From: Chrysomallon squamiferum
Taxonomy: Eukaryota > Animalia > Mollusca
Assembly (NCBI GenBank): GCA_012295275.1
Contig: CM022671.1
Location: 26,598,001-26,662,000, forward strand
Length of the DNA stretch: 64,000 nucleotides
Reading direction: 5' to 3'
Shown here: positions 1-64,000 of the stretch, piece after piece
Layout of the letters: each line of letters begins with the position of its first letter
How positions within the stretch are numbered: the stretch's first letter is position 1
Translations under genes and position numbers: made by a program
Notes under the pieces: model-generated
What the model saw: only the letters and a program-made list of their open reading frames with translations
The model's database searches: none
Told to the model about the DNA's origin: nothing

Positions 1-2414
1 GGTTATAGCACGAATAGACACAATTCTGAACAAGTGGACTGAACATCTTTTCTGAATATAATTTTTAACTATTTTATTACTGTCAGTATTTTTACACTTC
101 TTCAAATTATCCAAGTTATTGGTAGAACATCTACACAATCACATGATAGTCATTCACATTAGGGTAAATGAGATGATCATTTAGAAAGAATCCTGTTGAT
201 GAATCATGTGGAAAGAATGAAATGAATGTGTCTTTTAGAATCATTTAGAAACCAGGCAACTGGATCTTCTAGAAAGCATCCAGTTGATGGATGATCTGCA
301 GTGAGTTAGTTTCTGTGGATTATCTGGTACCGAGTCTAACTTGGAAAACAAATTGTTGATATGTAGCAGGAAAATGGAATTCACTGTCTGAATTAAGTAT
401 GCTTGAGAAAGTTGGACCTGCTCTGACTTCAGTTTGCTTTATGTGAATTCTTCAACATTTTGAAGTCACATCAGGTTGCGCCACAGCTGTTTGAAATGTA
501 ACAGATGGAGTGGAGGATGTTAAAACAACTTTGAAACGACTACCACATTGCTTTATCATCCCCTGTCTGATGTAAAAGGAGAAAGGGTTAATTTCCAGAT
601 GATGTCTGATTAATTTTTTGGGGTAAAATCCTTCAACAAATCTTGATACGGTAACTGATAACTAGATGGAGTTAGCATACCTCGCTCATATTTTTTTTGC
701 CCCCTTCCATATCAGCCTTCTTGCTTTCCATGTTTTAGTTCTGGTTTGAAAGGTGAAAGGGTTAATCTCCAAAATAAAAATCTGTTTTGATTGTATTTCC
801 TCAAGGAAACTGATTTAGTAACTCTGCTTCTGGCTTCTTTTTTTTTTTTTTTTTTTTTCTAACCAAATGATAAATAAAATAAAAAATGAATCTTTCCACT
901 CTGGCAATATGATCATGCAGCAGATCCCCAAAAAGCTTCCATGTTTATTTGTGTTCGTGGCCAACTGGCACTTTCAAAGGTAGCTCGCCATGTGTGAGCT
1001 ATCTGAGTGTGTGTAGCAGCAGTGCTGAGGAATGTTATTGGCAGGCCGAAATGTGCGCCCGCTTGTCAGCGCCTTAGCCCCACCAGCTGCATGTAATCTT
1101 CTTCAAAGTTGAGCTTCGCACCTGAATCTGTTAAATTGGCCGCCATTTTGTCTGGCTTCTGGCAGCAGGCCCACTGCACAGTGGGGCTACTAATTAACAA
1201 TGCAGATTGGTACTCAAGTGTGTCTGAGCACTCGCTTCTTTTATAACGTGTGTGGTGTGGTTTTAAAAATGTTCTTTGATTGTTTTGGGGTTTTTGTTGT
1301 TGTAATTATTAGTTTGACAGATTTCTGTTTTGTTGACTAAATTTCTTTTTTTTTGTTTGTTTAGTTCTGTGTGTTTGCATGTATGTGTGTGCATGTGTAC
1401 TTTGTATGTATATATATATATATATATATATGTGTCTGGGAGTGTATGTAATTCTATGATTTCTACACCAGTTTATGCAGTTGGATAGATGTATTTGTAT
1501 GCAATATTTTTAAGTTCAGAAAATTAATATAAGATTCAATATTAATAGCAAGACATTTTTCTTAATAATTTGTCACGCACTATCAAAATGTCATTATCAC
1601 ACAAAATAAAATAACTGTTCCATGAGACCTTTTCGACTGTTTCCTTCGCATTTTTCCTTTTTTATAAATGTTATGTCATGCGAGGGTTATGGGTACCAAT
1701 TCAGGCAACTCTTGTATATGTTTATTTCAAAGGGTTTGTTGTGAAGAGTATGTTGAAGTTTCCTTTGGAGATGAATCGGTGATTGTGAAGATTTTCTAAA
1801 GATTCGGGTCAGCTTTGTGGGCTGTTTGGTAACAGTCGTGGTGTCTGCCTCGGATTTCTAGTGGCCTAAACAATGCAGCATTCGAATCCACCGTAATTAC
1901 TGTGTGCGAGTGCTCCGTGCGGTTCAGGTCAATTTGATGATGTTTTGTATTAAAATATTGCTGGATATTGTTACATTGTCTGCAGCTCTTATTTACCCCT
2001 GGGGACAGCCACAAGAGAAGATTAAAGACGTTTTTCAAACATGCCATCTTAGAAGTGCATACTTGAGACTGGAAATCATAACTGTCAGTCTACTCGAAGA
2101 TATACAGGGGAAGAAATTAATAATAATTTCGACAAAGGGTAGATTAGTACATAAGTTCACGGTCTATTGTGGTCGTAATTTTGACCAATGGTACTGCTTC
2201 TCTGAAGTACTCCAGTCTCTCTTGAGAGCTGTCTTCCTATTAGCTGATACAGAGTCATAGTCGTTTCTTCTGTGTTTGACTTCCTCACATTGCCTGCCAT
2301 CTTGTCTCATGCTGACAATGGTCTCCAAGCATACTTTTTATAAATATATTGTTTAGAACAGTCATGATGTTCAGCACAAAATCTGACTTGAAAATAAACC
2401 CATTTTAGATTATT

Positions 2415-2470
<56 letters not shown>

Positions 2471-3054
2471 CATTATTATTATTAACAGATTTATGGCCAA
2501 ATAAAATGACTAGACTTGATTGATGCATGCTTTTAGACTATATTCATATGAAATGTTAATTAAAATAAATTAAAAGAACAACAAATTAAAAAAACAATCA
2601 ACAACAAACAAACAACAAAATATGTTCTTTTGTTTACATTAGCATACAGATAAAAAGTTCCATATTTAAATTCCATAATAAAGTCAGTTAGCTGTGTAAT
2701 TAAAACAGTGTATTTAGATTTTTTTAATTATTATTTAAAACTACAATTTGTTTTTATGATAATATTGTATGGTAGATTTAAGCATGATGTGAATTACACT
2801 ATCAAAATAAAGAAAGGTAAAATATTAACAAAAACAACAACAATAAAATAAATAATTTGTAAATTGTATTTCTTTGTGTAAAAAAAAAAAAGAAAATTAT
2901 GTTTATTTATTTATTTATTTATTCATTCATTCATTCATTCATTTATTCATTCATTTATTTATGTTTCATTGAACTAAATATATGATACAAACATCACTGA
3001 AATGCAGACGTTGTCAAATATATCAGTTTTAATATTTGGTTATTTTCTTTTCAG

Positions 3055-3198
3055 TGATTTGTCACAAAACAACTTGACAGCTATTGATGAGAAGATGTTT
3101 TTCAAGATGTCTTCCCTGCAGGATTTGTTGCTGAATAACAACAGAATATCTAGAATTGATAGCGGAGCTTTTGAGCATCTTTCATCACTCAACAACCT
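3055..3198 (+). CDS. LRIG: LRIG exon (two LRRs)
   Basis: ttcag|...CT|gtaagt, 144 nt; [48 protein letters not shown]. Confidence 0.93.
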
Positions 3199-4207
3199 GT
3201 AAGTTTTACTTGTAAAACAACTTAAAATTAGATGATTTGAAACACAATTCCAGTTCACTCGAATAAGGACATACGCACATATTTTCAATTAATTATTTAA
3301 GTTTTTAAATTAAGATAGGAATGACAGATTTTTTTTTTTTTCTGAGTTTTTTTTTTTCTGACTGTTTCTTGGGTTTTGTGTCATTTTTGTTGTCTTTTTC
3401 TGTGAGGTGAAGAAATGATGAGGACTTGTGAAAGCACTGCATGCCCTGTGCCATATGCTAGCACGGTGGCGCTAAAAATAAATGTTTGATACCACGTAAA
3501 CAAATGTGACAGTGCCTGGTACTGTAAGTTGTCTGTGAAAAGTTTCCGCATAGTGACGAGGTTCAAGGAAAATATGTGCAAAAACTTTCTGAAAATCTTC
3601 CCGATAAAGAATGTGTGTTCTGAAGCTGCCGCTCTCCAGTGACTTCTGTTTGTGCAGCTTATCACTGCTTCGACATCGCTGCACAGCGCATGGAGATGGC
3701 AACGTTGTGGCCGACCCGACCTTTGAGGTGATGGGAGTTTGTGTCCCATTGCGGTTCTTCACAGTGTTGTGTATTGTGTTTCGCTGCCTCTCATCGGCCT
3801 TCACATCCTAGTGGCGAGAAACCAAATATTTGATTTCCATTGTCTACACTTTGTTTTTGTTTTTTTTCCCCTTCTCTTTCACTTTTTGCATGGAGGGTGA
3901 TGACGCAGGCATTCATCACTAATTGGGCTGAAAAGACATGCAAACAGTTCTGAGAGGAGTAACAATAGCCAGTCTTGAAAAAGCTTAAGATATTCCTCAC
4001 TGTTCTTTTTCATAATCTGACCCAGATCCAGTTTGTGTTTACACTGTTGGTATTTTCATTTCACGTCGCATGAAAAGAGATGAAAATGCACATTTCAGGT
4101 TTATATTGTCATTTGTTGCATGTTTGACCTGGTGTCGTGCTGCTTTCACTCAAATGTTATCTCAGCAGTGTAAAGTATGTAAAATATTCTGTTTTCTTGT
4201 AAATAGC

Positions 4208-4244
<37 letters not shown>

Positions 4245-4614
4245 TGTCTTGCAGTGATTTTGAAAATAATTTTATTTGAAGTGAAATTGGTAAAAATGTT
4301 TGAATTAATCTCGGAGGATTTATTTATTTTTTTTATTTATTTTTTTATTTATTTATTTATTTTTTTATTTATTTACTTATTTATTTAATTGATTAAGTAG
4401 GGAATTTTGGATTTTGAAATTTGAATGTAATAGTTTTAATATTTTTAAATTTTTGTTTTTAGCAAACAGAAGGGAGACAACTGTTACTTAGTATTAAAAC
4501 AATTGAAAAAAAATATAATTTTCGATTTGTTTGAAAAACAATTGTATTTTACAGTTTATTTTTCTATTTTAAAACAAATTATTATTATTGTTATTATTGC
4601 TATCATTGCTGTTA

Positions 4615-4694
<80 letters not shown>

Positions 4695-6708
4695 TCTGTT
4701 TCTTTTTTAAAAACAGAGATCTGAATTACAATGAGATATCTTGGACCATTGAAGATGTGAGGGGAGCTTTCTATGGTTTGAAAAATCTGAACAGACTGAG
4801 TCTGAAGGCAAATCACATCAAATCCATTGCCAGCGAGGCATTCACAGGGTTGGAGAGACTTCGACAGCTACATCTGGAGGACAACAACATCACTGGCATC
4901 CAGGAGAACTCATTTGCTCCTCTTGAAAATCTCAGAGACCTGTAAGTAGTGTTACAGTCTTTACTCAGCATATTTCTATAAAACAGAGCATTTCTGTTTT
5001 TTCATTTGTTGCTTGTCAGTCATTATAGTTTATTTTTTGTTCAGTGTGTTACATTATTTATTTGTTTCATTGTTTATTTTATTTTTTATTTATTTATTTA
5101 TTTTTAAAATATGTTGAGAAAGTTTATGGTTTGACAGAATATCTAAAAGAATTTGAATTTATACTTTTTTATATTGCATTCTTGTAAATACATCATCATC
5201 AGAATGATTTGTGTTACTGATAATACTTATTTATTTACTCAAAATTGCAGTAAAAGCAGTCTACATAATTCCTGCTTTCTTTTTCTCACCATCACTGATT
5301 TTCAACTCTTAAATCGTGTCTGTTCATTTCTACACTTCATAAATTTCAAGAACAAATTCTTTTGACATAAAAATGACTTTAATTTACAATTTTCATTTTT
5401 TTTAATAATCATTTTTTTTAATTTCATTATCTTTTTTTTTTGTCTTCTAGGCGACTGAACACCACAGCACTTTTGTGTGACTGTCAGCTCAAATGGTTAC
5501 CAACATGGCTTCAGCGCTCAGGATTTCACAACTCAGTGAAGGCTGTTTGCAGACATCCATTAAACCTGAAGGGGAAAAGCATTTTCAGCATAAAACTTGA
5601 CCAGTTCACTTGCAGTAAGTTGTTGTTAAGATAACCTGTGATGTTGAGATGGATAAAATTATTGTCTAATGAGTTGTCTAAATGAGTTATTCAGAATAAG
5701 AATGGATGTTAAGTCTTGAGTTTGTTGACATTAGAATGTTGTTGAATTGTATTTAGAGATTTTAAATCATTAAGATGAAAAAAGAATATTGATATCTTTG
5801 TCTGAAATAGCTTTAGCAGGCTACAAAATAATATTGCATAATTTTAAAGGAATTCTGTTACTTTTTATTTCTTCTTCTTCTTCTTATTATTATTAAATAT
5901 ACTTTTTATTTAATCTATTATTGTTTTATTATTCCAGATGATCAAGAATACCCAAAGCCAATCATACTAGAAAACCCCAGGTCTCAGATAGCTCTCAAGG
6001 GAGATAACCTGACTCTTCAGTGTGTTTCTTTAATCACTGGAGAGAAACCTCCAAAATTTCAGTGGAAGAAAGACAACATGGTAAGTCAAAACACTCTTTC
6101 TGTGTTCAAACAGGTCACAGAAATAATCTCACAATTAACGTGTTCTCACAGTTTTGATTAAAAATATATCAAAAAAAACCTGCTTCATTATATTTAATAA
6201 TTTAATGTATTCCCACAGCTTCTTCATCACGCCATCGTTGACAACCAGGCAACGGCCGAGGGCGATGTGAAAACATACACTACAAAACTGCACGTCTACA
6301 ACATACAGAACGACATGGCAGGGCTGTACCAGTGTGTTATCTCCACCGACTTCGGCTCAACGTACTCGAAGAAAGCTGAAATCAACGTTCACGGTAAGTA
6401 CTGTGTTGTCAAAACAGGTTTTTGTGAATTTTAAATTAGAGCAATAATGAATGAAGTATCTTTTTAATCTATATTTTAAAGATTTTTTTCAAAATGTGTT
6501 ATTATTAATAGTAGTAATAATAGTAGTATTAAAATTGATGTTAGTATAATTAATAAACATAGCAGGACTAATATGAAGTGATAAAAAAAAAAGATTTTTT
6601 GACTGTTAATAACATGATCAGTAATCTGTTAAAATACGTCCCTTAAAAACGTTTTTTTATTTATTTATATATTTATTTATTTATTTTCTTACTTACTTTC
6701 TTACCTAT

Positions 6709-6743
<35 letters not shown>

Positions 6744-6812
6744 TTTTCTTACTTACTTTCTTACCTAGTTATTTATATATTTATTTATTTATTTTCTTAC
6801 TTACTTTCCTAC

Positions 6813-6843
<31 letters not shown>

Positions 6844-8704
6844 TTTTCTTACTTACTTTCTTACCTAGTTATTTATTTATTTATTTATTTTCTTACTTAC
6901 TTACTTACTTATTTACTTACTAACTGCAGTGTTTCCTGTGTTCACCAAAACCCCAGTGGACATTACAATAAAGGCAGGTAAAACTGCCAAGCTGGAGTGT
7001 TCCGCGACGGGGCAGCCTGCGCCGGAGGTGGCCTGGCAGAAAGACGGTGGTGACGACTTCCCTGCAGCTCGCGAACGTCGCATGCACGTCATGCCTCAAG
7101 ACGACACTTTCTTCATCGTCAACACCAAGAGCAGTGACGAGGGCGTCTACAGCTGCACGGCAAAAAATGATGCTGGGTCAATCGCTGTCAATGCCACGGT
7201 AACAATTCTAGGTGAGTCGAGTCATAATGACCTTTCAGTAAAATCATTTGTATGTATTAATATATAATAGCCATGATGTAAAGACTATAATACTTTTATA
7301 TATATATATATATGTATTATTTAATCTTCTGGTGAGTGTCACTTTAATGAAATACATTTATATATATATGTAGAATTTTCTGCTTATATGTCTCATAATA
7401 ATAATAAAAATTACTAAGTTCATGTTTAGAAGCATTTGTCCAGTCTTCCTTACTCATCTGAAATCTATAAATATTTATTTTTATTTTAGAAACTCCCTCA
7501 TTTGTTCAGCCAATGGAAACAAAGAAGTTCTTCAATGTGGGCAAGACCAGTGTTCTTGAGTGCATGGCAGCTGGAAGCCCCAAACCTAAACTGTCGTGGT
7601 CAAAGGACGGGAAGCCTCTGGTTGTCACCCCTCGCCACTTCTTCTCTGCTGACAACCAGCTGCTGATAATTGTGGAAACTCAGACCTCGGATTCTGGGAA
7701 GTACATGTGTGAGATGTCGAACACCCTGGGAACGCAGAAAGGAACAACGGAACTCAAAGTCCTGCCAGCAGAAGCTCAGCCCCACGACTCAAACAGCGGA
7801 ACGTTCGGTCTGGATGACGAATCGACAACCACAGGCATCATCATCATTGCTGTTGTGTGCTGCGTGGTGGGGACGTCCCTGGTGTGGGTTATCATCATCT
7901 ACCAGACCCGGAAGAGACATGAGATGTACAGCTCCACCCCCACAGATGAGACGACCCTCCCCTGTGAACTCCCTAGTTCTGGTTACACCTCATCTGACAA
8001 GGATGGCAGTTTCACTCAGACGCAGATAACAATACCAAACTATCAGTATCAGCGTAAGTTTAAACAACAAAAATTATTATTATTGTATTGTATTATAAGA
8101 GAATATATCTGTAAAACAATTATTAATTAAAACACTATTCATAGTATTAATAATAATAATTTATTAATGTTAACACTATTCATAGTATTAATGATATGTT
8201 ACTGTCACCAACAGTCCCATTCATTTTTGTTATTTCTTCAGAAAGTCGGCCAGTCCTTGTATTCATTTTATTCTCAGAAAGTCAGCCTTTGGAAATCACT
8301 ATTTATACCTGATTATAGCATTTTGGTTTTGGTTGCAGTTTCTGACTACCAGATGAAAGAATCAGGTTACGAATCCTCGTCAGGACGATTCAGAGCAAAC
8401 GGCTGGGCTCGACCTGCAGCAATCTTCCCCAGTGACGTGGACGAGGACGACAGGCAGTCAGTTCCACTGACACTGGGAGAACAGCAGCCAGGCAGAGACT
8501 CAGGAGGTAAAGCACGATCAGTCTTCTAGAAAGCAGTATCTTGTACTGGTCAGCCATGATGCAAAAATACCCACATATATTAAACTGTATTTCAGATAAA
8601 TAATTCCAATGCCATATTCAAGTTTTATTTTATTTTTGGTTTATTTTAAAATAATAGATTTTATCTTTTATTATTCTAAAGAAAATAGAAGATTATGTTG
8701 TTGT

Positions 8705-8738
<34 letters not shown>

Positions 8739-10115
8739 GTTATGATGACAGAGATCATTTTAAAAAATTATTTTTTTCAATTTTTACAGGAAATAGTGTG
8801 TGCAGTTTGCACTACCCTCACAGTGAAACAGACACAGTGGGCAGCTCCCACAGTACCAGTAGCACCCACTCAGGTGCCCACCACACCTTACGAACATTTC
8901 ACCCACAGCTGACAAACCACGACCGGTGTTGTCAAGGTGGGGATTGTGAAAACAATTGTGAAAACTGTGAATATAATAGAACTTTAAATGGAAGCACTCA
9001 AAAACTTTCTCACTTGAGGGCTCCTAGTGTTTCTTCTATACCAAGTTCAAGGTCATCAGGTCTTGGACTTCCGGAAGGAGATTCTGGTTGTCAAGGACAC
9101 AAAGTGAACTCTTCTTCATCCACAAAGCCATTAAGTTTTGCAGGTAAAAGAAATATTTAGATTTTGTTATAATAGTATTCCTCTTTTTTTTTGTTAATAT
9201 TATTTTTAAAATTATATAGAATATTTAAGAGAGGTTGTTACAATTTTTTATTATTTTTTTTAAAATTGCATTTAGCCAATAGTTTTAAAATATATTCAGT
9301 GTATTAGTTTATCTTAGTAATTATAAAATTGTGTTTTTTTTGTAATACACTTTGTATTTGTTCAGTATATTTGCTTAATTATGTAGTGACTATTTTAATA
9401 CTTTGGTTTTTTTATTTTATATTTAATTTTATTATTATTATTTTTACTATTAATTTTACTATTATTATTATTATTATTATTTGTATTTGTTTTCTAAATG
9501 ATATTAAAATGAAAACTGTATTTTTCAGAAATCCCAGACAGTGCTGTGTGTGACTGTGATCATGATGTGACACTGTGTAGGTGCTCAGCGCCTCGCTCAC
9601 CTCCAGTTCACATCACCTGTAATCACCTGGAACAGTTGCAAAACTCAGCAGGTAAGCTTGTCAAAACTCTTGGGTTTTTCTGATGTCATTTCAGCTTGTT
9701 AGTTACTTATTTTATAACCGATATCTCACTGAGTTTTGCATTATAATCATTACTGTTTGAGAAATCATTGTATTTTGTTTTTGTTTTATAACGTTACCTT
9801 TAATTTTTCTGTTACCTGCTGTAGAATTGCATCACACAACCAGACTCCTCATGCTAATTACACACTGTGTTGTCTCTGATTGCAGATATCAAGCACAAGT
9901 TAGAGAATTTACATCACAAGCTGCCCAACGGGACGTGGCACGGTCACTTTCCTGTGGTCAGCAACGCCGCACACGACCCACACCACAAACAGTGTCCAGC
10001 TGGTCACTCGACGGCCAAAGTGAAGTCACGCGACCCCGCGAACAATTCGTACACTGCCATTCCAATCTCACATCACAGCTACAAGAAGAAAAACTGCCCG
10101 GTGGTCAACGTCTAG
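3055..10115 (+). CDS. LRIG: Leucine-rich repeats and immunoglobulin-like domains protein (LRIG1/2/3, lambik-like), 5'-partial, 11 coding exons in window
   Basis: join(3055..3198,4717..4941,5451..5614,5938..6080,6219..6393,6930..7211,7490..8053,8339..8506,8790..9143,9529..9651,9886..10115); all GT-AG, phases consistent, about 856 aa. LRIG signatures: [72 protein letters not shown]. Confidence 0.95.
4585..4692. repeat. (ATT)n microsatellite
   Basis: Seen directly; similar tracts at 2420-2483 and 13300-13379. Confidence 0.9.
4717..4941 (+). CDS. LRIG: LRIG exon (three LRRs)
   Basis: aacag|...CT|gtaagt; [42 protein letters not shown]...ENLRDL. Confidence 0.93.
5451..5614 (+). CDS. LRIG: LRIG exon (LRR C-terminal cap)
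   Basis: ttctag|...A|gtaagt; [20 protein letters not shown]...[13 protein letters not shown]...FTC. Confidence 0.93.
5938..6080 (+). CDS. LRIG: LRIG exon (Ig1 N-half)
   Basis: ttccag|...ATG|gtaagt; [28 protein letters not shown]...FQWKKDNM (absent from the ORF track). Confidence 0.92.
6219..6393 (+). CDS. LRIG: LRIG exon (Ig1 C-half)
   Basis: cacag|...G|gtaagt; [39 protein letters not shown]. Confidence 0.92.
6655..6920. repeat. Compound (TTTA)n / TTCTTACTTACTTTCTTACCTA repeat in an LRIG intron
   Basis: Block ttattttcttacttactttcttaccta recurs, with variants, between ATTT runs. Confidence 0.8.
6930..7211 (+). CDS. LRIG: LRIG exon (Ig2)
   Basis: tgcag|...G|gtgagt; [55 protein letters not shown]...[11 protein letters not shown]. 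Confidence 0.95.
7490..8053 (+). CDS. LRIG: LRIG exon (Ig3, transmembrane, juxtamembrane)
   Basis: tttag|...C|gtaagt; [10 protein letters not shown]...[20 protein letters not shown]...[14 protein letters not shown]...[27 protein letters not shown]. Confidence 0.95.
8339..8506 (+). CDS. LRIG: LRIG exon (cytoplasmic tail)
   Basis: ttgcag|...G|gtaaag, phase 1-1; [38 protein letters not shown]... Confidence 0.85.
8790..9143 (+). CDS. LRIG: LRIG exon (cytoplasmic tail)
   Basis: ttacag|...G|gtaaaa, phase 1-1; [24 protein letters not shown]...KPLSFA. Confidence 0.82.
9529..9651 (+). CDS. LRIG: LRIG exon (cytoplasmic tail)
   Basis: tttcag|...G|gtaagc, phase 1-1; [40 protein letters not shown]. Confidence 0.75.
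9886..10115 (+). CDS. LRIG: LRIG terminal coding exon
   Basis: ctaat branch candidate plus ttgcag acceptor, phase 1; [21 protein letters not shown]...[13 protein letters not shown]. An alternative acceptor at 9825 is possible. Confidence 0.7.
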
Positions 10116-10292
10116 CGCTGGCTGCTGGGAAGACTCTTCACGAACACACAACACTTTGTCTGTGATTGGCTGTGCTTCTCTTTGTTTCTGTTTGTTCTCT
10201 AACCAAGTCTGTGATTCGCTGTTGTATTCTCTCACAAGAGTGCCATCAGTTGTGCTGAAATCCAAAAACAGGTTTTCTTTTTAAATATAATA

Positions 10293-10326
<34 letters not shown>

Positions 10327-11911
10327 AAAATTTATAAAAAAAATAATAATAATAATAAAACAATTTAAAAAAACAAAACAAAAACGGGTGGATGATGATG
10401 TCCCATGTTCTACAACACAGTTGATGGACACAAGATAAAAAAAACAACTTTGTAAACATTTTTCAGACGGGTATGTGTTAGGCTCAGGTTAGTTTTGTAT
10501 CCAGTGTGTTACTTGATTGGTGTAAGAGTCTTAACAGTGGACAGCACTTAAAGGACATCTTGTCCTGAAGATATACCTCAGCACCCCCACTTCCCTGTTT
10601 ACTGATCCTGAACAGAACATTTGCAGTACAGGGAATCCTACAAGAAAATTAATGTAAAACATTTGATTATTGGACACTGGTTATGTCTTTTTTTTTTTTT
10701 TTTTTTTGTGTGTGTGTTTTTTTTTTTTATTTTTTTTTTCAAAGAAACAAATTTCTTCAGGGATTTTGATTTACTAAAAATGGCATAACATAATCATAAT
10801 TTGAAAAAATTTGGTTTAATTTTTGCATTTTGTTTTTCTTTCTTTTTAAAGTGGTCATAAAGAAAGAATTAAAAAGATAATTAAATTGTTAACAGAGAAA
10901 TGGGAAATACATTTAATTATACCTTTGGCAATATATTAAATTTTGTTAAAATTAAGATGGATTGTGGGTAATATTTAAAAAAAAAAAAAATCTTATTTGC
11001 TAAAATTACAAATCATGTATTAAGTTTTATTAATTTGGTTCAGTCTTTTTTTGTGTGTGAAATTACCATTTTCAGATCAGACACAGTAATGAACTTCATT
11101 AAGCTTATATTATTTTAACATATTACTGACATTTTTTTTGAACCCAGCAGACAAAAAGTGCTATTTGATTGGTTGCCTGTGATTATGCATAATTAACAGC
11201 ATAATAGCGGTGATAAAAGTTTGATGAATTTGATTGGATGAAAATTATCAGACATCATAATTTCCTTGTTTGGTTTTTTTATTATTATTATAACTATAAT
11301 ATGTTAATGCATAACAAAGTGCTTCCCCACCTCCTTACTGAGCCAGTGTCCAGAATGTGCCAAACCTTTTGTACAATGGCATAAACAAATACATGGTTAA
11401 TACAAGTGATATATATGATTATTATACTCTGGTAGATATATAATTATTATAATTTGAATTCAGTGAGAGAAAGAAAGAGAGAGAGAGAGTTGTGAGTGAA
11501 AGAATGAGTGTTTTGTTGTGACTGTGTTTTTTAAAAATGTTTTTAGCTGAAAACCTTTCATGCTGTTGGTTTGTAAACAGTTTTTCATAATGATTATTTT
11601 ATTTTATTTTATTTTATTTTATTTTATTTTATTTATTTTATTTTTTATTTATGGTATTATTATTATTAATATTATTATTATTATTATTATTACTATTACT
11701 ATTATTATTATTTTATTTACATGTATAATTAAATAACAAAACAAACAGTGGAGATGCCCAAACATGAATATGGTCAGTAAGAAAGAATGTATTAAATTTA
11801 TTTTACCAAATACATTTTTATATATTTTATATTCAAGACAGCACACACCAAAAGAGTCATTTAATCTGCTGTACTCTTTTGTTTTATGAAATATAACTTT
11901 AAAATAAATAA

Positions 11912-11944
<33 letters not shown>

Positions 11945-12327
11945 AAATGGAGCTGAGTCATCACACACAAATAAATCCAGTAAAAACATCTCTCCAGTTT
12001 CTTTTATAAACACATTGACTTCAGCAGCATGAAAGGTTTTCAGAGATCAACTTTTACGTCATTTTGGGAACAAGATTCAAGGTTGTAGAACGGGGTTGTG
12101 AGTGGGTGGGTTGGGTGATGACTAATGGGTTGATGGCTGTTGATTGGTCATTTTGATAAAAGTGATACTGTACTTACTTTTCAGGCATAATTTGATGTAG
12201 AAATCCATGTTGAAATCAGTTTGATAGAAATCCATTTGTTACTTGTTAGACTATTTTATAGATTTATTTTCTTAATTTAGTTAAATTTGTGTTTTTATAT
12301 TTCTAAGAATGTTAGTTGAAGAGTGTC

Positions 12328-12365
<38 letters not shown>

Positions 12366-13306
12366 TGTAGACATTACGTTTCATCAAAGTGATACAGTAA
12401 AATTAATTTGCTGCAGATGAAGGAGGCCATTTTGAAAATTAAATTTATCAAAATATTTTTTTTTTTTTAAAAATTCATTTACAGATGTCTTCACAAAGGA
12501 TTAAAATGTTAAATTAATGAAATATTTCTTCAAATCGATCATTATTTTTATTATTATATAAATTTTTATATATTGTTAAAATTTAGATTTCTGTTAAAAA
12601 GAAATCATGACAAAAAAAATTAAATTTTTATTGTCAGTAATGAAATAAATAAAAATTATACATGGTTTGAATACTTATTTATTAATTTGAAAACACTTTT
12701 TATATTAACTTACATTACAGTACTTACTATTGTACAAACATTTAACTGTTGTTTTAACTTTTTTTTTAAATACCTGTATTATATTTTAATTTCATTTCTG
12801 ATTAGAATGGAAAATACAGGTTTGATAAAATTATTTTTATACTGAATGTAATCTATAAATTTTTAATAAAAAAAATGGCTTGGAATAGTCAGTAGCATTA
12901 TATAGGGCAATGCAAACACTGGAAAGTATGAACCCCCAAATCTGCTGAATGGTCACAATATTTGTTTATTTTTCTTGCTGTCATGGTTACTTATTTCATC
13001 TGGTTGTTTGTGTGAATGTTGTGTGTGACATGAATGTTGTTGCCATGGATACATGTGGTTTTTACATATGGTTGTGATGTCTCTGATCTATATTTCATTT
13101 ACCTTCAATTTTTATATCAATTTTAAAATATTTTTAAATGAAAAAAAAAAAAAAATCATTAATTTTTAAAATTATTTTTTTTTTTTTTTTTTTTTTTGAC
13201 AAGATTATAAAAATGGTCAATATTATTTTAATATAATAGTTCATTTTGCTTTTAATTTTTTGATAATTTAAAAAAAATTATTAGTTGTTACTATAATATT
13301 TATTAC

Positions 13307-13379
<73 letters not shown>

Positions 13380-14005
13380 GAAATAAAAACCAGTTATTGG
13401 GTGCTTCCATCAAAAGTGAATGAACAGTTTCAGAGAGATCTCGTGTACCTCCAAAATCAATCATTTTGTAGTGCAATACATAAGATCCATATTTCCGTCA
13501 AGTCTGTTTGTGTGTCTGAACTGTGAACTGAGTTTTTTCCAGGAGAAAGAATCAAAACAACTGTTTTATAAAATTAGCTATATATTATCAATAAAATTTT
13601 AAATTTGCAAATTTTTTGCAAGATCTTGCCAAAACTTGTGTGTTTGTCACAACAATTTTTTAATGTTTTAATTTTGGACTATTTTTTCCAAATATGATGA
13701 TGATATTAATTTTTTGTTTTTTAAAGTAACATCAACTTGATGAGAATAATAAGTTTATTTAGTGATAATCACTGGTGTGATTCATTCCCCTGGAACAGTT
13801 GATGAGAGAGTTGTATGTGAAAGTTATTCATTGACAGAACTATATATATATATATATCTATATATATAGTGACTCCATGCAGCAAATAAGGTTGAACAAA
13901 ACATGAAAGTAGAATTAATTTATTGTACAAACTGTCATGTGTGAAATATAAACAATTTATACTGTTACTTGTACAGTATATCTGAGAATGATACTACAAA
14001 ATATG

Positions 14006-14011
14006 AATAAA
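14006..14011 (+). terminator. Candidate LRIG poly(A) signal
   Basis: AATAAA preceded by TGTA motifs and followed by a GT/T-rich tract; many other AATAAA hexamers exist in this AT-rich DNA. Confidence 0.3.
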
Positions 14012-14130
14012 AACGATAAAAATTACCAAACTGTTTTGTTATCTTCGTATAAATAATGGTGTTCTTATATTTTCAAGTCTGTTGTTTTTACTAAACTATG
14101 ATTCTAGAAGGACTTTTTAAAAAATTATTA

Positions 14131-14161
<31 letters not shown>

Positions 14162-16625
14162 TTATGATTTACAATAGGTGTTTATTTTGATTATACATGA
14201 AAAGAAGGTTATGCTTCAAAATTATTAATATTTATTAATTAAATACTGAATAAAGTGCCTTTGAGTCATAGTGGTACCAACAATGTGGTTCAGAAAATAA
14301 ATAAATTAATTAGTTAATAAGGTATGTTCTCACCATAACGATTAAATCTTTGGTTTTAGGGTGAGAGAATGTGATATGCTTGAACAGCATTAATGTATGG
14401 GGAGTGGTTTGCCTATATTATTATTATTATTATTATTATCAGCAGATATTTGTCGAGACAAGCAGGCAGGATCAGATGACAAATATTATGTCATCTGAGA
14501 AGTACTTTAAACAGAAGCGAAACATTCAAACACCAGAATGTTACATTTTTATTAAATCTTGAAGTCATGCATGGATAGTTTGCGTTCATGCATAAATGGT
14601 ATACATGTTACATGGAAACCCATATGCTGAGGGTTTGGTGTAAAGAAATCAACATCTCTGCCGCCTGAATGATGCGTGTTTTTCCCATCTGTTGCATGAA
14701 AAAGTCACAGAATTCCTCGTGCCTGATATCTGCAGATGCAGGCCTGTGTAAAATGTGTGGTATTACATTTGTTTACATGCTTCATAACAATTTCATCTTT
14801 TGAAGACATGCACATGTCGGCTTGTTTTTGTTGGTTTTGCATAAATATCAAGTTGTTGAAAATCTAAATTTCTGCTTATATTTTTTTTTTTTTATTTTTT
14901 TTATTTTTTTGAGAAGTAAAAAGTGTGAATTAAGAATAAAGACAGTCTGGTAATAACATTACTTCATTTTTGAAAAAACATCTGGTGAAATTGAAAACAT
15001 TATTTCACAGAATTACTGTGGGTGGTATATTTTTGTGATGCAAACTTCAAAAATATGGAAAAGAAAATTCTTAATAATATCTTTTTTTTGTAACTGTAAT
15101 TAAAAAAAAAATAAGAACAAGAAAACAAAAGATTAAGCCATTGGTATGAATATTTTCAGTTTAGTCCTGTTAACATTATTTAATTTTTTTTTTTTTTTTT
15201 CACTCTCTACATGTTATTTCTTTATTTGCTGAAATGAATATTGTGCTGGTCACAGTTTCACATGAAAACTTTCAGCTGTGTGTTGTATTATTCCTGTTTT
15301 TCATGTATGACTAAATTGGTCATGATCTCATGAAAAGTTATGAACAGTTAACAATTTGAGTATGCACTGGATAAAAAAAAAAACATAAAACATCTACTGG
15401 GAATTTCCTTCTTTTTTTAATTTTTTTTTAAAAATTATTTTTTTAAATTAAATAAATAAATAAATAAATAAATGAATAAATTTTCCTGAACATCACAGAT
15501 ACATTTCAGACTCTACAAAGTTTTCAGCAACTTTGACAGATCTCATACATAACTATATTTCACAGACGTCCTTATTGCTGAAGTTTCAGAAACTGTGTGT
15601 AGAAATAGACTGATAACTGAGAATATATTTTGATACAGAGATATCTGGGATGACTGTGACCAGATTTTACTTATGAAGAAAGTTATAGACAGAGATTCTT
15701 GGGATGAAAGGCAGTTTTGACTGTGACTGGATTTTACATGTGAAGTTTATTTCAGATCAGTAAATTGGTGTCTCCAGATTTTGCAATGACACTATTGGTG
15801 TAAAACAATTTTAGACTTTAAAAGTCAGTGTGCCACACCATTCACTTGTTATTTATCGTTTAATTTAGCAAAATACGAAAAAATATATAAATAAATATTT
15901 ATATACCTATATCATTAATTTACTTACCTTTTGTTCTTCTATAATATTTAATTATTAAAGTTATATCCATCTAAATAATTCATTAAAATTTTGCAATTTT
16001 TTAATGCTACATAAAAACAAATGTCAAATCTTAATATTTTCATAAATTGAATCATGTCCGAAATCGATTCATTGTTTTAATTCGTTTTCACTTAGTGTTG
16101 AAAAAGTGTCACATTTACATAGACTCAGTCTTTTCAGTAATTTCTCTTAACTATCTACTCTTGTAGGTAAACTTACTGTACGGGTTTTATGGGTAATTTG
16201 TCGAAAACAGAATTATAGACAACACAAATTAAATAAATAAATAAACTCGAGATAATATAAAGGATTAGTAATTTCGACAGTAATCCTGTTGAATTATTGA
16301 ATGAAACATTCATTGGTCTCATTCATAGCAAGATTACATCTTTTCAAAAGAACTAGCTATATCTAGGTTTTAATGCATGTTTCTCCCGATAATAACAGTA
16401 CTGTTCTCCAAATACAATAAACCAATCAGTTCCCAACATTCAAGAATACATTTTACCAACACAAATACCAGCAGTGATGTTTCACTGAAAATAAATTCTA
16501 AATAATTGTGTACATTCATCTGGTACACTTCATATTTTTAAACATAAACATTTCTTTGTGCATACCCACATAATTCAGACACTGTGATAAACACAAACGA
16601 AGAAGACGTGGTAAAAAGCTTGGCT

Positions 16626-16631
16626 TTTATT
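16626..16631 (-). terminator. Candidate Met-like gene poly(A) signal
   Basis: Minus-strand AATAAA after a TGTA-rich stretch, followed by a T/GT-rich tract. Confidence 0.3.
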
Positions 16632-16979
16632 TCAAACAAATTACAAAATTAAAAACAACATAAATTATTGAGTCTTAATCAAGTCCTCAGCTTGGTTACA
16701 TGTTTTCACATTAAAAGCATTTTACAGAAACTTTGCATATTTCTCATGCATGTTGTATGTACACTAAAAGTAGCACCACTCTGTAAACGTTTACATTATG
16801 CATTGTATGTGATGCGGTAACTACAGACATTATACACTATCTCCACACATATATAATCAACATTACAAAAACTGTTTATCAAAAAAGAGGCATGTTGTAC
16901 ATGAAATTGTCTTGTAAAAAAAAAAAAAAAAAAAAAAAATATTTAAAAGAAAAGTAAAATAATAAAAAAAATGATGATG

Positions 16980-17027
<48 letters not shown>

Positions 17028-17391
17028 TGTAAACTATTCTAAAAATCGGTATTGTATAAAATGCTAGGTACAAAATTCTCGACACTTTAGTAAACATTTT
17101 TATAAAGAATTTGGCAGTAGAATTTAAAAAATAATATAAATATTATAAAGAAACTAATGGAAGTATTCTAAAAATGTTGTTATTTTAAAAATATAAAAAT
17201 TTAAATACTTATAGCAAAAATACAAAAATGGATATATGTATGAACATTTTTTGTGTGTGTGTTGGACTAAGTTCTGTCATGAAATGTCAAAAATAGGGAC
17301 AATATTTATAAAGCACCACTTATTATGTTATTTTAACTATAATTCTTCGGTAATTTTTTTCATTCTTCACTTTTTAAATTAATTAATCTCT

Positions 17392-17422
<31 letters not shown>

Positions 17423-20400
17423 TTTTAATTATTAATTTTTTTTATTTTATTTATTTTATTTTATTTATTTTATTTTTTTTTTTTTTTTTTTATTGGTACT
17501 CGTACTGACACTGTTATATGAAGCATAAACCAAAATGCAAATGACATTCTCTAATGATAAACAAAATATTTACTCTGTATGTTACTCTCTGATTATCCTA
17601 TGAAACATTTTCAGTTTTCATGATTCAAAACTCAATACATAAAATAATTTTTTAAATGTCTGCAGTAAAAATAAATTTTAAAATAGTTTTAAGTAAATCA
17701 ACATTTAAGTACTTTTTGTATTGGTTACTTTTTCTAATATGTGTTATATGTGTTTAATAAATAAAACATTAAGTTAAATATAAAAATAAGTTACAGCAAA
17801 ACAATGTATTATTATACACAACCCACTCAAACAACATGGAACTTACATGATTGAGCAATGAAATTTAATAAGTTTTGAAAAATGTGGAAGAAAAACTATC
17901 TTTAATATGTTAAATACAAGTTAAATGCTTAATAATCTTAATGGTACATATATTTTTTAAAAAACAATGGCAAGTAAGTTAAAACATAAAACTGATTTTG
18001 AAAATTTGGGGAAACATTTATGTAAATTTCTATTAGCTGAAGAGTATTTTTACTGTATCATAATAAAGAGCATTGCTGCAGGTTATAAGAAAGATAAAAG
18101 AAAATAGTGATATTTGTTATTAATCCTGTTATGAAAATATCTAAATCATAACATTATTAACCTATTATCTCAGTCACATGCAACAAATTGGTACAATCTG
18201 TCAGTTAGTGTGAACACCACTTTAATTACCAACTATAAAAACTTCTTTAATAACCATTTAAGTGATTTATCTGTATATATATAAAATAAAATAAAACTTT
18301 AATTACCAGTTAAATGGTCTGTGAAAACTTCTAATTACCAATTAACAGATGCACATCTGACTTCTTTATGATTTTCACAAAACATTTTGTAATCAAAATG
18401 CTGCTGTTGGGCTGAACAACACTGTAAATGGTTTCAAGGCAATGGAAGGTACAATGTACACAGTTGAGCTATACAGGTGCAGTGGTTTATGTTACAATAC
18501 ACAACTAACGCCAATACAAGTATGAATGAACAAGCTGCTATCATGCATACCATATATTCGTGGGATGAAAGAACAAAACAAATCCACACATTATGAACAG
18601 ACCTATTTTACAAAAACCTTTATGTTAAATGATATACCAATAAACAACTAGAGTTTATTTTAATTTTTAATTATTAAGAAAAATGGTAATAAATTAAAAA
18701 AAAACAAAAAAAAGGAAGAAATTTATACATGATGATAATAAAATTAAAAAAAAAAAAGTGGGAAAATTCTTTTACAGTTGTGGATTTAAAAAAAAAAAAA
18801 ATTAAAAATTGCATGGGTGGACGGACATTAAGTGGCTCAAAAATGCTTGTAAAAAAGTTACAACTGATCTTTAATATCATGCACACATGAAACTGAAATG
18901 AGTTTTTAATAATAAATAATAAATACCATATTTCATCTAAAAAAAAAAAAAAAAAGATTGAGTGGTTATTATACTATGTGGTATTTTTATTTTTTTAAAT
19001 ATGCTGCCAACATACCAATGATATATACATTAAGAAAATGTCAATAAATAGAAACAATGGAATAAAAAATTATAGTTAAAGATATTTGTTACTTGGCATT
19101 TAACAATAAAGAGGTAACTGCACAATCTGATTTTGTTATAGCATTAAAAAAATCTTGTGATAAATTATTTTATTTTTCAAAATATCAATTGCTATAATGT
19201 ACTGGCAATACCTCTGTATGAATAAATGTCAACAGAAACAATTTTCAGAAGAAACATTACAGAATAAATTATTAGTTTTTTAACCAATTTTACAATATGG
19301 AAGTATAGTCAATGAAATATAAATATACCAGTTACATTTATTATATTAAAAGTTAAGAATTGCTGAAAGGTATAAATTATTTAAATGTACATTTTGGAAA
19401 CCAGATCTGTCTTTAAATCTCAAACATTTAAAAAAAAAAAGAAAAGAAAGAAGGTTACTCTTTGAATATAATAATGTTTTTGTAATTGTAAATTAGGTAA
19501 AACAATTTCAATGGTTTATTTACAATTTAAACCCTGTGATTTTAATAATGCACTGCATACTGAAAATGAACAAAACAGTTGGGTTCTTTGAAATGAAATC
19601 TTTTTCTGATTTCAAACTGAGAGAACTGTGTTGTTTGACCATCAAAAAGTTTGTGATTTACAAATGTAAAATTTTAAAAATACGAGAGGTTCTTAACACA
19701 TGACAGTCAGGTGAATACTTGTCCATTAGCAAGCAGATATGTTATAAAACATGTTAGACTCTGCAAAAACTAAAATGTCTTTGTAAACATTCAGAGAATT
19801 TTGCTATTTGTACATACCAAATACATTTGTTTTATGAAAGGTATCAATTTAAAACATGCAATTTTGGGTCTAAAATTTTTTTGAAATTCCACAATGAATG
19901 ACAATCTATATGTTCCATGTAAAAAATAAATTATTATTATAAAAATACATTGTAAATTAAAATATCTAAAAATGTGACTGTTGCTGATTTTTTTTCTAAT
20001 TGTTCCACTGAGTTTGTGTGAGATAAACACACAGATTTCTCAAACACTGTTGAAACTGTTCTGCTCATTTGTTCCCATTACAAATATCTTTGGTTCTAGA
20101 ACAACAGTTTGTTCCCACAGACCAAGGCTTGTTTTCATTATGCAGAAAGGAACAACATCTTTAAACTTTTCAACTCGACTGACAAAACAAATAGTAAAAG
20201 TTTTTCAGAAAGCGTTTTTTCTCACAATGTCAGTATTGTTTCTTTTAATACAGTGAAGAAATCTGTTTCTATACAAGTCAGAAATTCATACGTACTACTG
20301 TCAGAATACTAAATACATAGATTTCTTTTCACCTACCCAAACTAACTACATATTTTTTTGTATCTTTTACTAGATCTGAATTCATTTATTTTCTTATTTG

Positions 20401-20574
20401 ATTCTGAAGGTTTTAAAGAAGAGTATTCATCATATAATAGTTCTGTTAAATTAATCAACATATGCGTTAAGTCTTTATCTTGTTTTTTTTAGTTTGTTGA
20501 CAAATATCTGCACCTAATTTTTTCCACTATGCTGTTAGAGGTTTTCGCATTGTGACCTTTGACCCTGTGTTTCG

Positions 20575-20761
20575 CTAGCCCACAACTTCGAGATATTCGG
20601 TGGATCCTCCGATGTCCACGCTGCTCAGAAGGGGCTGGTTTTCAGAACTCTCCCCACCCCCCTCCTCTGTCTGGGTGAAACGGGTCACCTCCTGGTGAGA
20701 TTTGTGGAATGTCGGTCTGTCTCCTGGTGTTTCTGTCCAGCACTGCAGCATCAGCTGATAG
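20575..20761 (-). CDS. Met-like terminal exon 26 (kinase end and tail)
   Basis: tgtag|[18 protein letters not shown]...[25 protein letters not shown]. Confidence 0.92.
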
Positions 20762-23700
20762 CTACAACAGCAAAATAATCTTTATTAAAGCATGAGAGAA
20801 TGTTTGGAGTCATATTTTAATATAAAAGTGTTTGTAAGCCTTTTTGTAACACGTTCATGGGTCACTCTTACTGATTAGCAGCATGGGAATTATATATTTA
20901 CACCTTCCCATAGACAGGACAACACAAAGCTGACAAAAACATGATCTCTGATAAACGACTGGTGGAATTGACAGAAGCTAAGAATGACTGATTTCTGATT
21001 ATTAAAATACAGTAATTTTCTAACCTAAGTTTATCTTAGAACTACAATTTATCACTTCATTTATGATAATGTTACAATTCTGATCTTGGATTTTATAACA
21101 GTTTTTTTTTATATAAGCTTCAGTTATCATCAGATACATCTACAAAAAGACTTAATTTTAATTAAGTGATAAAAACTTTATGTAACAATAAATAAGTAAA
21201 TAAACAAAAAGGCATATTTATAACTTGAGAAAATAGTGACTTTTAAATTCACAGATAAAAAAACAATTAATTATATGAAAAATTCATGCAAAAGTTGATG
21301 GAATTTTTATTTCTTATGATAAAACTCGACTTACATATTCTCAGGGCACTGTTTAGGCTTCCTCATTCTCTTTCCACTTTTAAGATAACTCTTCAAGTCT
21401 CCACTGTCAACATCTGGATATGGAGTTACTCCCCTTGTCATCAGTTCCCACAGAACAATGCCAAATGACCACTAAAGAAATAAAAAGTTTAATAATTCAT
21501 TAAATATGAAAAACATAATAACCATGGAATAACAAAGATAAATATATTAATAAATTGATAATCAGTTTCTGATAGAAACTGGTTCACATAGGACATTATT
21601 ATTATTCATTTTAATCTTTTTAAACACTATTTTTATCCATTCCATTTGTTGTCTTTCCACAATACTTTCACTTCTAAAAGCAAAAGGTAACAAAGTGTTT
21701 TGTAAAGCAGTCTCACCACATCAGACTGTGATGAAAACTCAAAGTTCTCCAGTGTTTCCAGTGCCATCCACTTGTACAAGTCCTTCACTGTGCTGTCTGC
21801 AGAGAAGAAGAAATCTCTAGAAAACAGGCTGCTGGTGATTCCATAATCTGTCAGGTGCACAGTCTTGTCCTCCATCACTCTGATAATAATATCAGCAGTA
21901 ATGATGATGATGATAATGATAAATATGATGATGATGATGATGATGATTATAGTAATAATAAAAATAAATAAATTAGGACGAGAATGATAATAACAAATAA
22001 TAATAATAATATTGTTATTAACATATGCAAATGTGATTTATTATTAAAAATCTTTTTTTAATTTTTTTGTAAAATTTTAAATTTATACAAGAAGGATACA
22101 GATATAAGTAAAACAAACAAACGTACATGCAGTTTCGTGCAGACAGATTTCTGTGTACAATCTTAGCCTCTGTGAGGTAAACCATGCCCTCAGCCACCTG
22201 TCTGCCAAAGTCCAGTAACTCCATTACAGTTATTTCCTGCAAACACAAAACATGAATAAAATTAAACACTTACTAGAGTGTGTAAGTAACTCATTAAAAT
22301 CAATAACTAAAAAAAGATAAATAAAATTAAGTTAACGTAACGTACAACGAAATAATTACTAATATTTATTAACTTAGTGTATTTTTATTGAAATAATTTG
22401 TAAATCTCTAGTGAATTAAACACAATTCTGAGTTAGAGATTTCCAAATTATTTCTAAAATTTATCTAACTACATTTTGTTGTTTTAGGTAATGTCAAATT
22501 CTAAGCTTGTTGGAATATAAATATTTTGATGTTATAAAAAGCATTGAATGTATTTGAGCATTTTCTTTCTCATATTACATGCATACGCATACATACAAAA
22601 ACACACACACACACATTCACATTCAACACATACACACAATTGTGTTCTTTGACAAAAATGCACAGATTAAGGTAATCATCCAAATATCAGCATCAAAAAT
22701 GATCTGCTGTGTTCACATACTTTAGAAGGTTCTCTGATGTAACTTTTGAGATCTTCGGTTGCCATGAACGGCATGATGATCATGGGGTCCTCACTGGTGG
22801 TGACACACACTCCAACCACAGACAGGATGTGTCTGTGCTGAAGATTCTTTAATGTAGCAGTTTCTTGTAGAAACGTCTGCATGGCTTCAGCCTCTGCGTT
22901 CTTACCTGATGAAGGAAAACAATAAATCTTTATCTGTTTACTACTCACTCTATGAATTTCCTAAACTGAGCATGATTTGTTCTTTTTGGACAGGATTCCA
23001 TAATTTTTTTATTAAAAAATGTTTTGGGAATCACAGCACAAGTAAACAATATTTTCTTATGTTAAAATTTTGACTATGGCGACAAAAGATTCATAAAAAT
23101 GGCATGTAGAAACATTTAATCTGTTATTATATCATTAAAAGTAAAACTCACTGATGAAAATTAATAGTTCTACACATGTATCTACTTAAAGTATGGAAGA
23201 CTGTTTTTGACAACATATTTAAAGTATGCAGCTCTCTATCACACAACTTACAGTTTAGTGTTTTAAGAGCCACTTGCACAGGTTTGTCTTCTCCACTGCG
23301 TTGATACTGGGCTTTATACACGGCTCCAAAATGGCCTGAAAAATTACATGTTGAAATAATTAATCATCAGGATAAAATATATAATTACAAACAAAAAACA
23401 TTACAGTATGAATTGGGTTTATCACTTACAAAGAATTCAAAATGGTTACTATAAAATCTACCATTTAATTTATAGATGAATAATAAATGATTGTGATATA
23501 GCGTTAGATACAAATATTTCTGTTCAAATGGAAAAACATATATCCTCTCTTTTTCTCATATGTCTGTGCATTCATACAACACTAGTATGAATGTATCAAT
23601 ATTAACAGATTAGATCAAAGCAGTTCTAATCAATGGAAGTAAACCAGAGAAATTACATACTGCAGAGTCCTCATTTCAGTAATCAGCATTGAATCAACAT

Positions 23701-26700
23701 ATGGCTGGAAAATGACAGCGTGGATTATCAAGGGCTCACTGTATAAACAAACAGCAGTCTGTGATTTTTACCTTTTCCTATAAGTTCTCCGATGTCCAGC
23801 CTGCTCCTGGGTATCAACATGGAGCTGATGCTGTGTCTGACAGCAGTGTCCTCAAATTTACCTAGCAGCTCAGCAATGTACGGGCCAGAATCTGAAAACA
23901 ATAATAAAACAAACAATTTGTAAAAAATAATAATAAAGAGAAAGTTTCATCTGAAGCAAAGAAATAAAAACCACTGAAATAAAAATAACCAAAAATCTGA
24001 ATACAATAATAAAACAATTATTTTTACAGAATTTATAGAGAGAATGGTATGTCAGAGTTTAATAACCTATTGCATGCTGTCAACAGTCAGTGTATTATGT
24101 TCAGATAAATATATTTAGATGTTTGAGAAAGGAACCAGAAGATAACAAAAACTATATATCATACTGAAATATTCTAATCAGAATTTGCCAATATAATTTT
24201 ATTTAGGATGAACATATAAAGCAAACAATGAGTGATAGATAGTTAATAATCCAAACTTTACCTTTATCATCCAGGATCTGTCCATTCATGTCAGCTTTGA
24301 CCGAGACGTTATTCATCCCAATCTCTTCCTCTTCCTTCTTTCCTTCGTAATCTTTCAGCACATCAGGAATGTAGTTTTCGCTTGGTCCATGTTTGCGGTG
24401 GCGTCGAATCACGCAGATGGTGAGAAGGATTATGATGGCCAGGATGGGCAGCACCACTCCCAGAATAACACCAAGTGCAATAGGCTTGTCCGAGCTGGTA
24501 ACTTCGTAGTACTGAAGATACCCTACATCTGCCTTCAGATTGCCTATATGTACCTGGTGACAAACAGTACAAACATTTACATATAAGCATACAAATATAG
24601 CCAGAGCAGCATGATAGCCACTCAAGGGACGAAGCAAACTTGGGTGTCATACAGAGTTAAAACAATAAAATTATTCTGGAGAAACATAAAGATGAATGTC
24701 ACAGACAAGTTGTTGTCATATTCCAATGCCTGTGACAGTATGTAGTATCAGAAATCTAGGTAAACCAATAACTTTTAAACAGCATACAACAGTACAAAAA
24801 TAGTATTCTCAAAAGGAAGATGATATAAATGGAAACACATTAAAAAAAAATGTCAGATATTTAATTCAGATAAATATAATGCTATGATATCAGTTTCTGC
24901 TTTGAAAGCAGTTTGTCAAATCATTTTACATCAATGTCTGGCTGTTCTGAAGATTTTGATATGAATGTAAAAATGTTAATTAGATAGATCACAATGCATT
25001 AGGTCATGAATATACACACTGCAATAGGTCATGAATATATATACACTGCAATACATGATGAATATAAACTTACCTCTACTACAGCCTTTCCCATGTTGTC
25101 CATGCCAGCAGGCTGCTCTGGAGGTTTACATGTGATGGCTGTGTCAGTGGCAGCAGGGTTCTCACACAGACTGAGTCCAACATACACCTTAACATTGGAA
25201 ATGAGTGGATTCACTGTGCGGAAACGACCCTGTGTAAGAGAACGTAGCAGTCTGCATTAACAACACAAAAGAATAATATATAATCCATCTCTACACTGCA
25301 GTGAGTATAATATAACATACACTGGTAATAGATGGTGCAGTTTCAATAACAGCAGAGAAAGATATGAAGACACAGTCAGACACAGATAAAAAGATTGGGT
25401 GTGTTTGTAGTCTACGTATGTAGTGGTGTACTAGAAAGGGAGCCTGTGTTTTTTATTTCTTTTTAAACTTAGAATTGTAGAGACAGCATGAAAGGATGAA
25501 AGTTTTTAACCATCTAATGTATCATTATTAAAGAAAATAAGAAAAAACAATAAGAAAAATGTTCTGTTAATTAATCTAATTAAACTACCATATTACACTA
25601 TCAGAGCAAGAAAGCATAGATGGAGTCTTAATAATGGGTAGAAATATTGTGACACATCTAAATTCAACATTACATACCTGAATGGACAACCAGTCATCTT
25701 TGACAAACTTCTTTATTCTGTTGTCTCCTGGGAAAGAATATATATCTGGATCAGGGTAGTACAGGATTGGACCAAATATTGTATCATGGGAAATGTTCTT
25801 CAGAGACATGACACCATCCATGTTGAAGCCATAGTGCACTTCCAGTGGACTGGTCTCAGTGACGTTCACTCCTGGGTTGATGCCAGGTACAGGACACTGC
25901 AACTCAATTTCTTGTTCAACTGTACATGCCTGTTAGTTAATAGATTTAAAAAATAGAAAATAATGTTTAAAACTTTATTTCTGTTACTTTAAGGATCTAC
26001 AACAACAACAACAGTAACAGTAACAATAACAATAATAACAACAAAATAATATTAAAAATTATATTTCTATTCTTTTCTGTATCTTTAATTTAAAATAATA
26101 ATTATAATAATAATAATTTTTTTATTTTTTAAAAACCCACACCAAACAAACAACTAAAGATATGCCTAAATTAAACTAATGGATAACTTAACAGAAGAGT
26201 ACTCATTTTTTCAGTTGGTAGGTTGATGTTATGTTTTATTTCTTAAAATTAATTTCTAAAATTGAAATTAAATTCATTTGTCACAAACTGCTCAGACATT
26301 TACGACAAATTAAAGTCATCATTATTACTATTCAACATATGAAGTTTTGGCTGGTGACTTACAGTTTTGTAAAACTTGCCACCGTATGTAGTGAAGAATT
26401 CTGGTTTCTGAATCAAGTCAAGTCTTTGTCCCACAACTGTGATGGTTGTTCCACCACTGTCAAAAAATTCAAATTAATGAGAATGAGGTTATATGCATCA
26501 GTTAAAGATATATGCGATACAGATTTTATGATTTCAAAGATAAAAACTAATATGGAATTTTAATGAATGTGTTGTATCAATATTTTACTGAGTATTTTTG
26601 AAAATGACATATTAATTAACACATTTTGTGTGAATATTAATATACTTCAGCAATATTTCAGACAAATATTAATATAATTATCTGTAGAATACAGAGATAC

Positions 26701-27915
26701 CAAGGCATATTCAAAATGAAGAATAAAGTCACACTCAGTATCATTTTCTAACAGTATGCCTATCAAGAAAAACCTGAATCATAACTGGTCCAAGATTGAA
26801 AAGGAAGAAAAAAAGAAGTAAACTTCAGATCTAACATAGTTAATTTAAAGCCAATAAAATAATATTAATTTTCCAAAGATATTTTCTAAGAAATGTTGCT
26901 GTTATCTTAATTCATACCTGAGTATACTTCTCTTGGGCTCTATCATGGTGATTGCTGGGTCATCATGGTAAGTGAAACGTTCTGGTACAAGTTTCTTCAG
27001 TCCTCCAAAACTGACCTCCACATCCACATCATCTGTACTGGCTGTTTGTCTGGATGTCCGACATTCCAGAGTTGTCTTGTTTGATCTGAATTAACATATA
27101 ATAATTAATAAAATATCAGTGATTTTTAAACATATTTTTCTAAGATGCAAGAAAAAAAAAAAAAAAATGCTCCTATTGTTACTGTTTATTTAGTTGTTTT
27201 ATCTTTGTAATTTGAATCAAAGAAATTTTTGTTTATTAGTTATCATCAAATCAGCACATACCATACAGGAACAAAATACACAAAGGTTAAATAAAGCAAA
27301 CAAACACATCTCATTCTGGTTACTTACTTAATGAACTCACAGACCTCTCCTCCCACAAAAACCATTCTTTGACTTCCTGTGTTCATGTTGCTACCATGGA
27401 TACCAATGACAGTACCTCCAGATCGGGGGCCCTTCTTAGGTGTTATAAATTTAACTTGTGGATCCTGCAATTAAAATGCAATTTGTTTTTTTACTTCAAA
27501 TTTCTGAAGACAGAATATGAATAAAATTATAAATATATCAATAAATAAATAAAAATAAATATTGGCAGGTTATTATTGGAGCTCTAAGTTCTAACCTTCA
27601 TTATTATGTGTTATTAAGTGTTATTATGTTGCTTCTTACTGAACAGGTGTTTACTGGATCATTCTGACCCTCGTTATTATGTGACATGTGTACTTGAAGT
27701 TTGCAGGTTTTCAACAGCAAAAAACTCACCACAAAGTAGAAAGGTGTGTCTGATTCAGCAGAGTATCTCCCGTTGACCAGCACAACAATATTTCCTGACT
27801 TCTCATCCTGCGATATGTCTGTCTCACATGTAAACCTGGAACAGCAGAAAGAGTTATAAATATCCTCATCAAACAATATCTCAGTATTTGAAATAAACTG
27901 CATCTGTGTATGTGT

Positions 27916-27953
<38 letters not shown>

Positions 27954-30457
27954 AATATATTTACAATTTAATACTCAGTGTATGTGACTGTGCAAAAACA
28001 AATACCACAAATATCCAGGTAAACAAAAAAATAAAAAAATTCAATATAAAATACAGTATACACATTAAAGCATTAATGGGTTTTACTGCTACATCTTCCC
28101 ATTAGGAAGGACTCTGTTTTAAATTAATATTATCACAGATGTGATATTTTAAAACTTGCAGTGAAAACATGCTTCTGAAATGAGAGAAACAACATACTTG
28201 GATGAGGGTTGATAGTGTTCTCTGTGAATGGTGCACTTAACCCCAGCCACAGACACATTGCCAGTGATATCTGTGTACTTTTTACCCAGGTTGATTCCAG
28301 TCACTGAAATGTTGGTCTTTCCATGAATTGGTCCAGTTGTTGGGCTGAACTGAAAATTATTAACAGATCAATGAATAACAAACAATGTCCTTCATTTTAT
28401 ATATGCATGTAAGAATGCATGCACTGCTTTCTTTTGTTTATATATAAACACATACATTTGCATATATAAAAATGTAACACACACACATACAAATAAACTC
28501 AGAAATAATAGGAAAAATAAAGACAGCCAACAAATAAATGATGCACAATTTACTATTTAGTACAGTACATTTTAAATGCGACATCATGAGATATATATGA
28601 ATTTATTTTCTTATGAAAATTTCAAATTGTTATTCTTCTTCATATTATTATAACTTTACTAGAGTTATCACTAGTACTACTACTACTACTACTGCTATTG
28701 CTGCTGATACTACTGCTATTACTACTATTACTACCACTACTACTTCTGTCATTACTGCTACTGCAACCACTACTAATGCAATTATCATCATTTATTTACT
28801 TCACCTACCCTAAGTATCTGTGGGTTAGGACAAGGCGCAGACCTGTCCAGCCACTGTTTGATGCAGTATCTCTGCAGAGTGCACTGATTGTCACACCAGC
28901 CACACTGGTATTCCTTGTCCATGCTCAGACACTTACCACAGTTTGTCACCATCAGAGGACACTTGTAGATTCTCACTGTCAAATACAAATAAGTATTTTC
29001 AAACGTGTAATATAAGTAATTATTTTTTAAGTTTGTAATACATATGATTATTTCCATGGGTGTAATACATATTGTTATTTTTAGAAATATATTAGATATA
29101 ATTACTTTCATGTGTGTAATACATATTGTTATGTTTGTCTGTAACATATAATTACTTCAATGTGTATAATACATATATTTACTTTCATGTATGAGATACA
29201 TATAATTACTTTAATGTGTGAAATACATATATTTATTTTCATGTATGTAATACATATATAAATCTATAAAAATAACTTCAATAAATCTTTTGCCATGAAC
29301 AATTTTATTAATGTATTAGAAGCTCAGCTCTCTATTATACTGTTACATAAAAAGTAGGTTTTCTTGATTTATATGTCAGACAGAAATATTAAATAAATAA
29401 AGATTATGGGTTGTAAGACAAGTGTGATTAATGAAAACACACAATGGATAAAACCCAAGAGATGTCTACAACCAAAGAAATAAAAAAATGAGATTTGGTC
29501 ATACAGAGGTTGATATGATTAATCAGTCCAAGAATGTCTTTACCTACATCAATCACAGTTAACGTTCCAATGAACATTATTTACGTTGGTTAGCCTAAGC
29601 CTTTCAAATGCATGTTCTGGCAGACAAACACAAGAATAAAATGCATATAAATTTCTTGGTATTGCCAGATCATTATTACCTTTAATGTTAGAAGGGTTCC
29701 CCAGTGGAAAACCATTCACTCCAGTCAGCACTTTGAAGAAAGCTGTCACAAATGGCTGTTCTAAGTCATCTGATTCAAACTAAATAAAAAAAAAAAAAGA
29801 AAGAAAGAATAAAGAATTTAAAATTTAATAGTATGAAACCTCAGAGGTGAAGTAAATGGTATCACATTACATTCGCACACACATAACACAGTAGGAAGCT
29901 CAGTGTAAAACCACCCATGTTGTCTGATGTAATATAAATTACAGTTAACAATGTCATGAAATATTAATAGTCAAATTTTTGACAGTAATTAAATCTATGA
30001 TTAGTTATGAGACTTAAAATGGATTTTTTGGTTCAGAATAAATTAAACGAAATACAGTGAATGGTTATATTCATTTTTTGCTCATTTATAACATAAATCT
30101 TACTTTTAATTGTATATCTTTCAACCATTATAAGAAATTAAATGGCTTAAAAAAAAACATTATCATTCTATAGTAACAATATATTAATAAACTGCATTAA
30201 TTCTTACTGCCATATAAAAATTACATTATTTCAGTTATTTGGAGTAAAAATATGTTAAATAACTGACACCTAATTGTGCATTATTAAACAAGTGGATGAA
30301 TCATTAGTTTATACAGCTTACTAAATGTATAAACTAGATGCTTAACCATAATCTGTGGTATATAGAACCAATCACAAAACCACATATAAATAACAAAATA
30401 AATAAATAAAGTAAATAAGTAAATATATACTATATGTAGTGTGTGTTTGGTGGTGTG

Positions 30458-30499
<42 letters not shown>

Positions 30500-33400
30500 G
30501 TGTCTGCATTCACACTCTGATATCTGAAAAATTCCTCAGCTGTATTCTAGAATTAAAATGGAGGAACATTATCAGACAGGTGATACATTTTTTTTTTTTT
30601 TAAAGAGGAGACAGGTGAAATAAATCTGATATAAATTTGAGCATATCAAAGCAGAGCACTGCAGCAGAGCTGGGTGAGAGATATGAAGTAACTGACATCA
30701 GAGGCTGGGTGTGCGTGTGTCTATCTCATCAGACAATCTTACACCACTGCAGCATTTATTTAAAGTTTTCACTTTGATGGGGCAACAGTCGATTGTCTAG
30801 ATAACCAGTGAGGCTAACGTTTTATCTTCATGACAGTGTTGATAGATAATTCTGATCAGGATGTTTGCATTTAGAATGGATAATGGGATAGAATGCGATG
30901 AGAAGATATTTGCATTTAGAACGGATAATGGGTTGAGAAGATATTTACATACAGAATGGATAATGGGATAGAATGCGATGAGAAGATACTTGCATTTAGA
31001 GTGGATAATGGGATATAATGGGTTGAGAAGGTATTTACATTTAGAATGGATAATGGGATAGAATGAGTTGAGAAGATGTTACATTTAGAGTGGATAATGG
31101 GATAGAATGGGTTGAGAAGATGTTACATTTAGAATGGATAATGGGATAGAATGGGTTGAGAAGATGTTACATTTAGAGTGGATAATGGGATAGAATGAGT
31201 TGAGAAGATGTTTGCATTTAGAATGGATAATGGGATAGAATGGGTTGAGAAGATGTTACATTTAGAATGGATAATGGGATAGAATGGGTTGAGAAGATGT
31301 TACATTTAGAATGGATAATGGGATACAATGGGTTGAGAAGATATTTACATACAGAATGGATAATGGGATATAATGGGTTGAGAAGATGTTAAATTTAGAA
31401 TGGATTGAGAAGATATTTACATTTAGAATGGGTTGAGAAGACATTTACATTTAGAATGTACAATGGGATAGTTTAATTAAAATAATTTTTACCTTGACTG
31501 GATTACAGGTGAGACTGGATGAGGTGATGGTTCCAGGAACAATATCAGTTTTTCCAACATAGGTAAACACACATTTCACATTGGAATTCTGATCTCTCTA
31601 CAAAAAGGAATAGATATTAGTGAAACACTTTAATTCTTTCCACGTTCCAAATATCAATGTCTGCACTAAAATTATTATTAAAATAAAAATAAAAGAGCAA
31701 TAGTAATAATAATAAATATAATAACAGAACTAATATAATAATAAAAAATTAATAATAAAGTTATATTCTAAAAGTGAATTAAAACATACAATCTTATTTA
31801 ATAAAATAAAATATCCAAAATGTGTTTTTAATAATATGGTGTCAGATCTTTAATTTCATACACTTAAGATAAAACAAAAATTAAATTAAAAAACTAAACA
31901 AGATGGGCCTTTATTATAAAAGTTACTGCCCTTTTTAACGTACAAACTCAAAAATAAATGTTACAAAATAATAATGTAATTTTGAAAGATTGTCCGATTT
32001 AAATAATAAATTTAAATGTTAATGCTTAACAATCCATATTTAATGTCAAACATTATATGTGTTATTGATGTGATTTGAGAGAAAACCTTGTATCAGAATC
32101 ACAGAAGATTTTATCAGCTATCAGTAAAAGATCATTTAAAAGCACCTTAGAGAGGAAATAACAGACCATAGCTGTTAATAAAACTATAAGGAAAATAGAT
32201 TGGTATGGTCGGTCAACAGACCAATATGCTTCAAGAAAGAACCAGTAGAAAGCATTCTACCCCTCTGTTACATTCTGCATGTTCTGACTAGAATTACTGT
32301 ACTTGTACACACAGCTCAAACTGACCTGCAGGTTTCTCACTCCCACTGCTATCTGTTTTTCCTCTCCAGAGTGAACCAGGATGTCTGTATCTTGTCCAGA
32401 CGCTTCAATTCTTGGACAGATGGCAGCATCGGTAATTCCAAGAGAAGACTACAATTATAAATTTCAACAAAACTTTAACAGTTAAAAAAATAATAGTTAA
32501 TTAAAACAAATAAATTAATAAAATAAAATAAAATAAAATAAAATAAAGTAAACAGAATAAAAGAAATAAATACTGTAGTGAGAAACGTATCTAATCTTAT
32601 CAAAAGAAACAGCCAATCATGTAATGAAATAAAAATTCAAATATACATAATCCTGACAATATTTTTAAAATTTTATTCCATACATTAGTGAACTTGAAGA
32701 CATACAAATAATTTTTAAAATTTTTAAATATTTTAGTTAAAAATAATGTATAGAAATGTTTCTATTTGAAACCAAATTAAAGAACATTCAAACAGACTCT
32801 TTCACTCCTGAAAATAGATACTGAACAATACAGTCTAACTTGTGTATGCACCCTCACACACCCGCACCCACACACACCCCCACCAACCCCCCCACACACA
32901 CACACACCATATACACTTGAAAGCTATATTAAATATGTAAACTGCTCACCTGACAGTTAGAATCGTGTTTCTGACAGGTGTTTGTCTCGTAGCACCATTT
33001 GCACTTGAAATTGCTGCTGGCACAGCTGGTGCAGTTCTCGTGAACTCGACAGTCAAACATTGGCACACTGCGAGTCACTATAGACCTGCCCTGAATGTGG
33101 AAGTGCAGCATCACCTCCTGATGATCTGAAACAGAAATATCACTGTTCTGTTACCTCACACCGTATCATATCAATCAATATTACACTATACACTGTATGA
33201 TATATAATATTTATATCATTTTTTTTTTTACCGTATGTATTTTATCATTTAGTATTAGTTACTATATTGGAACACATCACTGTGATAGATAATCGCATGT
33301 GATCACACATTTTACCAATCCAGATATTAAAATTTCAAGTAAAATAACAGACTGTATAAAAATATATTTTTATTAGGCGTTTACAAATCCTATGATAAAA

Positions 33401-34629
33401 TATAAAGTCATTTAATAATATTAATACATTCTAATGTATAAATAATAAATATAAAACAAACTCATATCAATAAATATTAACATTAAAATTTAAAAAAAAA
33501 TTAAACAATTAAAAAAATAAAAATAAAAATATAAATATAAATATGAAACTGTATCATATATGAATTTAGATACATGTATTTTTTAAAAGACATATAATAT
33601 CAAGTTGAATATTTGCTTTGGACCAAATCTGATTACTTTCAATAAACAATTCTCCTAACTGCAGGACAGTTTTAAGCTTTAAGCAGTCTACAAACTATGA
33701 ACATGTAGAGGAAAGAAGACAGGAAAGCAAGCACACCAAAGCCAAACATCTACCTACTCACCCTTACCCTGAGGAATGCTGGGAAGGTGCTGTTTCTCTG
33801 GCAGAAGGCAGGTGATGGTTTTGTCATGGATGGAAGCAGATGTGTCGTGTTTCTGCTGTCCAGCTTCAAATCGACATTTCAGATCAAGTTTTGACTGATT
33901 CTCTACAGATACTTTCTCAAGTTCAAATGAGATCTGTGAAAATAAAATTTAAAAAATTGATATAATAATAAAATTTGAGGTTTGTAGACCATACAGAAAA
34001 CATGCATTGAAATCTAGTGGTTTATTTCAGATAATAAATATATAATTAAATAATTAAATAAAAAGAAGATCCTGGTAATGAAATGATTTATAAATTAGTT
34101 TTGACAACAATATAAACAAACATCTTTAAAAAAATAAACAAGACTAACAATCACACTGCTCTCTCTTATATGGCTAATAAAATGCTTGGGACTCTCTGTA
34201 GGTGTGTCTGCTTCTCACAGCATAACAAGGAGTTGGTTTTTTTTTCAGGCCTTGGGGTAAATCTGCTTTCCACAGAAATAAAATTTCGAGTGAATATATC
34301 AGCTTATTACAGGAAAAAGGTAAATGCATTAGGTTCCACTCATTTTTTTTTGGCCAATCATTATGGGTCCTATGAGTACAAACATTCTGAGAAACTGTTT
34401 CTATGGCCACTGACCTGTCCTCCAGACTTTCCATTCTGCAGACTCTCATAGCTCAGGGTGTCTGGTTGGATGTTGGTGATGCGGGCACATGATTGGTCAG
34501 CTGATGGCAGCCAGTGAGGATGTACTGCCGATGTCTCACACCTGTCTCTTGTAGAGCACCTTGCACAGGAGAGAATTAAAATTCTTAAATCATTCATTTT
34601 AATAAAAATATACAATAACATAAATGAAA

Positions 34630-34660
<31 letters not shown>

Positions 34661-37600
34661 AAATAAAAATAAAATAAATGATCAACAAAAATAAAACAAC
34701 AACAAAAATGAAATTCTTAGTTCTTGATAAATAAATCAATTGTACTTTTGTTAAAGAAAATAATAAAATTTTAGAAAGTGCTAAGAACATTTTTTTATTT
34801 CCATTTCTTATCATTTCAGACTTTTACCATCAGCCTTTAAAGACTTCCTTAAGAAAAAATCTATGCAAACATTTATGGTATTGATATTAACAAATGTTAT
34901 ATATATAAACACACAAACATACACACAAAGTGATGACATTCTGACACAATTTGTGCTTCTTGTTTGCCAAACTAGTATGTTTTCTGCCAAATACGTTTCA
35001 CAAAATCTTTCTATGTGTATCTAAATAGGTTAGATGATATTTATGATCTTTAGTTAGTTTGAAAAATAAGTCAAATGAAGAGTTACTCTTTCCTGATAAG
35101 CAACAAATTATCTGTTATACATATACATCTTCCTACACACTACAATAAATAGATACCACAATATTTAATACATCTGGCACTAGATGAATTACTGAAAACC
35201 AGTTTGTATAAATAAGAAAGTAAATATTATAAAGATCTAGCTAATAAATTTGTAAACATATACAAGATGCAATCTTAATATCATGAAATGGATACAAATA
35301 TTTGGCAAAACCTTTCTTCTATCTCAGAATTTATTCTGAAATACCTTTCTGTGAAAACTTACCTGTTTTGCATTACACACCACCCACATGTGTTGTCTGC
35401 TTTGGCAACACAATCAGAACAAGTCAGATGTTTCTCACAGTGCAGTATTGATATCAGTGACACCTGGAACAAAATCAGTTTTAAATACAGTGTGAAATTG
35501 TTAAAAGCCAACAAACAGGAATGCTTAAAACATTTTTCAGGTAATTTCTGAGAAAATTTCACAATTATAAGAAGTAAACTTATCAACCATGAAAATTTCA
35601 AACAAACATTTTAAAAATATAATTTATTGACTATCACAAGTTACACTCAAGCAGAAACACATACAAAAAACACTCACTTTTTCTGTTTCTCTCACTTGTA
35701 TACACATAGATACACATACATACAAACAAACAGCAGATGAATAAATATTTAAATAGTATCTGTGTAAACAGTAAAAAGAAAAACACTGATACCTTTGATG
35801 GAGTTAGAACTATTAGTTTCTGTAAATCTTTTGCAGGCCACAATTCTTTCACCGGTCCCCTGATATCAACCTTTAAACTGGACAAGATGTTTGCTGCATC
35901 TTTAGTAAGTACAACCTAAAATTAAATTCAAATTTTTATTATGCTGAATAAATCGTAAACCAATCAAAAAATATTAATCATAATTATCATTACAATGTGT
36001 CAGTTATTTTTATTCTACTGTAATCAGTGACAGTGACAGAAGAAAAGGAAGCCACTACCACCTTTCTGTTAGCTACTTGTATTTTTAATGTTTTATAGCA
36101 AAAGAAATATACCCTCTCATAAACATAAAAACACAGTAATGATAAACCACAGAATATTGTTGTGAAACAGTCTAAAGGGACCATCGACAAAGTCTGATCC
36201 TGTGAACCACCATGCTTTAGGCCAACTTATTTTTTCAAGATAATGTAATAACATATATAATTTGTTACAGTAGTAATATTTATTACTGCACCAATATACC
36301 AAAAATAAATGCTGGTGTATCATGATCTCAGTGTCTGCTACTGTTTCAGTCCAGATGGTAAAGAAAAATGGTAAGGAATTGCCATGTCACTCTCAATTAA
36401 TGTATAAATAGAGATAATGATATGTCATAATAAATTACCAAGACAACAGTTCCACATAATTTACAAACAGCTTAATTATTTCGTGAGTTACTGAAAGAAC
36501 AATACCAGTTAACATACAAAAATAACTGATAACGTCATAACAAATTACCACCTAATGTGAAAATAGTGTAATTTTATATAAAAAACAAACAAATTCCATG
36601 ACAACTATCAGCTAATCTATAAATAGTGTAATTTCATAATTATAAATAACTACATCAGCTAATGTAGAAATACTGTAATTCTACAATGAGTTACCTTGAC
36701 GAGAGTACCAGCCGATGTACCAACGTAACCAATCGTGTTTTCCCCCTCCTGCCGAACAAGAATGGACATTGCTGATGTATCAGGAAGAACAAGTTTGGGT
36801 GTGGCTGTCACTGGCTCTGTTCCTTCTATGGAGCTGTAGGCTTCAGCAACATCAGTCTGGCCACAGTAGTTCACAGCAGCTGACTACAGTGGAAAAACAC
36901 AGAGCATGTCACGCATTTTGAATCAAATATACCCAAATAATCAAGTCACTGAACAGGGATAAAATGCTGTACTGTAAAGCAGTTAAAGAAAAGATGTCAT
37001 AATTAAGTAAATAAATTAACACTACAGGAACAGATCTTTGCCTTTAAATGAACTGATACTCAACCAATAAATATCTAATGACATATATAACATTGTTTGT
37101 TAAAAAAAAAAAAAAAAGCCACAAATACAAGTTTAAAATAATATTTCAGAATTTGTCACAATGAATTCTAAATTTCAGCATCAGAAAATATTTTAAATGT
37201 CTGTATACATCATTCTGTGGTATTTTTTCTTTACTTTTTATATAATTTATTATTTAATTTCTTTAATTATTTATTTTATATTTATTTATTTATTTATTTA
37301 TTATTTTTAAAATATTTGGGTTTATTGTTATACATGGATCATTGTGTGTCTGCAGTTCACCATATGAATCAAGCCATACTTGATCAGGCCAACAACAAAT
37401 GGTCTCAAAGAACAAACCTCCTAGGTATTGGGGAATCTGACTATAAGATCATACGGTCGCAGTCTACAAGAGAACACAGCTGTTGCAGTGATAAGATTAA
37501 AGACAACCCTTGAGGGTACTTGAATTGAAAAAGTTTAATTTTCAGAACCATCAAAAAAGAGAAAACAAGACATCTGTTGTAAGGCTTCCGTCCAAAGAGT

Positions 37601-37859
37601 TCTTAAGTTGCAGTTTTCATTATCTCATATATGGATGACATTCATATTAAATATCGTGTGCAGGATTTAAAAACAAGGTCTTTAGTTTTAAGAAAGAAAA
37701 AGAATATAATAGTCCATGTATGACGAATGAACATTAGTGAGTTATATTATGCTTATAGTTATACAAATTTCAGTTCTATAAGAAATAAAGATGATAGCAC
37801 TGAATAATTGATATAAAAGTTTATGTACATATGCATGTATATATGCTTGTGTGTGTATA

Positions 37860-37903
<44 letters not shown>

Positions 37904-39346
37904 TTGTACTTATATGAATTGACATTCCAAATCATTTTCTTTGTCTAAATCAAGGAATAGGCTTGTTTTCTCTCTTGTGCATATACCTTAGTATCTAAAA
38001 TGCATATAAACATTCACTCAGCAGTATGTATATGCTATACAATTAAAAAAGTACTCCTGGTATGCTTTGAAAAACACTTTGAAGAAATGCACCAAACTTT
38101 TTTTTTTTTTTTTTTTTTGTAGGTTTTAATTTCTTCAAAAAACTACAAAGACGTCACATTAACATTCTTCCAATCCCCGAGGACTGGTCAGCACTCCATC
38201 TCAATTGAGGCTTGTTAAGACTGAGCCATCTTTCATCAGGCTAATTATAACTGATATCCCATGTGTGTAATATAAGTGTGATAAACCAGACCTCATTATG
38301 CTCAAGTGCTAAACTGTACTACAGCTCAGCTCCATTCACCCAGCACTAACTGTTCCCTACCAGAAGATGGTTCAAATCTAGCTGCCTGATTAGATAAAAA
38401 GAAAAACCTGAAATCTGCTGGGTCAGTGGCATGTGCCACCAACCAATCACTTTCAGTCAGACGACTGGATTTAGCTTTTGATTCTTTGATAGTGCTTCAA
38501 CTGTTAATACAGCAAGTTAAGTAAAAGTTACAAAGATTTAATTCTGAGACAAATAAACAGCGACAAACGAATGTGAATATGTATGAAATAAAAGGTATTT
38601 GCTGGCACTGACACAGGTATTCTTTAAAGTATTATGACGAGACAAGACTAAATTTCCATTCTTTATTATTAGGAAAGATTGGTTTTAATATTTTAGAGAA
38701 ATATAAAGACCAATGTCCCAGAATGTAAACATAAAATAGAAGATATTATGAGTGATGAAAATAAATGGCAACATCCATATTTCATCATTAGGAAATATTA
38801 GTTATGAATTTTTTACAGACAACGACCCATCAGGGACGTTTATACAAAATAGACTGTATTTGTTTGCATTGCTTCATTTATTCTTTGAAGCATATCTAAA
38901 GCATTTCAAAGTAAAGAAATGCTCAAACACGTCAAAGTAATGATTAATAAAAATGATATACCTAAATTACATATTTTAACTTAATCACGTCTTCTGAATT
39001 TGTGTTTTTCACAAGCAAGAAAAAGAATCATGTAAAAAAAAATGTCTTAAATAGAGGTGAAGTGTAATGTGTGTTTTTTATTTTATAATCAGCCAGTATT
39101 TGGTGAGGAATGTAAGTGTAAATACAAGGTGACTTGGCTGACAATGTCAAAAATGCAGTGGTAATGTTATCTAGAATGGAGATTTTTAAACTCTGTCAAT
39201 ATTATAATAATGGAAAATGTATCATGAATGAAAACGTAAAAACTTAACATATTTATTTAGCATAGTTATTGTAATTTTTAACATATATATATGTCACATA
39301 ATTATTAATATTTAACTTTAAATTTTTGTTGCATACATATATATCT

Positions 39347-39411
<65 letters not shown>

Positions 39412-40971
39412 GTATTTTACCTAATGTTTTTAGAATTTAAGAATTTTTATCTGTTTCATCTGCTTCCACTTCCTTTCCCATGATAAAATTTTCTTTGACG
39501 CAAATTAGCTACCGTGTTCAATTTAAGTCTTACTTGACTAAATTCTCTGTCTTACTTTCTTAAATGAATCGTGTCACCTGTTACAAACAGTTGAAGCAGA
39601 ATTTCAAGGAAATAGGAGAAAAAGGTAAAGGAAGATTCAGCTTCTTTTTTCTTTTTAAAATAATAATAATAAAATTCTTTAAAATTAAAAATGTTTCAAA
39701 AAAATCAGTTAACCTCTTTTCTTTGGATTAACAAATTTGTCCTTTATATCACTATTTCTAGTGTACCCATCAAAATCATTGGTATGTGCTGCTCTGATTA
39801 TGAGATTAATGTAAATGATTTTTTTCTATAATAGCGATAATATCAATATGACACTCACTTCACACTGACATCAGCAAATTATTTTTTTTCTATTTTTTAT
39901 TTTTTAAAACCTGTAATATTAAACTCTGCTTAATATGTTACACAAAATTATTACAAAAATAAGGCTGTCAAACACATATGCATGCATGCACGCATGCACA
40001 CACAAACACACACAGAGGAAGAACAAAAATAAAATAAAAGCACCCACCACATACATTAACTTCAAGTCTCTATCTAATTTACTCATGCACTTTTGATTCC
40101 CACCCAGGGTAAAATTATAGTTTCAAGTTATCTTTCTGAAATGTATGACATGGAAGAAAATACACGATTTTAACCTGCATTAGACACCTGTAATCAATAT
40201 CTCAGGTGTATGTAGCTTCAAATTACTCTCTTGTTAGAAATGAGAAAAGGTAAAGTTTTACTGATACACTGAAAGTGAAATCTAAACATTCCTACACCCA
40301 GAAACACGAGAAACGTTTTACTTCAGGGAGGTAGAAATATGTTAGTTTAAGTAATTAAGTCATTAATCTTGAAAAAATATTATACCACATATTGGTAGTT
40401 TCTGCTAGTAGTAAAGAAAATTAATAACAAAATTTTTTATATGTAAGATTTGTTTGCAAAAACAAAATCAAAATCAAACAATAAAACAAAAGTATGAAAA
40501 AGTAAAAACAAACAAAAATTTATTTATTTAAAAAATAAAAAATCACATTAATTTTTTTTTTTAAATATATTGTTCCTTAGGGTCAAATGACATCTATGGA
40601 CAAACTGAATTGTTTTTCATTATAAATAAAATAATATCTAAACTTTAACACGAAGAAAACTTTTTAAAATCAGTCAAAAATAAAAATATTTTTAAAATGT
40701 CTCCCACATCTACCAATAACCTTTACGCACCCAATATAAAAATATATATAAAAAAAGAATTAAATTAATACATCATTATAATAAAAAAAAACAAATCCCT
40801 TGAAGTCTGTTATAATTATTTTCATCTTCCCGGTAACCAATCACGCCTGACAACATTTCAACGAGGCGTTTTCTCATTAACCCTTTTGATTCTAGTAACT
40901 ATAGGGAACGGCAGATCACTGATGTCAAGATGAAGAGAATGTGTATATGTGTGTGAGCATGTACATGTAGT

Positions 40972-41006
<35 letters not shown>

Positions 41007-41431
41007 ATGCACATGCACATGCATGTGAGTGGGCACCACAGAGACCAGTGTGAACTATCAGTGCTGTGTCTGCCTCATTCTGACTGTATTCACTGACTTA
41101 TCATCCAACCATCTGAGCTACTGGAGAGTTCAGAAAATTACTTTTTTTTTTCTTTTTCTCCTCCTCTCTTGTAAAAGTAATGAAGTAAAGAAAGTGTTTT
41201 TAAATCATAAACATTGCACTTTTCTTTCTTTTTACTTCTTTCAAAAACAGAACTGAAAAACAGATGTATACTAAGGTAGACAGAGTTGAAGAGAGAAATA
41301 ATAATTGAGAGGGAAAGATTATTCAAAAACAGATTAGAACTTATAATGAAGCCCTCCATAATAATTAGGAAAATATTCTTTATTTAAAATACATTATTTA
41401 TTTTCAAGTATGAAGGATTTTGTTTTTTGTG

Positions 41432-41479
<48 letters not shown>

Positions 41480-44400
41480 GTAGACATACAGATACTTTAA
41501 ATTCAAATTGCATGTGTGTATATGTGTGTGTGTGTGTTTGTGTATATATGTATATGTATGTATGTACATATGCATTTTTATTTGATTGCCTATGTATATA
41601 TGTCTGTTGAAGGTATATATATATGTATGAAACTATGTATTGATTATTTTATATTATTTTATAAAGATACACCCCTATTACAACACATTGTAAAGTGTAG
41701 GTATATGTCACACAAGTTGTGTTCTTAACCATAGACAGGTCAGGTACGTGTACATACATCAAACACATCAAATACATACATGTATGTACAGCTGGGAAAG
41801 GTTAACATTCTAAACGCTTCACAGTTATGCAAATCTTTCCTATTCTTTTCATAAAACATATATTACTCACATTGTTCTTTCCACTTTGGTGGAAATAAGC
41901 AATCAGATTATTTTCTTTATGTGCAAAATGAAAACAATCTGTATACCTTCTAGGCACTCAACATTGTTACACTTCTGGACACTGAGACAAAACAATGTAC
42001 AGATTATGTAAAATATACCTGCCTCTATTACATATATGTGTTGTGTGTGTGTTGGTTTGTGTATCTGTGTTTATATGTGTATATGTTATATACATATTGT
42101 ATTTATTTAATTATGTATTTGTAAAAGGTTCATGAGAATGGTAATTAAAAGTTTTATTTATAATATATAACACACACACACATATATATATATCATGATA
42201 TATATATATATATCATGTTTCATAATTATAAATTAAAAACAGTTACTTTTGGATTCTTCCTATAAAAAAAACAACAACATTTTTTTTGTGAAATGTAATC
42301 ATTATTTAAAAGAAGAAAAATTTCATGTTTAAAAATAGAAAAATTAACAAGAGAACAAAAGAAAGCTGTCTTGTACACCCATATTTTTATCACATAAATG
42401 ATAAAGTCTGTGTTTTCAATGTGTAATCTCTGCTTACATCTCACAAATACTTGATAAGCAAAAACTAGTTAAAAGAAATGGCCAAGGTGCACAACTTAAG
42501 AAAGTTTGTTATTGTAACAATATATAGTAACAGTTATTGTGTTTATGTATATATATATATATGGAATGTCATTAGAGCAATATCAGATATTATTGCATAA
42601 TATAAAAGGGGATATATTGCAGTCCCTAACAGGGATGTACTTATTTTTTTAAAAAGACATTTTTGTATTGGGTAAAAGGGAAATATTACATTTTGTAATG
42701 TGATATACAGCATTTTATAAAAGGAATAGATTATGTTATATAAAAGGGATATACTGCATTTTGTAAAAGAGTATAATACAACTTATAAAATAGAATATAT
42801 TTTGTAAAAGCATTTATTACATTTTGTAAAAGGGATATATTGTTTTGTAAAAATGGTTATACTGCATTTTGAAATGATAAAAATAGTTTATTTTGTGGAC
42901 ACAAGTTTATATTAACACTGAAATTGGTGGGTTTGGAAACATAGTATTTGTCATTTATCAATTGTCCATTAATGTCTGGACTAAAAGCTAATTATTTAAT
43001 CATATTAAAATTATAATAAGTTTTTAATATAATTTCCTCAACCTAAACTCCTGATTTCTTTGTTCAAATATACTTGTCATAAGTTGAGTACATATCAGTT
43101 TAGACATTCAGAACTAAAACCTTCAGTAATATCAGAATACTGTTCCTGTGAGGTAACTATTTATAATTGAGTAATACTATCATCGTTTGTTACAAAATAT
43201 CTATTGTTAATATACCTTTAAATATTGATACAATATCATAATTAAAAAAAGTCTTGAATGAAAGAAATTTTTTTTTTTTTTATACTGAGATCTTTCATCT
43301 TTTTATCAGAAATATTTAATTACCACTTTTCTTTCATCACTTCATAATTCTAAAAGATACTGTTATCATACTGGCTCTTGTTTGCATTTTTAATGATGAT
43401 GATAATTACCAAAAAAAAAAAAAAAAAAAAAAAAAAAATGAAGAAGAAGAAGAAAAAAAAAAAGAAAAAAAGAAAAATAAAATAAAATAAATTATAGTAA
43501 CAATAAATTAAAAAGAATTCAAAATAAAATGCAGAGCACAAAACCATCTGGGGGAATTTAGCCCAGACAATCCTTTTTCCACCTCAGTGCCATCTAGTGT
43601 AGCAGTATGATGGAAGTGACAACGAGGAATGTGCAGAAAACAGATTACTTGGACTAGGGTTTCTTTCTGTTGTGTTTGTGCACTTAATGACAAATATCGC
43701 AGCATGTGTCATAGACAGAGATCAGACAATGAAGCGGAGAGGATGTTTCAAGTGAGGAAACACGATAGACTGGATCTCTTCCAAACCTATCTGTCTTCAA
43801 CTCATCTACTGTTATCACAGTTCATGCTCCTCCTCGCTGATAAAGCATGTGTATTAAAGTAAAAGATTTCCTGATACCAGTTCACTTTTTTCTTCTTTTT
43901 TTTTAATTTTTTTTTTAAAACAAAACCTTTTTAATTATTTTCTAAAAAACACAAAAAAATCCAGCCACATTTATAACATGAAGCAGGTGATATTTTTATC
44001 CAGCTAAAATGTTTTTGTTTGAAGTTAAGATAAGAAAGGTTTAATGTAATGTAGCCAAACTTGTTTATGTTTAAAACTTCCATGCATTCCTCTTTTATCT
44101 CCTTCATTTCTTTCTTCTTTCTTTTTTTTACAAATATATTTTACTTTTAACATCTTTAATAAAGTTTAACAGAACTATAGTGATAATTCAGGAAAAAAAG
44201 AAAAAAGGAGAGGAAGTTTTAACTTGATAATGCAAATGCAGTTAACCTTTAACTGTAAACTACGTATTTTATGAGTTTATGCTACATTAACGCAATGTTC
44301 TTTTATTGCAAATTCATAACTTTAATGACTTTCAAAAAACTATCTAATGTCAGAATTCTTTGGAGCCAAAGATAGATTACCGCCAAACCTAACCAATAAC

Positions 44401-45768
44401 CAAATTTCTGCTAATGTACAATACAATGACTATTCATAAATACACCATCAGAGCTAATAAAAGAAAACCCGAAAAATGAAAATATATTACTCAGTTTGGA
44501 TCCACTTTACCAAAACTGTTTATAATAAAAGTTCTCAGCCATCCAGTTATTTGTCATCAATGAAAATCATCTCATACCAAAAAATTATTACCATTAAACA
44601 GTATTTTACATACATGGATATACACATGGACACACACACACACACAGACACATACACACACTTTTATTCACTTGCATTTTGATAAAATCACACAGTAAGA
44701 ACTAAGAACATCTAAACCTACCGTGGGGACACAGGTATGCTTCTGTGTAAAATGTTCTGGCCCAATGTAGCCATTTCCATGGAAACACTTTTCCACAGCT
44801 GTGTTGAACACACTGTTGATGTCCGCCATTTTGAACACACAGAGAGCAGAGGCTCCGCCAGGCTGGAACGAGGTCTTCACATTCTGTGAGAACACAGCAT
44901 AAAGATTTCCCTCCTCAACATCAACATCGTGCACGATGCTGTACATGTCACCGGTAATTCCTTCACAAACAAAAGACATTTCAACGTAGGACTGGAAATA
45001 GGTGTCATTCTGACAGATTCGACTTATTTTCGACACATATTTCGTTGAACCAGGTTTCTCCTTCTGGACGGAAATGAAGTACACAAAGCTGTCGTATGAA
45101 AACCCATCAACATATCTGATTTTGAAACTCATCCGGTACTTCTCGAGGACACTCTTCTTTGTGGCTCCATTCGCATCTCGGAACATGAACTCCAGGTTAT
45201 CGAGTCTGCGACTGCTCAAACTTGGAACCATGTCTCGGTACGCTTTTTTCCCATAGCCACTGTATGTGGCAGCGATGTACACCGCAGATTCGTGTTCTAT
45301 ACTAGGAGCTATGAACATTACACATGAAGAATCATCATTAGGAACTATCGGCCTCTGAATAAATTTAACCAAATTTGTTATATTTTTCAAAGAAACCTTT
45401 TGGCAGTGGCCATGGAACAGTGTAGAACATAAAATCAAAGAGTTTTCTTTTTCATCGATTACGATTCCTTTTGTTTTGCTTTCGGTCATCCTTTTCTCTA
45501 TCTCAGGTGGACATTCCATTACTGGCGGAGGACACTCGGGATTGTCTTCCCTTGGTCCAACAGAGGCACTCTGAATCAAAGAAAGTTCGGGTGAAAGTTT
45601 GTGCAGTCTGTTGGTAGCACCAAGAAATATGTTACCGGTTTTGGTGTGGACAACTAAATGCTGAAAGCGGTTATCTCCTGGGTCGCGGAATGTGTGCAGC
45701 ACTTTCATGGGAGACACCAGACACAACAGGGACAGCAACAAAACACATTCTTTTACCAGGGCAGCCAT
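20575..45768 (-). CDS. Plexin-ectodomain / MET-RON-family receptor tyrosine (pseudo)kinase (Met-like, HGF-receptor-like protein), 26 coding exons, about 1596 aa
   Basis: Hand-assembled exons 45768-44722, 36883-36695, 35915-35793, 35463-35363, 34559-34415, 33933-33762, 33125-32950, 32448-32326, 31597-31493, 29779-29680, 28975-28809, 28349-28198, 27835-27730, 27464-27328, 27085-26918, 26456-26363, 25929-25678, 25229-25074, 24553-24262, 23891-23772, 23335-23252, 22905-22721, 22236-22127, 21879-21717, 21471-21335, 20761-20575. All GT-AG, total 4791 nt, one uninterrupted frame: signal-Sema-3xPSI/6xIPT-TM-TyrK. Confidence 0.93.
20856..20965. mobile_element. Degenerate SINE fragment (Nin/Deu-domain-like), last intron of the Met-like gene
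   Basis: catgggtcactcttactgattagcagcatggga...ttcccatagacaggacaacaca resembles, from memory, the molluscan SINE core; related decayed copies at about 35080-35180 and, inverted, 58141-58170. Confidence 0.5.
21335..21471 (-). CDS. Met-like exon 25 (kinase C-lobe)
   Basis: tttag|[45 protein letters not shown]|gtaagt. Confidence 0.94.
21717..21879 (-). CDS. Met-like exon 24 (DYG, activation loop)
   Basis: atcag|[54 protein letters not shown]|gtgaga. Confidence 0.94.
22127..22236 (-). CDS. Met-like exon 23 (catalytic loop HRNLSARN)
   Basis: tgcag|[36 protein letters not shown]|gtacgt. Confidence 0.94.
22721..22905 (-). CDS. Met-like exon 22 (alphaC, hinge)
   Basis: atcag|[33 protein letters not shown]...[18 protein letters not shown]|gtatgt. 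Confidence 0.92.
23252..23335 (-). CDS. Met-like exon 21 (Gly loop, VALK)
   Basis: ttcag|[28 protein letters not shown]|gtaagt. Confidence 0.93.
23772..23891 (-). CDS. Met-like exon 20 (juxtamembrane, kinase start)
   Basis: ttcag|[39 protein letters not shown]|gtaaaa. Confidence 0.9.
24262..24553 (-). CDS. Met-like exon 19 (transmembrane and juxtamembrane)
   Basis: accag|[15 protein letters not shown]...[31 protein letters not shown]...DDK|gtaaag. Confidence 0.93.
25074..25229 (-). CDS. Met-like exon 18 (IPT6)
   Basis: cacag|[23 protein letters not shown]...ITCKPPEQP...AVVE|gtaagt. Confidence 0.9.
25678..25929 (-). CDS. Met-like exon 17 (IPT5 end, IPT6 start)
   Basis: aacag|[15 protein letters not shown]...YGFNMDGV...[10 protein letters not shown]...LSIQ|gtatgt. 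Confidence 0.92.
26363..26456 (-). CDS. Met-like exon 16 (IPT5)
   Basis: gacag|[31 protein letters not shown]|gtaagt. Confidence 0.9.
26918..27085 (-). CDS. Met-like exon 15 (IPT4 end, IPT5 start)
   Basis: ttcag|[11 protein letters not shown]...[19 protein letters not shown]|gtatga. Confidence 0.92.
27328..27464 (-). CDS. Met-like exon 14 (IPT4)
   Basis: tgcag|[45 protein letters not shown]|gtaagt. Confidence 0.92.
27730..27835 (-). CDS. Met-like exon 13 (IPT3 end)
   Basis: tccag|[35 protein letters not shown]|gtgagt. Confidence 0.9.
28198..28349 (-). CDS. Met-like exon 12 (IPT3)
   Basis: ttcag|[40 protein letters not shown]...|gtatgt. Confidence 0.92.
28809..28975 (-). CDS. Met-like exon 11 (PSI3)
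   Basis: gacag|[55 protein letters not shown]|gtaggt. Confidence 0.93.
29680..29779 (-). CDS. Met-like exon 10 (IPT2 end)
   Basis: tttag|[33 protein letters not shown]|gtaata. Confidence 0.85.
30860..31471. repeat. 44-45-bp minisatellite, about 14 copies
   Basis: Unit TTTAGAATGGATAATGGGATAGAATGGGTTGAGAAGATGTTACA in tandem, with a few truncated units. Confidence 0.95.
31493..31597 (-). CDS. Met-like exon 9 (IPT2)
   Basis: tgtag|[35 protein letters not shown]|gtaaaa. Confidence 0.87.
32326..32448 (-). CDS. Met-like exon 8 (IPT2 start)
   Basis: tgtag|[41 protein letters not shown]|gtcagt. Confidence 0.88.
32950..33125 (-). CDS. Met-like exon 7 (PSI2)
   Basis: ttcag|HQEVMLHF...[37 protein letters not shown]|gtgagc. 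Confidence 0.92.
33762..33933 (-). CDS. Met-like exon 6 (IPT1)
   Basis: cacag|[23 protein letters not shown]...[19 protein letters not shown]|gtgagt. Confidence 0.87.
34415..34559 (-). CDS. Met-like exon 5 (PSI1 end, IPT1 start)
   Basis: gcaag|[33 protein letters not shown]...GGQ|gtcagt. Confidence 0.88.
35080..35180. mobile_element. Second, more decayed copy of the same SINE-like core
   Basis: gttactctttcctgataagcaacaa...atcttcctacacac...gataccacaa aligns loosely with 20856-20965. Confidence 0.35.
35363..35463 (-). CDS. Met-like exon 4 (PSI1)
   Basis: tccag|[34 protein letters not shown]|gtaagt. Confidence 0.92.
35793..35915 (-). CDS. Met-like exon 3 (end of Sema)
   Basis: tttag|[41 protein letters not shown]|gtatca. 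Confidence 0.85.
36695..36883 (-). CDS. Met-like exon 2 (Sema)
   Basis: tgtag|SAAVNYCG...[14 protein letters not shown]|gtaact. Confidence 0.9.
39350..39409. repeat. (GA)n microsatellite
   Basis: Seen directly. Confidence 0.95.
44722..45768 (-). CDS. Met-like gene coding exon 1: signal peptide plus most of the Sema domain
   Basis: [20 protein letters not shown] signal; [90 protein letters not shown]; acceptor at 45790, donor ACG|gtaggt. Confidence 0.95.
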
Positions 45769-48112
45769 CTTGAATGTTGTTACCTTCTGCCTGAAGAAAA
45801 ATAAAATTCACATATAATTTTGTTGTTAAGCAAATTTAATGGCATTAACTTAAGAGAAAATAAAATGAAAATTAATGTCAAGTTATATATTTTATTCCAT
45901 TTTAAGAAACATTAATACTCATATAAAATGTTAAAATAAAAATGCAAACAGCGGTGGTATAAAATCTTTTCAGATTTCATAAAATGTAAAACCTCAAGTG
46001 CAGTCAAAGTATAATTAAAAATTGATTAAAAAAAAAAAAAAAAAAAAAATGAGAAGAAAAATAAAGTTTGATTGACTGCTCTGCACGCTACTTCAGAAAG
46101 GTAAAAGAAAAGAGGCAGCTTTGGATAAAATAAATAAAAACTGTAAAAGTGCATGTGATCTGGAAAATCAAAGTCTTTGTGCAGTCAAAATGTGTTGCCT
46201 AAAACCATTCAGCTACGATGGAATATGAACAGAAAGAAAACACGTGTCTTTGCATTTGTGCTTGTCAAAGAGCTGACATAAATTCTCATAATTCTTTGTA
46301 TGTGCCATTTTTAATAGCCTTGGAACTGAAATCCTTTTCTTTCCTTCTCTAAATTAAATTGCAAAGAGTTATAAAAATTCTGCACGAAATTAAACAATGC
46401 AACTGCTAATTCTGGTTTCAAAAAAGAATTTTCAACAGGCATAAAACAAATATACAAAAAATAAAAAAAGAAGAAAGAAAAGGAAATAAAGAAAAAGAAA
46501 AAGAAAGTAAAAAATAAAATTGAAAAAATAAAAATCCTTGCCTACCATATGGGCTTTTGAAAAAAGCAGCCCTAACCATGTGGAAAACTTGTGGTTACAA
46601 AGAAAATAGGCTTTCATGAGGAACCATAAAAACCATCAGCCATTTTAAGATCTTCATGAAATGCTAATGTCTTTTTCTTTTCACCAATGTCTGTGTAAAG
46701 ACTGCCCTGAAGAGACAAACTGCAGCATGGCAAGCTAGTTCACCTTGTTTATTCTCAGGCAAGTCAACATCTTACTCCCATATGCCAGCAATTCAGAGTC
46801 AAAACACTGGTAATGACTTACAAATAGTAGACAATGATTTGTGGAATGTATGGGCCAGTCTCAGAAGCAAGTTTAAGGTCAATTTGAGACTGAAGTATAA
46901 ACACTAAAAACAATAAATTCTAACAACCATGATGATTATTATGACAATGATGATGAAAATCATGATTTCAGTAGGACTCTTGGCTTTAATAAATATTTGC
47001 TTACAAACACTTAAACATATTTTCTGTGGAAAGTTGTTAAAGTTAATGGACACTGGATTTTTGATAACATTTTCTGTTTTTAAACATTTATTTTAAACAA
47101 TTATCAAATATGACACCAACAGCTGCTATTTAAAGGGACTGACTTTTGTCAGTAACAGCAGTGACTGTCATTTTATGTTAACATTAGCTGATATGATAGG
47201 TGTCATTATTGTTATTGTTGTTGTTGTTATTAATGCTGTTGTTGTAGTTACTTTAGAAAGTTCAATTTCAGAATTCATCTTTTCATTTCTTGATAATCTT
47301 GATAACAAAAGAAAGATAGAACAGATCAGTGATAACTACAATTGCTACTGATATAAAAAGTTTGTGGAAAAATTGTTATTATTAAACAAACAATAACAGC
47401 TAATAGTAGGTTGAATACACGCCAACTTATTTAGCAGTAACAACATGGTGATCACCCAAACATTGGAAATGTGAACAGCATAACAAAAACATGTCTGCCA
47501 GTGATTGGCAGACAAACAAAACATGGACATCTGATACAGTTAATCTTTTCTCTCTCTTACAAATGAGAAAAATATTAAGCAGATCACTTTACTTAAAACA
47601 AATACTGACTTTTTCCTTCTCAAATACCCCCAGTGATATTGAAAATATTATTCAGATTACAGATATAGATATTAATTTTTTTTTTTTTTTCAACCACATT
47701 CACTCTATGTGTATGTGTTTGTAAATATTATATGTTGAAACGTATCCATGCCTTCAATTTAAGATAAAGACAGATGTTACATTTTAAAAAAAACTTCAAA
47801 GATGTGATAAAACATATGACAAAGTTTGACAGACAAGAATGTGCAAAGTTTATAATGAGGAAATCTCTGATTGGCTGAGACAAATGACAGCTGTGGCCAG
47901 ATGTACTAGTTGGTAAACAACACATCAGAAACTGTAAAAATGTTTTCACAATGAACACAATGGAATTTTCACATTTTCATTTATGTTTTGAATGGTCACC
48001 ATTGGCTTAGAAAAATATCTTTTAAAACTAAGACACCTTTTGTTAATTGAAGTACCAGTCCAGATATAAATGGGATGGTCAAAAACGACAACACTAAAAA
48101 AAAAAAAAAAAA

Positions 48113-48146
<34 letters not shown>

Positions 48147-48532
48147 TATATAATAATAATAAAACATTTAAATTAAAAAATAAAGATTAGCCAGTAAATC
48201 TAATTCATTTAACTTTTTAACATTATAACAACTTTAAAAAAAAAATTCTAATTACAAAAAAACAAATATTCAAAAGAAATATTGTAAGTAATAAATTTAA
48301 AAAAAAAATAGATTCACTGAAGTTCAGTAAACATCCTCTTTAAAAAAAAATGAGGAAAAAGAAAAAATGTTTCTTGAACATCGTTAGAAAACTACATCAA
48401 AGGAAAGAGTACTGATGAAATAAATATGAAAGAGAAATATATAAAGATGAAGGATGAGCATAAACTAGATCAATAGTCAGAGCATTGCTTGAGGATTTGT
48501 GAGTACCAAATCAGTTTTCTTGTTGTTGCTCT

Positions 48533-48582
<50 letters not shown>
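48533..48582. repeat. (GAT)n microsatellite
   Basis: Seen directly. Confidence 0.95.
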
Positions 48583-48584
<2 letters not shown>

Positions 48585-49800
48585 GTTGTTGTTATTGTTT
48601 CTGCTTTTAATAATTTACATGTCTATCACTACCAACATACTAACAAAAAGCAGATTCACCTCATTTTGTTTGTTTATTTGTTTAAACTAATGTATCAGAA
48701 TATTAGAAAAACAAGATCAGTTTTCTGGTTGCATTTAGCAGTGAGTTCAAATGCCATATGGACTTTTTAAATGCAGAACCTCTCCAAACTGACCCATCAC
48801 CTTATACACACAAAGGTGATGATAAAAGGAAATGCTTGTTTCCACGCCACTGATACTGGGATGGAATAACCAGCCCCAGATGACTGCTGTCAGAATAAAA
48901 CCAAAAGATCTTTATCAACCAAACAGCATCAGCTTTAGCTTTGATTTTCATCCTGCAGTTTGTATGAATTCTTGACAAGGCAAATGCCTGGAATATTTTT
49001 AATTTTTTTGTATTTAGTATAACAGATATTTGAGTTTATTTACATAAACAGAATTTGTTTAAACATTGTCTGTCCTTATGTTGCAAGAAAGGGACGCCAA
49101 ACTAGATGCATGGATTTAAAAAAAACTAATAACAAGAATATTTCAGAAAGAGCCTATTAATATTTTACAGGAAAATAAAATTTTAAAGGAAAATAAAACT
49201 GCATATTCTGTTTGATAAGTCAAAAGAATTTCTTTTTATTTATTTATTATGAAAAAGACAGAAGTATAGTGAATATTTGACTTTAATTTACAGAAACAGA
49301 ATTTTACAATGCACTGTGTTATATTCATTTTTGAAATCTTTTTGACAAGACAAACTCTTTTTAAATTATCATAAAAATTAATAAGAATACTTAGTAAAAA
49401 TATGTCAAAAACAGATAAACTACATAACAAAAATGAAGTCTGTTTTTAAGAGTATAAATAAATAAATAAATAATGAAGTTCTTGTAACATCCTATCTAGA
49501 CCTACTCCTACTAAATGAAAGGAAGAGTTATTTTACAACACAATACATACCACAATGTATGATCTTTTACCTAAGAACATGATCTGAACAGGCAGTATAA
49601 AGATATGTGCAAACAGTTTTAAAAAAGAAGAAAATGCATCAATTTAGTGTGAATTGAGGTTAACAGTGTTTGACATGATCTTTGTTCATTCACCTCATTC
49701 AGTATGAATTACCCTCATTTCAGCCATCTCAACAAAAAGGAAAAAAAGAAGCGAAACAGATGGGTTTTTAACTATAGCTGCTTTCTCTGGGCTTATTTAC

Positions 49801-50421
49801 CTTTCTGTGCAGTCTGTGTTACAACACAGGTTCTTTCTTAATCATTATCAATATACACATCTGCCAAGAAGTAAATATTCAGAGAGACACTGAAAGTGGC
49901 AAACAATAGTTAACAAAGGCAAAATCTTTTTTTTTTTTCTTTTTTTTTCAAAAAAAAATATGTTAAACACAGAATTAACATCTCTGAACTTCTAAACCAA
50001 AAAAAGGAAAGAAATTATGAAGTTAAAAAAAAAAACAGAATAACAAACTGCAGACTTGTCATTTTGACAAGAACATGACACAGGAAAACTGCTTTAAATT
50101 GTGGAAGAAGAAGAAAAAATTTCTGTTGAATTGGATCGACCAGGCTTTAAAATTTTAAATTGTAAGAGACAGGCAAAATAATATACTAGGTTGTGGAACA
50201 TGTTACAGTGCGTCAGTGTGTATGTGCGAGTATGGAGTTTGTCAGTTGGACTGTGTGTGTGTCTGCATGTGACTGAAATCCGCTGCTGTTCATCTAAATA
50301 AAGCAACTCGCGTAATTGCTGTACTAAATCAAATGTCGAAATTAACACAAGCCTAATATTTTATACCTAACAGACAAACCATCAGACTGACATTTTTCCC
50401 TTCCTACCTCATCATTTTATA
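49801..50421 (-). promoter_or_regulatory. Candidate proximal alternative promoter and first exon of the Met-like gene
   Basis: Minus strand: TATAAAA at 50421-50415, Inr TCAGTC with +1 A at 50388, donor AAG|GTAAAT at 49801. Confidence 0.35.
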
Positions 50422-52699
50422 ATTCTGTTAGCAATCTGTCACAGGCAAGAAAACCATTTTTTTTTCTTCTTCTTCTTCAGATCCTCATAACCATTTCACA
50501 TTATTTATTACATTTTTAAAATTACTATTGTTTTCTTTATTACCAAAAAAAAAAAAAAAGAACAAAAAGAACAAATAAATAAAGCTTAAAAAATACAGAA
50601 ACACAAGAGCAAGGAAAAGAAAAGAATAAAAAAATATTTAAAAATTGTATAACAGAGGTAAGTTAAAAAAATATATATATCTCATCAACAAATAAATAAA
50701 AATTAAAAATTAAAATAATAATAATAATAAAATAAATAAATAAATATTAAACAAATGACCAGAAAACAATCACAGCATAATCTGCCTATTATCACGCAGA
50801 TCTCTCCCCCATGGACAAACTCATCTCTTCCTGGTTGACCTATAACCCTGAGACTGGGCAAAAAAGCTGGCGTGTATGGGTGAAATGAGAAACCCAGGGA
50901 ACAAAGGACAAAGATGGCAAAAGCTAGTGATATTGCAGAATTCTTCATCAACCTGTTTGAGACATGACAGAACTCACAATGCAAAATAAAGCCTGTCTGT
51001 TAAGGGAAATAAAAGAGGTGAGCCGGCCTCTAGCGCTGCAGAAAGGAATGAATTATCTAGAGAGAATGCAGGAAATCTTTTTAGTGTGACACAATCTTTG
51101 TTGAGCAGATGTCACACTGTTCTGGATTTAACAAGATTATGAAATGAAACGTGACTAACAGAATCTGAAAAAAAAAACATATATTAAAAAAAATAAAAAT
51201 AATAATAATCAAATAAATAAATTCGAAAAAAAAAGGAAATAGAAAGCTATTTGTAAGAATTTAGATGATGATGATGATGATGATAATAATAATAGTAATA
51301 GTAATAATAATAATATTAATAATAATAACAGTAATAACAATAAAAAAGAAAGAAAAAGAAAAATAACGACAAAGAATAATCAGTTATTTCACAACATCAA
51401 AGAGATGGGAAAACATACTTATATAGTTAATTTTCCTATTGATTAGAGATTTTCCTTCCCATAAACCTTTTCATGATCTGTGATAAGCTTTCTGTGAAGC
51501 ATTAGCTGGATTGGGTAATAACCAACAGCTGAAATGAAGAGAGTTCGTGACCAATCATGAGTCATGCAAGAACTGTAACCACTGAGCTACAGAATAGTCT
51601 CCCAGTATAAGCAAATACTCCAACATAACCACGCATACATAACCACACATACATACACACAACTATTTCCAATCTGAAATTTCTAATTAATAAAGAAAAT
51701 TATGTATGCACCTTAAACAAACAGAAACCTATATTAGTCACGGTTATCAGAACACAAAATGATTTTTTTTTTAGATATTTATGTACCTCTGACCAAACTG
51801 TACAATATTTAGAAAAACAAAACTAAAAATATAATTTTTTTTTAAACTGGTATAAGTAAAAAGAATTTACTTAATTTGTCTTCTTTTTTTTTTTTTTTTA
51901 AAAAATAATAATAATTAAAAAAAAAAAAATGTTATGTAAGAAACATAGAAATGTCTATATAATGAAAAAAAAAAAAAAACAACCCAAAAAACTGCTTATT
52001 TCAAAATTAATACTTACTTTTAAAAACAACCATATCCTTTCACTCCAATCTATCTGAACTATTAAAAAAAAAATATTTATTTTAATTTTTATTATTATTA
52101 TTATTATGAATTAGTAGTATTACTATAATTATTTTATTATTATTTTTGGACAGGCAGGCTACTGGTATGTAAAACAAAAAGAAAACTAAAACCCATAAAC
52201 AAGAAAACCCTTCAAATGAATTTATTGTTACAGATGCTTTTGAGAAGTGCACATACTATAATGTGATACACATCCTATCACAGTGACAGATTCCAGACAG
52301 AGAAATCACAAACAGAAAACTCTAAATCATTGGTAGTGCCAGATTCAGTTTAACCCAGTCATTTATACTGAGTGTCAGCTTACATTCAGTGGTGAAAAAA
52401 AACACAACCAGAAAGAATAAATCAGAGACAAAGGTGGCAGAAATTTGTGAAGAATCTGTGTTGAAATTAACTTTGCAGGCTGCAGGTATGTAGCTGATAA
52501 TTACAGGTAAGCTCTGTCACAGGATCATGTATCAAAAAAAAAATATATATATATATGATAAAGAAAAAAGAAATTTAAAAAAGAAACTAAAGGATTTCTG
52601 TCTGACCAGATTATTCTTAAGAAAATATAAATTTAAAAAAAACAGGTACACCAACACATGCACATTCACACTTATATATACATATATTCTCTCAATCTC

Positions 52700-52850
<151 letters not shown>

Positions 52851-54909
52851 ATCTTTGTTGGTGAGCTGTTAATTTTATACCTGTGCTACTAAGTTACTTG
52901 ACAGACATCACATACAGATCTTAATTGTTTTTTTTTAAAAATAGAAATGTAACAATGTCTGTCAGTTTTTCTGTTTTATACATTAATGTTATTATTATTA
53001 TTTTATCAGTGAACCTTTATCATAAACATCCATTCAGTTAGGTCTGGTTTACAGTCCATACTAATAAAAATAATACATTCTGACCAAACAGAATATATAT
53101 GTCCTACAGTTTAATACAAACAAAAATTATTTCACCATTTACAAAGATATTCAGTAAAAACAGTCATAAAATATATTCAAAGACACAATAAAAATAGTGT
53201 AGGTCTTAACAAAATAGAATATAATTTATTTACCATTGTTTTGCCACAGCCATTAACAATTCTGATTCAAGTCTTTAACTAAATATTCAATCATAAAAGC
53301 TGCTCAAAAAACAAAAGATCAGCAAAACTGTCTAGACATACCTTTATAATAAAACAAGCAGCACAAAACTGTAAAACAGAGCAAATAAAATTTCTTATAC
53401 TTAAATAACAGTAAAATTCCAAACCTATAAGGAGGCACTCAACCATGTATAAAAACAAAGTTTTTGATGGATAAAGCCAGTGACAACTTGTATGTAGTGT
53501 GGAGTTCAGTCCTAACAATTCTTTAAAACATTTTTTGCCCAGCCAAGCTAAACATTGTGTAAGACATTACGGCAGCTTGCTGTGAGTGTTTAAACCAACT
53601 GCTGTGCAGTGAATATAAATCAAGATTAACCCAGCTTTTTACCCTCGCATTGTCCAGCTCTGCTTGATCTGGGCAAACAATGTCTGGATGGGTTGTTAAC
53701 TACTTTAAAGAGCTGAAACTATATTTTGAGAAGAAAAAAAAAAAAAAAAAAAAAACTGTACACACCTAAAATAATTTAAAAATAAAAAAAAGCTGTTATC
53801 AAAATTTATTAAATGTTTTAAAAGTGCTTTTGAGAGTATTTTCAATGCAAACAAAAATATGTTTCCATGCAATTGCTATGATAATGTTATCCTTTATCAC
53901 TAGCAAAGACTAGTCTTCATTTAAAAGCAAAATAAGTGAATGATAATTTTGAAAAAAAGAAAACCTCTTGAAAATATATTAAATACTTTTGGCCAAAGAT
54001 TAATACCCTAACAATGAAAGTAAAATAATGAGGATAAAGATGGTGTTCATGTTCATGGTGATGAAAACAACATTTATAACTTACTATATTATCAGATCAC
54101 ACATTTGTCAGCCAGAAACTTTATGTATAGCCTACCAGCAAAGCAAGGCAAATGATTTTAAAAACCCAGTAAACACATCAAAAAACCACCAACAACAAAC
54201 ACAAAAAAAAAAAAAAACACAGTCAGAAAACACCAAGCCTGCCTAACATTATTATCCTGGTATCCTGGGTCACAAAAATTATTTTTGCTGGAACTGTGGA
54301 TGTCTAATGTTTTAGCTAAGCTAATTTTCCCAGCAACCAAAACATTCTGCTTTCTTTTCTTGCTCCAACCAAGCATATTTTATTTCAAATTGTATGTGGC
54401 TAATTAAAATATCTGGCTAATATTCAACTAGGTTAAACATGAGCAAGCAAACCCAAACAGTTTATGAGTAATGTCAAGATGAACCTCAGAATTTCAAGAA
54501 AACGATTAACAAAACTAAATAAAAATAATCTTTGTTTGTTTGCAAACTGATTGTCAGTAAATGATTGTGCAAATCCAATATTTTGAAAGATGCTATATGT
54601 TATCAGTTAGATACCAGTTTGTTATGATTATATATAATCTGATAAAATGGACTATCAGCCAATAAGCAAAAACAAAATATAAATAATCTGATAAGGTTCT
54701 ATCTTTGAATGCCATTTGTTATCACTTGGCTGTAGATAAATACTATGACATACGGAATAAATTAGAAGATTTAAAAGTATTATCTAGATTAGTGGAATTA
54801 CTGATAATCCAATGGCCTTATTATCTGATGTAACATCAACAAACTGGTTTACATACTATCTAACACCATAAGCTGTAGCTGAATAAGTATAATAGCAGAA
54901 ATGGCTAGG

Positions 54910-55360
54910 AAGTTAAAAGATCAAACTGTACATGTCTGAAATTAGGCTAGAAATCTGTACGGACCAGAATGTTGGACAGCTGGAAAGATGGAAGAACAGA
55001 ACTGCAAGAAAACTGAGATGAGAATGTTGAGAATTATTAAAGGTGTAAAAGTGAGAGACACAGCAGACTGTGTGGACATAGAGAAGTAGCTGAAAGAGAA
55101 AGCCAGAGAGAGGAGACCATTGCATTGTGGGCACATGCAGAGAATGGCAGATAACAACCAAGTGAGAGCAATTGTTGACATGGCAGTGCTGGGGGGGGGG
55201 GACAAAGATCAAGAGGCAGACCAAGAGGGAGATGGATGGATTGTGTCTGAAGGGACATGCAGGAACTGCTGATCACACCAAAACAAATAATCCTGAAGGT
55301 CAAGAAAAAATTCAGGCCCCTGACCTCACCTAGTGGGAAAAAGTGAGGATGAAAAAGAAG
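54910..55360 (+). mobile_element. Degenerate 3' fragment of an RTE-clade LINE
   Basis: Broken translation KLKIKLY..IR, LYGPECW, TEMRMLRIIKGV, KARERR..CGHMQRM, RSRGRPRGRWMDCV.RDM matches the RTE ORF C-terminus pattern (LYGSECW, EMRMLRW, RLRWFGH, RGRP..W); contains stops and frameshifts. Confidence 0.8.
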
Positions 55361-55434
55361 TAATAGTAGTAATAATGTTAAAAGGTAATAAATTTTAGTT
55401 GCAGTAAGAGATGAAAACAGAATTTTATTACATA

Positions 55435-55620
55435 TATCTGTATTTTATCTATGACAGTTATCTAAATCTGTATTTTATGAAAGGCAGTTATCTACATCTA
55501 TAATTTTATGTGTGACAATTATCTTTATCTGTATTTTATGTGTGATAATTATCTGTATCTGTATTTTATGTGTGACAATTATCAGTATCTGTATTTTATG
55601 TGTGACAAGTATCTGTATTA
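55435..55620. repeat. 30-bp tandem repeat, about 6 copies
   Basis: Unit GTATTTTATGTGTGACAATTATCTGTATCT. Confidence 0.85.
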
Positions 55621-56259
55621 CACATCTAAGATCATAAAGAAAACACAGATCAATATTTGAAGTAAAACTTACTATGAGTCACAAATCTGCAATGACACAA
55701 CTCACTATTTTGTAAAGATCAAAGACTGTACAATGTATTGATATTAATGTTCAAACACATCTTCAGCAAAACAAATTAATCAATTTTCTTTCCATGTAAA
55801 ATAACAATAAATTGTTTAATAATGGGGGCAAAAAATTTTAAATCATTATTTTCATTTTTGTCTTTATCAAAAACTCTCAAAACCCAATCTTTGTTCTAGG
55901 TGACAACCAATACTGTAAATATTTTGTCTATGAAACTGAAATTAAAAAAAGGGGCTTTTTGACAAAATTGCTTTTAAGTGGTCTTCCTCAGAAATTTTTT
56001 TTTTTTTTTGTTTATTCATATCAGAGTTTATTATTATAGATTCTGTAACAATCAAAACTATCTGGTATTGTATGTTACAGCATAATATGACTCACAAATT
56101 TTATTTCAGCGCACTACATCATATCCATCTCCATACTTTTAGTTTTATTGGAGATATATATATAATCCCCATCACTGTATGTTGTTTTATAAGTTGAAGA
56201 CACAACTATTATTCTTATATATTAACAGATATATTCATACACCAATATACTTTAACAGA

Positions 56260-56302
<43 letters not shown>

Positions 56303-56859
56303 GTTATGATCCACCACAAACATCACATACACACATACTCACACACACACATACATACATACATGCTGACTGAGGCTATAAAACCAATAGCTTTGATGCT
56401 TGAAAAAAATTTTAATTACATTTGTGTGGACAAAATATTTTTTCTCTCCAGATAACAAATTACATTAACCCAGTGACAAGTGGGTGAGAATAAATTTAAT
56501 TTCTTTCTTCCTATCAGAGAATGTGACTCTGAATTATTACTGTGGCTGGTGCTGACTTGGTTGTGAAGTTTTCTGCCTTCCTCAAGATCCAAGTGAAGTG
56601 TTTCTTTTTAACTTCAATAAATTAACTTAAATGTTGTTCCGTAACCTTTGATGTGACAATTGAAATGGTCTGGTGGATTTCCAGGCTTTTTAGATTTATT
56701 AATAAATTAGTAACCTTAAAAAAATATTTTTTTGGGAAAAAGGGAAAGATGGCCATCCCCCCCAAAAAAGTAATCTCAGAATTAGAAAGAGGGAAAAATT
56801 CCTCCACACTTTTTTATAAAAGTATTACAGAAAATACGAATATCTGAGATTTGACAGAG

Positions 56860-57340
56860 AAACACAAATGTATGAGGACTGGTAGAGAAACACAACTGTA
56901 TGAGGATTGGTAAACATTTAAAAATGTATGAGGACTGGCTGAGAAATACACATGTATCATTACAGGTAAAGATTTAAAAATGTATGAACTGACAAAGAAA
57001 TACAAATGTATAAGGACTGGTAAAGATTTGAAAAAGTATGAGGACTGACAAGAAATACATATGTATCAGGACTGGTAAAGATTTATGAGGACTGACAAAG
57101 AAATACAAATGTATAAGGACTGGTAAAGATTTTAAAAAGTATGAGGACTGACAAGAAATACAAATGTATGAGGACTGTTATAGAAATACAAATGTATGAA
57201 GAGTGGCAGAGGAACAATTATATATATGAGGACTTGTAGAGAACAACCAATGTACAAGGAATGGTAAAGATTTAAAAATGTATGAGGACTGACAAAGAAA
57301 TACAAATGCATGAGGACTGGTAAATACAAATTTATAAGGA
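56860..57340. repeat. Degenerate minisatellite, unit about 27-28 bp
   Basis: Recurring AAATGTATGAGGACTG followed by GTAAAGATTTA or ACAAAGAAATAC variants. Confidence 0.85.
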
Positions 57341-57524
57341 AGCCCGGCAGAGATATATAAAATGTATTTTATTGGAAGTGAAATCATGCAAAAAAAATAT
57401 CAATCATTTAATCTGGAATCACTTGTAATGTCTGACCTAATCAAATCCATCAGTCTGATCTCAAAAATGTTTTATGTAACAACCAAAAAAAAATAAATAA
57501 ATAAAAAAAAACAAAAAAAAACCC

Positions 57525-57700
57525 CAAACAAACAAACAAACAAACAAACTAATAAACAAACAAACAAACAAACAAATAAAATAAAATAAAATAAAATAAA
57601 ATAAAATAAAATAAAATAAAATAAAATAAAATAAAATAAAATAAAATAAAATAAATAAATAAATAAATAAATAAAATAAAATAAAATAAAATAAAATAAT
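57525..57700. repeat. (AAAC)n-(ATAAA)n microsatellite
   Basis: Seen directly. Confidence 0.9.
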
Positions 57701-58072
57701 GGGAAAAGAAGGAAAGAAAACAAAAAAAGAGAACTGGAGTGATAAAAGCTTCACACCAGACAGAAAGAGTTGGACGAACTGACAGGTATAATGGACTCAA
57801 CACACAGCTACATTCGATACAGCTGCTTTGAGCAATTACTTCAAATTAAGTTAACTGTAAAAAAATTCTAATTTCCTTTTTTTTTTTAATGATTAAAAAA
57901 AAAGAAAGACAGAATAAAAACATTAAATCTGCATTAATAAACAGTCAGATGTATACTAATTGTAATCACTTCTTGTTTCGTATTTCTGTATTACTGTGTC
58001 CAAGATGTAATGGTTGCATTGTTTGTCAGTGCAGCTTTTGAGCCATTTCCCACTGAACTAGAGTTCTACAAA

Positions 58073-58119
<47 letters not shown>

Positions 58120-58990
58120 ATATATATATATATATATATATTAATCTGTAAGAGTAGCCCATGGAGTGATCAAAGAATTCTTCTTTTATCAATATTATTC
58201 AACAAAAAAAAATAAATAACTAAATAAATAAATTTCAAAAAACTGTCAGATATTTAATTATCGTAAATATTAAAATATTCATTTATTTGTTATTTCAATT
58301 TCTTTTTTTTTTTTTTTAATATTTTTTTTTTTTTACCCCTCTGAACTCAGAAATATTAATTATTATTTTTAAATGATTTTTATAACACCATGCAAGGAAG
58401 GAGTATCAAAAATATTTTCTTAAATTCTCCTGAGAAAGAATTACAAAATAAGAATGATTAATGTTTATCAAATATTAACATAAGCTGAGAAAAAAATGTT
58501 TATGATGATTATAGAGTAGCAATGTCAATACAGAGCTTGTATTCAACAGCTTCAAGATTTAATTGATTTAAATATCTCATTTAAATACTCTAAAAAAGAA
58601 TTATATTAATTATGGTATTATTTTTAATCCAAGTATTTTGAAAAAAAAAAAAAATGTTTTATGCATCTAAATTTTAAGTTAGTTTTTAAATGTTTTTTAA
58701 TAAAAAAAATAATAAAAATAATAAAAATAATAAAATAATAAAATAATAAAAAAATAATAATAATAAAGTATATAAATGAATTAAAAAAGGTTATTTATCC
58801 AACACAGAGATATTACAAAGAAAGACAAATTTACAAAATTAAATACTAAACCAAATTCAATGTATATAAAATGAAGAGTAGAATATTAAAAATTAAAAAA
58901 AATAAAATAAAAACCACCAAACATTATATACACAATTTCCAAAGTCTTTTGTGAAAACAATAAATTCAGATACTGAAACTGCCGACTTAC

Positions 58991-59396
58991 CTTACAATCA
59001 CAGTTATGATGTGTCACTGAAACCGAGAGGAAAGTAGCTGGATTAAAACATTCAAGTCTCGAGTTCACTTTAAGACAGACCAGCAACTGTAATGTTAATC
59101 CACTACAAGGAAACAATCTAAACAGTGTGTGCGTGTGTGTTTGTGTGCGTGTGTGTCATACACACATATTCTCTTAAAAGTTTTCAGACCAAACAGACAC
59201 AGCCTGTCTTGGTGAAAACAAAAACTGGTTGCTGTGTGTGCAGTTGGCATCAGCCAAGCATAAAAATCTTCCTCTGTTACTAACACTTCATCTCTGGCTG
59301 CCGCTTCGCTCAGGCAATCAATCCCACAGGCTGAGGAGAGAGAGAGAGACACACAGAGAAACTGAGAGAGATCCAAGCTCAGGCCCAGCTATAATA
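58991..59396 (-). promoter_or_regulatory. Candidate distal promoter and non-coding first exon of the Met-like gene
   Basis: Minus strand: TATTATAG starting at 59396, Inr TCAGTT with +1 A at 59363, consensus donor AAG|GTAAGT at 58991. Coding exon 1 has an acceptor at 45790 just before its ATG, which implies an upstream UTR exon. Confidence 0.5.
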
Positions 59397-59706
59397 GCTG
59401 CGTGCACCAACAAACCAAGTCAGTCCGTGGTCTGAGTTATGGAAGTCAGCAGACAAGAGCAGGCATAAAAGCAGGAACAAAAGCTGTAGTATTTATGATT
59501 TATTGCCTCTGTTACTGGGTTGCTGTCACAAATCCCCCATCTGCTGTGCCCACACTCCTGCCCTCTTTTCTCTAATATACTGGTTTTACCTCTAAGAAAG
59601 CATTCTCGCAGTTTACAGCCGTAGCAACAGAAATGATCATGATTTAAGGTGGAAAATTGTTTTTTGAGAGTGTATATAGTGAAGGCAGTAAATGTCAAAA
59701 AAGAGA

Positions 59707-59747
<41 letters not shown>

Positions 59748-60375
59748 ACGAAGGCATATAGATTTTCAAAAGCTGATCTTTCTGACTATTCTGGGCCAAG
59801 CCATGCCAAAGGTGGGGGAGGGGAATGGGTGTAGAAAGAATATGTCAGTATGAAAGGAAAGCAGGATCTTAGAGAAATGCATCAAGCAGTGGAAAACATT
59901 TTATTTCACATCTCTGTGGTTTAAACTATTCAGTTTATATGATTTTCTGTTTACCTACAAAAATGGCTTTGAAATATGTATGTTTTTTAAAAAAAACTCA
60001 TTTTTAGTCCATTTTTATACTTTCCTAAACAATATCTCTAACTAATGCAAAATACAGGATTTGTTTATGTATGTTATTAACATGTATACATTATATATAT
60101 TAACAGATACATTAAACAGAGTCACTATAATAAAGCCAACAATTTTACAAGTTCAAACCAAGATATGTACATATTTAATATAGTAATCATAAAGGAATTT
60201 ATTTCATAATATAATTTTTTTTTTTTTATGATATTCTATTTTATAAATATAGTAACATCATAATTAAATACAAAACTGTATATGTTAAATACAGAAACTG
60301 TACAAAATTACTAAATAAATGTTATCTAAAGGTTTTAGTGTTGATTAGGAGTAAAAGCTTGACTATTCTCTAAGA

Positions 60376-61297
60376 CAGGCATGTCAAATATGCATCCCAT
60401 TATAATGCAAAATTGCAGCCTATGGGCCATACAAAAATTTCTACACCAAATGTAGATTTTATCTTCATAAAATAGTTTTTTTTTAAATTGTTTCAAATCA
60501 CACACAGCTCATTAACAGTTGTAAACAGAAAACTTTCTTTTAAATTTTTTAAAAGTTTTTGCTTTTAAAATGGCAAGAAAAAAAGAAAATTGAACGAGGA
60601 AGAGCATGAGTTTCAAGAAAAGTGGGAATTACAGTATTTTTACACAACAGTTAATGGAAAGATATATTGTTTTATTTCAAACAATTACATCATTACACAA
60701 AAAGAGTACAACTTGAAAAGACATATGAAATTAGCCATCAATCTTACAATAAATATGAAGGCTCAATGCATCTTTCGAAACTCATGGAATTGAAGACTAA
60801 CTTGAAAAAGCAACAGAAACTTTTTTTTTACAGAAATTCAGAAAGGGAATGTTGCTTCCGTTACTGCAAGCTATGAACTCAGCAGAATGATCGACATGAG
60901 TGGGAAATCATACTCTGAAGGAGATTTCATAAAGCAATGCCTTACAAAAACAGCTGAAATTGTATGTCCAAACATTTCAACCAGACTTAACAAAAATTGT
61001 CAACAAGAAGAGGTGGCAGGCAAGGCAAGCCTCAGGACAAAACAATAAAAATGATTGAATTGTAACAAATAAATGTTAAATTTTGAACTGTTGATATTTT
61101 TGTACAATATATTTACTGCTGTTTAAATTTTTTTTTTTTTTTTGTCAAACTACTTCATTACTTTGTATTCATGAATGCTGCTGAATTGCTAAAACATTTG
61201 TATGCACGTCTATATTATAGATTAAGCACAGTGCAGATGCAAACATAATCAAATTTTCTTATGCAGTCTTAGATAAGACTCAAGTTTGACATCCCTG
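60376..61297 (+). mobile_element. Internally deleted hAT DNA transposon (Buster/Charlie/SPIN, GTF2IRD2-like)
   Basis: TIRs CAGGCATGTCAAA / TTTGACATCCCTG (12/13 match); perfect 8-bp TSD CTCTAAGA on both sides; frameshifted transposase N-terminus at about 60570-60970 (FQEKWELQYFY, KEYNLKRH, LKKQQKLF, ASYELSRMI, SYSEGDFIKQCL, AEIVCP). Confidence 0.9.
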
Positions 61298-61472
61298 CTC
61301 TAAGACACAAACAGAAAATGAACACTAGAAAACAAAGAATAAATAGATATGTCCAAGATTTCTTCTGAATAGTTATGTTAAAAAGTGACCGTTAATTTTT
61401 CTCTTCAGTGGAAAAGAATTCAGTTTAATATAAATGCACATCCTTTTAAGAAATAATTGTGTTATTTATTCT

Positions 61473-61714
61473 CAGTGGCTTGGAGGGTGGGGCCAAAGGG
61501 GCAGTGAGCCTGGGCGTCCAAACTGGGGGTATCCAATTAGAGAAAAGATCTTAATAAATTTGGTGGATTTATATTTAAATATAATAAAATGTTTATTTTA
61601 TGTTTCATCTATATTTACTTCTTTAAAATATCATAATATTTCTCAGCACTTGAGTCTTTGGGGCACACAATCCAGGAGTTGGCCCCTGCATTACCAGATT
61701 TCTGCAAGCCACTG
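61473..61714. mobile_element. Non-autonomous hAT-type MITE, 242 bp
   Basis: TIRs CAGTGGCTTGGAG / CTGCAAGCCACTG (12/13 match); 8-bp TSD TTTATTCT / TTTGTTCT (7/8); GC-rich ends and AT-rich centre. Confidence 0.75.
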
Positions 61715-61731
61715 TTTGTTCTTTAGTGTGC

Positions 61732-61763
<32 letters not shown>

Positions 61764-64000
61764 ATATTTATATATATTCACACGTGTGTGTATGTAACAC
61801 ATTGGTCTGAATATGTCTTTTGACTTGTTTTAAACAAAGTCAAAAATTTAAAAGCTTTATTATTTTGCACTGTTATATATCTGTTAACATCTACATGAGC
61901 TTCAAATCAGATGGTTATCAAATCAACACACCTGTACATGTATATAAAGATTCATATCATTTTTCTAAAAAGAAGAAATATTAACACAGTCAGTTTATCA
62001 GTTACACAGAAAAAGCCAAAAATAAAACTATGCCTATGTAATGAACTTTCCCTACCTTGGAAAAGAGTTACACAATTCACCTGCTCAACAAGTTTTCAAA
62101 TTGTCTATGATTACCAAATCCCTGGGTAAAATCTCAACTTAGTACTCTGCACCCTTTTTTTTTTTTTTCTTTCTTTCTTTTAAAACTTTAAAGATAAGGC
62201 AGGAAATGAGTTATAGAGAACTCTTGGCTGAGACCACTTTCTGAAAAGTTATGATGGAATATGCATCTAGAAAATTATTATTCTTCAGCCCGGTTCCTTC
62301 ATCTCCAGTTTCAGACATTTGCAGACTTCAAAAACTTGTCAGACAATTTTATGGTTCTTCAAATTGTCTGATGTTTTTTTGCCCAATGGCATCTAACGCA
62401 TTTTGCAGAACACAGAATTCTCAATGAAAGCAATAAAAGCAGGGAGGGAGATTTGACGAAAGTTCCAGGACTGCAATGCCGAACCCAAATGCACATGAAG
62501 AGTTTTACAAAATTAAGCAGTTTTCAAAAGTGCATATCTCTTGAGTTCATATCAGTTATATGGAGCATGCACGTGTGTTAGCCATATTTCAATATATAAA
62601 GTTTAAAGGTAAAATATGCATCTAGAAAAGATCAAGAGTCTTGCTAAATAAAGCAGCTTTAGTCTACAGTTTGTCAAAATTAATGATCTGCACAGTATCT
62701 TAAATACTTCATTATTTTGGGATGGATCTATTGCTTAAATGATATTATCTGTATATATTAAACCCAGTATGCATCTAGTTAATACTGCTTGCCACTGCTA
62801 TAATTATTTCCTTACTGCCCACATACAAATCTTGAAAAAAAAAAAAAAAAAGTTATAACAACTGAGGAAGATGTGGAGAGACACACACACAGAGAGATAG
62901 AGATGCACAAACACATCTGTCATAAACAGATTAACCATCTTACATACATTCAGTCGCCATCAGCTTGAATCATACTAACAAATGCATAAAGAAATCTCAC
63001 AAGAAATAACATTGGTCTGAATTACAGGAGCATATGGTTCTCCACTTGTTAAAACAATTTTTTTACACAAACTATAAATACTCAAAACTTTGCAAAACTT
63101 ATTACCTTTTTCTGTTATTATGTCTAAGTAAAAAACCAACTGAATATAAAACAAAGCTGTCTGTTATTCCTCATGTGTTTGAAAATTGCTCTCAACATGT
63201 TTTAACAGTAAAAGCATGTAATTGTGTGTGTTGAATACGAGAAATTTTCCTCGTCGTCTTCTTTGGTGTTGGTTTAAAAAAATCCTCAATAAAAAACACA
63301 GAGGCATATTTACGTACAACAGAGGCCATAAAAAAACACTGAACATTTTTTTTTTTCCCTTGAGTGATTAGAAAATAAATAAAAGAAAATTATTTCTTAC
63401 TGTGATGACTGTGTATGCAGAACTGAAAAAACATTCGTCTGTTTTAGTGTTTGCACAAATATATACATAATAGAATACATAGAAAAGTTTTCTTTTGTCA
63501 GAAAATTACTTGATACTGGCTTTGAAGAAAAAGTTCACAGCACATTGAAAGTGAAATTCAAAGATAATATTTACATATTTCTACACAGATTTATTCAACC
63601 ACAACCATTCTGTTTACCTATCAAGATATGCACGTGTGTCATACATTTCACATGTTAAATGAAATCATGTGCTGAACTGCCAATCACCACAGACTTCAGT
63701 TCCAACCCAATAGAATAGATTGTTATATGATTACTGTAGTTATAAAATAGCTTTTTTTTTTTACCTTCCAGTTTTAAATATAAAACAAGTAAAAGAAAAC
63801 AATTTTTTTTTTTTATCTCATCTCTCTGTATGTTCAGTAGTGGAAAAATATAAATACATAAAAATTTTTAGAATCATTACAATAATAACACAGATATTTA
63901 AAATAAAAATAAAATAAAATACATAGATTTAAAAAATAAAATTTATTTGGTATTTGTTTATATCTAAACAGTTAAACTGAAAAAATAAAAATAAAGAATT

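What the first reader, a model, noticed from the sequence alone, without database searches (positions are those of the whole stretch)
20575..45768. Chimeric receptor: complete plexin ectodomain wired to a MET-family kinase domain
Seen: one continuous spliced frame encodes Sema-PSI1-IPT1-PSI2-IPT2-PSI3-IPT3-6, a TM helix and a tyrosine kinase fold. Established: 3 PSI + 6 IPT is the class-A plexin layout, whose cytoplasmic part is normally a split RasGAP with an RBD. Vertebrate MET/RON have only 1 PSI + 4 IPT, and MET has an RKKR furin site in Sema, which I do not see here. Inference: this is an intermediate between plexins and MET, possibly a semaphorin-responsive RTK-like receptor. I recall invertebrate 'Met-like proteins' with this layout in comparative literature, so the architecture alone may not be new; its function is not established to my knowledge.
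Basis: partly seen in the sequence, partly recalled or inferred. Interest (0 to 1): 0.85.

Follow-up and report, generated by a model that had tools for sequence, protein, structure and literature searches.

The report
Mollusc plexin receptor with dead kinase
This mollusc gene joins the outer part of a plexin (a cell-guidance receptor) to a MET-type kinase, a combination already described, but every mollusc version checked lacks one of the two aspartates that kinases need, so it is predicted to be catalytically crippled and likely signals through a partner enzyme.

Summary
The gene is real: 26 GT-AG exons on the minus strand (45768-20575), 1594 aa (1596 with an alternative donor), 84% identical to a Gigantopelta protein. 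It has Sema, 3 PSI, 6 IPT, one TM helix and a MET-family kinase fold. This layout is the published Met-LP class (Junqueira Alves 2019); the paper's Aplysia Met-LP1 is in the same clade.

The catalytic loop reads HRN, not HRD; DFG is DYG; the activation-loop YY is gone. Of 39 mollusc-clade sequences, 37 have Asn there and the two scallops with Asp have lost the DFG Asp, so 0 of 39 keep both. All 8 Met-LP-type proteins outside that clade keep both, as do the Mets. The glycine loop, beta3 Lys and Mg-binding Asn survive, a HER3-like pattern. I found no report of this in the papers searched.

Best reading: a pseudokinase co-receptor, likely semaphorin-binding, phosphorylated in trans (perhaps by Met) on a C-terminal TEYLEV motif. 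Ligand, partner and activity are untested. A new variant of a known kind.

The parts
20575..45768 (-). Met-LP gene, 26 coding exons, 1594 aa (1596 with alternative exon 6 donor)
   Evidence: 84% to P0002
44722..45768 (-). exon 1: signal peptide and first 349 aa (Sema domain)
   Evidence: best PDB hit Drosophila PlexA 9e-45, MET 8e-18
36695..36883 (-). exon 2, Sema
35793..35915 (-). exon 3, Sema
35363..35463 (-). exon 4, end of Sema and first half of PSI1
34415..34559 (-). exon 5, PSI1/IPT1
33768..33933 (-). exon 6, IPT1; alternative donor at 33762 adds Gly-Lys
32950..33125 (-). exon 7, IPT1/PSI2
32326..32448 (-). exon 8, PSI2/IPT2
31493..31597 (-). exon 9, IPT2
29680..29779 (-). exon 10, IPT2
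   Evidence: joint 28975/29680
28809..28975 (-). exon 11, PSI3
28198..28349 (-). exon 12, IPT3
   Evidence: joint 28349/28809
27730..27835 (-). exon 13, IPT3
27328..27464 (-). exon 14, IPT4
26918..27085 (-). exon 15, IPT4/IPT5
26363..26456 (-). exon 16, IPT5
25678..25929 (-). exon 17, IPT5/IPT6
25074..25229 (-). exon 18, IPT6
   Evidence: X2 contig joins it to exon 19
24262..24553 (-). exon 19: end of IPT6, TM helix (about aa 1193-1218), juxtamembrane segment
23772..23891 (-). exon 20: conserved pre-kinase helix (PYIxELL, Y1271) and kinase start
23252..23335 (-). exon 21: glycine loop and beta3 Lys1331
22721..22905 (-). exon 22: alphaC (Glu1349 present in this copy)
22127..22236 (-). exon 23: catalytic loop HRNLSARN
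22147..22149 (-). AAT codon: Asn1426 in place of the catalytic Asp
21717..21879 (-). exon 24: DYG (for DFG) and an activation loop without the MET YY pair
21335..21471 (-). exon 25: kinase C-lobe
20575..20761 (-). exon 26: kinase end, tail with ENQPLL and TEYLEV (20584-20601), stop

Best explanation
This is the mollusc Met-LP receptor, a full plexin-A-type ectodomain on a MET-family kinase domain whose catalytic Asp is Asn, so it is predicted to be a pseudokinase that likely acts as a co-receptor: a ligand (likely a semaphorin) would cluster it with an active kinase (possibly its paralog Met), which would phosphorylate its tail. Shown: gene structure, domain layout, clade membership, and loss of HRD-Asp or DFG-Asp in all mollusc sequences examined. 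Inferred from kinase biochemistry: little or no catalysis, with ATP-Mg binding probably kept as in HER3. Inferred by analogy: plexin-like ring and semaphorin binding; trans-phosphorylation of Y1589 in TEYLEV, which fits the recalled ITSM consensus TxYxxV and would recruit an SH2 protein such as SHP2. My odds: impaired catalysis 0.85; signalling through a partner kinase 0.5; semaphorin as ligand 0.5; Met as partner 0.3.
For: Catalytic loop: 37 of 39 mollusc-clade sequences have Asn, and the 2 with Asp (scallops) read GFG for DFG. 8 of 8 Met-LP-type proteins outside the clade keep HRD and DFG; 21 of 21 Met-clade kinases keep the Asp. One change on the tree explains the loss; the clade has 100/99 support. 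Nucleotide-pocket residues persist in 36 sequences: glycine-loop G2 and G3 36/36, beta3 Lys 34/36, catalytic-loop Asn 36/36, DFG Asp 29/36, while alphaC Glu is kept in only 7/36. That is the HER3 pattern described in PMC4718504. The activation-loop Arg, Asp and YY and the P+1 Pro are degenerate. The YxN Grb2-type tail site is in 14 of 15 Mets and 5 of 8 intact Met-LP types but 2 of 39 mollusc Met-LPs; 20 of 39 end in an [TSQ]xYxxV/I motif. TM, juxtamembrane and kinase stay conserved (mean identity 0.74, 0.58, 0.51), so the domain is under selection. In vertebrates MET is activated by Sema4D through plexin-B1 and trans-phosphorylates kinase-dead HER3 (PMC11728269). The Sema domain is closer to plexin-A than to MET.
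Against: No activity, ligand or partner was measured. This copy still has alphaC Glu, beta3 Lys and the DFG Asp, and HER3 with the same Asn shows weak autophosphorylation. The tail has no tyrosine at all in 9 of 39 sequences (heterodont and unionid bivalves and their unnamed kin), and the motif is absent in 19 of 39, so tail docking is not universal. Sema is the least conserved ectodomain part (0.35), which does not argue for one conserved ligand. I could not check the semaphorin-contact residues. The Met partnership rests on analogy and same-chromosome linkage only.
Confidence: 0.5

Rival explanations
1. A decoy or brake: it binds semaphorin (or pairs with plexin-A or Met) without signalling, and removes ligand or partner by endocytosis.
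For: Dead catalytic site. A loose acidic-dileucine-like pattern in 27 of 39 tails (ENQPLL here) and YLEV also fits the recalled YxxPhi sorting motif. The dileucine-like element persists in bivalves that have lost every tail tyrosine.
Against: A pure decoy would not need a conserved ATP pocket and juxtamembrane helix. My dileucine pattern is loose and also hit 2 of 15 Mets and 2 of 8 intact Met-LP types.
Confidence: 0.25
2. A weakly active, atypical tyrosine kinase receptor that autophosphorylates on ligand-driven dimerisation, as HER3 and JAK2 JH2 do at low level.
For: This copy keeps the glycine loop, beta3 Lys, alphaC Glu, catalytic-loop Asn and DFG Asp. Asn-type pseudokinases can have trace activity (PMC4718504).
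Against: Family-wide decay of alphaC Glu (7/36), the HRD Arg (17/36) and the DFG Asp (Gly in 4, Glu in 3) shows that selection on catalysis has relaxed. Kinase identity Gigantopelta-Dreissena is 0.40 for Met-LP against 0.77 for Met.
Confidence: 0.15
3. A pseudokinase receptor for a non-semaphorin ligand (an HGF-like or other secreted protein), with the plexin stalk acting only as a spacer.
For: The Sema domain is divergent. The MET family has shifted ligand before (PMC6374515 discussion).
Against: No furin site, and an intact ten-domain plexin-A layout, the layout that couples semaphorin dimers to membrane-proximal dimerisation in plexin-A (PMC4980550).
Confidence: 0.08
4. Artefact: two adjacent genes (a plexin and a kinase) read as one, or a decaying pseudogene.
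For: No single listed RNA contig spans all of exon 20, and one contig is 2 nt short of the model between exons 19 and 17.
Against: TM and juxtamembrane lie in one exon; the introns around it are 370-520 nt; the frame is open throughout. RNA contigs run from the ectodomain past the exon 19 donor and from before exon 21 to the stop. More than 30 orthologs carry both parts in one protein.
Confidence: 0.02

Closest known systems
Met-LP RTKs (Met-like with plexin ectodomain; Junqueira Alves et al. 2019, PMC6374515)
   Same: Complete plexin ectodomain plus intracellular tyrosine kinase domain, in a mollusc. P0018 is XP_012936725, the paper's Aplysia Met-LP1, and groups with the window protein.
   Different: The paper treats Met-LPs as RTKs, built its tree on Sema+PSI only, and its main text has no word on pseudo, inactive, dead, HRD or aspartate. 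The mollusc branch lacks the catalytic Asp; annelid, brachiopod, hemichordate and sea-star versions keep it.
MET / RON receptor tyrosine kinases
   Same: Kinase fold and family (best PDB hits RON and MET; MET-family clade 99/93-97); Sema and IPT3-6 homologous.
   Different: MET has 1 PSI and 4 IPT, HRD, DFG, activation-loop YY and a YxN tail site; vertebrate MET has a Sema furin site. Molluscs keep a separate, intact Met gene (P0053, P0136).
Class A plexins
   Same: Ten-domain ectodomain, colinear with plexin-A1/A2/A4.
   Different: No GAP/RBD cytoplasmic region; a kinase fold instead.
HER3/ErbB3 pseudokinase
   Same: Same catalytic-loop reading HRNL(A/S)ARN, often DYG, kept beta3 Lys and Mg ligands, alphaC Glu mostly lost.
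   Different: Convergent: ErbB3 sequences fall far from the Met-LP clade. Different ectodomain; one tail tyrosine rather than many.

Membership tests
Met-LP | Complete plexin ectodomain (Sema, 3 PSI, 6 IPT) | tested here: met
   ortholog model
Met-LP | Single TM followed by a tyrosine kinase domain in one protein | tested here: met
Met-LP | Orthology to a named Met-LP | tested here: met
   P0018 = XP_012936725; same clade in kinase and ectodomain trees
Met (MET/RON) proper | Truncated ectodomain, 1 PSI + 4 IPT | tested here: not met
   3 PSI + 6 IPT
Met (MET/RON) proper | Kinase inside the Met clade | tested here: not met
   Outside the Met clade in the best trees; grouping with mollusc Mets rejected p=0.005, with all protostome Mets not rejected p=0.068
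Active receptor tyrosine kinase | HRD catalytic aspartate | tested here: not met
   HRN, codon AAT
Active receptor tyrosine kinase | beta3 Lys, alphaC Glu, DFG Asp | tested here: met
   K1331, E1349, D1444 present in this copy; Glu kept in only 7 of 36 relatives
Pseudokinase (sequence definition, PMC4718504) | Lacks at least one of beta3 Lys, HRD Asp, DFG Asp | tested here: met
   39 of 39 mollusc-clade sequences
Pseudokinase (functional) | No or trace phosphotransfer; nucleotide binding class | not testable with these tools
   needs an assay
Class A plexin | Split GAP with RBD | tested here: not met
   Pfam finds a kinase and no plexin cytoplasmic family
Class A plexin | Semaphorin binding and ring-shaped ectodomain | not tested
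   No mollusc semaphorin sequence in hand; the model lacked Sema and had pTM 0.40

The most novel reading that the evidence does not exclude
A Met-LP-type receptor is the ancestral form of the whole MET family (MET arose from it by an internal deletion between PSI1 and PSI3), and the mollusc ancestor turned its Met-LP into a HER3-like pseudokinase that couples semaphorins to its paralog Met: one protein doing the job of the vertebrate plexin-B1/MET complex.
Probability: 0.2. Interest if true: 0.8.

Novelty: new variant of a known kind. Interest (0 to 1): 0.52.

Why it matters
Few receptor pseudokinase lineages are known, and this one comes with a natural control: the same receptor keeps its catalytic residues in annelid, brachiopod, hemichordate and sea-star proteins and lost them once, at the base of the mollusc clade. 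That gives a matched active/dead pair for asking how an RTK becomes a scaffold. It also corrects the working label of mollusc Met-LP as an RTK. The kinase tree reopens whether Met-LP arose twice, as published, or is the ancestral MET-family layout.

Tried and rejected
No whole genome was held for the window, so no in-genome search for Met, plexin-A or semaphorins was possible. The intact Met gene is not in the window: tblastn of two mollusc Mets hits only the Met-LP exons.

Complex prediction of the Gigantopelta Met kinase with the Met-LP kinase region gave no verdict (score 0.00, alignments not used, controls not folded); it is evidence neither way.

The protein atlas did not answer. Earlier scan findings: none by words, sequence or place.

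A-to-I editing of the AAT codon to restore Asp was considered. The X1 RNA contig keeps model spacing through exon 23 and its 20 substitutions are all accounted for by other pieces (by arithmetic, the exon 23 piece itself was not printed). Nine unnamed orthologs on 4.9-7.9 kb contigs also read Asn. Contigs drop rare variants, so low-level editing is not excluded.

An ErbB3 origin of the kinase was rejected (quick tree). Plexin residues that contact semaphorin could not be checked: the paper was not held and a mutant-name search found nothing. The ectodomain tree has one true plexin and no outgroup, so it cannot order events. Alignment A4 wrongly held a Met-LP fragment and was replaced by A5.
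Full report
Gene model. Minus-strand ORF pieces between 45768 and 20575 were ordered with the closest database protein, Gigantopelta aegis P0002, 81% identical over exon 1. Choosing splice sites gave 26 exons, 25 GT-AG introns, 4785 nt and 1594 aa, with 1344 of 1595 columns identical to P0002. A second donor at exon 6 gives 1596 aa, matching Gigantopelta isoform X1 versus X2.

Domains. Pfam on three orthologs finds Sema, PSI, TIG and PK_Tyr in all three, with TIG_2 and TIG_plexin. P0002 aligns in one stretch to full plexin-A4, A1 and A2 ectodomains (E 4e-145 to 1e-127), and its kinase best matches RON and MET. The window's own exon 1 is closer to Drosophila PlexA (9e-45) than to MET (8e-18). 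Three PSI motifs are present and no furin site. The fold was run on the scallop ortholog P0124, which covers aa 484-1594: mean pLDDT 80.6, pTM 0.40, six IPT sandwiches, TM helix, kinase; top matches are plexin-A ectodomains, then MET and RON kinases. Domain boundaries used in my scripts were set by hand from these results.

Transcription. Five runs of two studies hold exon 1 words, four on record as RNA. Four were laid on 20000-32600. In X1, a 3186-nt contig has pieces on exons 19, 17, 15, 12 and 11 and 43 more bases past the exon 19 donor. A 1087-nt contig has exons 22, 24 and 26 at model spacing, with room for exon 21 and 27 bases of exon 20. X2 joins exons 18-19 and 25-26 directly. Against: no listed contig spans all of exon 20; the joins into exon 20 are inferred from offsets; the long contig is 2 nt short between exons 19 and 17, unexplained; these are contigs, not reads.

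Known class. PMC6374515 (abstract, outline, passages, first of two parts of supplement 1, one search of four supplements; its large PDF supplement could not be read and may bear on what the authors saw in the kinase) defines Met-LP in Lophotrochozoa and Echinodermata, proposes two independent origins from a Sema+PSI tree, and leaves the ligand open. Its Aplysia Met-LP1 accession is P0018. PMC10084454 (one passage) repeats this.

The kinase is degenerate. The window reads GKGHFG, VALK, alphaC Glu, [11 protein letters not shown] and an activation loop with FFF where MET has YY. In 39 mollusc-clade sequences including the window (gastropods, bivalves, cephalopods, unnamed kin), 37 have Asn at the catalytic position and two scallops have HGD with GFG. 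Left out: P0042 (second Mya model), P0043, P0047 and P0405 (models broken or lacking the catalytic loop), and within-cluster near-duplicates such as P0124 (also HGD/GFG). Controls: 21 of 21 Met-clade kinases have Asp. Eight Met-LP-type proteins outside the clade have HRD and DFG: annelid Paralvinella P0131, brachiopod Lingula P0444 (two PSI motifs by my pattern), hemichordate Glandiceps P0298, sea star Patiria P0323, unnamed P0045, P0293 and partial P0099, and Potamilus P0132 (the pattern miscalled P0298's DFG and P0105's loop, read correctly). In 36 sequences the nucleotide pocket is largely kept (Lys 34, loop Asn 36, DFG Asp 29, glycines G2 and G3 36) while alphaC Glu (7) and the HRD Arg (17) are not. 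PMC4718504 (passages) gives the sequence definition of a pseudokinase and describes the same pattern for HER3, which binds ATP-Mg and has weak activity.

Phylogeny. Kinase trees (LG+G4, 38 and 46 rows) give a MET-family clade, a mollusc pseudokinase clade at 100/99, joined to the annelid-type intact Met-LPs at 95-97/91-94, and a Met clade of moderate support (83-89/89) that excludes them. One change explains the loss of catalytic residues. Grouping Met-LP with mollusc Mets is rejected (p 0.005); with all protostome Mets it is not (p 0.068). One clade of lophotrochozoan and ambulacrarian Met-LP kinases is not found but not rejected (p 0.17-0.22). Met's four IPTs map best to IPT3-6 and its PSI starts like PSI1 and has the length of PSI3, which fits an internal deletion. 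The ectodomain tree agrees on a lophotrochozoan Met-LP clade (99) and a Met clade (99) but has one plexin and no root. Met and Met-LP lie on records of identical length in 7 chromosome-level assemblies of 4 genera, and plexin-A and Met-LP do so in 3 Octopus assemblies but not in Argonauta. This is linkage inferred from lengths, not coordinates, and the assemblies are not independent.

Tail. The YxN site is in 14 of 15 Mets, 5 of 8 intact Met-LP types and 2 of 39 mollusc Met-LPs; 20 of 39 end in [TSQ]xYxxV/I/L/M; 9 have no tail tyrosine; a loose dileucine-like pattern is in 27. The names ITSM, Grb2 site, dileucine and YxxPhi are recalled consensus motifs and come from no call.

Mechanism. Plexin-A ectodomains form a ring that converts semaphorin binding into membrane-proximal dimerisation (PMC4980550, passages). 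MET is activated by Sema4D through plexin-B1 and phosphorylates kinase-dead HER3 (PMC11728269, passages). I therefore read this protein as a pseudokinase co-receptor that needs a partner kinase, with decoy and weak-kinase rivals. None of ligand, partner or activity was tested here.

Novelty. Searches for 'Met-LP', pseudokinase+plexin+mollusc+Met receptor, pseudokinase+kinome+oyster and Met-like+plexin ectodomain+kinase-dead+lophotrochozoa returned no paper noting the catalytic loss, judged from listings and from word searches in PMC6374515, PMC10084454 and PMC8662651 (passages). Subscription journals are not covered. PMC7327498 (passages) gave no plexin-side contact residues. Verdict: known architecture, apparently unreported mollusc-wide pseudokinase variant; interest 0.52.

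Noticed in passing
window about 4750-10160, + strand: 3' part of an LRIG-like gene (LRR cap, Ig domains, TM), tail to tail with Met-LP. The exon at 6926-7213 has LRIG1 as best PDB hit and I-set domains. Vertebrate LRIG1 down-regulates MET and ErbB receptors (recalled); the neighbourhood may be chance.
   Followed up: partly
P0132 (Potamilus streckersoni): A second 3-PSI receptor in one bivalve, with an intact kinase that nests among mollusc Mets and an ectodomain outside both Met and Met-LP clades. Either an independent plexin-Met fusion or a fused gene model.
   Followed up: partly
P0046, P0080, P0445, P0101, P0109: Met-type receptors in spiders, ticks, a horseshoe crab, a nematomorph and a tardigrade; the chelicerate and nematomorph kinases group with protostome Mets. 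The 2019 paper states no Mets are detectable in Ecdysozoa.
   Followed up: partly
P0298, P0444: Met-LP-type proteins in a hemichordate and a brachiopod, groups not surveyed in the 2019 paper's species list.
   Followed up: partly
P0002 and P0053: Gigantopelta Met-LP and Met have RefSeq accessions 19 apart on a record of the same length, a weak hint of close linkage.
   Followed up: no
P0023, P0025, P0124: Scallop Met-LPs have Asp at the catalytic position but Gly for the DFG Asp; on the tree this looks like a reversion inside an Asn clade.
   Followed up: no
P0053, P0136: Gastropod Mets carry their furin-type site near aa 690-700, in the IPT stalk, not in Sema.
   Followed up: no
window 23772-23891 (aa 1267-1277): A pre-kinase helix PYIxELL with Tyr1271 in 34 of 36 sequences is conserved in Met-LPs and poorly aligned in Mets; a candidate regulatory element.
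   Followed up: no
window about 30800-31450: Tandem repeat array in intron 9, seen as repeated peptide text in the ORF list with a strong GC skew.
   Followed up: no
window 45800-64000: No clear coding exons in the GC-filtered ORF list upstream of the start codon.
   Followed up: no

Follow-up and report, generated by a model that had tools for sequence, protein, structure and literature searches.

The minus strand of the 64 000-nucleotide stretch of Chrysomallon squamiferum DNA analysed here (the window) encodes a tyrosine kinase in which asparagine occupies the place of the catalytic aspartate, joined to an ectodomain of the plexin type. The locus raises the question of whether this substitution marks a genuine and selected pseudokinase, to which family the receptor belongs and what such a receptor might do. 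An initial annotation had proposed a MET relative that is selected, still able to bind ATP and catalytically impaired, in the manner of HER3.

Gene structure and family assignment

The coding span (Table 1) comprises 26 exons that give a single open frame of 1596 residues, with every intron bounded by GT-AG; the window as a whole is AT-rich animal DNA. The protein consists of a signal peptide, a Sema domain, three PSI domains with IPT domains, a transmembrane (TM) helix (residues ∼1195–1220), a tyrosine kinase domain (residues ∼1300–1560) and a short tail, and an exon-by-exon Pfam scan (12 exons of this gene) recovered Sema (PF01403), PSI, TIG and PK_Tyr. The kinase is encoded between about 23800 and 20680. 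The initial annotation had assigned it to 21717–23335, which is indeed kinase sequence but holds exons 21–24 only; the motifs GKGHFG, VALK, FLQE, HRN, DYG and DLYKW lie in the gene model where it had put them.

Contig sets from three DNA runs and two RNA runs match the asparagine codon AAT, and orthologues of the gene share the change, so the codon is genuine, as had been claimed, and not an assembly error. Across 22127–22235 the contigs of runs X1, X3, X4 and X8 show one difference only (22201, synonymous) and those of RNA run X9 show none, and no difference is listed for X1, X3, X4 and X8 in the activation-loop exon. This support comes from five runs out of two studies, and some of the DNA runs may be the source of the window itself. 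RNA contigs skip the modelled introns and join the kinase exons at the modelled sites (joints in the exon 16–26 region). Among the differences listed, all nine coding substitutions are synonymous, and two further ones from the comparison of DNA and RNA contigs were read as synonymous by hand. The gene is intact and expressed. At the end of exon 6 there are two donor sites 6 bases apart (33762–33768), and relatives have pairs of isoforms that differ by two residues (1595/1597 in Gigantopelta, 1585–1588 in Patella), which together suggest a conserved micro-alternative splice.

Table 1. Features of the window (strand and basis where given).
Feature	Position	Strand	Basis or remark
Met-LP gene	20575..45768	-	gene model, Pfam, every exon matched by Gigantopelta P0112, RNA joints
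Exons 1–3: signal peptide and Sema, residues 1–453	35793..45768	-	model, PF01403
Exons 4–18: three PSI (three CxWC) and IPT/TIG, full plexin-type stalk	25074..35463	-	Pfam, alignment
TM helix with GxxxG..P motif (G1199, G1203, P1207)	24407..24484	-	motif in 40/40 rows
Gly loop GKGHFG, intron-split	23778-23325	-	gene model
VALK	23273-23262	-	β3 Lys1333 at 23262..23264, kept in 36/38
FLQE	22873-22862	-	αC Glu1351 at 22862..22864; Glu in 7/38 clade rows
HRN (CAC AGA AAT)	22155-22147	-	Asn1428 (22147..22149) for HRD Asp; Asn in 36/38
DYG	21848-21840	-	DFG position, exon 24
Exon 24: DYG, 13-residue activation segment with F1454/F1458/F1459, P+1 DLYKW	21717..21879	-	
C-terminal tyrosine motif around Tyr1591, ITSM pattern TxYxxV	20584..20601	-	sole tail tyrosine
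LRR, Ig and TM gene	about 4535-10165	+	
Three short overlapping frames resembling a decayed transposase	60569-61048	+	by eye
Minisatellite, 44-bp unit × 10.8	30860-31458		intron 9
Minisatellite, 27-bp unit × 10.4	28982-29258		intron 10
Minisatellite, 28-bp unit × 17	56858-57324		upstream

The LRR, Ig and TM gene stands tail to tail with the kinase gene. It is most like LRIG, with LRIG1 as the best PDB match of a single domain type after titin; LRIG1 negatively regulates MET and EGFR. By eye, the three overlapping frames resemble a decayed transposase of the hAT/SPIN type.

The closest relative of the protein is Gigantopelta aegis P0112 (1346 of 1596 residues identical; 89% in the kinase), and gastropods, bivalves and cephalopods were found to have full-length orthologues, which databases list as 'plexin-A' or 'HGF receptor'. 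One of these, P0016 (XP_012936725), is the Aplysia Met-LP1 of PMC6374515, groups with the window protein in one starred clade and has the catalytic loop HRN. Met-LP, a full plexin ectodomain combined with a MET-type kinase, was named by Junqueira Alves et al. in 2019 (PMC6374515, excerpt). The window protein has the plexin ectodomain (Sema, three PSI-IPT and further IPT), the TM helix, a MET-type kinase replacing the GAP domain and orthology to Met-LP1 and, as judged by sequence, is a mollusc Met-LP. Its architecture is therefore not new; the initial annotation had known of no characterised MET-family pseudokinase with a plexin ectodomain. The main text of PMC6374515 has no match for 'pseudo', 'inactive', 'kinase-dead' or 'HRD', Met-LP is treated there, in the excerpts covered, as a receptor tyrosine kinase, and catalytic loss is likewise absent from the Met-LP passage of a 2022 review (PMC10084454).

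By sequence and by fold, the closest kinase family is MET/RON (PDB entry 3PLS and MET entries). MET and RON have a Sema domain, one PSI and four IPT domains, whereas Met-LP has three PSI domains (three CxWC) and extra stalk; the Met-LP rows of the alignment have two to three CxWC and a stalk match, while most MET rows have one CxWC and no or a marginal stalk match. A furin-type RxK/RR site is absent from the three Met-LP rows checked, unlike in MET/RON. Plexins carry an intracellular GAP domain in the place where Met-LP has a kinase fold, and names such as 'plexin-A4-like' reflect the ectodomain alone; the best PDB sequence matches of the Gigantopelta orthologue are the ectodomains of plexin-A4, A1 and A2.

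Catalytic residues and the origin of the mollusc branch

Residues were counted in 38 kinase rows of the mollusc clade, leaving out P0041 and P0045 (gene models without the catalytic loop) and P0040 (a second Mya model), and compared with 36 active MET and Met-LP rows. The HRD aspartate is present in two clade rows versus all 36 active ones, and asparagine takes its place in the other 36; an apparent third aspartate, in P0045, comes from misalignment. Also depleted are the HRD arginine (18/38 versus 36/36), the αC glutamate (7/38 versus 36/36; a site at the 90th rate percentile, with Asp in Gigantopelta), the activation-loop arginine (1/38 versus 34/36) and the P+1 leucine and proline (4/38 and 3/38 versus 35/36 and 36/36), and the DFG phenylalanine position is tyrosine in 31 rows. 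All 38 rows keep Gly2, Gly3, the HRD histidine and the catalytic-loop asparagine, as well as the structural APE glutamate, αF aspartate and αH–αI arginine; the β3 lysine persists in 36 and the DFG aspartate in 31, and lysine, asparagine and aspartate occur jointly in 31. No clade row has the full catalytic set. A kinase is a pseudokinase by sequence when at least one of the VAIK lysine, HRD aspartate and DFG aspartate is lost (PMC13519141, excerpt), and each of the 38 rows lacks the HRD or the DFG aspartate. The substituted asparagine ranks with the 2% of kinase positions that evolve most slowly and is thus fixed, not drifting; selection was judged here from protein site rates and within-species variants, which stand in for dN/dS. 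With an intact MET paralogue in molluscs, these observations support the proposal that the protein is a MET relative with a plexin ectodomain, under selection and impaired in catalysis.

Two other features of the initial annotation fared differently. It had given prominence to the replacement of all three activation-loop tyrosines, which is not supported as a selected family feature. The window protein does have phenylalanine at F1454, F1458 and F1459, which correspond to MET Y1230, Y1234 and Y1235 in the alignment with MET rows (MET numbering as in the initial annotation), but this triad occurs in one of the 38 rows, that of the window; the Y1235 site is tyrosine in 32, including Gigantopelta, the Y1234 site is tyrosine in eight and phenylalanine in 19, and the Y1230 site is phenylalanine in 31. 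Orthologues therefore share HRN and not the triad, which reflects relaxed constraint on a loop without phosphate-reading residues together with one species-level change. In exon 24 the arginine and aspartate after DFG are lost and the P+1 loop is degenerate, and the activation segment is 30–58% identical to that of Gigantopelta in Met-LP versus 81–97% in MET (nine pairs). The αC glutamate, which had been listed as retained, is an incidental retention of the window protein. Taken together, the window kinase is very probably catalytically impaired. With an HxN loop, Gly loop, lysine, asparagine and DFG aspartate, it carries the sequence signature of a HER3-like ATP-binding pseudokinase, and ATP binding by this protein is a fairly probable prediction.

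The ATP site has eroded in sub-lineages: the DFG aspartate is lost in seven rows, the β3 lysine is threonine in two unionids, the β2 valine is threonine in 17 rows and the hinge glycine is changed in 24, so ATP binding cannot be universal in the clade. Two scallop rows have HGD but GFG and no αC glutamate. Among P0021, P0023, P0015 and P0038, which are scallop and unionid proteins, the scallops have the catalytic aspartate, probably regained, and have lost the DFG aspartate; the unionid mussels lack both the β3 lysine and the DFG aspartate.

In the kinase tree the window protein falls within the starred 38-row clade (support 100/99), which divides into cephalopods, bivalves and gastropods, with P0028 branching at its base. 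HRN was also found in four further named molluscs (Solemya, Lottia, Candidula and Elysia chlorotica), and HRD and DFG in every one of 11 named Met-LPs from outside the molluscs, which represent four species (Paralvinella, one; Lingula, three; Patiria, six; Glandiceps, one). The rows nearest to the mollusc clade are HRD-intact Met-LPs, including that of the annelid Paralvinella (86/89, rooted tree). An origin by mollusc-specific duplication of MET was rejected, in that grouping the clade with mollusc MET gave an AU p of 0.004; together with the HRD-intact neighbours, this indicates an old Met-LP gene and no recent copy of MET. The change from aspartate to asparagine would then have taken place at or near the base of the molluscs, early in their history, on a sampling of mollusc Met-LPs that covers gastropods, bivalves and cephalopods.

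Several observations concern the wider family. In the unrooted tree a starred branch (95/92) parts all Met-LP kinases (mollusc, annelid, Lingula and starfish) from all METs, the proteins that bear on this split being P0126, P0140, P0182, P0189, P0221, P0043 and P0130; with an outgroup, the Met-LP kinases surround MET as a grade with weak support. The split, as it appears in these alignments, questions the published proposal of two independent kinase acquisitions. P0274 of the hemichordate Glandiceps talaboti is an HRD-intact Met-LP and widens the family past the two clades named in 2019. Proteins of chelicerates and a millipede group with MET (P0044, P0046, P0049, P0078, P0150 and P0152); excerpts of PMC6374515 report that no MET was found in Ecdysozoa. 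P0097 is a partial protein that resembles Met-LP and sits on a long branch; it retains HRD and DFG with a degenerate Gly loop, αC and catalytic loop and is possibly a second, independent decay.

Structural model, membrane segment and proposed role

The cytoplasmic domain of Gigantopelta, modelled with AlphaFold from a 37-row alignment, has a complete kinase fold (pLDDT 89.5). The closest structures are MET with ATP (3DKC; Z = 35.1, r.m.s.d. 2.4, 302 residues aligned) and RON with AMP-PNP (Z = 34.4). Several lower-ranked matches, which are tied within 1 Z, are titled inactive and give a hint that the Met-LP kinase may adopt an inactive-like conformation.

Nine orthologues are 33–57% identical to Gigantopelta in Sema, 46–64% in the stalk, 69–100% in the TM helix, 55–88% in the juxtamembrane region and 47–67% in the kinase. 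Among ten genera the mean identity of the TM helix is 78%; in these genera that of MET is 31%, with the Batillaria MET TM excluded. Its GxxxG..P motif is present in all 40 rows and was seen also in two annelid-type active Met-LPs, so it predates the loss of catalysis; excerpts of the literature describe GxxxG motifs as TM dimer motifs of plexin and neuropilin. The tail motif YxN is found in ten of ten mollusc METs and in the two annelid-type Met-LPs, and is missing from 38 of 40 Met-LP rows. An [ED]Y pair near the end of the tail occurs in 30 of 39 rows, and the nine without it are all bivalves of one branch, which implies that parts of the clade can do without a phosphorylated tail. The pattern TxYxx(V/I), by which the ITSM is defined (PMC12151841, excerpt), fits 12 of 39 tails, including that of the window protein.

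A canonical MET with all motifs is retained in molluscs, as judged from the alignment; in a tblastn search of the window with two METs, the Met-LP exons were the only matches. Among species in which both genes lie on contigs longer than 35 Mb, Met-LP and MET, to judge by equal lengths of the longest contigs, share a contig in nine of ten (Gigantopelta, two Patella, two Haliotis, Mercenaria, Dreissena, Mactra and Pinctada; the exception is Octopus vulgaris). In Gigantopelta and Patella caerulea the two genes have neighbouring identifiers, in Dreissena widely separated ones, and the linkage may be a mere trace of an old duplication. Excerpts of PMC11728269 describe mammalian MET as associating with plexin-B1 and as trans-phosphorylating the pseudokinases HER3 and ROR1. 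A complex prediction for the MET and Met-LP kinases of Gigantopelta, run without alignments, scored 0.00 and speaks neither for nor against pairing.

Clade-wide loss of catalytic residues, conservation of the nucleotide-binding core and of the TM and juxtamembrane regions, and the intact MET paralogue lead us to consider it somewhat probable that Met-LP is an enzyme-dead co-receptor or scaffold that pairs through its TM segment with an active kinase and is phosphorylated on its tail by that partner. A ligand, perhaps a semaphorin, would bind the plexin-type ectodomain; excerpts of PMC6374515 assign no ligand to Met-LP, and semaphorins are the suggestion of its authors. The receptor would then pair through the TM and juxtamembrane regions with an active kinase, for which MET is the likeliest candidate. 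The dead kinase domain, probably nucleotide-bound in gastropods such as the window species, with ATP as a structural cofactor of an inactive-like fold, would serve as a docking or allosteric module, and the partner would phosphorylate the tail tyrosine, which in turn would recruit SH2 proteins. More tentatively, MET and dead Met-LP may form a pair that parallels EGFR and HER3, in which an ATP-bound semaphorin receptor couples semaphorin to MET while the non-mollusc orthologues are still active enzymes; we regard this extended version as doubtful.

The comparison with HER3 and the JAK2 JH2 domain holds for the change from aspartate to asparagine, the dispensable αC glutamate, the retained Gly loop, lysine and asparagine and the mostly retained DFG aspartate, and for HER3 also in the coexistence of an active paralogue. 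Both proteins have a catalytic-loop asparagine, no αC glutamate and ATP/Mg binding (PMC13519141, excerpt), and since HER3 has histidine at the αC position (PMC13259870, Table 2, excerpt) the loss of this glutamate does no harm to the comparison. HER3 belongs to another receptor tyrosine kinase family with another ectodomain, so the shared substitution is convergent; with its plexin ectodomain and a kinase closest to MET/RON, the window protein is not a member of the ErbB/HER family. The DFG motif varies in mollusc Met-LP (DYG, EYG, DYV or GFG), unlike in HER3, and the single tail tyrosine contrasts with the many in the tail of HER3. The Met-LP data hold no sign of an asymmetric activator dimer like that of HER3. 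MET and RON keep HRD, DFG, the activation-loop YY and the YxN tail, which the window protein lacks, and the Met-LPs of annelid, brachiopod, hemichordate and starfish have intact catalytic residues, unlike the predicted pseudokinase of the otherwise orthologous and identically built mollusc branch.

Alternatives to the co-receptor reading were weighed against the same evidence. An assembly error or a decaying gene is extremely improbable. One X8 RNA contig lacks two bases at 25197 in exon 18, either an allele or a contig error, and the kinase evolves faster than MET; however, two other covering runs contain these bases, the reading frame runs uninterrupted through 26 exons, the listed coding substitutions are synonymous and the asparagine codon occurs in five runs, and the orthologues from three mollusc classes and the RNA contigs refute this explanation. 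A weak but functional kinase, in which clustering would permit self-phosphorylation, for example at the Y1235 equivalent, is improbable too: that site is mostly tyrosine and the lysine, asparagine and DFG aspartate are mostly kept, and low activity has been reported for the HxN pseudokinases HER3 and JAK2 JH2, but the same source doubts its functional weight (PMC13519141, excerpt), the phosphate-reading arginines and P+1 loop are degenerate and the window protein has no activation-loop tyrosine.

Met-LP might instead be a decoy or brake that captures semaphorin or dampens plexin/MET complexes, possibly through an SHP-type phosphatase at the ITSM-like tail, although we think this unlikely. A whole plexin ectodomain without a GAP domain or a working kinase would suit such a role, as would the loss of the YxN motif from a tail that keeps one tyrosine, and plexin-B1 can inhibit MET (PMC11728269, excerpt). 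A pure decoy, however, needs no kinase fold conserved over three mollusc classes, and the ITSM match spans few residues and is missing from the majority of rows. Off-track is a plexin partner, and a receptor of the PTK7/Off-track kind, that is, an ATP-free, autoinhibited plexin co-receptor with no need of phosphorylation, is a less likely possibility still. Like the proposed Met-LP, PTK7/Off-track, ROR and RYK are receptor pseudokinases that act as co-receptors or scaffolds, and the repeated erosion of the ATP site and the tail tyrosine lost in one bivalve branch speak for the resemblance; in PTK7, ROR and RYK the ATP site is occluded and the loop is autoinhibited in the manner of the insulin receptor (PMC13259870, excerpt). 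Those receptors have unrelated ectodomains, keep the catalytic aspartate and carry their changes in the Gly loop or DFG (PMC13259870, Table 2, excerpt), whereas the mollusc clade fixes asparagine and keeps Gly2, Gly3, the lysine and mostly the DFG aspartate, which is the HER3/JAK2 pattern.

Implications for receptor pseudokinases

The Met-LP family and receptor pseudokinases were known already; a pseudokinase branch of Met-LP across molluscs was not found described in the literature searched, in which two relevant papers use the name Met-LP, most subscription papers lying outside the search. No relative of MET is among the eight human receptor pseudokinases that excerpts of PMC13259870 list. 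If the present reading is true, mollusc Met-LP would add a member of the MET family to the receptor pseudokinases, fixed across gastropods, bivalves and cephalopods, and the aspartate-to-asparagine solution of HER3 and JAK2 JH2 would have been reached independently. The labels 'plexin-A' and 'HGF receptor' are corrected for genes that have neither a GAP domain nor a canonical kinase. Scallops and unionids offer natural site variants for testing nucleotide binding, and a part played in guiding axons or patterning tissues could be studied in Aplysia, Octopus and oysters, which are tractable. Active relatives of the same domain plan survive in other phyla, so that the steps of conversion are directly testable, and mollusc Met-LP, set beside them, would show in nature the states before and after a receptor turned into a pseudokinase.
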